From an uncultured Phycisphaerales bacterium (GTDB taxonomy: Bacteria > Planctomycetota > Phycisphaerae > Tepidisphaerales > Tepidisphaeraceae), in the NCBI GenBank assembly GCA_963755915.1, contig CAVWLP010000002.1, positions 2,112,001 to 2,176,000 on the forward strand: DNA of 64,000 nt, given 5' to 3'. The first letter of the stretch is position 1. The number at the start of each line of letters is the position of its first letter. This document shows positions 1-64,000 of this stretch, one piece after another. The notes beneath the pieces are model-generated. The model did no database searches, had not been told where the DNA came from, and saw only the letters and a program-made list of their open reading frames with translations. Position numbers and translations under genes: made by a program.

Positions 1-75
1 TCATTGGTGATTGCCGGCCTCGCAGCGGGTCTGGCTAAACGCCGGCGCCCCAGTGACGACCGCCATTCAGAATGA
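1..75 (+). CDS. 3' end of an upstream gene, probably a PEP-CTERM protein (partial)
   Basis: Frame 1 reads SLVIAGLAAGLAKRRRPSDDRHSE*: hydrophobic stretch followed by a basic cluster, typical of a PEP-CTERM tail. Confidence 0.45.
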   Translation, partial: SLVIAGLAAGLAKRRRPSDDRHSE

Positions 76-138
76 CGCAAGCTTCGTCGGATAATTATCT
101 CTTGTAGACATATGGGCGGGGAAAAATAGTGGTGACCC

Positions 139-2027
139 ATGGAACGGTGGCAGACGACTCCGCCGAATCGAACCCCCAAGCTCAGAAATCGGCGACAATG
201 CCCGACATTAGCGATCGCCGTGGTGGCAGGGTTGGCTGCAACTGCGAGGGCCCAGAACTGGCAAATGACCTTCGATGATGAATTCAATGGAAACAATGTA
301 AATACCTCTCTTTGGAGTTACGGCCTGCCATGGGGTAACGATATCGATGCTACCACGGAACAGGAGGCGTACAACTTAAACGATCCCGGTGTGAACAATG
401 CCAATGTGTCGGAATCGGGCGGCTATCTCTATTTGACAGCGACGCAGACGCCCTATCCCGCGCACAACACGGCGAACGATGAAGCGCCGATCACCCAGCC
501 GTACACCTCCGGTTGCATTACCACCGTCAATAAATTCACGCAGACCTATGGCATGTTCGAAATGAGCGCCGAGCTGCCGGCCGGCGCGGGAACGTTTCCG
601 GCATTCTGGCTGTTGAACGAGACCCATGGTCCGCCCGAGCTCGACGTCATGTTGTATCTGGGCCGGACTCCAGACACGGTTTATACGGGCGACGCCTATG
701 ATCCCAACAACACCGCGAATGTCATTGGTGGACAGTATACCGGTTCGAATTTCTCGACGAGTTTCAACCTTTTCTCACTGGTCTGGACGCCGACCACCGT
801 CAGTTGGTACCTGAACAACAATCTCGAATTCTCACTGACGGATTCATCGCAGTACCCGATGGTGTCCCCCGACGAGCCGATGAATATTTTGCTCAACCTG
901 GCCGTCGGAAATACGAATAGCTGGGCCGGCACTCCCAACGCTCAGACTCAGTTTCCTGCCACGATGACCGTCGATTATGTGCGCGCCTACACGGCAGTCG
1001 CGGTGGGCGGTACCGTGAGCTGGAATAATGCCGGCAGCGGCGACGGCGGCGGGGACGGCTCGACGTGGAACACTAATCAATTCAATTGGAACAACGGCGG
1101 CTACACGCCCACCGTCTACAGTGATGGCGATCTCGTCACCTTCAACGATACCAACAACGGAAATTATTCCGTCATCCTCAACAGCACCGTGAGTCCGGGC
1201 GATATCACCGTGAACAACAGCGCGGGGAACTACCTCATCACCGGCTCTGGCAGCATCGCCGGCTCCGGCTCCCTGACCAAAACCGGCACCCGCACATTGA
1301 CGCTCGATACCGTCAACACCTACAGCGGCGGGACGATGGTTAGCGCTGGGGAGTTGATTGCCGGCGTTCTCGGCGCGATTCCCGATGGGACGCTTGCCAT
1401 CACCGGCGGCACGTTGCAGCTTGGAACCAACACCGGCCTCACCCAGGTCACCTCCCTGGCCATCATCAACGCCGGTCTACTGGATGTAGCGAACAATGAA
1501 CTGATTATTACCTACGGCTCCAGCGATCCCATGGTGGCGATCCAGGGATACATTGCCTCGGGTTACAACAATGGGACGTGGAACGGCCCAGGCATCATCT
1601 CTTCCGCCGCGTTCGGTTATAAATACGGCCTGGGATATGCCGACGGCGCTGACGGCGTAGTCTCTGGACTCTCCTCCGGCCAGATCGAAGTGAAGTACAC
1701 ATTGTATGGGGATGCGAATCTGGACGGGGTGGTGAACGGCTCGGACTTCAGCATCCTGGCGGCAAACTTCGGGACGGGGGTGACCAACTGGGACCAGGGG
1801 AACTTCCTATTCACCAGTTCGGTGAACGGCGCTGACTTCAGCGCGATGGCGGGAAACTTCGGACAGGCGCCAGCGGCGCGGACGTTACCTCCTCCGATTT
1901 CGCTGCGCTGTACGCCTTCGCTGCCGCCAACCGCATCAGCCTGGCCAACGTTCCCGAACCAGCATCGATCGGCCTTTTGGCGAGCATTGCCTTTTTCGCT
2001 CGGCGACGGCCCGTGAGAAGCAGGTAA
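139..2027 (+). CDS. Secreted GH16-domain protein with autotransporter-type beta-strand repeat, dockerin-like module and PEP-CTERM tail (frameshift ~1866)
   Basis: W..TFDDEFNG, YTSG, YGMFEMSAELPAGAGTFPAFWL, DYVRAY GH16 motifs; GDANLDG..NG.DFSILAANFG module; adding one G at ~1866 restores ...NVPEPASIGLLASIAFFARRRPVRSR* ending 2027. Confidence 0.85.
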
Positions 2028-2318
2028 GCTAAGAACTGTGTTGCTTGCGCGAAGCCTCGGGGTTTCTCTACAAGTTTTATTATTGGACTTTGAGAGGGGT
2101 ATTGCGCCGACAAAGTCTATGCAGTCTGGTTTGCGCAAAACCTATTAACTATTGCGCGATATCGAATTGTTCCGTTTGCGACATCGTCGTATCGTTTCGC
2201 GACGTAGAGACTCGAGGCCGGCAGTTACAAGGTTTTTACCTGTTCGTTTTGAACCGGAAATCCAATCAACGTTCAGTGGGTGTGGAATACCAATTGTTCT
2301 CTTATTCGGAGGTGTGAG

Positions 2319-3199
2319 ATGGGCAACTCTATTCTGAAGCGCCATGGGTTAATGGCACTCGCGGCAGCCTCGGGGCTGGCCGCGCTTACCACAACTTCGC
2401 GCCGAGCGTCATTTACAGTCAGACATTCAGCGAGGGTACCTATACAGGAGGTGGCACCTCCGACAAGCTTTCTCCGCCGTCAAGCCCGGCCGGGCTCTTG
2501 ACCTACTACACGGGCGGCACCCCCACCAGTTATACGGTCCTCAACGATGCGGATATGGGCAACGCCCTCGATTTCAGTGATGCCGGCCAAAGGATTTACA
2601 GCGGCAGCCTCAGCGCCATCACGCTTGGAAATGCCGTCGGCGACACCCTCTCCTATTCGTTCCAGTTCCGCATTCCTACCGTGTCCGGCTCCGACAATGT
2701 CGGATTCCGGTTCGGGATTTTCAACGATAACGGAACACCGGTAACGGCACCATTCTCCTCCGGCCTGACAGCCGGCAATGATGACTATGGTTACTCAGCC
2801 TATCTCGGCGTCGGAACAAACTATTTGACGGTTTATCATGAAACCAACATCGGCTCCGGCACGCTGGCCAACGACGTCACCAACGATACCCGCCTGGCCA
2901 GCACCGCGACGGCTCCCAACATCAGCGATGGCAACGCGCATACCGCAATGTTCACGCTGACCGAGGAAGCCGCAGGGAAGGTGAACGTCGCATTTTCTGT
3001 TGACGGAACCACGTATTTCAGCGGACTCGACACCAACGCGACGCCCGTAACCAGCTTCAATGACCTCCAATTCTGGGAGCATGACAATCTGGATCTCCGC
3101 ATAAACGATATCCAGATTTCGACGACCGTGCCGGAGCCAGTTACTTTGGGCGCCATGTCTTTAGGAGTAGCCGGATTGCTCGTCAGACGCAGACGATAG
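2319..3199 (+). CDS. PEP-CTERM secreted protein (frameshift ~2400)
   Basis: GGAGG RBS before ATG 2319, signal peptide MGNSILKRHGLMALAAASGLAAL; C-terminal VPEPVTLGAMSLGVAGLLVRRRR. Confidence 0.8.
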
Positions 3200-3213
3200 G
3201 ACCGGAAGTATCA

Positions 3214-4285
3214 ATGGCTGGCAAATATTCTCCGATCAACGTCGGAATTTTAGGTTTAGGACGCAGCGGCTGGGGAATCCATGTAGATGCGATCACCCAC
3301 CTGCCCGAGATGTTTAAACTCGTTGCGGTCACGGATCAATTGCCCGGTCGTGCCAGTGAGTCCGCGGCGTCCACCAGGGCGCAACTTCATCAATCTTTTG
3401 AACAACTTCTCGCGGATCGCGAAGTAGAGTTGGTGGTCGTTGCGACTTACAACTCATTTCACGCCCGGCACGCGGCCGCTGCATTGAGGGCCGAAAAGCA
3501 TGTGCTTTGCGAAAAGCCTTTCGGGCTTACAACTGCCGATGTGGACATGATGATTTCCACGTCGCGCGCAGCCGGAAAAGTTCTCCAGCCATTCCACCAG
3601 CGCAGATTCGAAGCAGATTTCCAGAAAGTATATGAAGTGGTCAAAAGCGGGATTCTTGGCCAGATTCTGTTCATCCGGATCTGCTGGCATGGGTTCAAAC
3701 GTCGGTGGGATTGGCAAACCGATAAGAGCATGGGCGGGGGAACGATGAATAATAACGGGTCGCATCCCATCGACCACGCCCTCGAACTTTACGGAGAGGG
3801 CGAGCCGAGCATCTGGTCCCAAATGCGCCGGTGCCTTTGCTCCGGTGATGCTGAAGACCACATGAAGATTATTCTCACCGGAGACAAAAAGCCCACCGTT
3901 GAAGTCGAGCTTACCGATGTCTTTGCCTATCCCCAGGACCGTTGGTTTGTCTGCGGTACGGCGGGTGGATTGCGAGGTACCGCTAATGCACTGGAATGGA
4001 AATGGGTGGACTGGTCGCAAATGCCGCCTCGCCCGCTCGAACTTCAGTCCACGCCCGACCGCGGTTACAACAGCGAGTCGCTAAAGTGGCAGAGCGCCTC
4101 ATGGCAACCAGCCGGCAGCGCAGACGCCGCGCCGGGGCGGCACCGCGCGACAGCCGGTCATCGATCTGTACACGAGTCTTTTCCAAACGATTCGTCTCGG
4201 AGAGCCCCAGAAAATTACCCCAGAGAGCGCTCGACGTCGCGTTGCGGTGATGGAAAAGGCTCGACAATGCGGCGGATTCTATTGA
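3214..4285 (+). CDS. Gfo/Idh/MocA family oxidoreductase (frameshift ~4135)
   Basis: VGILGLGRSG Rossmann motif, HVLCEKP, GGG..NNGSH.ID; alternative frame supplies the C-terminus ...ITPESARRRVAVMEKARQCGGFY* at 4285. Confidence 0.85.
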
Positions 4286-4344
4286 CACATCGGTATCTCC
4301 AGAGAGACCTTTATTCGTAATTTCACCTCAAACAAGACTCCATC

Positions 4345-5350
4345 ATGCATAGACTACCGGACATTTTCGTTGCCATTCGTCCCGGTCTTTATTCGAGGCT
4401 CTTTTCTGCGCGGAGCGATGCAATTTTACGTGGCGCCGCAAGAGTTCACGCCCACGATGCCGAAACTGATCTGACCCGCGAGCAACTCTTTTCACAGTTG
4501 CCAAACTTCGACGCTGTCATCACCGGTTGGGGCACGCCTTCCTTCGACGATTCCGCCATCTTGGCGGCTGAAAGGTTGAAATTGATTGCCCACTCCGCCG
4601 GCACAATCAAACATCTGATTCCAAAAGCCGTTTGGGAACGAGGTATTGCCGTTACGCATGCCGCAAGCGCAATGGCCTCCGCCGTTGCCGAAGCTTCGCT
4701 TCTGATGACCATGCTGATGCTCCGGCCATTCCACCAGTTTGATGCCGCCTTGCGCCGGCGGAAATTGGGACCCGCTCAGGGCAGTTCCCGGTCAGGAACT
4801 TGCCACTACAAGGATCGGCGTGATCGGCGCCGGATATACCGGACGCCGCTTCATTAATCTGTTGAAAGCTCTCGAAGCCGAGGTGTGGGTTTATGATCCA
4901 TATCTGACCGAGCCCGTTGCCTCTGAAATGGGCGTTCGCAAGGTAAGCCTGCCAGATTTAATGCGTGATTGCCCCGTGGTATCCATCCAAGCGCCCTCGA
5001 CGAAGGAAACCTATCACATGATCGGGCGGCAGCAACTGGCGCTGCTCCAGGACGGCGCGATTCTCGTCAATACCGCCCGCTCCGCGTTGGTGGATGAGTC
5101 CGCGCTTTTGGTCGAACTCCAATCGGGACGAATTCACGCGGCGCTCGATGTCTTCGACAAGGAGCCCCTCCCGCCGGACAGTCCGTTTCGCAAATTGCCC
5201 AACGTACTCCTGACGCCTCACATTGCGGGAATCACGCCCCAGGCGTCGCTGCGCCAGGGGCAGACGATCGCCGAGGAAGTCCGCAGATTTTTCGCCGGCG
5301 AGCCGCTGAAATATGCAGTCACCGCTCCCATGATCGAAACCATGGCCTAG
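4345..5350 (+). CDS. D-isomer-specific 2-hydroxyacid dehydrogenase (frameshift ~4760)
   Basis: ITGWG, AHSAG, AVAE in the 5' ORF; IGVIGAGYTG, VNTAR, AALDVF..EP, LTPHIAG in the 3' ORF. Confidence 0.85.
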
Positions 5351-5362
5351 AAGATTACGACG

Positions 5363-6760
5363 ATGCGCGACTCAGACATCCGAGTCATCGAAATCCACCC
5401 GCTTTTCAGCATCGAGCGCACGCGCGAGCCGTACAAATTTGGTAATGTCGTGCAGGATCAAGTGACCCTATGCCATGTCAAGGCCCGTACCGAAACCCGC
5501 GGCGGCAAAATTTCCATCGGATGGGGCGCCATCTCGCTCAGCCACTTCTGGGCGTTTCAATCCAATACGCTGTCCATCGAGCAGAAGGATCACGCCATGC
5601 GGGCGCTCGTTTCGGGATTCTGCCAGGTGTTGGCGTCGAATCGCGAGTTTGGCCATCCGATCGATCTCTTTCTCGCCGCCAAAAAAGAGCTGTCACGCCT
5701 CTGCCGCGAAATTTCCGAGGCCGGCTCACTTACAGACGAAATTCCAATGCTCGCCGCTTTGGTCTGTGCGTCACCCGCTGACGCCGCCTTGCACGACGCC
5801 TTCGGAATCGCTAGCGGAATCAGTAGCTACGATGGGTACTCATCCGACTTCATGACGCACGACCTCAGCCGCTATCTTGGCAAGCACTTCCGAGGGATCT
5901 ATTTGTCGGAATTCATCCAACCCGCTCAGGGAGTAACGGTTCCGATTTTCCATTCCATCGGCGGCCTCGACAAACTGACGGAATCCGAGGTAAGCCACAA
6001 TGCTCCAAAAGACGGCCTGCCGAATTCGCTCGAACAGTGGATCCAGCACGACCAGTTGTTCTGCCTGAAATTGAAGCTCCGCGGTGTCGATCTGAAATGG
6101 GACTTGGACCGCTGCCTCGCCGTTTGGAAAATAGTTGAATCGGCGATTTCCCGCCGCCGGCAAAAGACAATGCACCTCTCGATCGATCCGAACGAGCAAT
6201 GTCGCGATCCCCAGTACGTGATCGAATTGCTTCAGCGGCTACGGGAATGCTCCCCCGCTGCCTTTGATGCCGTCCTCTTCGTTGAGCAGCCAACGGACAG
6301 AGACCTGCGACGCAAGTCTTACGACATGCGACCATTGGCCGCGCTGAAGCCGGTGATGATCGATGAAAGTTTGAACAGCCTCGAAGATGTCGAGGTTGCC
6401 AAAGAATCAGGCTGGTCGGGGGTGGCAATTAAGACGTGCAAATGCCACACGATGGCGCTTCTAACAGTCGCAAAAGCTGTGGGGCTCGGTCTGCCATACT
6501 GCGTTCAGGATTTGAGCAACATCGGTTTGGCGCTGCTGCACTCGATCGGCATGACAGCCCGCCTCAACCCCATCATGGGCGTCGAAGCCAATGGCCGGCA
6601 ATTTTTCCCCTTCAGTTCCCGGCCGGAACAGGCCGTACATCCCGATATTTTTCGGGTCCGCGGCGGTGTCGCCCAGACGGATTCACTGCGCGGAACAGGC
6701 CTCGGGTATCAGATCAATAGAATCGACCGCCCGATATTTCACGAGGAAACACTCCGATGA
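5363..6760 (+). CDS. Enolase-superfamily (mandelate racemase/muconate lactonizing-like) protein
   Basis: KLKLRG, IDPNE, VEQP, IDES metal-ligand pattern, AIKTCK. Confidence 0.7.
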   Translation: MRDSDIRVIEIHPLFSIERTREPYKFGNVVQDQVTLCHVKARTETRGGKISIGWGAISLSHFWAFQSNTLSIEQKDHAMRALVSGFCQVLASNREFGHPIDLFLAAKKELSRLCREISEAGSLTDEIPMLAALVCASPADAALHDAFGIASGISSYDGYSSDFMTHDLSRYLGKHFRGIYLSEFIQPAQGVTVPIFHSIGGLDKLTESEVSHNAPKDGLPNSLEQWIQHDQLFCLKLKLRGVDLKWDLDRCLAVWKIVESAISRRRQKTMHLSIDPNEQCRDPQYVIELLQRLRECSPAAFDAVLFVEQPTDRDLRRKSYDMRPLAALKPVMIDESLNSLEDVEVAKESGWSGVAIKTCKCHTMALLTVAKAVGLGLPYCVQDLSNIGLALLHSIGMTARLNPIMGVEANGRQFFPFSSRPEQAVHPDIFRVRGGVAQTDSLRGTGLGYQINRIDRPIFHEETLR

Positions 6761-7596
6761 AATGGATGATGTTTTCCAAACATCTTCAGGGCCTGCCCCT
6801 GGCGGAAGCGGCGCGGAACATGCGCGATCTCGGATTCGAGGGAATGGATCTCACCGTCCGTCCCGGCGGTTTCGTCGATCCCGCTCGGGTCAAAACCGAA
6901 CTGCACACGGCCGTTCACACTGTGGCAGATCAGGGACTCTCCGTCCCCCTGATTACGACCTCCATTACCTCAATTTACGATCCTTTTGCCCAATCCACGT
7001 TTATCGCGGCGGCGGAAGAAAAAATCGGCGAGATCAAACTCGGTTATGTCCACAACGGCCCCTTCGGAACGCTGGCGGAAATGGTGGACAAGATGAATGG
7101 ATGGCTCGATGGCCTCGAAAAACTTGCCGTCCGCACGGGCGTCCGCGCTAATCTTCACGTCCACAGCGGCACTCATACCACGGCGCTGCCGGCGCTGATC
7201 TGGTACTGGCTCAAGGATCGCAATCCCGCCGCCATCGGCGCTTATGTGGATCCCGCTCACATGGCCGTCGAAGGGGGCGACTGTGGTTGGAAAATGGGGC
7301 TCGATCTTTTGGCGGGCCGTATTTCCCTCGTCGCAGCAAAGGATTTCAAATGGGTTAAACTGAATGCCGCCGCCCCCGGCAATGCCGTCTATACTCCCGA
7401 GATCGCCCCACTAGGAGAAGGTATCACCCCTTGGCCGCATGTCTTCGCCTGCTTGCGCGTTGCCAAATTCGATGGCTGGATTTCCGTTCATAGCGAATAC
7501 GAGCACATGCCGGCTGCCCAGTTGCTGCGGCAGACACGGCTCGATTTGGATTTTCTCCAGTGTGCGCTGGAAGCGTCAAAATCAATCGCGCCCTAG
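6757..7596 (+). CDS. Sugar phosphate isomerase/epimerase (xylose-isomerase-like TIM barrel)
   Basis: GFEGMDLTVRPGG, YVDPAH, KDF, PLGEG, SVHSEY; ATGA overlap with the upstream gene. Confidence 0.8.
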   Translation: MKWMMFSKHLQGLPLAEAARNMRDLGFEGMDLTVRPGGFVDPARVKTELHTAVHTVADQGLSVPLITTSITSIYDPFAQSTFIAAAEEKIGEIKLGYVHNGPFGTLAEMVDKMNGWLDGLEKLAVRTGVRANLHVHSGTHTTALPALIWYWLKDRNPAAIGAYVDPAHMAVEGGDCGWKMGLDLLAGRISLVAAKDFKWVKLNAAAPGNAVYTPEIAPLGEGITPWPHVFACLRVAKFDGWISVHSEYEHMPAAQLLRQTRLDLDFLQCALEASKSIAP

Positions 7597-7620
7597 GAGT
7601 TCAAACCGCCAGGAGAATCG

Positions 7621-8704
7621 TTGCAAAAAGCTTCCGCCGATTTTCGAGCTATCCTGCAACCGTACGTCGATCGCGGCCTACTTGCCGGCGCCGTTATCGC
7701 CGTCGCCGACGCCCAGCGGCTGCTCCATATCGACGCCCTCGGCTTCGCCGACATCGCCCAGCACCGACCCATGACTCCCGACGCCTTGTTCTGGGTCGCA
7801 TCCCAGACCAAGCCCGTGACCGCAACGGCAATAATGATGCTCGTCGATGATGGCAAGCTGATGCTGGACGATCCCGTTGAGAAATATCTGCCCCAGTTCA
7901 AAGACCTTTGGTTGGCCGCGGAGAAAGACGAGAATCATGTACTGCTGAAGCGGCCGCACCCGCCGATCACGTTCCGGAATCTGCTGAGTAATACGTCCGG
8001 AATGCCGTTTCAGTCCGCGATCGAAACACCGACGCTCGACGGTTTGCCATTGTCAGTCGCCGCCGCCAGTTATGCCATTACGCCGCTTGAGTCACAGCCC
8101 GGCACGAAATACTTCTATTCGAATATGGGCTTTAACACCGCGGCGCGCGCTCGAAGTGATCACCGGCCAGACCTATGCCGATTTTCTGCAAGAGCGCGTA
8201 TTCGATCCCCTTGGTATGCGCGATACAACCTTCTGGCCCAGTTCCGAGCAGCTTTTCCGACTCGCCACTTCGTATAAGCCCGATCCGGCCACAAACGAAC
8301 TGCGGATGACACGTACAACCCAGCTTCGCTATCCCCTCGACGATCGTTCCCGTTACCCGATGCCGGCCGGAGGTTTATTTTCCACCGCGGCCGACATGGT
8401 TCAATTCTGCCGCATCTTCATCAACGGCGGACGGGTTGATGGCCGGCAATATATTTCCCAAACATCCATTGCCGAAATGACACGTAAACAAACGGGCGAT
8501 GCGGTCAGCGAAAATTATGGCCTGGGTTGGCGCATTGATGATCAAGGCTTCGGCCACGGCGGTGCATATTCCACGAACATGACAATCGTCCCCTCCCAGA
8601 AACTCATTACCACGTTTCTCGTCCAGCACGCAGGCTTCGCAGCCGACGGCGCTCAAAGCGCCACCGATTTTCACAGCGCGGCGCGACAACGATTTCGTGG
8701 GTAG
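7621..8704 (+). CDS. Serine hydrolase, beta-lactamase/esterase family (frameshift ~8148)
   Basis: SxxK motif (ASQTK), LDDPVEKYLP, PG..Y.YSN, PLGM.DT, GGLFST, FGHGG. Confidence 0.85.
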
Positions 8705-8748
8705 TGAAGCGGGTGAGGGACCTGAAAAGGAAAGGCCGGTTTTTCGGA

Positions 8749-11033
8749 ATGACCAAGCTATTTGTGATTGTGTTGGCGTTGCTCTGTTCAATCGTTCCAT
8801 CGCGGGCAGACGATGTCACTCCCTCACGCGCCGCCCTGCACGAAGGAACCTTTCAAGTCCAGCCCAGTTTGCGTGGAGTACATCCGCGGCTCTATTTCAC
8901 TCCCGCGGAAGTCCGCGCCGCGATCGATCACTACGCCAGGGATCCCGAATTCTTTAAGGCCTACCTGCCTGACAGCAACGACATTAACGCCGAGCTGGCC
9001 GACTTTACGGTCGGCGAACAGGGCGCTGCTGATTCCAAGCACATTCTGCGACTGGCCGCCGGCTATGTACTTACCTCTAATCCCGCCTACCTGCAATCGC
9101 TCCAGCGGTGGATCCCGATGTTGAAGCAGTATAAGCCGATGACCTTCAAGGTAACCGAAATTAACAATAACAATCTGGTCGCGGGTGAATTGCTCTACGG
9201 CCTGTCCACGACTTACGATCTTTTGAAGGGCAGCTCAGCCGACCCGCGGCTGACGGCGGAAGTACGCAACGCGCTGATCATCCAGGCGGCGCAACCTATG
9301 CCGACACCATGGCGCTTCCCGCGTTACCCTACGAACAGAACCATTTCACAATTCCAGTCAGCGGGCTGGCTGACGCCGCCTGCGTCCTCGCCGACGAGCT
9401 TCCCGAAGCCCAGCTTTGGGGGGTCTATAGCCGAAATATTCTCATACGCAGCTTGAGCATCCTCGCGCCCGATGGCTGGTATTACGAAGGCTTCGGCTAC
9501 TGGGAATATGCCATGCATTACATCGTGTCGGGCGCCGCGGCGCTGCAAACGACAACGGGCGAAGATTTCTTTTCCAAACCGCCACTTTGCAACTCGCCGC
9601 TGTTTTTGGCCCATATGTATCTGCCTGTCCCAACCTTCGCATTCGACTTCTGTGATTTCGGTCCGCGTGTCGAACGCGACGGCATCCACGCGCAAAAAGG
9701 GTACTACTTGCCCTGGCACACGCTGCATGTTTATCTGCCATTCGGCACCGCGTCCTTGATGCAGCGCATGCGGCCCACTCCGCTGCTGCAAAGCGTGATT
9801 GACGCGCACGCTCTGCCATCGTCCATCCCTTCGACAACTGATTTCTTCAATATGTTCTGGCAGATGCCGGCGCCCCAGGAAGGCACAACCATGACCAGCG
9901 CCGCATGCGGCCCCCCTTACCACTATTTTACCGACATGGAGGTGGTTCATTGGCGCTCGAATTGGGAGGATCCGAATGCCACCGCGCTGGCGTTTAAGTC
10001 GGGCCCGCCGGAGGGACACAACGCGGCCCAAATGGTGGCGCGGTTCCCCGAGTGGAAAATGGCCGCCGGGCATGCCCACCCCGATGCCGGAAGCTTCGAG
10101 ATCTTTTCCAAAGGCGTTTTCCTCGCCAACGCCGGCGACGCCTATGTCGGAAAAAAAGACAGCGCCAACACCGATACCATCCTCGTCGACGGCACCGGTC
10201 AGGCCCGGACCGGCACCGCATGGGCCACCTTCGACGATCGCCCCTATCAAGTCTACGACCAGATCCACATGGCCAACGTCTGGCTCGGGCCCACTATCGC
10301 CGCTTCCACTGCGGTATTCGCCACCGCCTATCCGGACGCGCTCCAGGTCACCAAAATGCAGCGGCAACTGGTCATGGTCGACGGGCGGTTTCTCATCGTC
10401 CGCGATTCCATCGACTCCAACCTCCCCCACCAATACCAGTGGCGCTTGCACGGCGATCGCCTGGCCACCAATCCCGGCCCCAACCGCTTCGTCATGGAAA
10501 ATGGCCCCGGCCGGCTCGTCGTGCAACATCTTCTTCCCACCGATGGTTTTAAACTTGGGCCAACCATCGTCGACACAGAGATCAACGCCGGCAACCGCCC
10601 CCGACTCCTGCAACGCGGCTTTCATATCGAGGTCTCATCTCCACCCGGCCAGAGACAGTTTCAGTTTCTCGCCGCCATGGAGATTCAGTCTTCCAAGGAT
10701 GCCGCCTCGGACTTCCTCGCCAAACAGACGCAGTCTGGTTCCGTTAGGTTGTCCGACAGAGCCGGCTCCTGCCAAATCTGGACCTCGGGAGATGCCGGCC
10801 TGGATGGATCCTACGCCTATGTACTGCGCGACAGCGTGGGCAAAATCATTTCCGCCGGCCTGTGCGGACGCTCTCTGGTGAGCGACGATCTGTCTCTTCA
10901 ACTCACATCGCCGGGCCAGGCATGCATTCGCCCGGCAGCCGCGGACTCCTGGCAACTCGACGGTTCCTCAAGTGCGACGAACGAACTGAGAATCTCCGGA
11001 AAGTCCGCAACCGACCAGACGCTGAAATGGTAA
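8749..11033 (+). CDS. Secreted heparinase II/III-like (DUF4962-type) polysaccharide lyase (frameshift ~9290)
   Basis: Signal peptide, HPRLYFT, DGWYYEG.GYW.Y, GHAHPDAGSF, IVRD; split across ORFs 8704-9456 and 9309-11033. Confidence 0.7.
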
Positions 11034-12014
11034 AGCAATCGAAAGCCATATTGTCGTGCGGGCGCGGATTCGACCTCCTGGGCCAGGGCGAGTTTCGCTA
11101 TCGTGTCGTTCCCGGCTGGGGCGTACTCGGCGACGACACGCCGGTCGGTAACTGCCACGGCATCGTGACCGATCGCGAAGGCCACGTTATTCTCCTCACC
11201 GACCAGACCCGAAACAACGTGATCGTCTACGACAAAGCCGGGAAGCTCGTCCATAAATGGGGAACCGCATTCCCCGGCGCAGCACGGGCTGTCGATCGTC
11301 CCGGAAGAAGATCAGCAGGTCCTCTTCATCACCGACGTGAAAACGCACAAGGTCTACAAAACTTCCCTCGATGGGAAGATTCTGAACGAGTGGGGCTGGC
11401 CGAAGGAGACCGGCAAATATGACAAAGAAGATGATTACTGCCCGTCCTGGACATTGCACTTCCCCGACGGCGGCTTCTTCGTTTTGGACGGCTACGGCCG
11501 CGACTACATCACCCGCTTCGACGCCGCAGGCAAATTCGTGAAGATCTTCGGCGGGAGCGAGGGCGGCATTCACCATTGGGGCCCGCATGGTGGTACGGCC
11601 GATCTGAGCGACCCTGCCGTCCCGACCCTCCTGATCGCCATGAGCGACCAGCAGTACCTGCTGCGCCTTTCCCTCGACGGTGAAAAGCTGAAACAGATCG
11701 ACCTGCCCGGCGGAAACCCCCGGCAAATCCGCCTGCACAACGGCCATTACTTCGTTGCCCACCTCGGCGACGACTGGCCCAACGATACAAATTGTCGCGG
11801 CTTCGTCTCCGTCCTGGACCAGAATTTCCGCGTGCTCTCCAACATTGGCGGGACCCCGCCCATCTACAACGTCGCCGGCCAACTCCAGCCGATGCAGCAC
11901 CAGGAAAACGTCTTCCGCCACCCGCACGACGTGATCATCGATGATGAGGAGAGTCTTTACGTGGCTCAGTTCGCGTCGAACAACACGTACCCGATCAAGC
12001 TGGAGCGTGTGTGA
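11027..12014 (+). CDS. NHL-repeat / six-bladed beta-propeller protein (frameshift ~11280)
   Basis: NCHGIV.D, DGYG..YI, PHG, F.HPHDV..D....LYVAQF repeats. Confidence 0.7.
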
Positions 12015-12097
12015 TTCGGCAGTGAAACGACGACGGACGCGCCTCGGAATTTGCGGCCTGAATCGTTTTAACAGACCTCACTATAAGGAGAGTACAC

Positions 12098-12409
12098 GTG
12101 GCACGCATTACGTACGTCACACCGACCGGAAAAGTCGTCGTCGTTGAGCAATCGGACGGTACCCTGATGACAGCGGCGGTGCGGAACCAGGTCGAGGGAA
12201 TCGACGGCGAATGTGGCGGGGTGTGCTCCTGCGCCACGTGCCATGTCCACATCGACCCCGAATGGGTCGATCGAGTGGGCCCTCCCGGCAACGAGGAGGC
12301 CGCGATGTTGGAATTCGATGACAATGTGACTACCGCCAGCCGATTGGGTTGCCAGGTTCCCATCCGGCCGGAATTGGATGGGCTCAAGGTGAAGGTGGTA
12401 CCACGTTGA
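12098..12409 (+). CDS. 2Fe-2S ferredoxin (putidaredoxin/adrenodoxin type)
   Basis: CGGVCSCATCH and SRLGCQ motifs; AAGGAG RBS. Confidence 0.92.
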   Translation: MARITYVTPTGKVVVVEQSDGTLMTAAVRNQVEGIDGECGGVCSCATCHVHIDPEWVDRVGPPGNEEAAMLEFDDNVTTASRLGCQVPIRPELDGLKVKVVPR

Positions 12410-13631
12410 GTCAGGCACAGCACAGATGTGTGATCGTGGGCGCCGGTCACGCTGCGGCTCATTTGTGCGTTTCGCTGGGCCAGACGCATTGGTCGGGCGC
12501 ATCACACTGGTAGGCGATGAACCAATCGCTCCTTATCACCGCCCGCCACTGTCCAAGTCACAGTTGGATCCCGCCGTCGAATCATCACTTCAACTGATTC
12601 GGCCCAGCGATTTCTATGCACGACAGCAAATCGAGCTGAGGCTCGGACAGACGGTCCGATCTATCGATCGCGCCACACGCACGATCGAAATCGACCAGAC
12701 GAAGCTGCCGTACGACACGCTCGTCCTGGCGACCGGCTCGGTAAACCGCCGGCCATCGATCATTGGCATCGAGCACCCCCGTGTCCTTTCCCTCCGAACT
12801 GCCGAAGACGCCGTGGCGTTGCGGACGCGAGTCCGAGACACACAACGCGCGGCCATCATCGGGGCTGGTTTCATTGGTCTCGAGATCGCATCCTCGCTGC
12901 GGAAGATCGGTCGCGAAATCACCGTTCTGGAGATGGCCAACCACGCCCTGTCGCGCGTCACGTCACCGGTGGTTTCGACTTTCTTTGAATCGCTGCATCG
13001 CAGTCATGGTGTCGATCTGCGGACCAATGTTTCGGTGTCGAAGATCCAGGATGAAGACGGCCGGCTCACCTTATTCGCGGCCGACGAATCGGTTGTTTGC
13101 CGAGCGGACCTCGTCGTCATCGGCGCCGGCGCAAGACCCAACGACGATCTCGCTCGACTCGCAGGCCTCGACGTGAAAAATGGCATCCTCGTGGACGAGC
13201 ACAACCGTACATCCGATCCGGCCATTTATGCGATAGGCGACTGCTGCAACCAGTTCCATCCGATGTACCAAACGCGGCTAAGGCTTGAATCCGTGCAAAA
13301 CGCCACCAACCAGGCCAAAGCTGTCGCGGCGGCGATCTGCCAATTACCCACGCCGCCTGCAACGCTGCCGTGGTTCTGGTCAGACCAGTATGACGTCAAG
13401 CTGCAAATCGCCGGCATTTCAGCAGGATACGACCAGTGCATCATCCGGGGCCATCCAGAGCCGGGTTCTTCATTCTCCGCCTGGTACCTCAAACACGGCC
13501 GCCTGATCGCCGTCGACGCGATCAACGACGCCCGCGCCTACGTCGTCGCCGGCAAGCTCATTCTGCGCAGCGCGCGGCCCGCTCCCGACGACCTGGCCGA
13601 CCCCAACCGCGACCTCAGGGATTTTCTCTAA
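12406..13631 (+). CDS. FAD/NAD(H)-dependent ferredoxin reductase (frameshift ~12470)
   Basis: TTG start overlapping fdx stop gives CVIVGAGHAA; PYHRPPLSK, IIGAGFIGLE, IYAIGDC, RLESVQNA, PWFWSDQYD. Confidence 0.9.
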
Positions 13632-13648
13632 CCCGGGACAAAAATATT

Positions 13649-14789
13649 ATGGACCCGCAGCAAGATCCTTTCCGTCAAAAACGTCAAGACACCGGTATAG
13701 AGTACATGCGCCGAGGGGCAGGAGATGCCCTTGATCCTGCGTCTGCAGGATGTGCGAAAGACTTGTAAGAACTGGAGGACGTTCAGCAACGACGATCCAT
13801 TCATGATCGTTCCGCACTCGGAAGCATCCGTCCGTTCAGTCCGGCAATACCCCATCGAAACCGATCCGCCCGATCACGCCGACTATCGCGCGCTGGTCGA
13901 ACCATTCTTCAATCGTCCCAATGAACCGGAGTACCAGACGGGCATGCGGAAATTGGTGGATGGAATCCTCGCCGCCGCCGTCAGAGCGGATACCGTCGAA
14001 GTGGTGCACGAGTTGGCGTTGCCGCTCCAGTCGCGCTCACTCACGCGGTTGCTCAACGTCGATGAGTCCGAGGCCGATCTCTGGATCAGCTGGGGGATCC
14101 ACGTTTTCAAAGAGGGCGACGGTGTTTCAAAAGGAGCGGAACTGGAGACCTACATCCGCCGCAAGTTCGAGGAGACCGCGAACTCCGATGCGAACGATTT
14201 TTTCAGCGTGCTCAATCGCGTCGATTTCCGCGGCCGAAAACTTACACTGGAAGAGAAGCACGGATTTGCCAACATGGCGTTCGCCGGTGGCCGGGACACG
14301 GTGATCCACACGGTCTCAAGCATCATCGCCTATTTTGCGGCGCATCCGGAAGGATTGGACTTTATGCGCCGCGATGCGTCGCGCATCATTACCGCCACCG
14401 AAGAGTTCGTCCGTTATGTAAGTCCGCTGACCGCGATCGCCCGAAAGTGTCCGCATGGCGCCCGGGTGCTCGATGCCGAAGTTGCGCCAGGCGGCCGCGT
14501 GGGCCTCTGCTGGCCCTCCGCCAACCGTGATGAAACCACATTCACCAAACCTCAGGAAGTTATTCTCGATCGCTCCCCCAATCCGCACGTCGGGTTCGGA
14601 TTCGGGATCCATAGGTGCCTGGGCGCGGCACAGGCCCGGCTCATTATCCGCAGCCTGCTTCACTCGCTCTGCAGTCAGATCGATACCGTCAAGCTGATCG
14701 AAGCCGTCCCGGAAGTCGAAACCGAATCGTCCTTTGAGAGGCAAGTTGGATATAGAAGTCTACGCGTCGCGTTTACTCCAAAAGCTTGA
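13649..14789 (+). CDS. Cytochrome P450, CYP236-like (frameshift ~13710)
   Basis: DPPDH..YR, I-helix FAGGRDT, EEFVR (ExxR), SANRD, heme motif FGFGIHRCLG. Confidence 0.9.
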
Positions 14790-14810
14790 CGTTCAAATCG
14801 TCGTCGCGTC

Positions 14811-15910
14811 GTGCGGGCCGGATCGCACATCACGCTTTCCAACAATATCCGATTGACCTTCCGGCTTGTAAAATGCCTCGCCAATACCCGGGCCATCGTT
14901 CCCCGTTCGCCGGCACAAATAGAAGCTTCCCGGCGGCACGGCGCCTTGAGCCGTGGGCCGGTAACACCTGAAGGCAAGTCGCGATCGCGAATGAATGCCT
15001 TAAAGCATGGCGTGCTGGCCCGCGTCATCAAGCCCGCTTTGGACATTCGCGAGCATGACAGGGTTTTCTGCCAGATCCGCAACGAGTTGATTGATGAGTT
15101 CCAGCCCCAGCGTTTTAGTGACGTTTCACGCATCGATTCGCTGGCTTGGGATTACCTCAATTTAGTCGGGTCACACAATTGATAGAGCAACTTCACCGCC
15201 CGGCACCCCTCCCCAAGGACGACAGCTAGCAGTGGAATCGGATCTATAGGTCCCGGCGCGACTTAGAATTGATCAATCGTGCAATCAAACACATCGATCA
15301 GGGTGAAATGCCACTCTGTGGGGGCGAGGCGGCAGATCGATTGGGAAGCCGGATCAGCGAATTTGTGAGAACTGTCGCGGCGCAAATCGAAGAGGCGAAG
15401 CTGGACGCCGAGGCGGCCGACAAACCACAAACACAGCCTCCACCCTCACCAAGCCCCAGCGAGGCGCCGCAGCCGGAGCCGGCCAAAGACGCTGGCAACG
15501 CGCCGCCGGCGGACGAAGGGCCCAACGACAAGTATGTGCCGCCCCTCAGCCAGTCGGACCTCGATTTCGAGGAAGAGCAGGAGCGACAGTTCCAAGAGCA
15601 AGTGAAACTGATTGGCACGGCGGGAAAACGGCTGGCGGATAAGGAATACGTGGTCGGAGTGCTCCGCGCCGAGCAAAAGCCCAAGGCGGGAGATTTGAAA
15701 CGGCTGCGGGAGATCTTGAAATGGACCTCAGAGCATGATGAGCGATCCCTGATTAGGGAGCAGGAATTCAAACAGCGGATCGAGCCGCGCGTTATGGCCG
15801 CACAACTGGCGCTTGCCAGTGCCCCAGAAAACCTGATTACGCTGGACCAGTATCGGAGAAGGATTGAGAGGGACATCGAGCGAAAGTTGCTGCTACTGGA
15901 AGGCCCGTAG
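14811..15910 (+). pseudogene. Disrupted hypothetical protein (S.GP.TPEGK..S..NALKHG family)
   Basis: Motif RGPVTPEGKSRSRMNALKHG; broken by a frameshift ~15175 and an in-frame TAG ~15228 before ORF 15269-15910. Confidence 0.5.
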
Positions 15911-16493
15911 GGGAACAGTTTCGGGTTCGTTTGGCGCACTCGATGCTGAGATAGCCCTCTTTTTTGATCGGTCGTACGTTTCGACGAAAGCGAACCCGGT
16001 CGCTCTCGGACATTGGAAAAGGACCGGCGGACACGATGTCCATATCGCCGCGAGGCATCAATTCCGTTTTTAATGACAACGAGGTCCGAGGCGTTTGTTC
16101 ATTGCTCGGTTACCAGTGATCGACCCAATTGAGCAAAACGGTGGATTTTCTGTTGCCCCGGGATGGTATTAGCATTACCGTTGACGAGGCGAATTCGAGG
16201 AACAACGGGCACCTTCAACCTATTCATGAATGTGAAAAAGCTGACAGAGCGCAGGGAAGATCTGTTAACAGAATTCTTCGCGGCCGCTTTGCATGTTTCC
16301 CCCACCACACGATGGCGTTATTATAAACTGGTGCTGAATGATTATTGCCGGCGCCGCGGGTGGGCAAATTGCGAAATTCGGACCGTGGACACCCAATCAT
16401 TCCGACAATTCGCTCGCTTTACCGCGCTAAGAGGCCTATTGTTTTATGTCAGTGGAGCTTAAATAAATTGGCTCCGACAGTATTTCGAAGTCC

Positions 16494-16605
16494 TCGGATG
16501 ACTAAATAGAGGGTAATCCGGCCAAAAACCGAAAGACCCGTTAACGAGTAAGCCGACGCAAATGAATCCTGAAACCTCGGGATTCGGGTGCGTCGGCCTT
16601 TTTTT
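16494..16605 (+). ncRNA. Conserved structured 5' leader, copy 1 (candidate riboswitch/attenuator with intrinsic terminator)
   Basis: TCGGATGACTAAAT..GGGTA-hairpin-GACCCGTTAACGAGTAAGCCGACGCA..GAATCCTGAAACCTCGGGATTC..TGCGTCGGCC-T7; three more copies in the window. Confidence 0.8.
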
Positions 16606-16675
16606 GGCGCGACGTTTCTCGAGGAAATTGCGCCGACTAATTCGAGCATATCTCTAAAATGAAGGGAGCGTCGTC

Positions 16676-16828
16676 ATGCTCTGGACTTTTGCACTGATAC
16701 TTATGGTCTTGTGGCTGCTCGGGGTCGTTACCTCATACACAGCCGGTGGATTGATCCACATTCTGTTGGTTGTGGCCCTGGTCGTCATCGTCGTCCGTCT
16801 CCTCCAGGGACGCAGGCCCCTGGCGTAG
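16676..16828 (+). CDS. lmo0937-family small membrane protein (50 aa, absent from the ORF track)
   Basis: GGGAG RBS; MLWTFALILMVLWLLGVVTSYTAGGLIHILLVVALVVIVVRLLQGRRPLA. Confidence 0.85.
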   Translation: MLWTFALILMVLWLLGVVTSYTAGGLIHILLVVALVVIVVRLLQGRRPLA

Positions 16829-16949
16829 ATCCAAGCGGCTGGGCGTTCAATTGCGGGCGTCGGCGTCAATATTGTGGCGCTGTTCGGGCCTCACACGGCA
16901 AGAACGCCTGGCCGGTTTACCGAACAGCGGTTGCTTCAGGAGATCCGAT

Positions 16950-17243
16950 ATGAGTCGAATCAAACCAAACGCGAGGAAGTTAGTCGCTCCGATGGCGATG
17001 ACCCTGTTAATGGGTTTGGCCGGTTGCGTCGGGGGCTACGGGTATGTTGATGGAGGCCCGGAGTGGGATGGCGTAGTGGTTGTGGGGGGAGGATATGACA
17101 GAGGGTACAACCGCGATTACCACCCCCAGGCGTTTCACAACGAGGGCGGCCGGCCTGCGGCCGTCGCCAGCGCCAGGGGAAGGGCGTCGATGGGAGCACG
17201 CGCGGGCGGGGGACACGCGGCTTCTGGCGGCGAGCGCAGATGA
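16950..17243 (+). CDS. Small Gly-rich lipoprotein
   Basis: AGGAG RBS; lipobox LAGC; Gly/Tyr-rich body. Confidence 0.6.
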   Translation: MSRIKPNARKLVAPMAMTLLMGLAGCVGGYGYVDGGPEWDGVVVVGGGYDRGYNRDYHPQAFHNEGGRPAAVASARGRASMGARAGGGHAASGGERR

Positions 17244-17313
17244 TCGCCGCTCGGATTGAGCTCCTTGGCTGGGAGCAGTGGATCGATTGAACAACCATCG
17301 TGAGAAGAAATCT

Positions 17314-18306
17314 ATGAAAACAAAAATACGCGGAAATAGCGGATGGATTGCCGTCGCCCTATTGGCGGGCGGAGCTTTGCTTCTGACAAACGGGTGCAGT
17401 AGCACCACAAGTTCGCCAGCGGACGCGACTTCAGTACAGACCGCGGACATGCCCGGCCAGGGCCAACCATTATTTGCCAGCGACAACGAGGCGATGAATG
17501 CGATGCTGACGGCCGTCAAAAACCAGGACCATGAGCAAGTGCATCTCTTCCTTGGACCGGCATGGAAGGAACTTGTCTCCGGCGACAAGGTGGAGGACGG
17601 CAATGCTTTCAAGGAATTCGCCCAGCGCGCGGCTGAGCGCACGCGACTGCAACGGCAGGATGATACGACTTCCATCATGTATGTCGGCAATGACGATTGG
17701 CCGTTTCCGATCCCGATTGCGAAAACGTCCGATGGGAAATGGTTCTTCGACACCGAAGCCGGCAAAACGGAAATCCTGGCTCGCCGGATTGGTGCAAACG
17801 AACTGGAAACGATCGATGTGTGCCGGAAGTACATTGAAGCGCAGCGCGAGTATGCCAGCGAGGATCGCGATGGCAGCGGCGTACGCAAGTTCGCTCAAAG
17901 AATCATAAGCACGCCGGGGAAGACGGATGGCTTATACTGGAACGCAACCTCGGATCAGGAGCAAAGCCCATTCGGCCGATTGTTCGCGGCGGCGGCAACG
18001 CAGGGGTATGACCTGGCCGCAAGCCATCCGCGCCGGCCTTACTATGGATATCGCTTTCGCGTGTTGAAGCAACAGGGCTCCGCGGCGCCGGGCGGCACGA
18101 GCGACTACATCATCAACGGAGACATGACCGGCGGCTTTGCGCTGGTGGCCTTCCCCGAAGACTATGAATCATCGGGGATCATGACGTTCATCGTGAGTCA
18201 GCAAGGGGACGTCTATCAGAAGGACCTGGGCCCAAATACCACCCAGCTCGCGCGGCAGATGACGGAGTACAACCCCGATGCAAGCTGGACGCTGGTGAAA
18301 GATTAA
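17314..18306 (+). CDS. DUF2950 family protein
   Basis: Lipoprotein-like signal; WPFPIPI, EILARRIG.NE, DGLYW, PYYGYRFR, SGIMTFIV, VYQKDLG. Confidence 0.85.
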   Translation: MKTKIRGNSGWIAVALLAGGALLLTNGCSSTTSSPADATSVQTADMPGQGQPLFASDNEAMNAMLTAVKNQDHEQVHLFLGPAWKELVSGDKVEDGNAFKEFAQRAAERTRLQRQDDTTSIMYVGNDDWPFPIPIAKTSDGKWFFDTEAGKTEILARRIGANELETIDVCRKYIEAQREYASEDRDGSGVRKFAQRIISTPGKTDGLYWNATSDQEQSPFGRLFAAAATQGYDLAASHPRRPYYGYRFRVLKQQGSAAPGGTSDYIINGDMTGGFALVAFPEDYESSGIMTFIVSQQGDVYQKDLGPNTTQLARQMTEYNPDASWTLVKD

Positions 18307-18414
18307 ACATCGCGTCGGCGCATGCGCAACGGAAGGTAAATTATCGGCTATCCCACGTGCGCGGGTGGCGTTGGGCATTGTCGTTTGGCATCTGAACCCC
18401 CTGAGGCATCACAC

Positions 18415-20799
18415 ATGATCGCACCACTTGCACCACCACTTGCTCCGCCCGTCGCCAGTGATGTGTCCCCCAGCGAGTTGGATGCCAAATCATCGCAAGG
18501 CCTCACCAGCGAAGAGGCCCGGCGTTTGTTCGGCCAGTTCGGCCCCAACTCAATGCCCGATACGTCAGCGCATCCGGCGCGAATGGCTATCGAGAAGCTG
18601 TGGGCGCCGATCCCCTGGATGTTGGAAGCGGCGATCGTGCTGGAGTTGGTGCTTGGCAAATATATTGAAGCTGCGATTATCGCGGTGCTGCTGTTGTTCA
18701 ACGCCGCGCTTGGGTTCTTTCAGGAAGGGCGTGCCCAGGCAACGCTCGCCGCGTTGAAAAAGCGGCTGGCGCTGACTGCTTCGGTCCGCCGCGACGGGGC
18801 GTGGAAGAATTGCCCGGCGGCCGATTTGGTGCCGGGGGACATCGTGAATCTATCGCTTGGCGGCGTGGTTGTCGCGGATGTGAAGCTGGTCGAGGGCAAC
18901 GTCCTGCTCGATCAATCGATGCTCACGGGTGAATCGATCGCCATCGAAGCGGGGCCGGGATTCCAAACTTATGCGGGGGCGCTGGTGCGCCGCGGCGAGG
19001 CCGTGGCCCTGGTCACAGCGACCGGAATTCGGACCAAGTTCGGACGCACCGCGGAGCTGGTTCGCACGGCGCATGTTGTCAGCTCCCAGCAAAAGGCCGT
19101 GTTGCGCGTGGTGCGAAATCTCGCGGTGTTTAACGGCATTCTGATCATCGTCCTGGTTGGGTATGCCCTGACTCATTCGATGCCATGGAAGGAGATTCTT
19201 CCGCTGGTGCTGACAGCGGTTTTGGCGTCGATCCCGGTTGCACTGCCAGCCACGTTTACATTGGCGAGCGCTTTGGGGGCTCGAGCACTGGCGCGGCAAG
19301 GCGTGTTGCCGACACGGCTCTCCGCCGTCGATGAAGCGGCCTCCATCGATGTGTTATGCGCGGACAAAACTGGAACGCTCACGCGCAACGAGTTAACGGT
19401 GATGATGGTCGTCCCGATGCCGGGCTTCGACGAGCGGCATGTGCTGATGATGGCGGCCCTGGCCAGTTCGGAGGGTGGGCAGGACCCCGTGGACGAGGCG
19501 ATTTGTTGCTCCGTGTCGGGCAAAGTCGCTTCTAACCCACCCAAATTGTCCCACTTCGAGCCCTTCGATCCGGCGAAGAAGATGTCGGAGGCGACGGCGG
19601 TTGATTCGAGCGGAGGAACAATACGCATCATTAAGGGCGCGTTTGCCGTCGTCGGGAATCTTGCGGCGCCTTCGCCCGGCGCGCCCGCCGCGGCGAACGA
19701 ACTGGAGTCGAAAGGTTTTCGGGTACTCGCCGTGGCGGCTGGACCGCCAGCGGCGTTGCAGCTCATGGGGTTGATCGCGCTCAGCGATCCAGCCCGCGAC
19801 GATTCCGCGGCCCTGGTCACGGAACTGAAAACGCTGGGCGTTCGCACGGTGATGGTGACCGGCGACGCGCCGGCAACGGCGGCAATTGTGGCGCATGCCG
19901 TTGGTCTCGAAGGAGCGGTTTGCCCCCCCGGGCCGATCCCCAGCGACGCTCGCCCTGAAAGTTTTTCCGTCTTTGCCGGCGTTCTGCCCGAGGACAAATA
20001 TAAACTGGTGAAGGCATTCCAAAAGGGCGGTCACATCGTCGGCATGTGCGGCGACGGCGCCAACGATGCGCCGGCGCTGCGGCAGGCTCAGATGGGAATC
20101 GCCGTATCGACCGCGACCGATGTCGCCAAGTCCGCCGCGGGCATTGTGCTCACCAATCCGGGACTCGTTGGCATCGTTGACTCGGTCAAGGAAGGGCGTA
20201 TTACATTTCAACGCATCCTGACGTACACGCTGAACTCCATGACCAAGAAAATCGTGCAGGTGATGTTCCTTGGCGTGGGTCTTGTCATGACCGGGCACGC
20301 GATCCTCACCCCCATGCTGATGGTCATCGTGATGATGGTGGGTGATGTCCTGGGTATGTCGTTGACCACCGACAATGTCCGCCCGTCGCCGCTGCCAAAT
20401 AGCTGGCGCATCGGCAAGCTGACGGTCGCGGGCATATTTATAGGCGCGTCCGAACTGGTGTTTTGCTCCGCCGTTCTGGCGATTGGTCACTTTCGCATGG
20501 GCCTGGGCATTGCAATGTTGCAAACCCTGGCGTTCGTCACGCTGGTGTGCGGGAATCAGGCAACCACCTATGTTGTACGCGCACGCCGGCGAATATGGTC
20601 GTCACCCCGTCCAAGTCACTGGCTTGTCTTATCGTCCGTCGCCGATCTGTTGATCGCACTGGTACTGGCCGAACGCGGCTGGCTCATGCGGCCGCTGTCC
20701 CTATTGGTGTTGGTCAGCGTGCTTGGCGGCGCCATTGCGTTCACCTTTGTCCTGGATTTGGTAAAGGTGTCCGTGTTCAGACGCTTAGAGATTGCATAG
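18415..20799 (+). CDS. P-type ATPase, plasma-membrane H+-efflux (P3A-like) #1
   Basis: WAPIPWMLE, TGES, IPVALP, DKTGT, TGD, GDGANDAPAL, M6 Asp (MVGD). Confidence 0.85.
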   Translation: MIAPLAPPLAPPVASDVSPSELDAKSSQGLTSEEARRLFGQFGPNSMPDTSAHPARMAIEKLWAPIPWMLEAAIVLELVLGKYIEAAIIAVLLLFNAALGFFQEGRAQATLAALKKRLALTASVRRDGAWKNCPAADLVPGDIVNLSLGGVVVADVKLVEGNVLLDQSMLTGESIAIEAGPGFQTYAGALVRRGEAVALVTATGIRTKFGRTAELVRTAHVVSSQQKAVLRVVRNLAVFNGILIIVLVGYALTHSMPWKEILPLVLTAVLASIPVALPATFTLASALGARALARQGVLPTRLSAVDEAASIDVLCADKTGTLTRNELTVMMVVPMPGFDERHVLMMAALASSEGGQDPVDEAICCSVSGKVASNPPKLSHFEPFDPAKKMSEATAVDSSGGTIRIIKGAFAVVGNLAAPSPGAPAAANELESKGFRVLAVAAGPPAALQLMGLIALSDPARDDSAALVTELKTLGVRTVMVTGDAPATAAIVAHAVGLEGAVCPPGPIPSDARPESFSVFAGVLPEDKYKLVKAFQKGGHIVGMCGDGANDAPALRQAQMGIAVSTATDVAKSAAGIVLTNPGLVGIVDSVKEGRITFQRILTYTLNSMTKKIVQVMFLGVGLVMTGHAILTPMLMVIVMMVGDVLGMSLTTDNVRPSPLPNSWRIGKLTVAGIFIGASELVFCSAVLAIGHFRMGLGIAMLQTLAFVTLVCGNQATTYVVRARRRIWSSPRPSHWLVLSSVADLLIALVLAERGWLMRPLSLLVLVSVLGGAIAFTFVLDLVKVSVFRRLEIA

Positions 20800-20878
20800 T
20801 TCAACAGATATTCAATAATTTTGTGGGGACGGGACACCAAGCCCTCCAACTTACGACAGGGACAAAGAAGGATAAACA

Positions 20879-22630
20879 ATGAGCATGGCAATTTCCCTTC
20901 CAGCGGTTAAACCCGTCCCGACGCAAATGCAGCACCGCCAGATTCCCGTTTTGCCGGAACGCCCGCGCGTCCATCCTATCGCCTGCGAGATTCGCCGGTC
21001 GTATCCCGTCGGAAGGCAAAACTTCTCGCGCTTGCCAAGGGGAAGTTTTGGTCTTGACCATCACCTCTTGCGATCCAGTTCCCGAGAACGTTCAAGCGAG
21101 TCTTATGACGACGCTGAACTCGGATGATGGCAAGTCGTGGACCAAAGTCCCATTCGTGCGTGCCGATGAGCGGAATCTGACGTGCCACATCAGGCCCGAA
21201 CGTCCCGGCCTCCACTCCTTTCGGGCCGAGTTCTCCCTGGATCGGGGTACGACCTGGCTTCGGGACACCGTCCCCGACGCCTGGATATTGATCGATCCTT
21301 CACAAGTTGATGGCCTGCGCGTCTATACCCTGATTCCCGCCGTTTCCGGCACAGTCGCAGATTGGATGGCCGATCTGAAGCGCATCAGCGCGATGGGCTT
21401 CAATGCCATTCACCTTCTGCCGGTCACGACTTTGGACACATCACAAAGTCCGTATTCGGCCAAAGACCTGTTTGATATCGATCACAGTTACCTGATGGAA
21501 GGATCCCGGCAAGATGGCCTGTCGCAGTTGGAAGATTTTATCGCAGAAGCAAAGAGGCTCGACATACGTCTGATCTTTGATCTGGTCCTGAACCACGTGG
21601 GCGTGAACAGCACAATGGCACGGCGGGCGCCGGATTGGATTGTGCCGGACCAGAATCAGCCCGATCGGTTCCGGCGCGCACGGTATTGGTCCGACCAGGG
21701 GTGGCGTACCTGGAATGACCTCATCTTGATCAATTACGAACATCCCTCCGAGGCAATTCGTTCGGAAATACGGGCTTACATGGTGGACTACGCGCTGTTC
21801 TGGGCGAAATATGCAAATGACACCGGCGGGTTCGTGCGATTCGACAATCTGCACAGCAGCGACCCCGATTTCGTTACAGCGCTCACGGCATCGCTGCATT
21901 CAGAGTATCCCGAGGTGGGCATTCTCGCCGAGTATTTTACCGATGAAAGCACACTGCTGCGTACGGGACCGGAATGGGGGCTGAATCTGAATCTGGCGAC
22001 GCCGTGGAATTTCAAGTTTGTTCCTCAGCTTCGCGAATATCTCAATTACATTCACCGCGTTTCTGAGCACATTCGATACTTTGTGCCGATCACCTCGCAC
22101 GATTCCGGGTCGCCCGCGCAGGAGTTTGGCACCGCTGACTCGACGGTTCCGCGATACGTCACAGCCGCCTTGCTGGGCACCGGAGCCACCGGAATTCCGC
22201 AGGGAGTCGAATTCGGCGAGAAAGAACGGATCGATTTTATCGGCAGAAAACCGAAGATGATCTATCCCGTCGAGGCGAGGTTCGCCAAATTCATCAGCCG
22301 GGTTAACGCTATTCTCGTCGAGTATCCGGCCTTCCGTTGCGGGGGGAATTGCCGGTTCGTCGATAACGGGCATTCCGCTGTCATCGCCGCGTTCCGTGAA
22401 AGCTCGGGCACTGACGCGCAGGGATTTCTAGTCGCATGTAATTTCGATACGCAGAATCAACAGCACATAACGGTCGAGCTTGCGCCTTTGATCTCAACAG
22501 AGGGACCCTTCACATGCTGTGAATTGTTAAGCGGGGAGATTCAGCATTTCTCACAATCACACCTGGAGCTTGTGCTTCCCCCTTTCGTGCGCAAGTGCTG
22601 AAGTTTCTAAGAAACAATCAACCTAATTGA
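20879..22630 (+). CDS. GH13 alpha-amylase-family glycoside hydrolase (frameshifts ~21040 and ~22580)
   Basis: MGFNAIHLLP, SPYS..D, DLVLNH, RFDN, AEYF, SHD; N-terminus in ORF 20879-21127. Confidence 0.75.
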
Positions 22631-22713
22631 AGGGCAATCTGTTTGCTTTGCCCGTAGTCATTCGTTTGCACGAAGCCTAGGATGGGTCAGCTACTGATCG
22701 TCTCTCGAAACAT

Positions 22714-22824
22714 TCGGATGACTAAATGAAGGGTATTTCGGCCCCCCAGCCGGAAGACCCGTTAACGAGTAAGCCGACGCAATTGAGTCCCGACACCTCG
22801 GGATTCGGATGCGTCGGCTTTTTT
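22714..22824 (+). ncRNA. Conserved structured 5' leader, copy 2
   Basis: TCGGATGACTAAATGAAGGGTA..GACCCGTTAACGAGTAAGCCGACGCA..GAGTCCCGACACCTCGGGATTC..TGCGTCGGC-T6. Confidence 0.8.
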
Positions 22825-22866
22825 CGTTTCTGCCAAAATGGATATCCACTCACAGAGGTACTCTAT

Positions 22867-23823
22867 ATGAGAACACCCAGTCCTTTTGCCGCACTGATCT
22901 TTATCGTAATCCTCGGCATTGGCGGAGGGTTGGCGTTCGCCGCCTATAGCGCGGCGGCGCCGGAAAGAAGCGTGTGTATTGCAGTTGTCACTTTTGTGAT
23001 CGCGCTCATCGCCGCCCGCGCAATCAAGGTTGCCGATCAATGGGATAAAGCGGTGATCCTCCGTCTGGGCCAGTTCCACGCGCTCAAAGGGCCGGGGCTT
23101 TTCTTCATCATTCCAATTGTCGATGCCATTCCCTATTGGATCGACACGCGAGTCATCACGACCGGTTTCAAAGCGGAAAAAACCCTTACTAAAGACACGG
23201 TCCCGGTGGATGTGGATGCGGTGCTGTTTTGGAAAGTCATTGACCCGAAAAAGGCGGCGCTCGGTGTAGCTGATTATCGAAGCGCCATAAGCTGGGCGTC
23301 GCAAACAGCCCTGCGCGATGTGATCGGCAAAACCATGCTTTGCGACATGCTGGAAGGCCGGGACAAAATCAGTGAGCTGCTGCAGAAGATCATCGATGAG
23401 CGTACCGAACCGTGGGGAATCAACGTTATTTCCGTGGAAGTGAAAGACGTTTTGATCCCGCAGGCTTTGGAAAATGCCATGTCAATGCAGGCCCAGGCAG
23501 AAAGAGAGCGTCAAGCCAGGGTGATTCTGGGAGATTCCGAGCGACAGGTTGCCGAGAAGTTTGCCGAAGCCTCAAAAAGCTATCAGCACAATCCGGTCGC
23601 CTTTCATTTAAGGGCAATGAACATGCTCTATGAGGGCCTGAAGCAGAATTCCACCATCGTCATCGTTCCCAGTACGGCCGTGGAAAGCATGCAACTCGGG
23701 GGTCTCGCCGGATTGACGGCTCTGACCATGGGAATTGGTCAAGACGCCGCCAAGGGAAACGGAAAGGATGTCGCGAATCTTGGGACAAACGGCGAGCCTA
23801 CAGAACAGGCGTTACTCAGATGA
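22867..23823 (+). CDS. SPFH/slipin (band 7) membrane protein
   Basis: GPGL.FIIP, TLTKD.V.VDVDAV, QTALRDVIG, QA.AERERQA; GAGG RBS before ATG 22867 (the ORF-track 5' extension runs through the RNA leader). Confidence 0.9.
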   Translation: MRTPSPFAALIFIVILGIGGGLAFAAYSAAAPERSVCIAVVTFVIALIAARAIKVADQWDKAVILRLGQFHALKGPGLFFIIPIVDAIPYWIDTRVITTGFKAEKTLTKDTVPVDVDAVLFWKVIDPKKAALGVADYRSAISWASQTALRDVIGKTMLCDMLEGRDKISELLQKIIDERTEPWGINVISVEVKDVLIPQALENAMSMQAQAERERQARVILGDSERQVAEKFAEASKSYQHNPVAFHLRAMNMLYEGLKQNSTIVIVPSTAVESMQLGGLAGLTALTMGIGQDAAKGNGKDVANLGTNGEPTEQALLR

Positions 23824-23957
23824 ACGAAACAAGTATCGTTCGTTTGAGTATCGCATCATAACTCTTCGCCAATGGCTCGCATAGAAGAAGCCACCGCACA
23901 CCAGGAAGTGCAATCATTCATACGCTAAATAAAATTTCACCAGATAAGATTTCGCCT

Positions 23958-26351
23958 TTGGAGAAGGCTCCAGGCGCGCCTGGAGTTCCGCCGCGTTGGA
24001 CTTCCAGCGCCAAAACCGGCGTGGGCACGGCCCTCAGCAACAAGAGCCTTGTCTGGTTCACGCTGAGCCACGGAATCTTCAACGAAATCTTTTATCCGCG
24101 CGTCGATCAGGCCTGCATCCGCGACATGGGGCTGATTGTCACCGACGGAGCCGATTTCTTCTCAGAAGAAAAGAGGGATGTCGACTCGCTGGTCCACTGG
24201 CTGACTGAGGGTGTCCCGGCATTCCGGCTGGTCAATACGTGCCGCGCCGGCCGATACCGCATCGAAAAGCAAGTCGTGACCGATCCGCAGCGAAACACTG
24301 TGCTGCAGCGGGTCCAGTTCGTGCCGATGCAGGGCCACCTGTCCGATTATCATCTGTATGTCCTGCTGGCGCCGCATCTGGGGAACCACGGCGATGGCAA
24401 TAGTGCGTGGACCGACGAGTTTGAAGGCCTGCCGATCCTGTTTGCCCAGCGTGATGGATACGCCCTCGCGCTGGCCTGTTCCGCGCCATTCCTGAAGCGA
24501 TCCGTCGGCTACGTCGGCTCGTCCGACGGCTGGCAGGATCTAAAGGCGCATAATCAGATGACCTGGGAATACACGCGGGCTCAGAACGGTAACGTGGCCC
24601 TGACTGCCGAGATCGATCTTCTTCATTGTAAGGGACACTGCGAATTGGCGTTGGGCTTTGGCAAAAGTGCAGAAGAAGCCGCGAAAAACGCCGTCGCCAG
24701 CCTTCACGATGGCTTTGACAACATAAAGCACGAATATATTTCCGGCTGGCAGCACTGGAAGAAGTCGCTCATCTCGACAAAAAAAGACCATCTCCCTCTC
24801 GGCGATCTTTCCCCGATCAGCCTGGCAGTCTTGCGCACGCATGAGTCAAAAACTGCCCTCGGCGGTTTCATCGCCAGCCTCGCCATCCCATGGGGATCAA
24901 GCAAGGGCGACGGCGACCAGGGCGGTTACCATCTTGTCTGGTCGCGCGACATGGTAGAAACGGCGGGCGCGTTGCTGGCCGGCGGTGCACATGAAGACGC
25001 GCGCCGCGCGCTATCTTTTTTGCAGTCAACTCAACAGCCGGACGGACACTGGCCTCAAAACATGTGGGTGGATGGCACACCGTATTGGAACGGAATCCAA
25101 CTGGACGAGACTGCGCTGCCTATCCTGCTGGTGGACTTGGCCCATCGTGAAAAAGCGCTAACCGACGCGGACGTAGTGCGATTCTGGCCGATGGTGGAGC
25201 TCGCTGTGGGTTACTTGGCGCGCAATGGCCCCGTAAGCCCTCAAGATCGCTGGGAGGAAGATCCGGGCTATTCGCCTTTCACGGTCGCGGCGGAAATCGC
25301 CGCGATCCTGGCCGCGGCGGACATGGCTGATTTGAACCACGAACCGTCCATGGCAACCTACCTCCGCGAAATCGCGGATACTTGGAACACGTCGATTGAT
25401 CGCTGGATGTACGCGTCGAAAACGGACTGGTGCCGCAAGTTCGATGTCCAGGGGTATTACCTCAGGATCGCGCAGGACGAGACCGCGGATGGTGCGCGTT
25501 TTCAGAACCTCGTCCACGTGAAGAATGTTGCGGCCGCCGAGGACAACCGTATGGCCAGACATCTGGTAAGTCCCGACGCCTTGGCACTGGTGCGTTTTGG
25601 TTTGCGCGCGGCGGACGACCCGCGCATTCTCGGCACAGTAAAAGTCATCGATTCATTGCTCAAAGTGGAGACGCCCACTGGCCCCAGTTGGCACCGGTAC
25701 AACGATGATGGGTATGGCGAGCATAAGGACGGCGCGCCCTTTGACGGAACGGGTATCGGCCGCGTCTGGCCACTACTCACAGGTGAGCGGGCTCACTACG
25801 AACTGTTGGCAAATCGGGTGCAGTGTGCAAAGGTACTATTGGCCACAATGGAATCGTTTGCCAACGAAGGAGGGCTGATCTCAGAACAAATCTGGGACTC
25901 GCCCGACCTGCCGGAACATGATTTGTTTCTCGGCAAGCCTTCCGGTTCCGCCATGCCGCTGGTTTGGGCTCATGCTGAGTACATCAAGCTCAGGCGTTCT
26001 CTACGCGACGGACACGTTTTCGACCTGCCGCCACAGACCGTGCAACGCTATCTGGTCGACAAAACGGTGTCTCCTCGCATGGTGTGGAGGTTCAACCACA
26101 AACTTCGTTCTATGCCCGCGGGAAAATCCCTGCGTGTCGAAACGCTTTCCCCCGCGGTTATTCACTGGAGCGTTGATGATTGGAAAACTCATCAGGACAC
26201 AAAGTCGCGCGATGCGGGCCTAGGCCTTCACGTTGCGGATCTCTCCACCCAATCGCTTCCGGACGGACAAGAGATCAAATTCACTTTCTACTGGCCCGGC
26301 GCGGGTCACTGGGAAGGAACCGACTTCATCGTTCGTATCGGCTCTTTTTGA
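23958..26351 (+). CDS. Glucoamylase/glucodextranase-type GH15 (glucan 1,4-alpha-glucosidase)
   Basis: APGAPG.PPRWTSSAK, YHLVWSRD, QDRWEE, RYNDDGYGE, WP.LTGER, EQIW, PLVWAHAEY. Confidence 0.9.
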   Translation: MEKAPGAPGVPPRWTSSAKTGVGTALSNKSLVWFTLSHGIFNEIFYPRVDQACIRDMGLIVTDGADFFSEEKRDVDSLVHWLTEGVPAFRLVNTCRAGRYRIEKQVVTDPQRNTVLQRVQFVPMQGHLSDYHLYVLLAPHLGNHGDGNSAWTDEFEGLPILFAQRDGYALALACSAPFLKRSVGYVGSSDGWQDLKAHNQMTWEYTRAQNGNVALTAEIDLLHCKGHCELALGFGKSAEEAAKNAVASLHDGFDNIKHEYISGWQHWKKSLISTKKDHLPLGDLSPISLAVLRTHESKTALGGFIASLAIPWGSSKGDGDQGGYHLVWSRDMVETAGALLAGGAHEDARRALSFLQSTQQPDGHWPQNMWVDGTPYWNGIQLDETALPILLVDLAHREKALTDADVVRFWPMVELAVGYLARNGPVSPQDRWEEDPGYSPFTVAAEIAAILAAADMADLNHEPSMATYLREIADTWNTSIDRWMYASKTDWCRKFDVQGYYLRIAQDETADGARFQNLVHVKNVAAAEDNRMARHLVSPDALALVRFGLRAADDPRILGTVKVIDSLLKVETPTGPSWHRYNDDGYGEHKDGAPFDGTGIGRVWPLLTGERAHYELLANRVQCAKVLLATMESFANEGGLISEQIWDSPDLPEHDLFLGKPSGSAMPLVWAHAEYIKLRRSLRDGHVFDLPPQTVQRYLVDKTVSPRMVWRFNHKLRSMPAGKSLRVETLSPAVIHWSVDDWKTHQDTKSRDAGLGLHVADLSTQSLPDGQEIKFTFYWPGAGHWEGTDFIVRIGSF

Positions 26352-26387
26352 GGCGATGTAATTGTCTCTACTAAAGCGGTGAGGTTC

Positions 26388-27764
26388 ATGCTGCTGAAGA
26401 ACGATACAAAAACCGACGCAAGACTGTTCGTTTATCTTGCCACGGCTGTCGCGGCTCTGGGAGGCATGCTTTTCGGTTATGACATCGGCGTCATCTCCGG
26501 AGCAATTCTATTCGTCAAGAAGGACTTCTCGCTTTCTCCCGGCCTCGAAGAAATTGTGGTCAGCTCGGTCTTGCTGGGATCGTTAATCGGCGCGATCGCT
26601 GGAGGAGTGCTCGCCGACCGCTGGGGGCGCCGGAGATTGTTGATCATTACGGCGATCGTCTTTGGGTTGGGCGCTATCGGGGCGGCTCTGTCGCCAGACA
26701 CCGCGTTGCTGATCGTCGCCAGGGTCATTGCCGGCATTGCCATCGGCGTGGCTTCTTTTGTCGCACCGCTCTATATCTCCGAAATCGCCCCGGTGGCTAT
26801 CCGTGGAAAGCTCGTTTCGGTCAATCAAGTGGCCCTGACCAGCGGCATTGTCATCTCCTATCTGATCGATTACGCATTCGCGGACGCTCACGCGTGGCGC
26901 TGGATGTTTGCGCTGGCGGTAGTGCCGGCGGCCGCGTTCGGAATCGGATTGCTTTTCATCCCCGAGAGCCCGCGATGGCTTGTCGGACGCGGATTGGCGG
27001 ACAAGGCCCGCGCCGTACTCAATCGAATTCGCGCTCCAGACCAAGTGGAAGCTGAGCTTGGCGAGATTCAGCATAGCGCTCAGCAGCAGAAAGCGAACTG
27101 GAAAGAACTGCTGAGTCCTGTCTTGCGGCCGGCGATGATCGTTGGCGTCGGTCTCGCGGTCGCGCAGCAAATCACCGGCATAAACACCGTCATCTATTAT
27201 GCCCCGACGATTTTCAAATTCGCCGGTTTATCTTCCGCATCCGTGGCCATCCTGGCCAGCGTCGGTGTGGGAATCGTCAATGTCATCTTAACTATAGTGG
27301 CAATGCAATTAATCGACCGCGTCGGGCGCCGTCCGCTTCTGTTGGTCAGTCTCGCTGGGATGTCGCTAAGTCTAATTGTGCTCGGATTGGCGTTTAGGCT
27401 TCCCCGACTGTCCGGCAGTCTCGGATGGATCGCGGTGACGAGCCTCATGCTCTACGTCGGTTCGTTCGCCGTCGGTCTGGGCCCGGTATTTTGGCTGATC
27501 CTCTCCGAGATTTATCCACTGCGTATCCGAGGCCGGGCCATGAGCGTCGGGACGGTCGCAAATTGGGGCGCCAACCTGATCGTGGCATTATCGTTTTTGA
27601 CGCTCACACAAGTCATGGGTAAATCCGCCACGTTCTGGTTGTATGGGATCGTAAGTATCGGGGCATGGCTCTTCGCGTTTTTCCTGGTGCCGGAAACCAA
27701 GGGCAAGACTCTCGAACAGATCGAAGCACATTGGCGGGCGGGAAAACGCCCAAGGGAACTCTGA
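26388..27764 (+). CDS. Sugar porter family MFS transporter
   Basis: GGMLFGYDIGVISGA, DRWGRR, PESPRWL, QQITGIN, PETKG. Confidence 0.93.
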   Translation: MLLKNDTKTDARLFVYLATAVAALGGMLFGYDIGVISGAILFVKKDFSLSPGLEEIVVSSVLLGSLIGAIAGGVLADRWGRRRLLIITAIVFGLGAIGAALSPDTALLIVARVIAGIAIGVASFVAPLYISEIAPVAIRGKLVSVNQVALTSGIVISYLIDYAFADAHAWRWMFALAVVPAAAFGIGLLFIPESPRWLVGRGLADKARAVLNRIRAPDQVEAELGEIQHSAQQQKANWKELLSPVLRPAMIVGVGLAVAQQITGINTVIYYAPTIFKFAGLSSASVAILASVGVGIVNVILTIVAMQLIDRVGRRPLLLVSLAGMSLSLIVLGLAFRLPRLSGSLGWIAVTSLMLYVGSFAVGLGPVFWLILSEIYPLRIRGRAMSVGTVANWGANLIVALSFLTLTQVMGKSATFWLYGIVSIGAWLFAFFLVPETKGKTLEQIEAHWRAGKRPREL

Positions 27765-27792
27765 AAATTTTACACAAGAAGAAAGGACTACC

Positions 27793-28659
27793 ATGTTGAA
27801 CAGAACTAACACGTTGCGAAATTATGCCTTGGACTGCCTCGACGGACGGATAGGAGAGGTCAAGGAATTCTACTTCGACGACTGCTACTGGACGATTCGT
27901 TATCTTGTCGCCGAAACCGGAAACTGGCTCACGGGCAGACAAGTGTTGATTTCTCCGCGTGCGCTCCATGCCGTTAATAAGGAAGAACAAAAGATCGCTG
28001 TAGATTTGAACAAAAAGCAGATTCAAGACAGTCCATCCGTGGACAGTGACGAGCCCGTCTCGCGGCAATTCGAGAAGGCCTACCACGGGTACTATGGATG
28101 GCCGATATATTGGGGCGGCTCATACATGTGGGGAACATCCGGATACCCATACCTGGCGGGGCCTTATCCCGGCGTTGCGCGTGAGCGCAAAGAATTGGCG
28201 GAAGCCACCCGAAGTGAGCAAGCGTGGGATCCCCATTTGCGCAGCACGCACGATGTGAGTGGCCGTCATGTCCATGCTACTGACGGCGAGATTGGCCACG
28301 TTGAGGATTTTATCATCGATGACCAGACATGGGCGATCCGTTATCTGATCATCGATACACGAAACTGGTGGCCGGGAAAGAAGGTCCTGGTGGCACCGCG
28401 ATGGATCGAGAGGGTTAGCTGGAGCGAGGCAAAAGTTTTCATCAATCTCTCCCGCGAGGCCATCAGGCAGTCGCCGGAATACACGGAAGCATCTTTGCTA
28501 ACCCGGGATTACGAGACCCGACTTCATCGGCATTACGATCGGCGGGGATACTGGGTGGATGAGCCGGCTTCCGGGGAATGCGACGAACAACCACAAGTCC
28601 ACGGCAAGGAACGAGCGCCCGCTGAAATCGCGCAACATAAAAAACCGATTGGAATCTGA
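27793..28659 (+). CDS. PRC-barrel domain protein (two PRC repeats)
   Basis: Duplicated DG.IG.V..F..DD..W.IRYL..DT.NW. Confidence 0.85.
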   Translation: MLNRTNTLRNYALDCLDGRIGEVKEFYFDDCYWTIRYLVAETGNWLTGRQVLISPRALHAVNKEEQKIAVDLNKKQIQDSPSVDSDEPVSRQFEKAYHGYYGWPIYWGGSYMWGTSGYPYLAGPYPGVARERKELAEATRSEQAWDPHLRSTHDVSGRHVHATDGEIGHVEDFIIDDQTWAIRYLIIDTRNWWPGKKVLVAPRWIERVSWSEAKVFINLSREAIRQSPEYTEASLLTRDYETRLHRHYDRRGYWVDEPASGECDEQPQVHGKERAPAEIAQHKKPIGI

Positions 28660-28781
28660 TGTCACGGGGCGCGCCAAAACCAGCCAGGGCGGGGCGCTTC
28701 AAAACCGGCCAATGTGCTGACGTATTCTATACCGCATCCGTTCTATCCGACGCAACTGTTCCTTGAGTTATTGGTCCCCGT

Positions 28782-29672
28782 TCACGCCGTCTGGCCGGCG
28801 GATACCCCCACATCAGAAGACAACGGCGGCTCTGTCACGGTGTCTTCCGGGGGGGAGCACCCTTCATCGCCGGCGGTACTCCGCCGTCCTTTTGGATTTG
28901 TCTTTTCCGGTGTCCCGGATTGGCCTGCCGTGAGCGAAGTCGAATGGCCCCCATGCCGAAGGCGGTAGCTCTTGCCGGTGATGTTGATGATCGTGGCGTG
29001 CTGCAGGAACCGATCCAGAATGGCCGTGGCCGCCGGCACGTCGCCGATCAGCTTGGCCCAGTCCTCCAGTGGACGGTTGCTGGTCATCATCGTCGAGCGG
29101 TTCTCGTGCCGGCGCATGACGATCTCCAGCAGGCATTCGCCGCTGCGCCGCGGAAGCTGCTTCATTCCCATGTCGTCGATGATAAGCAGATCAGGCTTGA
29201 GATACCGGGCCAGCGTCTTGTCCTGGGCTCCCAGATCCTCGTCGCCTAAAAAGTCGCGGGCCAGGTCGAAGATGGATCGGTACAGGACCACCAAGCCGCT
29301 CTTGATCGCCTGGTGTCCGATGGCCTGGGCCAAAAACGATTTGCCCACGCCGGGCGGACCCAGCAAGAGCACGTCACGTTTGTCACGAATGAACTGGCCG
29401 GCGGCCAGATCGTGAATCTGTTTGCGTTTGATGGAGGTGTTGAAGGAGAAGTCGAACTCGTCGAGGTTTTTGGTGTCGCGGAACATCGCCGCCTTGACGC
29501 GCCGGCCGATCTGCCGGCTGGATCGGACGTTCAGTTCATCCTGAAGGATCAGTTCCAAAAACTCACTGTGGTCGAGCCGATTGCCGGCCGCCTCGCTCAG
29601 GCGAACTTCAAGGCTGCTCGCCAGACCTGAAAGCCGAAGTTGCTTGAGCGTCTGCATCAACGAAGGTCTCAT
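28782..29672 (-). CDS. istB: IS21 helper ATPase IstB
   Basis: GPPGVGKS Walker A, LLIIDD Walker B, TSN, ATAILDR, G.SYR. Confidence 0.93.
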   Translation of the reverse strand: MRPSLMQTLKQLRLSGLASSLEVRLSEAAGNRLDHSEFLELILQDELNVRSSRQIGRRVKAAMFRDTKNLDEFDFSFNTSIKRKQIHDLAAGQFIRDKRDVLLLGPPGVGKSFLAQAIGHQAIKSGLVVLYRSIFDLARDFLGDEDLGAQDKTLARYLKPDLLIIDDMGMKQLPRRSGECLLEIVMRRHENRSTMMTSNRPLEDWAKLIGDVPAATAILDRFLQHATIINITGKSYRLRHGGHSTSLTAGQSGTPEKTNPKGRRSTAGDEGCSPPEDTVTEPPLSSDVGVSAGQTA

Positions 29673-31399
29673 GGGGTGGACTCCCTTCGGCTCTGCTCAG
29701 GGCAGGCCTGTAAAGGTTGTGCGGCAGGCAAAGCCTCCGCTTGGGTGATTGCGTCGCGTACGAACTGTCCGTAATCGGCCAGTCCGCGGATGATTGGATG
29801 TTCCTGAACAAACTCGAAGTGTTGTTGAACCGGCGCGCCGTTTTGGTGTTCGATGAGCTGCCGCAGGGAGCGCAGGTGATACGCGCCATGCCCCAGAGCA
29901 ATCTCGCAGGCTCGTTCCACGGCCGGTCGCGGCTGCTGATTGGCCAGCGACAGCAGCCCCATCAACACGCGCACGCCTTCGATGCCGCGATGCTGAAGCA
30001 TTGACTGCGCCCACTGCGTGGCGTGCGGCCCGATGCATTCGATCCGCTGGAGAAGCCAGGTCGTTCCACGCTCGATGCCGCTGATCTTCTCCGGCAGGAT
30101 ATGGGCGTCTTGCGTCGAGAACCTGCCCGGCGGACGCTGCGCGTGCAGAGCGATCGCACGCATCTTCTGATCGAACAGCCGGACCGTGCGCCCGTCCCAC
30201 CGCGCCCAGACCCGCTGGCCCAAAAACTCCGGCGGGACCGAATAGTACGCCCCCTTGATCTCCACGTGCCCGTCGCGGTGAACACTGCGCAACGCCTCGG
30301 TGAAAAGATCGAATCGCACCGGCGGCAGAGCCAACAGTGCCGGCTTCTCTACCTGCTCGAAGACTTCCTTCACCTGCCGCCGCGTCGTGCCGTGGATGCG
30401 CGTGTCGGCCACGCTCTTCTCCCACGTCAGCAGATGCGCGTTCTGATCCGAGAGCGAGGCGAATTGCCGGCCTTTGAGAGCATTGCTCTTCACATAGCCG
30501 ATGCCCCGCTCGATCTTCCCCTTGTGCCGCGGCGTGTACGGCTTGGTGGGCAGAATGGCGATTCCATAATGTTCGGCGAACGACCGGACCTTGGGACACA
30601 ACTCCGCCTCGAACCAGTCCGCCCGCGTCACCGCCGCGCGAAGATTGTCGATCACCAGCGCTGACGGCATCCCGCCGAAGTGCGTAAAGGCATTTTCCAG
30701 ACAACGCAGAAAATCATCGGTCGTCTGCCGCTCCACCGCCTCGGCGTACCCCTTGCGGCTGTGGCTCAGCACAATGCGGAAGACCCAGGTTGCTTTGCGT
30801 TTGCCGTCAGGACCGACCAGGGCGCACCCCGGCCGAAGTCCACCTGCGCCTCGGCTCCCGGCTCGCATTCCATCCGGCGAAAGGGCGCCGGCGCGGCAGC
30901 CGAGAGCTTCTTGATGAACCGGCGCACGCTGTAATAGCTGCCGGCATAGCCGTGATCGCTGGAGATGTCTTGATAAATCCGCTGGGCCGTCAGCCCGGCT
31001 TCCAACTTCTGAACAATGACCTCACGCCAGGGCGATGCCGTACTGACCGACCCGATCGGCGCGCCGGATAACCCGGTGGGCGCGCTCTCCGAGCCGCCTG
31101 CGGCGAGCACCGTCGAGCCGCCTGCGGCGAGCACCGTCGAGCCGCCTGCGGCGAGCACCGTCGAGCCGCCTGCGGCGAGCACCGTCGAGCCGCCTGCGGC
31201 GAGCACCGTCGAGCCGAGGGGCGCGCTGGCCGGTTTTGAATCCGATCCGGGCGCCGCAGGATCGCCGCCCGACAACCGGATGTGGCGTCCAACGGTCTCC
31301 CGGTGAACGCCGAGTTGGCGGGCGATGTTCCGATTGGACCAGCCGCTGCGCAAGTGCCAAAATTGCTTGTACTTCCGCCATCTTGAGTTGATTGGCCAT
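29669..31399 (-). CDS. istA: IS21 transposase IstA (two frameshifts, ~31350 and ~30830)
   Basis: HTH (SNRNIARQLGVHRETV), PG.EAQVDFG, DNL, KGKIER, YSVP. Confidence 0.88.
31091..31216. repeat. Perfect 24-bp tandem repeat x5 inside istA
   Basis: Unit GAGCCGCCTGCGGCGAGCACCGTC at 31091, 31115, 31139, 31163, 31187 plus a partial; encodes (STVLAAGG)n. Confidence 0.95.
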
Positions 31400-31650
31400 C
31401 CCACCATTGGCTTGCGGCAACCGCCGAAAGCCAAGGTCGATAACCCAATCTCCTGTGCCTCAAAATGGCCGGTTTTGGCGCGCCCTCAATTGGCCGGTTT
31501 TGCGCGCCCCATGACAATCTGATTTGGATGATATTGCTGGAACTGCATGTGGCCGGCCGGTTATCGCCAAATATAGCGACGATTATCCTTCCTTTGCCGG
31601 TTCTAAGGTAGAACCCAAATGGATAGGATTCCGGCAGACGATTGAACATC

Positions 31651-31760
31651 TCGGATGACTAATTGAGGGGTAGATCGGCCAACGGCCGGTGGACCCGTTA
31701 AAGAGTAAGCCGACGCAATTGAATCCTGAAACCTCGGGATTCGGTGGCGTCGGTTTTTCT
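31651..31760 (+). ncRNA. Conserved structured 5' leader, copy 3
   Basis: TCGGATGACTAATTGAGGGGTA..GACCCGTTAAAGAGTAAGCCGACGCA..GAATCCTGAAACCTCGGGATTC..GCGTCGG-TTTTTCT. Confidence 0.8.
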
Positions 31761-31775
31761 GTTGATTGGAAAATA

Positions 31776-31997
31776 ATGAGCGGCACTAAGCATTCTGTTG
31801 AAAGCGAAGGATCCAAGTCACGGGATCACGCCCAACCGCGCCACCATTTTTGGAAACATGCGCACCGGGATTGGCGCGTCTGGGTCACTGTGCTGCTGAT
31901 GCTCCTTGCGATGGTTATCTATGTAATAACGGACAACCTGTCCCTCAGACCCGGCAAACGCGCGATTCAGCCCACGCCTGAGGCAAATGGCCCTTAG
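31776..31997 (+). CDS. Small single-pass membrane protein
   Basis: WKHAHRDWRVWVTVLLMLLAMVIYVITDNLS: one transmembrane helix; first gene after leader copy 3. Confidence 0.6.
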   Translation: MSGTKHSVESEGSKSRDHAQPRHHFWKHAHRDWRVWVTVLLMLLAMVIYVITDNLSLRPGKRAIQPTPEANGP

Positions 31998-32030
31998 AAC
32001 GGTGTTTGTTCTAACTATAGGAATAAAACT

Positions 32031-34460
32031 ATGTCAATCGATCTCTTAGATCCCGACGTCAAAGCCCGCAATGACGGAGCTTCGCCACTTGAAACCAGTG
32101 GCGTGCTCTCACCGGAGTTGCTTGGCAAGATGAACGCCTATTGGCGTGCCGCGAATTATCTTTCGGTCGGGCAGATTTATCTATACGACAATCCGCTGCT
32201 CAAGGAGCCGCTGAAATTGTCGCACGTAAAGCCGCTGGTAGTTGGCCACTGGGGCACGACGCCGGGCCAGAATTTCATTTACGTGCACTTGAATCGGGTT
32301 ATCAAGAAGTATGACCTCGACATGTTCTACATCGCCGGCCCCGGTCACGGGGGTCCGGCAATTGTCGGCAATGTCTATCTCGAAGGCACCTGGAGTGAAG
32401 TCTATCCGAATGTGACTCAGGACGAAGCGGGCCTGAAAAAGCTATTCAAGCAATTTTCGTTTCCCGGCGGAATCTCCAGCCATGTAGCGCCGACGACGCC
32501 GGGCTCGATTCACGAAGGCGGTGAGCTGGGATATTCGCTGAGCCATGCATTCGGCGCCGCTTTCGACAATCCCGATTTGATTGTCGCCTGCGTCGTCGGC
32601 GACGGCGAAGCGGAAACCGGCCCGCTGGCGACCGCCTGGCAATCCAATAAATTTCTCGATCCCATTTCCGACGGGGCCGTGCTGCCGATCCTCCACCTCA
32701 ACGGCTTCAAGATCAGCAACCCCACAGTCCTCTCCCGCATCGAGCATGACGAACTGGAACAATTCCTGCGCGGCTGCGGCTGGACGCCTCACTTCGTTGA
32801 AGGCGATGAGCCGGAAAAGATGCATCAACTGATGGCCGCCACCTTGGAAGCCGCCATCGAGGAAATCCGGGAAATCCAAAAGAATGCGCGGAGTAAAAAT
32901 GACACGACTCGCCCGCGCTGGCCCATGATCGTCTTGCGATCGCCCAAGGGCTGGACCGGACCAAAGATTGTCGACGGCCTTCCATGCGAAGGCACCTTTC
33001 GCGCCCATCAGGTTCCGCTGCTCGTGGATTCCGATCACCCCGAGCACGTTGCACAGCTTGAAAGCTGGATGAAAAGCTACAAGGCCGAGGAGTTGTTCAA
33101 TGAGCACGGCCGATTGAACGCAGAATTGGCCGAGCTTGCGCCGAAGGGCGACCGCCGAATGGGCGCCAATCCCCACGCCAACGGCGGCGTTCTATTGCAC
33201 GATTTGAAAATGCCCGATTTCCGCGATCATGCGGTACACGTTCCTTCGCCCGGCGCCGTTGACGGCCAGGATACGCTGGTGCTCGGCCAATTCCTGCGCG
33301 ATGTCGTTAAGCTGAATGACAAGCCACGCAATTTCCGCGTATTTGGCCCTGACGAGACGCTGTCAAACTTGCTCGGCGCGGTCTTTGAAGTCACCAACCG
33401 CCAATGGGATGCCCGGGAAGTGACGAACGACGAATTCCTCTCACCCGATGGAGCCGTGCTGGATTCGATGCTCAGCGAGCATCAGTGCGAGGGTTGGCTG
33501 GAAGGATATCTGCTCACCGGCCGGCATGGGCTGTTCAACAGCTACGAAGCCTTCATTCGCATCGTCGATTCGATGTTCAGCCAGCACGCCAAGTGGCTGA
33601 AGGTAACATCGGAACTGCCCTGGCGCCGCAAGATCGCATCGCTGAATTATCTGCTCGCCTCTCACGTCTGGCAGCAGGATCACAACGGCTTCACACATCA
33701 GGATCCCGGATTTCTCGACCACGTCATCAACAAAAAGGCTGACATCGTTCGCGTTTATCTGCCCCCGGATGCGAACTGCCTGCTATCCGTTTTCGATCAT
33801 TGCCTGCGCAGCCGGCATTACGTCAACGTGGTGGTTGCCGGTAAACATGCCCTCCCGCAATGGCTGACCATGGAAGCAGCAGTCGTGCACTGCACGGAAG
33901 GAATTGGCATCTGGCAATGGGCCAGCAACGACCAAAACAGCGAGCCGGACGTGGTGATGGCCTGCTGCGGTGACACGCCAACTCTGGAGATTCTCGCCGC
34001 TGTTTCAATTCTTCGCCAGCATTTTCCCGATTTGAAAATTCGGGTGATCAATGTCGTCGATCTGATGAAGCTGCAATCCGCCAGCGAGCATCCACATGGA
34101 CTAAGCGAAGCAGATTACGATTCGCTCTTCACAAAAGACAAGCACATTGTCTTCGGCTTCCATGGATACCCCTGGCTGGTCCATCGGCTGACCTACCGCC
34201 GAACCAATCGCAACCTTCATGTCCGCGGCTACAAGGAAGAGGGCACAATCACAACGGCCTTCGACATGAGGGTGCAAAACGACCTTGATCGCTTTCATCT
34301 AGTGCAGGATGTGGTGGATCGCCTGCCGCAATTGGGCGCCAAAGGAGCATATCTCAAGCAGATGGTCCAGGACAAGCTCATCCAGCACAAGCTTTACATC
34401 GATCAACACGGCCAGGACCTTCCGGAAATCCGCAATTGGAAGTGGAGCGTTCCCACATGA
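32031..34460 (+). CDS. xfp: Phosphoketolase (xylulose-5-P/fructose-6-P)
   Basis: [62 protein letters not shown]. Confidence 0.95.
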
Positions 34461-36956
34461 ACGAACAATCGCAACAAAAGTCCAATCCAACGGACGATCT
34501 GAAAACATTGCCGATGGCAGAGGTGGAGAAGAGATTGCACTCTTCGCCGGATGGTCTCAGTCAGGCTGAGGCTGCGAAACGGCTCGCTCAATACGGACCG
34601 AACGAGATCGCGGAGAAGAAGACCAACCTGCTCCTGAAATTTCTTTCGTATTTCTGGGGCCCGATCCCCTGGATGATTGAAGTGGCGGTCATCCTCTCGG
34701 GCGTGGTCCACCATTGGCCCGATTTTTTCATCATCCTCCTTTTGCTGGTTTGCAACGCCGTTGTGGGATTCTGGGAGGAGCGCCAGGCGGGCAACGCCAT
34801 CGCTGCCTTAAAGAAAACACTGGCGATTCAGTCAAAGGCCAAACGTGACGGCAAATGGATCACACCTCCGGCTCGCGAGCTCGTACCGGGCGATGTTATT
34901 CGCTTGCGACTAGGCGACATTATTCCCGCGGATGCGCGCCTGCTGGCGGGCGACGAAGTGGCCGTCGATCAATCCGCACTTACAGGCGAATCATTGCCGG
35001 CAACGCACAAACCTGGCGACGCCGTCTTTTCCGGTTCGATCATGCGCCGCGGTGAAATCGACGCACTGGTGTATGCCACCGGCACGCACACCTACTTCGG
35101 CAAAACAGCCCAATTGGTCGGGGAAGCGCAAACCGCGAGCCATTTCCAACGCGCGGTGTTGAAGATCGGCAATTTCCTCATCATCCTCGCCGTGGCTCTG
35201 GTGGTTGTAATTATTGCCGTCGCGATCTGCCGCGGGGACCGGATCCTCACCACGTTGCAGTTCGCTCTGGTGCTGACGGTTGCCGCAATTCCGGTCGCGA
35301 TGCCGACGGTTTTGTCGGTGACAATGGCCGTCGGCGCGCGCCTCATGGCCAAGAAGAAGGCGATTGTCAGCCGGCTTGTGGCCATCGAGGAACTGGCCGG
35401 TGTTGATATACTCTGCTCGGACAAGACGGGCACTCTCACTCAAAACAAGCTGACGCTGGGCGATCCGTTCACGGTCGATAACATTCCCGCCGACTAGGTC
35501 ATCCTTGCCGCCGCGCTGGCTTCGCGCGGAAGATAAGGACACCATCGACCTCGCCGTCCTCGGTGGTGTGAAGGACGAGAAAACGTTGAAGACCTATCAA
35601 GTCGTTCACTTCAAGCCGTTTGACCCCGTCCAGAAGCGCACCGAAGCCACGATCATAGGCGCGGACGGAAAGCAGTTCGATGTAGCCAAGGGCGCACCGC
35701 AGGTGATTCTGCAGATGTCGACGAATGCTGGTGAGGTAAAGACGGCCGTAGAGAAGGCCGTCAATGATTTTGCCGGACGCGGCTTTCGTTCCTTGGGCGT
35801 TGCCCGCGCAGACGAGAAGGGCAAGTGGCGTTTTCTGGGTGTGTTGCCAATGTCCGATCCTCCGCGAGAAGATGCCAAGGCAACCATCGCCACCGCCCGA
35901 CAAATGGGCGTCAGCATTAAAATGGTTACGGGCGATCAAATCGCCATCGCTCGCGAAATGTCCAGGGAGTTGGGCCTGGGAACCAATATCCTTGACGCCA
36001 GCGGGTTAGGGGATTCCAAAAAGAAGGAATCCCCCGAGGAAACCCAACTCGTTGAAAAGGCGGACGGCTTCGCCCAGGTATTTCCCGAGCACAAGTTTCA
36101 CATCGTCGACATTCTGCAAAAGCGCGGTCATATCGTCGGCATGACCGGCGATGGAGTGAATGATGCACCAGCCTTGAAAAAGGCCGACTGCGGTATCGCC
36201 GTCTCCGGAGCAACCGACGCGGCCCGCGCGGCCGCATCCATCGTCCTGCTGACCTCTGGACTATCGGTAATCATCGACGCGATCAAAGAAAGTCGCCGGA
36301 TCTTTCAGCGGATGAATAGTTATGCCATCTACCGCATCGCCGAAACGCTGCGCGTACTGTTTTTCATGACCCTCGCAATTCTAGTGTTCAATTTTTATCC
36401 GCTGACCGCCGTGATGATTGTGATGCTGGCATTGCTCAACGATGGAGCGATCCTCTCCATCGCGTATGACAACGTTCATTACAAGGACAAACCCGAGGCA
36501 TGGAACATGCGCGTGGTGTTGGGGATTTCCACCGTGCTGGGCGTCATCGGCGTCGTCTCAGCGTTCGGCCTGTTTTACCTCGGCGAACGCGTCTTCCGCC
36601 TCGACCGCTCGCACATCCAGACCTTGATGTATTTGAAATTATCTGTGGCCGGCCATCTGACAATCTTTCTCACCCGCACGCGCGGACCGTTCTGGTCCAT
36701 CAAGCCGGCGAAGATTCTCTGGATCGCCGTTCTCGGCACGCAAGCCATCGCCACATTGATCGCAGTCTACGGAATCTTTATGACGCCCCTCGGTTGGGGT
36801 TGGGCCGCATTTGTCTGGGGTTACGCCCTCGGATGGTTCCTGATTAACGACCGCATCAAGCTGCTCGCGTATCGAATCTTTGATCCGACAAATGCCACGT
36901 CGATTGTGAAAAAACCGATCGCGACGGTCGCAACCGTCGCCGTACCAGCCGTTTGA
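34457..36956 (+). pseudogene. Plasma-membrane H+-ATPase (P3A) #2, interrupted by TAG at 35495-35497 and an adjacent 2-nt frameshift
   Basis: FWGPIPWMIE, TGES, IPVAMPTVLSVTMA, CSDKTGTLT, KGAP, GDGVNDAPALKKAD, ALLNDG; the break could be a sequencing error. Confidence 0.85.
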
Positions 36957-36973
36957 ATAAATGGAGCAATAGA

Positions 36974-37381
36974 ATGAATACCCGTCAACATGATCACGAA
37001 CCATTCGCAACTGGCCATCGAAGCCACCCGGTTACTTTACTCAGTGCGGCCGTCGCCTCCGCTGATAATGCATTCATAGATGCATTGGAACTGCGCGAGG
37101 ACATTCAGCTTTGTGCCTTCCGTAAATGAGAGGCCGCTGGCAAGCCTGCCGGGGATGGTGTTCATTTTTGGTTGCAAGCGGAGAAAGAACTCGCCGAAAC
37201 AGGAATTGAAATGTCGGTCGGTCGGAACGATCGGCGCCTCGATCGTTCGCTTGAGACGCAGGCCGCCGGAGAGAATGCGAAGGCGCTCAATGCGAGCGTG
37301 GACAGCCACTACCGGGACAACAACAGGATGTTCCAACGCCACGGCGATCGCGGGCACAGGCACGGCGTGAAGAACGACTAA
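36974..37381 (+). pseudogene. DUF2934-domain protein with premature stop (TGA at 37127 in place of the conserved Trp)
   Basis: EDIQLCAFRK*EAAGKPAGDGVHFWLQAEKEL aligns with neighbour IRLYAYRRWEIAGKPAGDGIPFWLEAEKQL. Confidence 0.75.
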
Positions 37382-37468
37382 CGCCGTTGGAGCCACAATT
37401 CGGTATTGCTACGGTAGCGGTAGCCGAGACCTTTTGAGTTTTTACGATTGAGACCAGAGAACACAACC

Positions 37469-37780
37469 ATGCAGAGACAAAACCAGATTCTTCCAGCGTC
37501 GGGACGGGCCAATCCAACTGCACCCGCGGATAAAGCACCAATCCTCGCCGGATTGGCCAACGAGGTCGATAGCGCCCGCGTCATCTCAGCGGACGCCATC
37601 AGGCTTTACGCCTACCGGAGATGGGAGATAGCGGGAAAGCCCGCCGGAGACGGTATTCCGTTCTGGCTGGAAGCCGAGAAACAATTGGCCGCCGAGAACG
37701 AAGTTACCTCGGGCCGCGGCAACAGTCAGGATGCCGACCGACACCTCGGAGTCCGACATCCCCATTCCTTGAAGAGATAA
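37469..37780 (+). CDS. DUF2934-domain protein
   Basis: IR..AY..WE..G.P.G....W..AE..L signature. Confidence 0.8.
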   Translation: MQRQNQILPASGRANPTAPADKAPILAGLANEVDSARVISADAIRLYAYRRWEIAGKPAGDGIPFWLEAEKQLAAENEVTSGRGNSQDADRHLGVRHPHSLKR

Positions 37781-37830
37781 CACCGGGATTTCACTGTGGT
37801 ACCACAGATGAACGTCCTCTAGTAATCATC

Positions 37831-37915
37831 ATGAAAATCAAATCGAAGGATTTCCGTGTTGACGCTGAAGACAATGTTAAGCTCCGGAAATGGCCGACAA
37901 CTATCGCGCCCATTT
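37831..37915 (+). pseudogene. N-terminal remnant resembling polyphosphate kinase 2
   Basis: MKIKSKDFRVDAEDNVKLRKWPT resembles the N-terminus of PPK2-family proteins; similarity stops after ~28 codons. Confidence 0.45.
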
Positions 37916-38171
37916 TGCCTGTCGGGCAGGCGACTCATATCGTTCCTCCAGCATCTACAGCGTGGCCCAGAGTTTGGGTCGCGACTGCAGCGAACCCGTA
38001 AAAGATACCACGAATATTTCCCGCATAATGTCTGATACCGGACAGACAGCCCATTTATACAGTCGTACAAATGCCGCGCATGATGGGTGCCTCCGGGCAA
38101 AACAGGCGCCCAACGCGTGACGGGCCGAGAATCCGTTTCGCCGGACTGAGTTTTTTTGGGCAGAAAAATCG

Positions 38172-39355
38172 GTGAATCCACTTCTTTTACAACTTACACA
38201 TCCTCCATTCCCCAGGGTGGCCGAAATCATTCGATCCGGGGCGGAGGAGATTACGCAGGAATGGGACGGCGCCGTTCGGCAAGCCATGCCGCAGATGCGC
38301 CATCTGACATTCGACGAGCTGAAAGATTCGACGCCTCAAATATTGCTCGCCATCGCCGACGCTCTTGCGTCGGATAATCCGGAGGTGATTCGGGAACTGG
38401 TAAGGCGGGCCCCGTCCCAGGGGCTTTCCCGTTTCCGGCTGAACTTCGACGTTGTGGAGGTCATGCAAGAGGATCGGCTTCTGCGGGCGATTATTGTCTT
38501 GCACGTGGAGACGGAACTGGGCCGCCGGATGGACGCCCTGGAATCCGCGGCGCTGCACGCGGCGGTCGATGTCATGCTTCAGCGGTCGGTGATCGCCCTT
38601 GTAGAGCAGCAGAAGTGTCAGCTCCGGGCGGCTGCGGAAAGAGAATTGAAGTACCTTTCGTTCCTGTCGCACGACCTGAACAATCACCTTTATGGGGTCA
38701 CCCTGTCGCTCGATGAATTACGCTGCCGTTTGAGCAACACAACCGGTTTCGACGGCGCTGCGGATTCCCTGGCTCGCGCTCAGAACTCGATTCAGACCAC
38801 GGTTGCGGGTATGCGGCGTCTGCTCGATCGGGAAATGCTTCGCAAGTCCGGCGAGAAGACGAAGTTCTTGCCGGTGGATTTGCAGTCTCTGGTCACGAGG
38901 ATCGCGGAACAGTTCTCGCCGGAGGCGGATGCCAAGGGTGTAAGGCTGGCGGTCGAAGTGCGGCCAGGCACGGTGGTCGTCTCGGATGGGGAACTGCTCT
39001 CGCTGGTTCTGCAAAATCTCGTCGGCAACGGCGTGAAATTTAGCAGCGGCGGTACCGTTCGCATAGGTTGCGACGGCGCGGCCGAAGGGGGGCGACCCGT
39101 CATATCGATATCGGACCAGGGCCGGGAATAGCCCCGGAAAAGATAGGCCACATCTTCGAGGCATTCAAAAGAGGCGAGGTATACGGCCAGCGCGGAGTGG
39201 GGCTGGGACTGTCCATTGCATCGCAAGCGGCGAGGCATCTGGGCGCCGAGCTGACGGTGGATTCGGAACTCGACATCGGTACCACATTTCGGTTGAAGCT
39301 GATTGGCGAGCTCAAACGAGAAACCATTCGTCAGGGCAAAATGATGATGACATGA
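38172..39355 (+). CDS. Cytoplasmic sensor histidine kinase (frameshift ~39122)
   Basis: H-box FLSHDLNN, N-box QNLVGNGVKF, DQG.G, G-box GVGLGLSI, GTTF. Confidence 0.85.
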
Positions 39356-39456
39356 CTGGCTTTCCGAATCTTTTCGACTTAGCCGGTCCGGCGGCCTATA
39401 ATTTGCAGCTAGGGAAGCTTCAAATACTCAGGTCCTTAGCCAATCTGTATCGCATC

Positions 39457-39567
39457 TCGGATGACTAAATAAAGGGTAGTCCTGGCAAGGGCCGGAAGAC
39501 CCATTAACAAGTAAGCCGACGCAATCGAGTTCCGAAACTTCGGGATTCGGATGCGTCGGCTTTTTTT
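39457..39567 (+). ncRNA. Conserved structured 5' leader, copy 4
   Basis: TCGGATGACTAAATAAAGGGTA..GACCCATTAACAAGTAAGCCGACGCA..GAGTTCCGAAACTTCGGGATTC..TGCGTCGGC-T7. Confidence 0.8.
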
Positions 39568-39695
39568 GTTTATTTGGAATCTCCGGCCGGTTCAGGCTTC
39601 CTGAAAAAAATTGAACGCGGGTATTCGTTTTCTCAGGTCGCGACGCGTGTCGCGCTTGAGGCCCGAATTGGAACCTTTGATTCTGAGGAGATGTT

Positions 39696-39890
39696 ATGAA
39701 GACGATAAATGGTCTGGCGCTGGCGGCGACGCTGGCGGCTTGTTTCTCTTTCTTCGGCTGCGAAACCTCCCATTCGGAGTCCACTACGCCGGGTCTCTTC
39801 GGCGGCACGACGCATGAAGAGACTACCACCACGCATAATCCGATCACGAATACGGACGACAAGACCCAGACCGAGACAAAGACGCCTTGA
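39696..39890 (+). CDS. Small Thr-rich lipoprotein
   Basis: GAGGAG RBS; signal peptide ending FFGC. Confidence 0.7.
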   Translation: MKTINGLALAATLAACFSFFGCETSHSESTTPGLFGGTTHEETTTTHNPITNTDDKTQTETKTP

Positions 39891-39990
39891 GGTCTGCCCG
39901 GTGAGCGGGTGCCGTAACCCCGCCGGTGTCGTTCGGGCGGGCAGGACGGGATGAGATTTTGGTCTGTTTAGGAAGGATGCGGAAATCATC

Positions 39991-40332
39991 ATGGGAAAAG
40001 AACAAGTATCTCAAGCTCTGTTTCAATCCCTCGGCCCAGATGGAATCGATTGGTTGTTTATCGTCGGATTTGACGGCGATTGGACGATCAGCCGCAACGG
40101 CAATGAGGTCGGCCGCGGCACGGGCGAGCAGGCATCCATTGGTCCCGGTGTCCGCAAGTTCCTTAAGTTGACACACGTGAGCGTGGGTTCGGATGGCGCG
40201 TGCGATCCGGCCGTGGGCAGATTGCTCGATCGGATTGAACACGAAGCGCCGGCAACGGTGAAGGTTCCGAAATACCAGGGAAGGATCAGGACGCACGCAT
40301 CGAAAGATTGGATGGACTCTTTGATCGCATAA
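39991..40332 (+). CDS. Hypothetical protein
   Basis: 113-aa ORF co-oriented within the gene run. Confidence 0.45.
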   Translation: MGKEQVSQALFQSLGPDGIDWLFIVGFDGDWTISRNGNEVGRGTGEQASIGPGVRKFLKLTHVSVGSDGACDPAVGRLLDRIEHEAPATVKVPKYQGRIRTHASKDWMDSLIA

Positions 40333-40405
40333 GAAGGGACCATCGAGCCGTGTTGTTCACGGCCATGGCCTTCCCGGTTCTCAAGACTTCCGAAAGGAGC
40401 CTTTT

Positions 40406-40570
40406 ATGGGATTGATACTGTTAATTCTCGTGATTCTGCTGCTCGTGGGCGGCCTTCCCCACTGGGGTTACAGCCGCAATTGGGGATATGGACCAAGCGG
40501 AGGTTTGGGACTTGTTCTGCTGATCCTGATCCTATTGATGATCTTCAACGTGCTCCCGCGCGGCTTCTGA
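40406..40570 (+). CDS. DUF3309 family small membrane protein (54 aa, absent from the ORF track)
   Basis: AAAGGAG RBS; MGLILLILVILLLVGGLPHWGYSRNWGYGPSGGLGLVLLILILLMIFNVLPRGF. Confidence 0.88.
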   Translation: MGLILLILVILLLVGGLPHWGYSRNWGYGPSGGLGLVLLILILLMIFNVLPRGF

Positions 40571-40643
40571 TCGACCTTGATGGCCTCGCGCTGACGCGTA
40601 ATTGTTGTTTACTGAAACCATTTTTCATTTACAGGACATCACC

Positions 40644-40769
40644 ATGAATGCACCACTCCTATCAATGGTTACCGCAAAAGCCCCCGATCTCGCCAGTATT
40701 ATTTGGGTTGGCGGTGGCTCAGTCGGCCTTGTTGTTCTGATCGTCATTATTGTCCTAATCCTGCGCTGA
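40644..40769 (+). CDS. 41-aa membrane microprotein
   Basis: AGGA RBS; MNAPLLSMVTAKAPDLASIIWVGGGSVGLVVLIVIIVLILR. Confidence 0.55.
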   Translation: MNAPLLSMVTAKAPDLASIIWVGGGSVGLVVLIVIIVLILR

Positions 40770-40957
40770 GGACAAAGACTCGCGAAAATGCCACTGCCGG
40801 CAAACCCCGCTACGGCATTCCCGCGACGCCCTTTTCGGCTGCCGGTGACAGCAGGAACGCCCCGCGCAACGGTCCTAATTTTTGTTGTCGCGAGGGTGTT
40901 TGGGAAAAGGGAATGCCCTGCAGATAGTGCATATGGCATTACAAGGAGTCTTGGGAA

Positions 40958-41890
40958 ATGGCTCAGCGCCGGGGCTTTGACGGCAAAATCGACCCACGGA
41001 TGGCAACATCCCGCCTGGCATCGATCGGATTGCTTTTTAGGAAGGCCGCGTCGGAATGGCGCCAGGACAACGCCCTGCGGCTCTCGGCGGCGGTTTCCTT
41101 TTATACCGTCTTGTCCTTGGCGCCGCTGTTGGTCATCGTCATCAGAGCCATGGGAATCGCCCACGCCAGGCAATTTGCCCGCGAGCAGATCATCAGGCAG
41201 GCCACAAACCTGATGGGTACACAGGCGGCCGATGCGGTCAAGCCAATCATCGATAGCAGCGCCACCCAGGGCATCGGCTTTCTGGCAACGGCAATCAGCA
41301 CGGTCGTTTTGCTATTCTCCGCCACCAGCGTCTTCATTGAGTTGCAAGATTCAATGAACAGCATCTGGGGAGTGGAACTCAACGCACCCAGGGCAAACCG
41401 CGCCGAAAAAGCCGTGCTTACGTTTATCCGCGCACGCCTCCTGTCGCTGGCGATGGTCTTTGGCCTCGGCTTTCTGCTCATCTTCTTCATATTCGTCAGT
41501 GGAATTCTCACGGCCTTCCAACATCATATTGCCGACTTCGATCGATGGCCGGCCTATCTGACCAGTACGGCAATTTCTTGCGCTGTGGAATTCACGCTGT
41601 TCGGCGCCATATTCAAGTTCCTGCCGAACGTGCGGCTGGGATGGAAAAACGTCTGGCATGGGGCGTTGATCGCCGTCATTCTGTTTGGTGCCGGCAGATT
41701 TGGGCTGGCGATTTATTTCAAATATGCCCGCAACAACAACGTGTATGGCGCGGCCAGTTCCCTGCTGGCGGTATTGACCTGGATCTATTACTCGTCTTTC
41801 AGCCTCTTCTTCGGGGCCGAATTCACAAAGGTCTGGACCCGGCGATACGATCCGACTCATGCATCGCCCAGGCGTCACGCGGCACAATGA
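40958..41890 (+). CDS. YihY/virulence factor BrkB family membrane protein
   Basis: W..D...LSAAVSFYTVLSLAPLL, LQ.SMN.IW, YGAA.S, W.YYS....FGAE. Confidence 0.9.
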   Translation: MAQRRGFDGKIDPRMATSRLASIGLLFRKAASEWRQDNALRLSAAVSFYTVLSLAPLLVIVIRAMGIAHARQFAREQIIRQATNLMGTQAADAVKPIIDSSATQGIGFLATAISTVVLLFSATSVFIELQDSMNSIWGVELNAPRANRAEKAVLTFIRARLLSLAMVFGLGFLLIFFIFVSGILTAFQHHIADFDRWPAYLTSTAISCAVEFTLFGAIFKFLPNVRLGWKNVWHGALIAVILFGAGRFGLAIYFKYARNNNVYGAASSLLAVLTWIYYSSFSLFFGAEFTKVWTRRYDPTHASPRRHAAQ

Positions 41891-42198
41891 CGCAACGTAG
41901 GCGGAGGCGTCGCCCAACCCCCAAAGGCCAATTCGCTCCGGCTAGGGATGTCGTTGGCACATCGCTCGCGAACGATGCGGACTTCACGCGGGCCGAATCG
42001 AAATGACGCCCTCGCCCGCTGATGCTCCAATTCACGTCTAACACCGACGGTTGAGTGCTCCTCTCCACGGAAGACAGCGGTGCCAGAAAGCCGTTGTCTT
42101 CTGAGGTGGAAAATGCCGGTCGAACTTTTATGGCGCGTGATACGATTTCCGGGGGAAGGTAAGTTGTGCAGGTCGAGGGCAATGTCGAGAATACCAGG

Positions 42199-43152
42199 AT
42201 GAACGCTTCCGGCGGAGAAGATCTTGCACCCGTTCCTCAGCCCGTTCTTGCGCCACTTACGAGCGCGGCGATTTTTCTCGTTGTCTGTATCAAGCCGGAC
42301 AACGAAAGCCAGGCAACGGTCCGTTCATTCTGCGGCGAGCTGCCGGGCGTTTTCCGGGCCGTGGATTTTCGTCGTGTTGAAGGGGGACTCTCTTGTGTTG
42401 TGGGGTTCGGATCGGATGCTTGGGATAAGTTGTTCGGCACACCACGACCAGCCGAGCTTCATCCTTTTCGCGAGATTCGATCGGGGGATCGCCATGCCAT
42501 TTCCACGCCAGCCGACGCGGTGTTTCACATCCGCGCCAAGAGAATGGATCTGTGTTTCGAGCTGGTCACCGAAATCATGCAACGGATAGGTGGAGCGGTG
42601 TGTGCGGTTGATGAAACCCACGGCTTCCGCTATTTCGATGACCGTGATCTGTTGGGCTTTGTCGATGGGACAGAGGATCCGCGTGGTGAGGTCGCTCTGA
42701 ACGCTGCCCTGGTTGCCGAAGAAGACGCTCAGTTTGCAGCCGGAAGCTATGTCATCATTCAAAAATACCTGCATGACATGAGTCGGTGGAATTTGCTTTC
42801 TATTGAGGAGCAGGAGCGCATCATTGGACGCAAAAAGCTTTCGAATATAGAGCTGAGCGATGCGGTGAAACCTAGCAACGCCCACAATGCGCTGACGACA
42901 ATTGTGGAGAACGGAAAAGAGGTCAAGATTCTGCGGGACAACATGCCGTTTGGCAAGCCCGGTAGCGGCGAATTCGGAACGTACTTTATCGGCTACAGCC
43001 GATCGCCGCGGATCACCGAGCAGATGCTGGAAAACATGTTCGTTGGCCGTCCGTCAGGCAACTATGATCGACTTTTGGATTTCAGCCGGGCGGTTACTGG
43101 AAGCCTGTTTTTTGCCCCGTCAGCGACATTCCTCGAGAGCATTGGTCATTGA
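42199..43152 (+). CDS. Dyp-type peroxidase
   Basis: PQPVL.PL, GFVDGTE, Q.Y.H, SNAH, ILRDNMPFG, DRLLDFS. Confidence 0.9.
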   Translation: MNASGGEDLAPVPQPVLAPLTSAAIFLVVCIKPDNESQATVRSFCGELPGVFRAVDFRRVEGGLSCVVGFGSDAWDKLFGTPRPAELHPFREIRSGDRHAISTPADAVFHIRAKRMDLCFELVTEIMQRIGGAVCAVDETHGFRYFDDRDLLGFVDGTEDPRGEVALNAALVAEEDAQFAAGSYVIIQKYLHDMSRWNLLSIEEQERIIGRKKLSNIELSDAVKPSNAHNALTTIVENGKEVKILRDNMPFGKPGSGEFGTYFIGYSRSPRITEQMLENMFVGRPSGNYDRLLDFSRAVTGSLFFAPSATFLESIGH

Positions 43153-43208
43153 AAGCCATCTTATTCATTGAACCACCGAAACGACCGGATCACATTTGAA
43201 GGATCGTC

Positions 43209-43290
43209 ATGCTCAATGGATTCAGCCAGTTTTGTACGCGGGAACTTTGTCGATATGGCGGTCGGAGTTTTGGTCGGTGGTGCCTCTTCC
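43209..43290 (+). pseudogene. mscL: mscL 5' remnant
   Basis: MLNGFSQF then, after a frameshift, VRGNFVDMAVGVLVGGA, matching the MscL F..RGN.VD.AVG signature; the rest of the gene is missing. Confidence 0.55.
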
Positions 43291-44040
43291 TACGCCTCCC
43301 CTAGACCAGCGAGAGAAGCTGATGGCCTTCGGTCACCAGCTTGGGGTGACGAGGTTGTGGCGGGATCGCACTATTCCAGCGATGTCGTCGCGGGTCAGAA
43401 GCTCGGGACGGAAATTGCCGGACGATTACGAAGTTCCCGAGCTGACGTTTTCACCAACCGGCCCCCATTTGACCGCGGTCGCTCAAATAATTACATTCCC
43501 AAAATCTGGGCTGCCGGGGTGTAGCCCAGGACCACATTTGCCATTCTGCACAGGCCAAGGGAGGAAAAAATGCCACGATCATGCCGACTTTTGATCCAAA
43601 CCGCCCGCCGGAGCTCTTTGCGGCGATTCAGCATTTGCAAAACCGCCCGTGTCGTTCTTCCCGCCTTCGCGTTTCCAGTCGCGGCGCGAGCGGCCTACAC
43701 CTTCAACACCGTTCTCAACATCAATACCAGCCAGTTTAACGTCGGCGTCTTCAATATCACCCTCAACAACACCGGAACCGTGGCATTTTTGGGCGAATCC
43801 GGGCCCGACAACAATCCGGTCTCAGGCTTTTACACCACCCCCGCCAACGGCAATGGACCGATTACAACGATCGTCACCGATAATGGCGCCTATAGCAATA
43901 TTAGGTACTGGTTCAGTTTGAATTATTATTTTGTATTTCTATGTTTTGTTCGCAAAAACACGCCCAAAACTTTCACCTGCTGGACCCAATTATAGTGAGA
44001 CAGTTGTTTTGCAGGATATTGAATTGAGAAATTGGGACCG

Positions 44041-44865
44041 TCAGTCGATCAGTTTCAGCAAGTCCTCAATCTCCCAAACCGATTTTGATAGACCAGCGGC
44101 CATTGCGGGTGTCTCTCGTAAGGTGGTGTGAATCTTGCAGTAGTTGTAGTGCATGAAGTAGAGCGCAATCGCGTGGCCGTGATTTTCAATCTTCTTTGAG
44201 TGGGCGTTCGTGAGGCGGGTAAAACGGCGCATTCCCATTCGCATCGACAAATTTTGCCGCTCAACAAAACTCGTACTGACGAGGCGCGGTTCGGGCGTTC
44301 CGCAGATTTCTTCTTTCCGAGTGCCGATGATGTTGGCCGGACTGTAGCGGGCCTCGCCGGGCCGCTCCGCACCGTAGAGCTTCACCAGCATGGCGTAATC
44401 AATGTCACCGCCGAAGGCATCGTCTACGGCGTCCAGATATGCTTTGTGGCCGTCGGTGGTGAGTTGCACTTTGCGGGCGAGACGCTTCGCAACGTCGTAC
44501 ATGAATTCGTGTGCATAGCCGCCGTCGCGAAGTCCGAGCGTATAGGAAATGATGAGCTTTGAATCGGCGTCCAGTGCAGTCCATGTCCAGCAATCGCCGT
44601 AACCCCACTGGCCGCGTTTTTCTTCTGGGACGTTGGCGGCTTTCGCGTAGCAGAATGACCAGATTTCATCGCACTGCACGCGTTTTGTGAGCAAGTGGCA
44701 AACATGCTCATCGTGATATTTTGCGCACGCTTCGCCAAGCTGGGCCAAGAGCTTTAGAACCGTGTTCTTTGCAGCGCCAGTCACCCGGCAAGTGGCGTTA
44801 ACGCCGACGCCATCGACAAGGCATTGGACTATCTGCACCCGCGTCTTGTCTTCAATCTTGTTCAT
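44041..44865 (-). CDS. IS1-family DDE transposase
   Basis: QCDEIWSF, W.W.A.D, TTDG...Y, TSFVERQN..MR...RRF.R.T. Confidence 0.9.
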   Translation of the reverse strand: MNKIEDKTRVQIVQCLVDGVGVNATCRVTGAAKNTVLKLLAQLGEACAKYHDEHVCHLLTKRVQCDEIWSFCYAKAANVPEEKRGQWGYGDCWTWTALDADSKLIISYTLGLRDGGYAHEFMYDVAKRLARKVQLTTDGHKAYLDAVDDAFGGDIDYAMLVKLYGAERPGEARYSPANIIGTRKEEICGTPEPRLVSTSFVERQNLSMRMGMRRFTRLTNAHSKKIENHGHAIALYFMHYNYCKIHTTLRETPAMAAGLSKSVWEIEDLLKLID

Positions 44866-44975
44866 AATGAACATTATGCTTGCTCGTGCATGAAAAGTCA
44901 ATAGGAACTTTGTATATTATTCAAAGTTTTAGTGGTTGACAACCGATGTAGATTGTATATTATGTAAAGCGTGGC

Positions 44976-45440
44976 ATGGAAGTACCAAGCAATGGCGAAG
45001 GAGGAAAAGGAGTATCGACAATGCAGGAAGAACAAGCCTCCGCCGCTCTCTGGAAAAATGCCGGCGTCGGTGATCCCGCAACAGTTTGGCCTGTTAAATA
45101 TTGGCCATGCGTTGTCGCGGAAACAAAATTTCTGACCGCCCAGCAATATTGGCATGTTGCAGGACAGATTGATGAAATTGCCTGTGAGGTTGAACCTTGC
45201 AGGTGTCCTACAGCGGACATCGCAAAGATTAAGGATTTTTGGGAACTAAAAGATAAAGGCGGTCCGCTGGGAAAGATCAACCTGCGTGTCTTCTTTTTTG
45301 TGAACACCGATCGCCACGAAATTGTTGTTTTGGGTGTTCACAAAAAAGAAGACGAAGATCAGCTTAGGAACTCCGTGATCATTCGAATAGCGCGGCGTTT
45401 GCGGCTTTATTTGCAGAGCGTATCGCCCAAGAAACAGTAG
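44976..45440 (+). CDS. RelE/ParE/HigB-like toxin (putative)
   Basis: WELK....GKINLRVFF....IVVLGVHKK pattern; directly upstream of an HTH gene. Confidence 0.55.
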   Translation: MEVPSNGEGGKGVSTMQEEQASAALWKNAGVGDPATVWPVKYWPCVVAETKFLTAQQYWHVAGQIDEIACEVEPCRCPTADIAKIKDFWELKDKGGPLGKINLRVFFFVNTDRHEIVVLGVHKKEDEDQLRNSVIIRIARRLRLYLQSVSPKKQ

Positions 45441-45461
45441 ACAGCAGACAGGAGCACTGAC

Positions 45462-46019
45462 ATGATAGCCATCAAAAAATCGCCGGAGGTCGAAAAACAG
45501 GTTCCCCACGTCGAAAAGCTGTCCATTGAACAGCAGTTGCAACTCGCGTCGGCCAATATCAACGGTACTCTTGAATCGTCGCTCACGGCCGCAGCGGTTG
45601 CCACGGTGGTTGCCAGAATGGTGCAACTAGACCCGGCTGACCAGAGCGACCTATTCGAGTGCATGAAGGACTTGTCAACGATCAAGTCCCGCGAAGACGC
45701 CGAAGAGACAATGAAGACGATCCTCGAAATTCTGGAGCCAAGGGGCCACGAGTCGTCTCGGTTGAAGGATTCATTGGTCGAGGAAATTCCTTCGCGTCAG
45801 AACCACGAAAGCTGGCTGATATGGATCAGCCAAAAGCTCAAATCATTGCGCGAAGAACGCAGCCTAACGCAAGCGGAGTTAGCTCGGCGCGCCGGTTTGC
45901 TCCAGAGCCATATCAGCCGTCTAGAAGCTGGAAGGCACAGTCCGTCCATGAAAACCCTACAGAAGCTCGCCGACGCTTTGAAGATTGACGTTAATTCTCT
46001 CAGCTTATTGTCCGCCTAA
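45462..46019 (+). CDS. XRE-family HTH protein (putative HigA-like antitoxin)
   Basis: LKSLREERSLTQAELARRAGLLQSHISRLEAG..SPS..TL.KLA.AL; AGGAG RBS. Confidence 0.8.
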   Translation: MIAIKKSPEVEKQVPHVEKLSIEQQLQLASANINGTLESSLTAAAVATVVARMVQLDPADQSDLFECMKDLSTIKSREDAEETMKTILEILEPRGHESSRLKDSLVEEIPSRQNHESWLIWISQKLKSLREERSLTQAELARRAGLLQSHISRLEAGRHSPSMKTLQKLADALKIDVNSLSLLSA

Positions 46020-46020
46020 C

Positions 46021-46281
46021 TTACGAGGGGCGGCGAGGCCATCTGGCTCTCGCCGCCTTCTTCGCGATTTCGCTTCGAGATTTGGCAGACAGTTTTTTTG
46101 CCCGCGCCTTCCCACCCTTGCTCGCCCCCAGCTTGCTCAATGCAACCGCATGAGGATTACGTGTGTCATTCGGGGGTGGACTCCCCGGTGGCAGGATAGG
46201 TGGACCATTCCCCGTGGCGGCATCGACGACGGCCTTAGCTGTTTGGGTAAAATCTCGGCGATTGCTTGCTCGTGCTGGCAT
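46021..46281 (-). CDS. Small basic IS-associated protein (KGG..RA..L motif)
   Basis: NPHAVALSKLGASKGGKARAKKLSAKSRSEIAKKAARARW; adjacent to the IS end and co-oriented with the transposase. Confidence 0.7.
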   Translation of the reverse strand: MPARASNRRDFTQTAKAVVDAATGNGPPILPPGSPPPNDTRNPHAVALSKLGASKGGKARAKKLSAKSRSEIAKKAARARWPRRPS

Positions 46282-48386
46282 TCCCCGACTCTGCCACGAA
46301 TTGGGATCGGCGTCAAATTTTCAAAGATTCAAACTGAACCAGTACCCAATATTAACATCTACCCCAGCCTAAACGACAACGGCACGGTCGCCTTCGCGGC
46401 CAATTTCGGCAGTGGCACCGGTGTATTTACCGGAAGCGGCGGCGCCATCACCCCCGTCTACCTGAGCAACCCGGCCGGACCCTTCACCAGCTTCATCACA
46501 AGAGCGCACCCGGCGATCAATCAGAGCGGAGAGCTCGCATTCTTCGCCGACTATGATGAAGGCTACGACAACATCTATGCCACCGACGGCGTCTTCGCCG
46601 GATCAGGCGGGTCTACTTTCAACGACATCGTGGATAACAGCAACGGCACGAATGGGTATTACGGCATCTCGATAAACAATACCGGGGAAGTAGCTGTAGC
46701 CGCCGGCAACGGAGTTTACGAAGGAGTTGGCAGCGATAACCCCACAACGATTGCCAGCATGGGCGGAATTTATCGGGAGTTCGAAAATGTAAGCAACAAT
46801 TCCTCCGGAATGGTCGCGTTTGACGCCTACACCACCACCGGATCGGGAATTTTCCTCTACAACGGCACGGGCGTTACCCAGGTTGCCGCCGGCACTGACG
46901 ATGAAGGCACCGACTTGCAGGAGGTGTTCGATCCCACCATCAATTCCAGCGGCGCGGTCGCGTTCGGCGGCTACACCTGGAACTCCGCCATTGGCGCTGA
47001 CGAATCTGGAATCTACACCGGGAACGATCCCGTCGCCGACAAGGTGATCGCCTACGGAGACCCCCTCTTCGGTTCCACCGTGACTGGCGTCAGCAATCAA
47101 TTCTTCGGCTTCAACAACGCCGGTCAGGTGGCGTTCCAATATTACCTCGCTGATGGCGCTGTAGGGGTCGCCATCGCCACGCCCGTTGGCAATCCACCTA
47201 CGCTGACTTGGGATAACGCCGGGGGAGCCAGCCCCAGCGACGGAAAAACCTGGGATACGACCAGCAACAACTGGAACAACGGCACATCCGCCACCGTCTA
47301 CGCCGACAACAGCAATGTTATTTTCAACGACAGCAATAACGGCCATTACGCTGTCACGCTGAATACCACGGTGCATCCCTTTTCCGTGACGGTCAACAAC
47401 AACTCGGGCAACTACGTGATCAGCGGCACAGGCAGCATCGGCGGCACTTCCGCGATGCTCACCAAAACCGGCACGGACACGCTGACCCTCGCCAACACCG
47501 GAACCAATACCTACGGCGGGGGGACCACCGTCAGCGGCTGGACGTTGTTAATCGCCGCGCCCGGCGCCCTTCCGGCCGGCGGCACCGTGACCGTCACAGC
47601 CGGGACGCTGCGATTGGGCGCAAACACGGGGGCCGAGACTTTAACGAGTCTGACCCTCTCCGGTACCGGCACGTTCGACGTGAACAACAATCACGTCATC
47701 ATCAATTATGGCCCCGACCCTTACCTCGATCCGATCGCGTCCATCGCGGCGTGGCTGGCAACTGGATTCAACGGCGGATATTGGAACGGCGCGGGTGGGA
47801 TCACCTCGACCGCGGCGGCAGCCAATCCCAGTTACGGCCTGGGCTACGCTGACTCGGCCGATCCGGGAAACCCCGCCGGCCTCGGTTCCGGAACCTTGGA
47901 AATAAAGTATACCCTCCTCGGCGACGCGAACCTGGACGGCGTCGTAAATGGAACTGATTTCAGCATCCTCGCCGCCAACTTCGGCACCGGCGCGACAAAC
48001 TGGGACCAGGGAAATTTCCTCTATGGGAGCTCCGTCAACGGCTCCGATTTCAGCGCCCTGGCCGCCAACTTTGGCCAGGGCGACAGTGGCGCTGACGTCG
48101 CTGTCTCCCCAGCCGACATCGCCGCGCTCGATGCCTTCGCTATCGCCAACGGATTGCCGCTGCCTGCGATCGGTGTCGTCCCCGAACCAACTTCTCTGAC
48201 AGCGCTTGCATGCGCGTCTGGCCTGATGATTCGCCGACGGACACGTGTTCCGAAGTTCGTCTGAAAAATGCCGTCAACAAATCAGGCAAGATTTAGCTTG
48301 CCGCGAATTTCCAAAAAAGTGCCAAGCGAATTTTCCCCTATACTGCCGGGCGATTAATATAGACCGCTCATTCGAAGGTGCACCCT

Positions 48387-48524
48387 ATGAAAAAAGTGGC
48401 GGTTACAGGCGGTAACGGAAAGCTCGGACGCTTTGTTGTTGCGGACCTGCTCCAGCACGGCTTTGATGTGACGAATCTGGACATAGACCGCTCCAGCGAT
48501 CTGAAATGCCAAACGCGCCAGCTA
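48387..48524 (+). pseudogene. NAD-dependent epimerase/dehydratase 5' fragment truncated by IS630
   Basis: MKKVAVTGGNGKLGRFVV..L..HG..V..LD; no continuation after the IS. Confidence 0.75.
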
Positions 48525-49569
48525 GAGCATTTCCTTTTCCAAACTAGCGCCAGGCATCGACCTGTGCTAACCTCCGAAACAACAAGGAGGTTTTCATGGC
48601 TTCCCAGATCACCCTCACCCGTCGATGGATCATCTCGGCCTATCAAGCCGGCAAGGGCACCAAGGAAATCGCCGCGATCTTCGGCCGGTGCGAATCAGCC
48701 GTTCGCCGCGTGCGGCAGAATCATCGCGAGCGCGGAACCGCGGACCCGCTGCTCCACCTTCGCGGCCGCAAAGGAAAACTCACCGACCAGATCAAAACGC
48801 AGCTCGGGCAATTCGTGGCGGATCATCCCGACGCCACGCTCGCTGAAATCAAGGAGCAATTGCAACTGGACGTGGCGCTCTCCACGGTGGACCGTTGGGT
48901 CGGGAAGCTGGATTTGTCCTTTAAAAAAAGTCCCTCCACGCCGCCGAGCAGGAGCGGCCCGACGTCGCCGAGGCGCGTGCGCAATGGGAACAAAACGTAA
49001 AGCAGGTCGATCCCAATCGCCTGGTTTTTCTGGATGAATCCGGGGCCAAAACCAACTTCACCCGCCTGCGTGGCCGCTGCGCCCGGGGTGAACGATTGGT
49101 GTGCAGGGTCCCGGCCGGACACTGGAGCACGACCACCATGATCGCCGCGGTGCGAGTCGGCGGCGCCATCGCCGGCGCGGTGGTGAAAGGACCGATGGAC
49201 GGCGACGTTTTCGTCGTGTGGGTGCGTGAGGCGCTGCTTCCAGGACTGCGGCCCGGCGACATCGTGGTGATGGACAATCTGCCGGCTCACAAGCGGCCGG
49301 CGGTGCGGGCGATGATCGAAGCGGCGGGCTGTGAATTACGGCTGCTGCCGCCTTATTCTCCGGATTGGAATCCGATCGAGATGATGTGGAGCAAGGTGAA
49401 GCAGTTGATCCGCGGCGCCGAGCCCAGAACATTCGAAGCGTTGGTGGAGGCGGTGTTCAAGGCGATGGATGCAATCACGGCCAGCGACGCCGAGGGATTC
49501 TTTGAGCACTGCGGCTATCACCTTCCGCTAGCTTAATTTGGGAAATGCTCTAATTTGGGAAATGCTCTA
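48523..49569 (+). mobile_element. IS630-family insertion sequence
   Basis: Terminal IR TAGAGCATTTCC / GGAAATGCTCTA, CTAG context at both ends. Confidence 0.9.
48596..49536 (+). CDS. IS630 transposase (probable programmed -1 frameshift at TTTAAAAAAAG ~48920-48930)
   Basis: orfA HTH; the shifted frame gives KKSLHAAEQERPDV..RLVFLDESG..VMDNLPAHK..LPPYSPD.NPIE. Confidence 0.9.
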
Positions 49570-49734
49570 GATGGCCGGTCGATAGGCTCTCCGTATTTAC
49601 GGACGTCGGCTCGAAATACTGATGCTTTTTGCGTGGGAATGCGGGTTTTTGAATAGGATTGCATATATGCAACAACCCAGTAAAACGCTTGGAAAATCCA
49701 GGGTTTTTCGGGCTTTCCGGCCCGCTCCAAATGC

Positions 49735-49778
49735 GACTGTCGATCCGGTGGTTGCGGGTTCGAGCCCCGTCGCGCTCG
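49735..49778 (+). other. 3' half of tRNA-Asp(GTC): probable attachment-site (att) duplication
   Basis: GACTGTCGATCCGGTGGTTGCGGGTTCGAGCCCCGTCGCGCTCG comprises the anticodon loop, T-arm and 3' acceptor strand; D-arm and 5' acceptor strand are absent upstream. Confidence 0.8.
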
Positions 49779-49809
49779 CTTTATCAAAATCGAATCGCTC
49801 GATTAAAGA

Positions 49810-49835
49810 ACAAGCCCCGATTTCTCGGGGCTTGT
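49810..49835. terminator. Hairpin terminator between the tRNA fragment and the convergent gene
   Basis: ACAAGCCCCGA-TTTC-TCGGGGCTTGT perfect 11-bp stem. Confidence 0.7.
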
Positions 49836-49864
49836 CTCATTTCTATAACTTGCGGACTCCGCGG

Positions 49865-52800
49865 CTATTGCTTCCGCCGCCGCCGCCGCGCCAGCATTCC
49901 CACCGCGCCCAGCGCCATCAGCCCGACCGACGCCGGCTCCGGCACCGCCGCTAACGACGGCAGCGGCAACCCGTTCGCCACCGCGAATGCATCCAACGCC
50001 GCAATATCCGCCGGCGTCACCGTCGCATCGGCCCCGCTGTCCCCCTGGCCGAAATTCGCGGCCAATGCGCTGAAATCAGAGCCGTTCACCGAAGAACTGT
50101 AAAGGAAGTTCCCCTGGTCCCAGTTCGTCACGCCCAACCCGAAGTTGGCCGCCAGGATCGAGAAGTCAGTGCCGTTAACAGTGCCGTCGAGATTGGCGTC
50201 GCCCAGCAGCGTGTATTTGATCTCAAATTGCCCGCTGGAGAGGCCGGGGACGTTGTGCAGGCCGTCAGAGCCGTCCGCCCAGCCGACTCCGTATTTGAAT
50301 CCGTTCGTGGGCGTCTGGGCAGACGTGGAGAGGATGCTCCCGCCACCGAAGTCAACGCCGTTCCAGGTACCTCCGTTGAAGCCATTCTTCAGCATCTGGT
50401 AGATCGAGCTGTCAATCGTCGACTGGCTCTCGCCCGCCGCTCCGTAATTGATGATCAGGTGGTTATTGGTGATATCCAGCGTCGCATTGGGGTTGATCAC
50501 CAGCGAATTCACCGTGCTTCCGCCGCTGCCTGCCGCCAACTGAAGCACCTGCCGGCTGCCGTTGCCGATTTCTAGGGTTCCCGTACCGGTAACCCCGGCG
50601 ATGCTGACGGTCGGTTCAGCCTCCACGCCGTTGGTCGTCGAACCGCCCGTGATCGCGACGGTCCCGTCGTTGATCAGCGCCGTCGCATCCGCCGCCGGCA
50701 CAATCGTCGTTGTATGCACCGCAAACGGATCCACCGGCCCGCTGATCGACAGCGTTGTATTCGCGTCCACCCCCAGCGCCGATCCCGCGGCCGTAACTGA
50801 TACCACGGTCGAATTGCTTGTCGTAATCGACGAAGCGGATGCATCGACGAGGTTCAACGTCCCGCCGCCCCAGGTCAGCGCGGTCGGTGTCAGCACCACG
50901 GGATTCCCCGCCGCGCTGATCGTCGAGCTCCCGCCCGCCGGCACGGTCGGATTCACCGTCAGCGGCCGGCTTGATGACCAGGACGAGTTCAGCAGTAGCG
51001 TGCCGCCGCCAAACGTCACCCCGCCCGGCGCATTACCCAGCAGCGCGTCCCCCACGGAACCCAACTCCAGGGTCCCGCCATTCAGGATCGTGCCGCCCGA
51101 ATAATTGTTGTTCGTCGTGCTGTTCAGGTTCAGCGTTCCGGTGTAGGTCGAGCCCAGTTTGATCGCCAGCATTCCGCCGCCGCTGGGGGTATCAGAATTG
51201 TCCGTGATATACCCGGCAAAGTTCGTCGACTTGGTTCCGTCGATAATCAGCAGTGCGTTATTCGTCGAGTTATCCGTCACGATCGCCAGCGTGCCTGCGG
51301 CGCCGCTGTCCAGCGATCCAATCGTTTGGGTGACGCCAAACACGTCCAGGTATCCGTTGTTGTTCAGATGGACGTTCGTGGTCGTCGGCAGGGCGTTGTT
51401 CACGTCAAGCTGCACTTCCCCGCCGCTGCTGTTGTCGATGGTCGTTGACGACCCGCCGCCCGGTGTCGGTCCGTCATATGTGCTCTGCCCTTCGAGCATG
51501 ACCAGGCCCGCTCCACCCGTGAAGTCCACGTCGCCGTCGCCGGTTATCGCGCCGCCGATCACCAGCGTATTGCCGCTGTTGGCGCCGATATCCGTCGTGA
51601 ACGAAGTCAGCTCGTTGGAGTTCAGCATGATCGTGTTGTCGATTTCGCTGGTCGGCCCGCCTTCGCCCGTGATGCTCACCGCGGCGCCGTTGATGTACAC
51701 ACTGCCGCCGCCATTGATGTTGCCTCCGTCCAGCCGAATTCCCACCGCGCCGTCGAGGATTAGGTCGCCCGTGAATCCGCCCGGCGTGCTTGGCGCGGTG
51801 AAGCTGAACGCCGAATTGCTGCTCAGGTCCAGCGCGCCGCCCAGCACCGACAAAACTCCAATCGTTCGCGTCGGCTGGAGATTGTTAAACGTCAGCGTCC
51901 CCGTCCCGATCTTCGTCAGGTTTCCGCCGGAGCCCGTCAGGTTGAAGCCCAGCGTGACATTATTCCCGTCGGTGTCGATCGTCGACGTCGTCCCGGGGTT
52001 CAGCGTTATCGACTCGGTCCCCGTCCCGAACGTCACCGGCGACGTAAATTGCATTGTCCCGCCCAGCATATTGATCCCGCCCGAACCGGAATTGATTTCC
52101 CCCGGATCATTGATCGCAAGAACCCCTCCCTCCACGTCCGTCGGACCGGAGTAGGAATTCGAAATGTTCGTCAGCGAAACCGTTGCCGTCGAATTCACTG
52201 CCACGCTGCCGGAGCCGGAAATCAGTCCCGAATAGCTCCCGTTGCTCGCCTGATTGAACACCAGCGATGCCGACGTGTTGTTGATTTGCACGCCACCGCT
52301 CGACGGCAGCGAACCCGTGGACGTCTCCAGCACCCCCGTGTTGATCACCGTTCCGCCCGAATAGGTGTTGGTTCCTCCCAGCACAACCGTTCCGGTGTCG
52401 CCGCCGACGCTCAGCGTATATCCGTTGTTGCCGTCGCTTATTCCGCCCGTTAGCGCCAGGACGTTGTTTGCCGAGGCCTGGAAATTCTGCGACCCGGTCA
52501 GCACGATCGGCGCACTGATCGTCGTCGTCACCGCGCTTGCGTTGGTTTCCGTCGCCGAATCCACGATCCCGCCCGAAAGCGTAATTGTGTTCGTTCCCGC
52601 CACGGTATATCCCTGCGTCACGTTCGAGAAAATCAATCCACCGCCGGCCGTCACCGCGCCCGACACCGTTATCGTACCGCCCGCTCCGCCACTCCCGATG
52701 ATTACGGGATCGTTAGAGCTGTTGTTATACGCCTGCCCGCTGAAGCTTTGGGTGCCGGTAGTTGTGAAGAAATTGGTGGAACCAGCCTGCCACGTCCCAT

Positions 52801-54853
52801 TCCCGTCAACCGCGGGGTTGTCCCCGCCGCCGACCGACCACGTATATTGCGTCTGTGTGCTCGCGATGGTCAGCACCAGCGATCCCGCCGAGCCCGAAGA
52901 ACCCGTCGCGCTGAGCGAATACGTCCGCCCCACGCCGCCGGGAGTGGTGCCCACCACGAAAGAAGTCCCGCTCGTATAATTCAGTAGCGATCCATACGTC
53001 GCCAGCGTATACGTACCCACCGCTAGCTTTGACCCGGTGATGTTCACCGTGTCTGTCCCGCTGGCCAGGTCGAACCCGCCGTTAACGAGCAGTTCGCTTG
53101 CCGTCGCACTCGTTCCGCCTGCGAGGTCAAAGTTAAAATCGGCCCCGTTGTTCGGCGTCGACACCGCGCCGCCGACCGACAGCGTTCCCGCCAGCCCGTC
53201 CCCACCCGGCGCCACGATGCCTCCGCTGTTCACCGTCAGGTTTCCGCTGAGGTACCCGCTGGTGACGATCGGATTGGTGCCGCTCATCGCCGTCTGAAAC
53301 TGCAACTGCCCGCCGCCAGACGACAGCTCGCCCCCGCTGTTGACCGTTACGTTCCCCGATCCCGTTGCGCTTCCCACCGATGACGATACGTTCGCCAGGT
53401 TCAGCGTTCCGCTGTTGATCGTCGTGCCGCCCGAATAAGTATTCGGGCCCGTCAGCGTCAACGTCGCGCCGTGCACGCCGTTATAAATCACGCTGCCGTG
53501 CGCGCTGGTTCCGTCGGTAATCGTCGAAGTCAGGCCGCTTACAGCGCCATACCCAAACGTGTTGTTGCCCGTGGCATTGATCGTCAGCGCCGTCCCGTTG
53601 AGGCTCAGCACCTGCGTGTCCGAACCCGAGCTCAGGCCCACGAAAGAGCTCGCCAGGTTCTGGATGTTCTGTGTCGGATTCAGCAGATCCACCGTTGTCG
53701 TATTCGTGCTGGTCTGTGCAAACGACAGGCTCCCCGACCCCAGCGACGTGGTCGCGGTCGTCTCAACCGTGCCGTTGCCGATCTGGAGACCCCCGCTCCA
53801 ATTGTTGCTCGAATTGTTGAAAATCAGGACACCGCCCCCTTGCTTCTGAAGGCTTGTCGTACCCGAAATCGCTCCCTCCAAGTTGATTGTCCCCGTGGCC
53901 TTCGCCGCCGTGATGACCACAAACCCGGGAGCTGCCGTTCCCGTCGTATTCGTCCCCACCACCAGCGCCGGCAGGAATATGAAGTTTCCCGCGGCGCTGT
54001 TGCGAAGCGCGCCGCTGCTCCCATTCGAGTCTCCCGGCCCAATCCCGCCGCCGTTCAGAAACAACGTCTGCGTCGCCACGCCATAAGTGTTCCCGCCGTC
54101 TAGAAGCAACTGGCTCTGCTCGTTGACCGTGATATTTCCCGTCGTCGGCAGCGCCCCAGCCGTAAATTCGCCGGTTGCCCCCTGAGTGCCGGATGTATTG
54201 CCGATCGTAACGCCACCCGTAAACGAATCGGTGCCCGTGAAGTTGAATACCCCGCCGTATTGGGCGATGTTCCCGCCCCCGAACAAGGTCAACGACGATG
54301 TCCCTGTCCCGTTGCTCACGTTCCCCGACACGTTGAGCTGCTGATTAAAGAATGGCGCCGAGTTGCCGTTCTGATTCCCCTGCGCCGCCACCATCACGTT
54401 GGTCGAATTCTGAAGCGTAATGTTGTCCCCGACGGACAGCGTGTTCTCATTGGCCGTGTTGCTCCCCATCGCCAGCACCACGTTGCTGAACGGCGTTGCC
54501 GTGCCTTCCTGCGAAATGCTCAGCGATTGCCCCACCAGCGTCAGCGCCGAACCGCTGATGCTCAGGGTCCCGTTCGATGAAGTCTCCTCGTCGAGAATCG
54601 CCCCCACGCTTTGCGGACTCGAAACGGTCACCGTGTTGGACGGTGGATTCACATTGAAAAATGCCGTGTCTCCCGAGCCGGGTTGTCCGTTGGGAGTCCA
54701 GTTCGTCGGGGTCGTCCAACTCTGGCTGTTCCCGCTTCCCGTGGTTGACCACGTGTAGGTGGCGCCCATCGCCGGCGACAGAAATGCTCCGCCGAACACA
54801 ACACCGCTCGCCGCCACCCCAAGCATTTTCTTTGTAGACAGTTTCATTGGCAT
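49865..54853 (-). CDS. Large secreted protein with autotransporter-associated beta-strand repeats, dockerin-like module and PEP-CTERM
   Basis: Signal peptide; repeated NTYSGGT.IN.GTL; GDANLDG; VPEPASVGLMALGAVGMLARRRRRKQ. Confidence 0.9.
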   Translation of the reverse strand: MPMKLSTKKMLGVAASGVVFGGAFLSPAMGATYTWSTTGSGNSQSWTTPTNWTPNGQPGSGDTAFFNVNPPSNTVTVSSPQSVGAILDEETSSNGTLSISGSALTLVGQSLSISQEGTATPFSNVVLAMGSNTANENTLSVGDNITLQNSTNVMVAAQGNQNGNSAPFFNQQLNVSGNVSNGTGTSSLTLFGGGNIAQYGGVFNFTGTDSFTGGVTIGNTSGTQGATGEFTAGALPTTGNITVNEQSQLLLDGGNTYGVATQTLFLNGGGIGPGDSNGSSGALRNSAAGNFIFLPALVVGTNTTGTAAPGFVVITAAKATGTINLEGAISGTTSLQKQGGGVLIFNNSSNNWSGGLQIGNGTVETTATTSLGSGSLSFAQTSTNTTTVDLLNPTQNIQNLASSFVGLSSGSDTQVLSLNGTALTINATGNNTFGYGAVSGLTSTITDGTSAHGSVIYNGVHGATLTLTGPNTYSGGTTINSGTLNLANVSSSVGSATGSGNVTVNSGGELSSGGGQLQFQTAMSGTNPIVTSGYLSGNLTVNSGGIVAPGGDGLAGTLSVGGAVSTPNNGADFNFDLAGGTSATASELLVNGGFDLASGTDTVNITGSKLAVGTYTLATYGSLLNYTSGTSFVVGTTPGGVGRTYSLSATGSSGSAGSLVLTIASTQTQYTWSVGGGDNPAVDGNGTWQAGSTNFFTTTGTQSFSGQAYNNSSNDPVIIGSGGAGGTITVSGAVTAGGGLIFSNVTQGYTVAGTNTITLSGGIVDSATETNASAVTTTISAPIVLTGSQNFQASANNVLALTGGISDGNNGYTLSVGGDTGTVVLGGTNTYSGGTVINTGVLETSTGSLPSSGGVQINNTSASLVFNQASNGSYSGLISGSGSVAVNSTATVSLTNISNSYSGPTDVEGGVLAINDPGEINSGSGGINMLGGTMQFTSPVTFGTGTESITLNPGTTSTIDTDGNNVTLGFNLTGSGGNLTKIGTGTLTFNNLQPTRTIGVLSVLGGALDLSSNSAFSFTAPSTPGGFTGDLILDGAVGIRLDGGNINGGGSVYINGAAVSITGEGGPTSEIDNTIMLNSNELTSFTTDIGANSGNTLVIGGAITGDGDVDFTGGAGLVMLEGQSTYDGPTPGGGSSTTIDNSSGGEVQLDVNNALPTTTNVHLNNNGYLDVFGVTQTIGSLDSGAAGTLAIVTDNSTNNALLIIDGTKSTNFAGYITDNSDTPSGGGMLAIKLGSTYTGTLNLNSTTNNNYSGGTILNGGTLELGSVGDALLGNAPGGVTFGGGTLLLNSSWSSSRPLTVNPTVPAGGSSTISAAGNPVVLTPTALTWGGGTLNLVDASASSITTSNSTVVSVTAAGSALGVDANTTLSISGPVDPFAVHTTTIVPAADATALINDGTVAITGGSTTNGVEAEPTVSIAGVTGTGTLEIGNGSRQVLQLAAGSGGSTVNSLVINPNATLDITNNHLIINYGAAGESQSTIDSSIYQMLKNGFNGGTWNGVDFGGGSILSTSAQTPTNGFKYGVGWADGSDGLHNVPGLSSGQFEIKYTLLGDANLDGTVNGTDFSILAANFGLGVTNWDQGNFLYSSSVNGSDFSALAANFGQGDSGADATVTPADIAALDAFAVANGLPLPSLAAVPEPASVGLMALGAVGMLARRRRRKQ

Positions 54854-55011
54854 ATTCTCCTGCCCATCCGGGCTAAACTGAAAAGTTACAGATTAAGACC
54901 GATCACCGCCGCCTTTTATGCTGCGGCGTCGATAAGTAACTTACCAACCAACACCGATATTTGAGCTTCGCGCTAATTCATCGTTAGGAACCGTTTGGTC
55001 CCCAAACCCAC

Positions 55012-56061
55012 TTACTGAACGGCGCCGTACGGATTCCAGATCACGTGATTGTCCGGCCGATTCAGGTTTTCAACTGTTCGTGTTAATGGATCCACGATTC
55101 CCTGCACCTGCGTCCACGAAAACCATGCCACGTGCCCATCCGCGAACAGCAGGAATCCTCCGTGACGGTGTCGCGTCGTAAATCGCGTGTTCACCGCCTT
55201 CGGCTGTCCTTCGTTCCCCATGTAGCCCATCGGGCTGATGTTTTGCGGCGAATTGGCTGGACTTGGGTAATAATTGTAAACCTCCGGATACGTGGACCTC
55301 GCATATTCGCCGTAGTCAATGATCTTTTCCGTCATCAGCACCACGTCCGAACCCGGCCTCAATTGCGCCAGCTTCACATGCGTGATGTATTGCCCGCTTA
55401 CGAGCTGCGCAAACAGCTTCGAATTCACCACATAGCACATGTAAAACGGAAACACCGTCTTCGCATAGTGATACGGCGCCGCCGTTCCCCACAGCCCAAA
55501 ATAATTACTCGGGCTTGTCGACGTCGCCGTCGCGCTCGCGTACATCTCCCCCGTCAGCCCCGACTCTCCGTTTGCCGTTCCCGCCAGCGAATCCGGCATA
55601 TTCGCCGCCGGGCAAACCCAGATGCTGTTCACTCCTGACGACGGGAGATTCGTTTTGATCCCGTTCAGATAGTCGCTGATCATGCTGTAATACGATCGAT
55701 TGTTCACCAGCGGCGGAATCGCGTTGTACCACAGGCACGGATCGTCCACCCCCGTCGGGATGTAATTCCCGTTGCTGTCAAACGCCGCCGCATTGGGACT
55801 CGTCCGCCCGATGAAATCCGCCCCGGAGTCATGTCCGTCCGGACCATCCTCCGGCAAAAACCCCTGGTTCGCATCCGCATAAATCTGGAACCCCACCCCA
55901 AATTGCCGCATGTTGCTGGCAGACTGAACTTCCCACGCCGCCTGCCGCGCCTTGTTCAGCGCCGGCAATAGGATGCCCACCAAAATTGCGATAATCCCAA
56001 TGACCACAAGCAGTTCAACGAGCGTGAACCCTGCTTGCCCCCGCTTCGAATTTCGGTTCAT
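55012..56061 (-). CDS. Prepilin-type N-terminal cleavage / DUF1559-like (H-X9-DG C-terminal) protein
   Basis: GFTLVELLVVIGIIAILVGILLPAL..AR; RHRHGGFLLFADGHV. Confidence 0.92.
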   Translation of the reverse strand: MNRNSKRGQAGFTLVELLVVIGIIAILVGILLPALNKARQAAWEVQSASNMRQFGVGFQIYADANQGFLPEDGPDGHDSGADFIGRTSPNAAAFDSNGNYIPTGVDDPCLWYNAIPPLVNNRSYYSMISDYLNGIKTNLPSSGVNSIWVCPAANMPDSLAGTANGESGLTGEMYASATATSTSPSNYFGLWGTAAPYHYAKTVFPFYMCYVVNSKLFAQLVSGQYITHVKLAQLRPGSDVVLMTEKIIDYGEYARSTYPEVYNYYPSPANSPQNISPMGYMGNEGQPKAVNTRFTTRHRHGGFLLFADGHVAWFSWTQVQGIVDPLTRTVENLNRPDNHVIWNPYGAVQ

Positions 56062-56179
56062 CGGCTGCCTTCCCGTGCGATTATTCGCCGCTGAGGCTAG
56101 TGGAGGATTGTTTGCAAACGATTAGGGAATTCCTAAGAGAAGATCAGATCGCATCATTTCCGGACCGATTCATTTATGC

Positions 56180-57415
56180 TTAATCTAAGGCCCCTGCAAG
56201 ATCTGCAATCAAATCCCCCAAATCTTCGATACCGACCGACAGCCTCACCAACCCATCGTCAATCCCTATTTCCGCCCGCCGATCCGCTGGAATACTGGCG
56301 TGCGTCATTATTCCGGGATGCTCCACCAGGCTCTCAACACCCCCCAAGCTTTCCGCCAGGGTAAATATCCGGCACCGCTCCAAAAACCGCCGCGCCCTCT
56401 TCAATCCCCCGTCCAAAACCGCGCTCACCATCCCGCCCCCATTTGTCATCTGCCGCTTTGCAAGCTCATGCTGCGGATGGCTCGCCAGCCCCGGATAAAT
56501 CACCCGCTTCACGTCCCCTCTGCCTTCCAGAAATTTCGCGATCTCCAGCGCGCTCCGGCTCGACCGCTCCATCCGCAGCGCCAACGTCTTCACGCCGCAC
56601 AGCGCCAGAAAACAATCGAACGGCCCCAGAATCCCTCCCACCGCGTTCTGCAAAAATCCCAATCGCTCCGCCAGCGGCCCATTATCTCCCACCACTGCCA
56701 ACCCCCCGATCATATCGCTGTGCCCGTTGATGTATTTCGTGATGCTGTGTACCACGATATCAAACCCCAGCCCAAGCGGCCGCTGCACGAAAGGCGTCGC
56801 AAACGTATTGTCCGCCACCGACAAAATCCCATGCTTCTTCGCAATCTTCGCCATCCCCGCCAAATCCGCGATCTTCAGCAGCGGATTGCTCGGCGTCTCC
56901 ACCCACAGCATCTTAGTCTTCGGCCCGATCGCCCGCTCCACCGCCCCCAGATCGCTCGGATCCACATACGAAATCTCCAGCTTCGCGCTCTGCCTCCGCA
57001 CCCGCTCAAACAGCCGAAACGTCCCGCCGTAAAGATCATCCCCCGCTACGATATGCGACCCCGCCTCCAGCAGTTCCAGCACCGTTGCAATCGCCGCCAG
57101 CCCCGATGCAAACGCAAATCCCCACTTCCCATCCTCCAGATCCGCCACGCATCGCTCCAGCGCCCATCGCGTCGGATTGTGGCTCCTCCCATAATCCAAT
57201 CCCTTATGCACCCCCGGCGAATCCTGCTTATACGTGCTGCTCACATAAATCGGCGGCATCACCGCCCCCGTCGCCGGGTCCGGCACCTGCCCCGCATGAA
57301 TCACCCGCGTCCCAAACCCCGCCCGCGGGCCTTCATCCGGCAACACCTCGTTCCGTGGCATTTCACCGCTCGAGGCTGTGTCTCTTGAGGCTGTGCCTCC
57401 TTCGCCTCCACTCAT
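56180..57415 (-). CDS. Cystathionine gamma-lyase/gamma-synthase (PLP-dependent)
   Basis: YGRSHNPTR, FASGLAA, DDLYGGT, ETPSNP, DNTF, HSITKYINGHSD, AESLGGVESL. Confidence 0.92.
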   Translation of the reverse strand: MSGGEGGTASRDTASSGEMPRNEVLPDEGPRAGFGTRVIHAGQVPDPATGAVMPPIYVSSTYKQDSPGVHKGLDYGRSHNPTRWALERCVADLEDGKWGFAFASGLAAIATVLELLEAGSHIVAGDDLYGGTFRLFERVRRQSAKLEISYVDPSDLGAVERAIGPKTKMLWVETPSNPLLKIADLAGMAKIAKKHGILSVADNTFATPFVQRPLGLGFDIVVHSITKYINGHSDMIGGLAVVGDNGPLAERLGFLQNAVGGILGPFDCFLALCGVKTLALRMERSSRSALEIAKFLEGRGDVKRVIYPGLASHPQHELAKRQMTNGGGMVSAVLDGGLKRARRFLERCRIFTLAESLGGVESLVEHPGIMTHASIPADRRAEIGIDDGLVRLSVGIEDLGDLIADLAGALD

Positions 57416-58800
57416 TTCCGCATCTGCTCCTTCCTCAGAAAATTCAGCACGTCGATCCGCGTAATCATCCCGTGAAACCCCTCCTCATCGCTCACCACCG
57501 CCACCAGCCCCGTATCCAGAATCGCCATCAGCTCCCCCAACCCCGCCCGATGATCGATCGTCCGCACATTCGCCGTCATCACCTCGTGCACCGGCCGCTC
57601 AAACGCCTCCCCTCCCGCCCTCACCGCCAGCAGCAAATCCCCTTCATCCACGATCCCCACCAGCTTCTCCTCCACCATCACCGCAAGCTGCGAAATATCA
57701 TAAAGCCGCATCCGCGCATACGTCACCGCCAACGGATCGTCCGGCCCAACCGCCACCACCGCACCCTCCCGAAACGGCCGGCTGATCATGTCCCGCAAAT
57801 CCCCATGCGCCTGCCTCCCCGACAGCCCCTGGTCCGCCAGCCAGAAATCGTTAAACGCCTTCGATAGATATTTGCTCCCCGTATCACACACAAACGTCAC
57901 CACCGTCTTCCCTTTTTTCTGCTCGCGGCAATACCGCAGCGCCGCCGCCATCAGCGTCCCCGTGCTCGAACCCGCAAAAATCGCCTCCCGCTTCAGCAGC
58001 GTTCGAATCACCTCAAACGCCTCCGCATCCGGAATGCTGTATGCTGTCTTCACCCGGCTCAGATCCGCGATCCCCGGAATAAAATCCTCCCCGATCCCCT
58101 CCACCAGCCATGACCCCGCCGTCCCGATCTTCTTCGTCCGAACATATTCCGCCAGCACCGAACCTACCGGATCCGCCAGCACTATCTCCACATTCGGCGC
58201 CGTTGCCGCAAAAAATCGGCTCAGCCCCGTGATCGTCCCTCCCGATCCCACCCCGCACACCACCGCATCCACCTTCCCCTCCGTCTGCCGCCAGATTTCC
58301 GGACCCGTCGTCATCTCATGCGCCCGCGGATTCGCCGGATTATTAAACTGATTCACATAAAACGCCCCCGGCGTCACCCTGGCAATCCGCTCCGCCAAAT
58401 CCTGGTAATACTGCGGATGACCCTTCCCCACATCCGATCGCGTCATCACGATCGTCACCCCCAGCGCCCGAAGGTGCAGCAGCTTCTCCTGGCTCATCTT
58501 GTCCGGAATCACCAGCGTCAGCCGATACCCCTTGCTCGCCGCCACCAGCGCCAGCCCCAGCCCCGTATTCCCCGCCGTCGCTTCCACCAGCGTCGACCCC
58601 GGCCCGATTTTCCCCTCCTTCTCCGCCGCCTCGATCATCGATCGCCCGATCCGGTCCTTGATCGACCCCCCGGGATTCTGGCTCTCCAGCTTCAGCAGCA
58701 GTGTGCATGCACCCGTATCAAACGCCCGCACCCGCACCATCGGCGTGTTGCCGATCAACTCCAGAACGTCTTCACAAATCGCCATAGGCTTCCCTGCCAT
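57412..58800 (-). CDS. Cystathionine beta-synthase with C-terminal CBS domains
   Basis: IGNTP, KLE..NPGGSIKDR, EATAGNTG, GVGSGGT, EGIG, CBS pair; overlaps the downstream lyase gene. Confidence 0.92.
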   Translation of the reverse strand: MAGKPMAICEDVLELIGNTPMVRVRAFDTGACTLLLKLESQNPGGSIKDRIGRSMIEAAEKEGKIGPGSTLVEATAGNTGLGLALVAASKGYRLTLVIPDKMSQEKLLHLRALGVTIVMTRSDVGKGHPQYYQDLAERIARVTPGAFYVNQFNNPANPRAHEMTTGPEIWRQTEGKVDAVVCGVGSGGTITGLSRFFAATAPNVEIVLADPVGSVLAEYVRTKKIGTAGSWLVEGIGEDFIPGIADLSRVKTAYSIPDAEAFEVIRTLLKREAIFAGSSTGTLMAAALRYCREQKKGKTVVTFVCDTGSKYLSKAFNDFWLADQGLSGRQAHGDLRDMISRPFREGAVVAVGPDDPLAVTYARMRLYDISQLAVMVEEKLVGIVDEGDLLLAVRAGGEAFERPVHEVMTANVRTIDHRAGLGELMAILDTGLVAVVSDEEGFHGMITRIDVLNFLRKEQMRK

Positions 58801-58983
58801 TCCAATCCAATACCACCGACCAATAATAATGGCTTTCCGCCGCAACGTAACCCCCGCGGCCTCAATATTCCCACCCTTTTTCCTTGTCCCGATAGCCCCA
58901 ATTCAGGTATAACAATTCCCCAACTCGAACTGTCAAAATTGACTGTTGCTTTCATCAACGGATTCTCTCCTGGAGGGATTGAG

Positions 58984-60816
58984 ATGTCTCGCGATCTATC
59001 CACCGCTCGAAATCGTCGCCGAATCGCCCTGAACCTTGCCGCCAGCGTCGGCTGCTTCACTCCACGCGGCTGGGGCCAAACCCAGAATTCCCTCTACACC
59101 GGCGCCACCGGCAATTGGAACACTGCCGGCAACTGGACCCCAAATGGTATCCCCAACAACGGCACCAACGGCTTCACCGACTACAACGTCACCGTCGCCT
59201 CCAATACTTCAGTCGACGCCACCCTCAACAGCCCCGTCACCATCGACACCCTCACCGTCAACACCGCCGACACCCTCACCCTCGCAAGCGGCATCACCAT
59301 GACCCTCGAGGGTCCCACCCTGATGAACAGCGGAACCATCGTGATCGACACCCAGGACTCCGACGCCAACCTTGATTTCGCTGGCGACACCACCATCTCC
59401 GGCACCGGCACCATCATGCTCAACGACTTCGCCCCCGACGCCATGATCACCGCCACTAACGGCGCTACCGTCACGCTCACCACCGGCACCATCGACGGCG
59501 TCGGTGATATCGACGCGCCCCTCATCAGCAGCGGTACGATCGACGCCAACTACGGCACTCAACACATCTACATCAATTCGCCTACCCTGACCAACACCGG
59601 CACCATGGAAGCCACCGCCAGCGGCATCCTCGAATTCGAGGACTCCACCTCCGTGACCAATACCAGCGGCCTTATCGCCGCCACCGCCGGAAATGTCATC
59701 CTCACTGGCACTGCCTCCATCACCGGCGGCACCCTCTCCTCCACCGGCTCACACCTCTTCAGCGTTACCGGAACTTCCTCTTTATCCAATGTCACCATCA
59801 CTCCCGGCACACAAGTCACTATTCAATCCAGCGAGTTGCTGAATTATGGCGGCCCAAACCTCATCAACAACGGCACCATTACCATCGACACCCTCCACGG
59901 CGACGCCGATCTCAATTTCACCAGCAACACCACCATCGCCGGCACCGGCACGATGACGCTTAACGACTTCGGCCCCAACGCAAAAATCACCGGAAACGCC
60001 GGCGTCTCCATCATCCAAAACCCCGGCAGCATCATCAATGGCACCGGTGAAATCGACCTCCCCGTCACCAACAACGGCGTCATCGACGCCTCCTACCCCG
60101 CCGCTTACATCAACATCAATGCCCCCGTCACCGGCAACGGCACCCTCGAAGTCGCCGCCGGCTCTGTCCTGAACTTCGGAACCAGCGCCGGCGCCTTCAC
60201 CCAGGGCGCACTCTCCATCGCCTCCACCGGCCAGCTCAACATCGCCAACAACCACCTCTTCATCGACTACGGCAGCGCATCCGATCCCATCTCCACCATC
60301 CTCACTGACCTCAAATCCGGCTACAACAACGGCGCCTGGAATGGCTATGGAATTATCTCCTCATCCGCGCGCACACCTACCAACGGCCTCACCTACAGCG
60401 TCGGCTGGGCCGACGGCAACGACGGCACCGGCAACGTCGCCGGACTCTCCAGCGGCGAAATCGAGCTCAAATACACCCTCCTCGGCGATGCCAACCTCGA
60501 CGGCAACGTCAACGGCTCCGACTTCTCCATCCTTGCCGCCAACTTCGGCCTCGGTGTCACCAACTGGGACCAGGGCAACTTCTTCTTCGGCTCCTCCGTC
60601 AACGGCTCCGACTTCTCCGCCCTCGCCACCAACTTCGGCCAGGGCGACAGCAACGCCTCCGTCACCCCCGCCGACGTCGCCGCCCTCGACGCCTTCGCCG
60701 CCGCCAACGGCCTCCCCGCACCCACGATCGCCGCCGTCCCCGAACCCGCAACACTCGGCCTGCTCGCCCTCGGCAGCGCCGCGACATCGCTGCGCCGCAG
60801 ACGCCCGCCCCGTTAG
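58984..60816 (+). CDS. Secreted PEP-CTERM protein with dockerin-like module
   Basis: GGAGG RBS, signal peptide, beta-helix-like repeats, GDANLDG, VPEPATLGLLALG...RRRR. Confidence 0.88.
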   Translation: MSRDLSTARNRRRIALNLAASVGCFTPRGWGQTQNSLYTGATGNWNTAGNWTPNGIPNNGTNGFTDYNVTVASNTSVDATLNSPVTIDTLTVNTADTLTLASGITMTLEGPTLMNSGTIVIDTQDSDANLDFAGDTTISGTGTIMLNDFAPDAMITATNGATVTLTTGTIDGVGDIDAPLISSGTIDANYGTQHIYINSPTLTNTGTMEATASGILEFEDSTSVTNTSGLIAATAGNVILTGTASITGGTLSSTGSHLFSVTGTSSLSNVTITPGTQVTIQSSELLNYGGPNLINNGTITIDTLHGDADLNFTSNTTIAGTGTMTLNDFGPNAKITGNAGVSIIQNPGSIINGTGEIDLPVTNNGVIDASYPAAYININAPVTGNGTLEVAAGSVLNFGTSAGAFTQGALSIASTGQLNIANNHLFIDYGSASDPISTILTDLKSGYNNGAWNGYGIISSSARTPTNGLTYSVGWADGNDGTGNVAGLSSGEIELKYTLLGDANLDGNVNGSDFSILAANFGLGVTNWDQGNFFFGSSVNGSDFSALATNFGQGDSNASVTPADVAALDAFAAANGLPAPTIAAVPEPATLGLLALGSAATSLRRRRPPR

Positions 60817-60935
60817 ATTGTCTCGCGCGCCCGTCAATTTGTCGGAAGCGGCGCCCATAAACTCCGCAAATCCCGCCCCATTTTCAGCAGGCACATCATT
60901 TGTATTCACTCACTCCACTTAACAAGGAGTCATCC

Positions 60936-61115
60936 ATGGGTCGTGAAGACATCGCTGCTGGAAAAATCAAACAGGCGCGCGGAAAAGCCAACGACATCAT
61001 TGGCGCCGCCACCGGAAACACCGCTCGCCAGATCAAGGGCAAAATCCAGAACGCTGCCGGAAAAGTACAGGAGAAGATCGGCAAAGCTTCCCGCGACAGC
61101 TCTCGCTCAAAATGA
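60936..61115 (+). CDS. CsbD family stress protein
   Basis: AAGGAG RBS; D...GK.KQ..GK.....G..TG.....KGK.Q...GK.QE..G. Confidence 0.85.
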   Translation: MGREDIAAGKIKQARGKANDIIGAATGNTARQIKGKIQNAAGKVQEKIGKASRDSSRSK

Positions 61116-61136
61116 AACCCTTCTAAGGCATCGCCT

Positions 61137-62918
61137 ATGTCAAAACCACTGGATCCGCACATCGTCCTCGTCGCTGATCGGGCGCGCGATCTTTCCCCGC
61201 AATCCCCTGATTCCATGCGCGAAACCATCGAATTCACCCTCTTCGCCCCCTACAACGAAGCCGTCTCACTCATCTCCAGTTGGAACAACTGGCAGCGCCA
61301 GCCCATGACCCGCGGCGACGACGGCTGGTGGCGAATCTCCGCCGATCTCCCCGACGGCGACCACTTCTACAAGTTCGTCGTCAAATCCCGAAGCTATTTC
61401 GCCAAGGACCAGTGGCTCGAAGTCTTCGATCCCTACGGCATGTGGATCACCGACGACGACAAAGAACAAAACCACATCTGGATCAAGGACGGCAAACGCC
61501 AGTGGACCGGCTACCAGTGGCGTCACGACGACAAGCCCCTCCCCACCAACGAACAGCTCGTTATCTACGAGCTGCACGTCGGCGACTTCAGCGGCGGTGG
61601 GGGGGACATCGCCTCCCCGCACGTCCGCGGAAAATTCTCCGGCGTCGTCGAAAAACTCGACTACCTCGCCGACCTCGGCATCAACGCCGTCGAAATCATG
61701 CCCATCAAGGAATTTCCCGGAAAATCCTGGGGCTACAACCTCCGTAGCCTCTTCGCCATCGACAGCAGCTACGGCTCCCCCGCAGATTTCTGCCGACTCG
61801 TCGACGAATGCCACGCCCGCGGAATGCGCGTCATTATCGACGGCGTGTACAACCATGCCGACGCCGACGCGCCTCTCGCCAAGATCGATTACGAATACTG
61901 GTTCTACCGCAACAACCCCGATCCTCCCGAAATGCAGTGGGGCCCCAAGTACAACTACAGCTTTTTCGACGAAAAGCTTAAGGTTTTCCCCGCCCGGAAA
62001 TATGTCATCGATTCCATCCTCTTCTCCCTCGAGCACTACCACTACGACGGCATCCGCTTCGACGCCACCCGCGCCATCAAAGATTTCGACGTCATGCACG
62101 AGTTCACGAAGCAGGCGTTCGACAAGATCGGCGGCCGCAAGCCTTTCTTCACCGTCGCTGAGCACGTCCCTGAAGACCCCGCCATCGTCGGATATCCCAA
62201 AGGCCCCATGGTCGCCGCCTGGCGCGACTCATTCGCCAAAAAGCTCCAGGCGATCGCCACCCAGCACGAGTGCGATGGCGCCGATCCATGGAACCTCGAC
62301 GAGCTGGAGCACCACATGAACCCCGCCGCCAACGGCTACGGCTCCGGCAACCATACCGTCAATTACATTACCATCCACGACCACGAGCGGATCATGAATC
62401 AGCTCGGCACAATCGCCAACACCTTCGGCGAAGCCGCCTTCCGCCGGGTCAAGCTCGCCATGGCGCTGCTGATGACGACGCCCGGCCTGCCGATGATCTG
62501 GATGGGCCAGGAATTCGGCGCCGCCAATCCCAAGACCTGGGACAAGTCCCAGCCCATCTCCTGGGGCCTCCTCGCCAATCAGGACAACAAAGACCTCCAC
62601 GATTACACGGCCAATCTCATTCACCTTCGCCGGGATCAGCCCGCCCTTTGCTCGGACCATTTCGAAGCGATTCTCAAGGACAAGGATCGCGAAATCTTCG
62701 CTTTTAAACGCTGGAACGACGTCGGCGGCATGGTTGTGGTCATCGCCAACCTCAAGGATTCACCCGCCGGCGATGTCACGATCGGCGAAGCCGGCCTCCC
62801 CGACGGCAAATGGCACGATCACAAGGCCAATGCCGATCTGACGGTTGAAAACGGAACGATCAAAACCCAGATCGGTTCCAGCGAAGTGAAAATCTTCATC
62901 AAGCAGCCAGACGCTTAG
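61137..62918 (+). CDS. GH13 glycoside hydrolase with CBM48-like N-terminus (branching enzyme/trehalohydrolase-like)
   Basis: F.LFAP, DPY, IYELHVGDF, LDYL.DLG.NAVEIMP, WGY, DGVYNH, DGIRFDA, AEH, HD. Confidence 0.88.
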   Translation: MSKPLDPHIVLVADRARDLSPQSPDSMRETIEFTLFAPYNEAVSLISSWNNWQRQPMTRGDDGWWRISADLPDGDHFYKFVVKSRSYFAKDQWLEVFDPYGMWITDDDKEQNHIWIKDGKRQWTGYQWRHDDKPLPTNEQLVIYELHVGDFSGGGGDIASPHVRGKFSGVVEKLDYLADLGINAVEIMPIKEFPGKSWGYNLRSLFAIDSSYGSPADFCRLVDECHARGMRVIIDGVYNHADADAPLAKIDYEYWFYRNNPDPPEMQWGPKYNYSFFDEKLKVFPARKYVIDSILFSLEHYHYDGIRFDATRAIKDFDVMHEFTKQAFDKIGGRKPFFTVAEHVPEDPAIVGYPKGPMVAAWRDSFAKKLQAIATQHECDGADPWNLDELEHHMNPAANGYGSGNHTVNYITIHDHERIMNQLGTIANTFGEAAFRRVKLAMALLMTTPGLPMIWMGQEFGAANPKTWDKSQPISWGLLANQDNKDLHDYTANLIHLRRDQPALCSDHFEAILKDKDREIFAFKRWNDVGGMVVVIANLKDSPAGDVTIGEAGLPDGKWHDHKANADLTVENGTIKTQIGSSEVKIFIKQPDA

Positions 62919-62922
62919 TGAA

Positions 62923-62996
62923 TACCCGCGTCAGGATTCGAACCTGAGACCTCCGGTTTAGGAAACCAGCGCTCTATCCAACTGAGCTACGCGGGC
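62923..62996 (-). tRNA. tRNA-Arg (anticodon CCT)
   Basis: Reverse complement GCCCGCGTAGCTCAGTTGGATAGAGCGCTGGTTTCCTAAACCGGAGGTCTCAGGTTCGAATCCTGACGCGGGTA forms a full cloverleaf. Confidence 0.95.
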
Positions 62997-63101
62997 CCGT
63001 TCGTTCAGAACCCTATCGTCGTGCGCTGGGGCTATCAAGAAGGACCTGTTTCGGCAGATTGCGCGCCACCGAGCTCTCAAAAAATTTCTGGGGCCTGAGC
63101 A

Positions 63102-63629
63102 TCAATACAAAACTGGACACTCCGCAACAATATGGGAATAATGGGTGGTTTGGGTAAGGGAATAGGCGACGAAAATGCACGATTGCGAAGGAGAAATTTG
63201 AATTTGCGACCGGCGTTTCGCGGCTACAATTGGGAGCGGCGATTTGGGGGGGCGGCCTGGGCAGCTCTTAGGAAACCGGCGTTCTACGCAACCGAGCTGC
63301 GCGGCGCTAAGGGGCGGCAAAACGCGATCGATTCGTTCGATCGTCTCGATTCGCGGCAGATGCTTCGCCGATTCAAGGCGGCTGATCGTCTCGGGACGCA
63401 CACCAACCCGTTTGGCGAGTTCCTGTTGGGTCATTCCGGCTGCGATTCGCCGACGAATCACCTCGCGGGCGATGTCTGCCGCCGCAAATTGGAGGGCGGG
63501 AACCGAACCGTCCTTGGCCGGTTTTGGCAAACGCGGCATGACACCGGTTTTTTCCATCAGCGAGTCGAAGTCTGATCGGCTCATGATGACCAACTCCTTG
63601 CCGTCGATCTTGATCATACGGACTGCCAT
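63102..63629 (-). CDS. XRE-family HTH protein (antitoxin-like)
   Basis: RRRIAAGMTQQELAKRVGVRPETISRLESAK; the 3' extent is uncertain. Confidence 0.75.
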   Translation of the reverse strand: MAVRMIKIDGKELVIMSRSDFDSLMEKTGVMPRLPKPAKDGSVPALQFAAADIAREVIRRRIAAGMTQQELAKRVGVRPETISRLESAKHLPRIETIERIDRVLPPLSAAQLGCVERRFPKSCPGRPPKSPLPIVAAKRRSQIQISPSQSCIFVAYSLTQTTHYSHIVAECPVLY

Positions 63630-63738
63630 TGTTCAATCTCCGTAAAAGCTGTCGGATTGTTTTCCGCCGGCAAGAGCTGATCGTTTTTGGGCCATTTTAC
63701 CCCTACTTTTTGGGTCGTGATCTACCAATACCCTGTCG

Positions 63739-64000
63739 CTATTCGGCCAACTTTGCAACGGTTTTTAGGCCGTTGACGACCTGAAATTGACCATTGTCGG
63801 ACAGAAACTGTCCGTCGCGATCAAGATAAATCAATGAGTTAAGCGGTTCCTCTTTCTTATACTTAAAAGGTCTATCGGAACTCCGCCGCCGAGCGCGCTT
63901 TAAACGCTGGCGACGGCGGCGGAGGAATCTGTCGTCGATAAGCAGCGAACAAATGTAGATAAGTTTTCTGACACACGCCATACCGAGCCAGCCGAGATTC
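63739..64000 (-). CDS. C-terminus of a hypothetical protein (partial)
   Basis: Open frame running off the window edge. Confidence 0.35.
   Translation of the reverse strand, partial: NLGWLGMACVRKLIYICSLLIDDRFLRRRRQRLKRARRRSSDRPFKYKKEEPLNSLIYLDRDGQFLSDNGQFQVVNGLKTVAKLAE

Follow-up and report, generated by a model that had tools for sequence, protein, structure and literature searches.

The 64-kb window, by which we mean the whole stretch of DNA analysed, carries four copies of a unit of ~118 nt, all on the + strand and each made up of a conserved irregular hairpin, a strong hairpin and a U-tract, in that order (Table 1). The initial annotation had placed the copies correctly, as the sequence and a covariance model (CM) built from them show (127-134 bits, E ~1e-33), and its consensus string agrees with their MAFFT alignment. 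Computed on the copies and their flanks, this alignment has a mean column identity of 82% over 157 columns, and conservation sets in abruptly at TCGG. Its only other matches in the window were four, antisense to the terminators (31-42 bits). Each copy lies directly 5' of a gene run, as had been claimed, with the next + strand ORF starting ~70, 42, 17 and 128 nt past the U-tract of copies 1, 2, 3 and 4, respectively. The predicted gene content was likewise recovered: type IIIA H+-ATPase-like pumps, phosphoketolase, a glucan 1,4-alpha-glucosidase, a sugar porter and small stress membrane proteins. The pump behind copy 1 scored 596.6 bits against TIGR01647 (NCBIfam), marginally below the cut-off of 615.5. 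An IS21 element is located among the leader copies of the window.

Table 1. Leader copies, their parts and the gene runs behind them (window coordinates)
Feature	Position	Strand	Description	Basis
Copy 1 promoter-like boxes	16414-16419; 16437-16442	+	putative; TCGCTT, 17 nt spacer, TATTGT	inference
Copy 1 P0	16453-16459 paired with 16470-16476	+	TGGAGCT with GGCTCCG	hairpin search, fold
Leader copy 1	16494-16611	+		CM R1, 130.5 bits
Copy 1 sensor hairpin	16494-16556	+		hand-counted from sequence
Copy 1 P1 strands	16494-16497; 16553-16556	+	5' strand; 3' strand CCGA	hand-counted
Copy 1 terminator hairpin; U-tract	16552-16597; 16599-16605	+		hand-counted; folds
First ORF start after copy 1	16676	+		
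Genes behind copy 1	16676..22601	+	lmo0937/DUF5670 membrane protein, DUF2950 protein, type IIIA H+-ATPase-like P-type pump, alpha-amylase/debranching-like enzyme	Pfam, NCBIfam
Leader copy 2	22714-22832	+		CM R1, 131.6 bits
Copy 2 sensor hairpin; terminator; U-tract	22714-22777; 22773-22818; 22819-22824	+		
First ORF start after copy 2	22867	+		
Genes behind copy 2	22867..28659	+	SPFH/Band 7 protein, GH15 glucan 1,4-alpha-glucosidase, sugar porter, PRC-barrel protein	Pfam, NCBIfam
Long hairpin upstream of copy 3	31593-31638	+		hairpin search, fold
Leader copy 3	31651-31768	+		CM R1, 127.3 bits
Copy 3 sensor hairpin; terminator; U-rich tail	31651-31713; 31709-31754; from 31754	+		
First ORF start after copy 3	31776	+		
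Genes behind copy 3	31776..39355	+	73-aa membrane protein, phosphoketolase, second H+-ATPase-like pump (split at ~35497/35505), DUF2934 protein, histidine-kinase-like gene with RsbRD_N domain (likewise split)	Pfam, NCBIfam
Copy 4 sigma70-like promoter	39374-39402	+	TCGACT-17 nt-TATAAT	10/12 matches, best in region
Copy 4 P0	39408-39415 paired with 39433-39440	+		hairpin search, fold
Leader copy 4	39457-39574	+		CM R1, 133.9 bits
Copy 4 sensor hairpin; terminator; U-tract	39457-39519; 39515-39560; 39561-39567	+		
First ORF start after copy 4	39696	+		
Genes behind copy 4	39696..43995	+	two small ORFs, DUF3309 protein, YihY/BrkB membrane protein, DyP peroxidase, two further small ORFs	Pfam, NCBIfam

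Covariance-model searches of genomes found 11 copies in the source genome and further members in several planctomycete orders, with 91 matches across 77 planctomycete loci. The leader is carried by 24 of the 61 genomes in the relatives set (60 relatives and the window's own genome). Phylum-wide, its distribution is patchy (4 carriers among 150 evenly drawn genomes) and copy number is low, at about 1 to 11 per genome. A terminator is present in every copy found, and an aptamer-only model detected no terminator-less copy in the source genome. No Rfam 15 family matched the leader at gathering score or at relaxed E-values, and for 20 diverse members no family reached even E 0.1. These results agree with the initial annotation, which did not recognise a validated riboswitch class in the leader, and they lend no support to the suggested kinship with sul1, an orphan candidate like the leader, which is set apart by the Rfam non-match if sul1 is in the library. 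No description of this leader family was found in the literature searched. The four repeats are members of an undescribed Planctomycetota leader-RNA family that ends in a transcription terminator. The Rhodopirellula-1 motif, a candidate cis-regulatory RNA of Planctomycetes (Weinberg et al., 2010, PMC2864571) that is not in Rfam, was considered as an identity for the leader and rejected, since the alignment given in the supplement differs in sequence and hairpin; the same supplement links that motif to a transposase-resistance motif.

The sensor hairpin is irregular, ~64 nt long, and has conserved internal loops inside a basal stem, P1/P1b, which two near-invariant strands, UCGGAUGACU and GAGUAAGCCGA, are able to close. 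Near-invariance spans ~25 nt across orders. Covariation was assessed in 75 distinct CM-found sequences and was present in three inner helices and in the terminator. In the sensor-state structure, 23 of 30 pairs had two-sided changes and 94.7% of cells were paired as compared to 85.5% in shuffles, none of 500 of which reached the observed values, while in slid controls pairing fell to 27-52%. The terminator covaried as well, with 28 of 35 pairs over the whole stored structure. As initially described, base pairing in the apical hairpin and in the inner terminator stem survives sequence change, both in the window copies and in the wider family; the weaker apical hairpin of copy 1 amounts to one C-A cell. 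The proposed basal stem (TCGG with CCGA, ACT with AGT) can indeed pair, but gained no covariation support: P1 had no compensatory change in the 75 sequences, and P1b showed a single A-U to G-C exchange (L191:2728), besides one wobble and 7 unpaired cells. Being almost invariant, P1/P1b, which would overlap the terminator, is a plausible candidate stem. With its compact hairpin and the invariant internal loops that separate its covarying helices, the sensor domain has the look of an aptamer.

Basal stem and terminator do overlap in sequence, as had been noted: GCCGA is both the end of the stem's 3' strand and the start of the terminator's 5' arm. Where its A is replaced by G, the terminator partner changes along with it from AU to GC (4 sequences), and U1 remains unchanged, which in 5 sequences leaves P1 with a U-G pair. 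The minimum-energy fold of the full-length RNA was the terminator hairpin in all four window copies (z -4.7 to -7.2; none of 200 shuffles equally stable). When the RNA was cut before the 3' arm of the terminator, all four copies folded into the basal stem and inner helices (z -2.2 to -3.5). At least 7 T within 9 nt after the stem were found in 146 of 161 copies. A simple terminator scanner, which requires an uninterrupted stem and a loop of 3-8 nt, listed none of the four window terminators because these are compound hairpins.

Many copies have a sigma70-like promoter ~55 nt upstream. Between -80 and -45, TAnAAT was present in 35 of 160 copies (6.45 in shuffles), and a promoter score of at least 9 was reached by 46 of 159 copies and 184 of 1590 shuffles; in the copies scored, the -10 box mostly ends at -65 to -50. 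The promoter scan omitted the copy 1 promoter because its -35 box is weak, and its boxes are therefore putative. Neither a promoter nor the 5' hairpin P0 was recognised upstream of copy 2, which starts 113 nt past a co-oriented gene (21048-22601) and is probably transcribed from upstream. In three tandem leader pairs (L130, L110, L077) the copies are 1-20 nt apart, so that the second has no room for a promoter.

Among the Pfam-supported ORFs within 1.5 kb downstream of a leader, 42 of 43 are on the leader's strand; these 43 came from a set of 137 longest ORFs that had been chosen without regard to strand (85 same strand, 52 opposite). The initial proposal of a family of transcribed, structured leaders that carry an intrinsic terminator and precede co-oriented genes is supported. 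The genes form a general-stress-like set rather than one pathway. They encode Hsp20, Hsp70, YflT, Transgly_assoc (YeaQ/GlsB-like), DUF1328, DUF3309 and PRC-barrel proteins, Dps-like ferritin, SPFH proteins, phosphoketolase, glycogen/glucan enzymes, fatty-acid desaturases, ice-binding-like proteins and H+-ATPase-like pumps. Since the terminator-ended leaders lie 5' of such stress-type genes, they most likely decide whether these are read.

Two DUF2294 (MpsC/YbcI-like) paralogues and a CsrA-like gene are tightly linked to the leader, an association which, like the 11 genomic copies, the spread over several orders and the upstream promoters and 5' hairpin, goes beyond the initial annotation. Of 161 copies, 54 have an MpsC type 1 gene in the 600 nt upstream of them, divergent in 39 cases and in the leader's orientation in 15; in a downstream, co-oriented position this type was never found (0 of 114). 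The divergent gap is often 123-129 nt and, by hand comparison in published carrier genomes, 32 of 38 type-1 genes are at most 250 nt from a copy. The gene most often found behind the leader is MpsC type 2 (24 of 114); it starts at a median of 44.5 nt past the leader match, and a CsrA-like gene comes next in 12. In the 61 genomes, motif and MpsC were both present in 21, the motif only in 3, MpsC only in 2 and neither in 35, type 1 thus occurring in 21 of 24 carriers and 2 of 37 non-carriers; in the phylum sample, MpsC was found in 3 of 4 carriers. A high-scoring CsrA-like paralogue occurs in 13 of 24 carriers and in none of 37 non-carriers; 60 of the 61 genomes have a canonical CsrA, with or without the motif.

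We tentatively read each copy as a transcription-attenuation leader that acts as an ON switch and whose RNA binds a small signalling ligand or ion, although we put this at somewhat less than an even chance, and the same holds for the new riboswitch class that the full statement, ligand included, would entail. That the leader is a cis-acting conditional terminator, whatever the effector, is considerably firmer and in our view probable. Transcription would begin at a housekeeping-type promoter ~50-60 nt upstream or enter from an upstream gene or copy. The nascent RNA would first fold the variable hairpin P0 and then the irregular hairpin, in which the two near-invariant strands could close P1/P1b around the internal loops. 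Without effector, the terminator would prevail and the transcript would stop at the U-tract; an effector that keeps P1 closed would block the terminator base, and RNA polymerase would continue into the stress-type genes. Against this reading counts the predicted minimum-energy fold of copy 1 from its putative start, in which the linker pairs with UCGGA and P1 is not formed. Several other features count against it too. A broad stress regulon is not what metabolite riboswitches usually govern, although it does occur with second-messenger classes. The expression platform is invariable, whereas platforms vary in many riboswitch classes, and MpsC type 1, adjoining the leader but not behind it, has the classic look of a regulator gene. 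The invariance of P1/P1b fits a protein site and a ligand pocket equally well.

We rank a ligand only narrowly above a protein effector, which is a serious if still doubtful candidate: the MpsC type 1 sensor, alone or via the CsrA-like paralogue, may bind the conserved strands and set the balance between P1 and terminator, with a feedback loop closed by the induced MpsC type 2 and by the CsrA-like gene that follows it. The arrangement and co-occurrence of the MpsC genes argue for this, as do the three carriers lacking MpsC (G012, G023, G057), whose copies are all low-scoring with altered conserved strands. The MpsC-1 gene carries a conserved -10-like box of its own and has a very short leader, and MpsC-1 is 82-95% identical among the more than 100 relatives listed. 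GGA, the core recognised by CsrA proteins, lies within the invariant 5' strand and in the P0 arm (GGAGY), and in the CsrA-like paralogue the conserved Leu residues at the N-terminus are retained, as is the Arg preceding E-V-W. However, most DUF2294 proteins are not basic but near-neutral or acidic (pI 4.9-7.0), and the MpsC-1 model (pLDDT 87.6) gave weak fold matches of the Bet3/TPC6, H-NOX and V4R type, which suggest sensor domains rather than RNA binders, although RbfA-like matches also appeared (Z 6.0). Eight of 150 phylum genomes, together with G044 and G046, have MpsC but not the motif, and no leader copy adjoins the gene in these loci. Moreover, the CsrA-like gene is absent in 11 of the 24 carriers, only one GGA is invariant, and no CAT_RBD protein was found in the source genome (81% complete); in the ANTAR search, the controls were silent.

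The remaining explanations are less probable than either effector. It is unlikely that the terminated transcripts are a trans-acting sRNA family (for example sponges for the CsrA-like protein, or base-pairing RNAs with the invariant 5' strand as seed) and the downstream genes bystanders or only leakily read. In favour are a build usual for bacterial sRNAs, with a promoter for each unit, a stable hairpin at the 5' end, an invariant, possibly single-stranded stretch and a strong terminator, as well as several paralogous copies per genome and the GGA in the invariant stretch. The co-orientation of downstream genes speaks against this reading, as do start codons 17-45 nt past the U-tract, which leave no space for another promoter, the tandem second copies and window copy 2 without promoters, and the single invariant GGA, known CsrA sponges carrying many. 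The leader might also double as an sRNA in a dual role. Similarly improbable is an effector-free leader, either a constitutive attenuator or a sensor of temperature, pH, transcription speed or a general termination factor, like pause- or pH-responsive leaders. The fold balance between P1 and terminator could move with physical conditions, and the regulon includes cold- and heat-linked genes (desaturases, ice-binding-like proteins, Hsp20, Hsp70) and H+-ATPase-like pumps. The extent of near-invariance across orders nevertheless exceeds what a physical sensor needs, and the DUF2294 link would be left unexplained. A mobile or selfish REP/MITE-like repeat merely bearing a hairpin is very improbable. 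Its multiple, clustered copies, patchy distribution and the IS21 among the window copies would suit it; fixed orientation to downstream genes, functional-RNA-like covariation and low copy number would not. All copies seen are 5' intergenic, with a promoter or an upstream co-oriented gene, and none among the family copies was seen inside a gene, in random orientation or with target-site duplications.

Terminator-coupled ON riboswitches of the second-messenger and alarmone classes likewise have a compact conserved 5' leader hairpin whose closing-stem 3' strand is common to the intrinsic terminator, and occur in many copies per genome before mixed, heterogeneous gene sets, with tandem units. The leader differs from them in that it matches no Rfam model, shows no covariation in the closing stem, has the same terminator platform in every member and is accompanied by a DUF2294 protein gene. 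Protein-dependent antiterminators (BglG/SacY RAT, ANTAR targets, PyrR sites) share the short conserved hairpin overlapping a terminator, the near-invariant primary sequence and a conserved small gene beside the target; the leader hairpin, in contrast, is longer with two internal loops, the genome is without a CAT_RBD protein as far as found, and the candidate partner is non-basic. Likeness to the CsrA/Rsm system lies in the CsrA-like paralogue within the regulon and in the GGA of the 5' strand and P0 arm, but control would act through a terminator rather than the ribosome-binding site, with one invariant GGA, a canonical CsrA independent of the motif and a paralogue lacking in many carriers. 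In gene content, the regulon matches the sigmaB, sigmaS and EcfG stress regulons; its common element, however, is not a special promoter but a transcribed terminator leader behind a sigma70-like one.

The four leader repeats that the initial annotation had described in the window were all recovered, with a mean column identity of 82% in the alignment with flanks, where conservation sets in sharply at TCGG. R1, a covariance model of the full unit built from these four copies, scored them at 127-134 bits, and its other matches within the window were antisense to the terminators of the copies and nothing more. The genes behind the copies encode H+-ATPase-like pumps, phosphoketolase, glucan 1,4-alpha-glucosidase, a sugar porter and small membrane proteins. 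When the whole window was compared with Rfam 15, no family reached its gathering score at the leaders and the sole match was a tRNA (68.3 bits). Copy 1 with its flanks, searched at E values up to 10, gave just a chance match of the terminator to a plastid 3'UTR, and 20 diverse leader loci, searched at E values up to 0.1, gave just a chance match to mir-8303. Since no Rfam 15 family (sul1 included, if it is among them) was matched by the window, by copy 1 under relaxed settings or by the 20 diverse members, the suggested kinship with the sul1 motif is unsupported.

The genome of the window (G000) carries 11 copies, and R2, an aptamer-only model built from 110 sequences, returned the same 11 copies from it and none without a terminator. 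The leader was present in 24 of 61 genomes (60 relatives and the window's own), among them each of the other 12 species of the genus. An unpublished genome, G014, is counted in the 61-genome tallies, and its locus L042 is part of alignment A3 and of the 114-copy set used for downstream genes; without G014 the motif occurs in 23 of 60 genomes, MpsC in 22 of 60 and both in 20, and no conclusion depends on it. A two-block pattern search of a collection of species genomes yielded at least 130 loci. Among the 80 loci listed, planctomycete labels were attached to 77; scoring with R1 yielded 91 matches in 77 of these loci, one being antisense and one cut by a contig end. The labels among the matches listed, all of them from MAGs, comprise Tepidisphaeraceae, other Phycisphaerae, Pirellulales, Planctomycetaceae, Gemmataceae, Isosphaeraceae, Thermoguttaceae and Kuenenia-labelled MAGs. 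Labels outside Planctomycetota among the matches listed were those of L062 (an Aggregatilineales MAG), which has a long insertion in helix P3, and of L117 and L118, which share one contig labelled 'delta proteobacterium' that holds two or three copies; these could be binning or labelling errors or real transfer. The source organism itself probably belongs to Tepidisphaeraceae, judging by the names attached to near-identical proteins and by where the highest covariance-model scores beyond its own genome lie. The distribution is patchy: an even sample of 150 genomes across the phylum gave a match in just 4, a count obtained with strict filters and few candidates scored.

RNAalifold and single-sequence folds divided each unit into two parts, an irregular sensor hairpin of ~64 nt and a long compound hairpin with a U-tract behind it. 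Folding z values of the window copies ranged from -4.7 to -7.2 and none of 200 shuffles was equally stable. The second part is an intrinsic terminator, with a stable G+C-rich hairpin directly before the U-tract, stems that covary and, in 146 of 161 copies, at least 7 T among the first 9 nt beyond the stem; a simple terminator scanner did not list the four window hairpins because their stems are interrupted. Covariation was assessed on 75 distinct sequences (alignment A5), which had been found by model and not by pattern. The sensor-state structure had 94.7% standard pairs compared with 85.5% in shuffles, and both sides changed in 23 of its 30 pairs; the observed values were reached by 0 of 500 shuffles, and pairing fell to 27-52% when the partners were slid as a control. 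Covariation, for which the initial annotation had proposed a test, was found in the inner helices P2, P2b and P3, where both sides changed in 12 of 12 pairs; 40 sequences, for example, have C-G as the last P2b pair and 33 have U-A. Both terminator stems were likewise well supported. As would be expected of a riboswitch, this conserved structured domain is located in the 5' leader of the downstream genes.

The basal stem that had been read by eye held up in part. Both UCGG/CCGA (P1) and ACU/AGU (P1b) were closed in all four minimum-energy folds of window RNA cut before the 3' arm of the terminator, but the stem does not covary: the four pairs of P1 are almost invariant, with 0 compensatory changes, and the three pairs of P1b nearly so, with one A-U to G-C change, one wobble and 7 unpaired cells. 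Every copy has the GCCGA overlap between this closing stem and the terminator, and in folds of the full-length RNA GCCGA was taken by the terminator in all four window copies. Where its A is replaced by G, the terminator partner follows in 4 sequences and U1 then forms U-G in 5, a change that is compatible with both P1 and terminator pairing without proving either. No further partner of the 5' strand emerged from a mutual-information scan. A base pair between positions 6 and 59 (U-A to C-G in two copies) was discarded, position 6 being free (T 129, A 17, C 13, G 2) and its partner mostly A. The 8-nt linker before the motif tends to CGAAGUYG (e.g. window 16486-16497) and is able to base-pair with UCG(G) in the 5' strand; in the minimum-energy fold of copy 1 this pairing takes the place of P1, and it may be a third competing pairing.

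The data are consistent with a conditional terminator that acts in cis. By default, this hairpin would form and the gene run would be off, while an effector that holds P1 shut would sequester the base of the terminator 5' arm and let the genes be read. The analysis shows the family and its inner helices, the terminator, the shared orientation with the genes behind it, the short distances to start codons and the tandem copies that lack promoters. The formation of P1, ON-type switching and the identity of the effector are what we infer here.

Upstream of the motif, TAnAAT occurs at a distance of 45-80 nt in 35 of 160 copies (6.45 expected), and a TTGnnn-17-TAnnnT promoter score of at least 9 was reached by 46 of 159 copies versus 184 of 1590 shuffles, with the -10 box ending mostly at -65 to -50. 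Among the window copies, the promoter scan gave copy 4 a TCGACT-17-TATAAT promoter (10 of 12 matches); copy 2 lies 113 nt behind a co-oriented gene and has no recognisable promoter. A hairpin (P0) is usual between promoter and motif, its arms reading GGAGY and RCUYC in 37 of 161 copies (1.9 expected), and the 6 nt directly 5' of the motif tend to AAGUYG. At three loci, two complete units follow each other at 1-20 nt, the second copy being promoter-less. Two other readings of the motif were rejected. Positions 5-16 of the motif spell a three-codon mini-ORF (AUG ACU NNN stop) in 106 of 161 copies, with the stop triplet forming part of helix P2, but AUG is absent from 33 copies, and leader-peptide attenuation was dismissed as a general mechanism. 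GGGTA was likewise not accepted as a sigmaB-like -10 box, as it covaries with the 3' sequence that it pairs with (GGGU/ACCC to GGGC/GCCC, 33 versus 40 sequences).

Downstream ORFs were taken as the longest and chosen blind to strand, which gave 137 in total, 85 on the leader strand and 52 opposite. Pfam matches at E 1e-5 or better were obtained for 43, and 42 of these lie on the leader strand. The random orientation expected of a REP/MITE-like element, a check raised with the initial description, is therefore not seen, and we consider it highly improbable that the leader is a mobile repeat. The genes behind it form a general-stress-like set: DUF2294/MpsC, CsrA-like, DUF3309, DUF5670/lmo0937, DUF1328 and Transgly_assoc proteins; Hsp20, Hsp70, YflT and ferritin/Dps-like proteins; PRC-barrel and SPFH proteins; PAS histidine kinases, KaiC-like ATPases and sigma factors; fatty-acid desaturases and ice-binding-like proteins; and phosphoketolase, transketolase, aldolase and glycosyltransferases. 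Elsewhere in G000, loci C3:61700 and C3:67034 mirror window copies 2 and 3, with leader plus SPFH gene and leader plus small membrane protein plus phosphoketolase, and the SPFH protein has identical Pfam scores in the window and in this second cluster, which is either a duplication or a sign of two strains in the assembly (8% contamination).

The DUF2294 genes comprise two paralogue types, MpsC-1 and MpsC-2, which are 29% identical. MpsC-2 follows the leader more often than any other gene does (24 of 114 copies), its start lying at a median of 44.5 nt beyond the match, and in 12 cases the next gene encodes a CsrA-like protein, a divergent CsrA paralogue. MpsC-1 was found behind the leader in 0 of 114 copies; it lies within 600 nt 5' of 54 of 161 copies, 39 times divergent and 15 times on the same strand, and by hand comparison 32 of 38 MpsC-1 genes in published carrier genomes are no more than 250 nt from a copy. 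It has its own conserved -10-like box ~13 nt before the ATG and is 82-95% identical across 120 relatives among the matches listed. The divergent gap between leader and MpsC-1 is nearly constant within the genus (~123-129 nt) and contains back-to-back promoters (L006:1620-1745, alignment A10). Among the 61 genomes, 21 had both motif and MpsC, 3 the motif alone, 2 MpsC alone and 35 neither; in the phylum sample, MpsC was present in 3 of 4 carriers and in 8 further genomes, in which no motif was detected, either overall or beside MpsC. Canonical CsrA is nearly universal (60 of 61 genomes), and the divergent paralogue scored high in 13 carriers only and in 0 of 37 non-carriers. One genome, G129, has a unit between its MpsC-1 and MpsC-2 genes (L248:1918-2012) with its own TTGACG-17-TATAAT promoter and terminator, which carries CCGGC...GCCGG in place of UCGG...CCGA and folds like the family. 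As a single case at 16.9 bits with R2 it is a lead only; a search for further variants of this kind, in a family represented by just 2 genomes, added one weak match, apparently in coding sequence.

Neither MpsC-1 nor MpsC-2 nor the small ORFs matched an NCBIfam family, and sequence searches of the PDB with MpsC-1 alone and with its profile gave nothing below E 0.17. The AlphaFold model of MpsC-1 is confident (pLDDT 87.6, pTM 0.80) and predicts a helix, two strands, two helices and two strands. With this model, Foldseek gave weak matches to Bet3/TPC6 and H-NOX chains (E 5e-3 to 4e-2, probability 0.8-0.99, TM ~0.4-0.45), and VIA-align placed a TRAPP subunit at Z 6.2 (rmsd 4.0, 103 aligned) and a V4R protein and the PoxR sensor at Z 5.3, amid unrelated rows reaching Z 7.0. 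Because these matches to solved structures are weak, a sensor-type fold of MpsC-1 is a lead and not a finding.

What might hold P1 shut is best considered against this background. We tentatively place a small ligand or ion bound directly by the leader RNA slightly ahead of a protein effector, because of the aptamer-like build, the housekeeping promoters, the lack of a universal protein partner and the partner proteins being unlike RNA binders; the MpsC proteins are near-neutral or acidic, and most CsrA-like proteins are basic. Second comes a protein effector based on the DUF2294/CsrA-like module, itself quite conceivable because MpsC-1 is placed like a regulator gene and co-occurs with the motif, the strands are invariant and the regulon is broad. 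With respect to known protein antiterminators, the RNA-binding domain of the RAT/BglG type (CAT_RBD, PF03123) gave 0 matches in G000, at a completeness of 81%, with positive controls in 4 genomes; ANTAR (PF03861) also gave 0 matches in G000, in a search in which the control genomes were silent too. The leader does not have the build of a CsrB/RsmZ-type sponge for CsrA: the motif has one invariant GGA (positions 3-5) against the many needed in hairpin loops of one RNA, and the GGAGY arm of P0 is limited to 37 of 161 copies. That leader transcripts act in trans as sRNAs appears unlikely, and we give equally little weight to the leader being a physical sensor that needs no effector. We put forward, as a possibility short of an even chance, that in some Planctomycetota a new class of leader RNA, and not a special sigma factor, switches a whole general-stress regulon: transcription would start constitutively, and a stress signal sensed by the RNA would free it from a built-in terminator, the signal being either a directly bound small molecule or ion or a new RNA-protein pair of stand-alone DUF2294 sensors and the CsrA-like paralogue.

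We file the leader as a new family among the terminator-coupled leader switches, a known kind, in which control of a whole stress-type regulon and a DUF2294 partner would be unusual. To our knowledge, Planctomycetota have hardly been explored for regulatory RNA, and we know of no account of how the general stress response is run there. Literature searches on the motif and on planctomycete attenuation or antitermination found one planctomycete cis-regulatory RNA candidate, Rhodopirellula-1 (Weinberg et al., 2010; PMC2864571), and otherwise nothing relevant; by eye, the sequence and hairpin in its supplementary alignment differ from those of the leader. The main texts of the large discovery papers of 2017, 2021 and 2024 contain 'Planctomycetes' 0 times, and their supplements could hold a related motif. 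Searches on DUF2294, YbcI and MpsC found nothing relevant. With up to 11 copies per genome, clear helices, a terminator and a ~64-nt sensor, the leader lends itself well to experiment. Should it prove to be a riboswitch, the ligand would reveal which stress signal the regulon answers to; if it depends on a protein, DUF2294 (MpsC/YbcI), a family that is widespread but has no known function, would gain its first defined partner. In either case it could become an inducible control element for planctomycete genetics.

Coordinates of the leader copies and of other features in the window
Feature	Position	Strand	Remark
Split genes (three)	4345-5350; 34436-36956; 38172-39355		each in two adjacent or overlapping ORFs
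Leader copy 1	16494-16611	+	
Leader copy 2	22714-22832	+	
ORFs overlapping the IS21-type element	28714-29415	+	probably spurious
IS21-type element	28782-31434	-	between copy 2 operon and copy 3
IstB-like ATPase of IS21-type element	28782-29672	-	
Integrase-core transposase of IS21-type element	29669-30868	-	HTH piece to 31434
Leader copy 3	31651-31768	+	
Leader copy 4	39457-39574	+	
PATR/PEP-CTERM proteins	45985-60816		several, very large; one of 1662 aa
DDE_3 transposase fragment	49096-49536	+	
tRNA	62923-62996	-	

The split genes are a 2-hydroxyacid dehydrogenase, the second H+-ATPase-like pump and a histidine-kinase-like gene, and they are frameshifts, pseudogenes or assembly indels. The assembly of G000 has just the completeness stated for the CAT_RBD search, though it is in 3 contigs.
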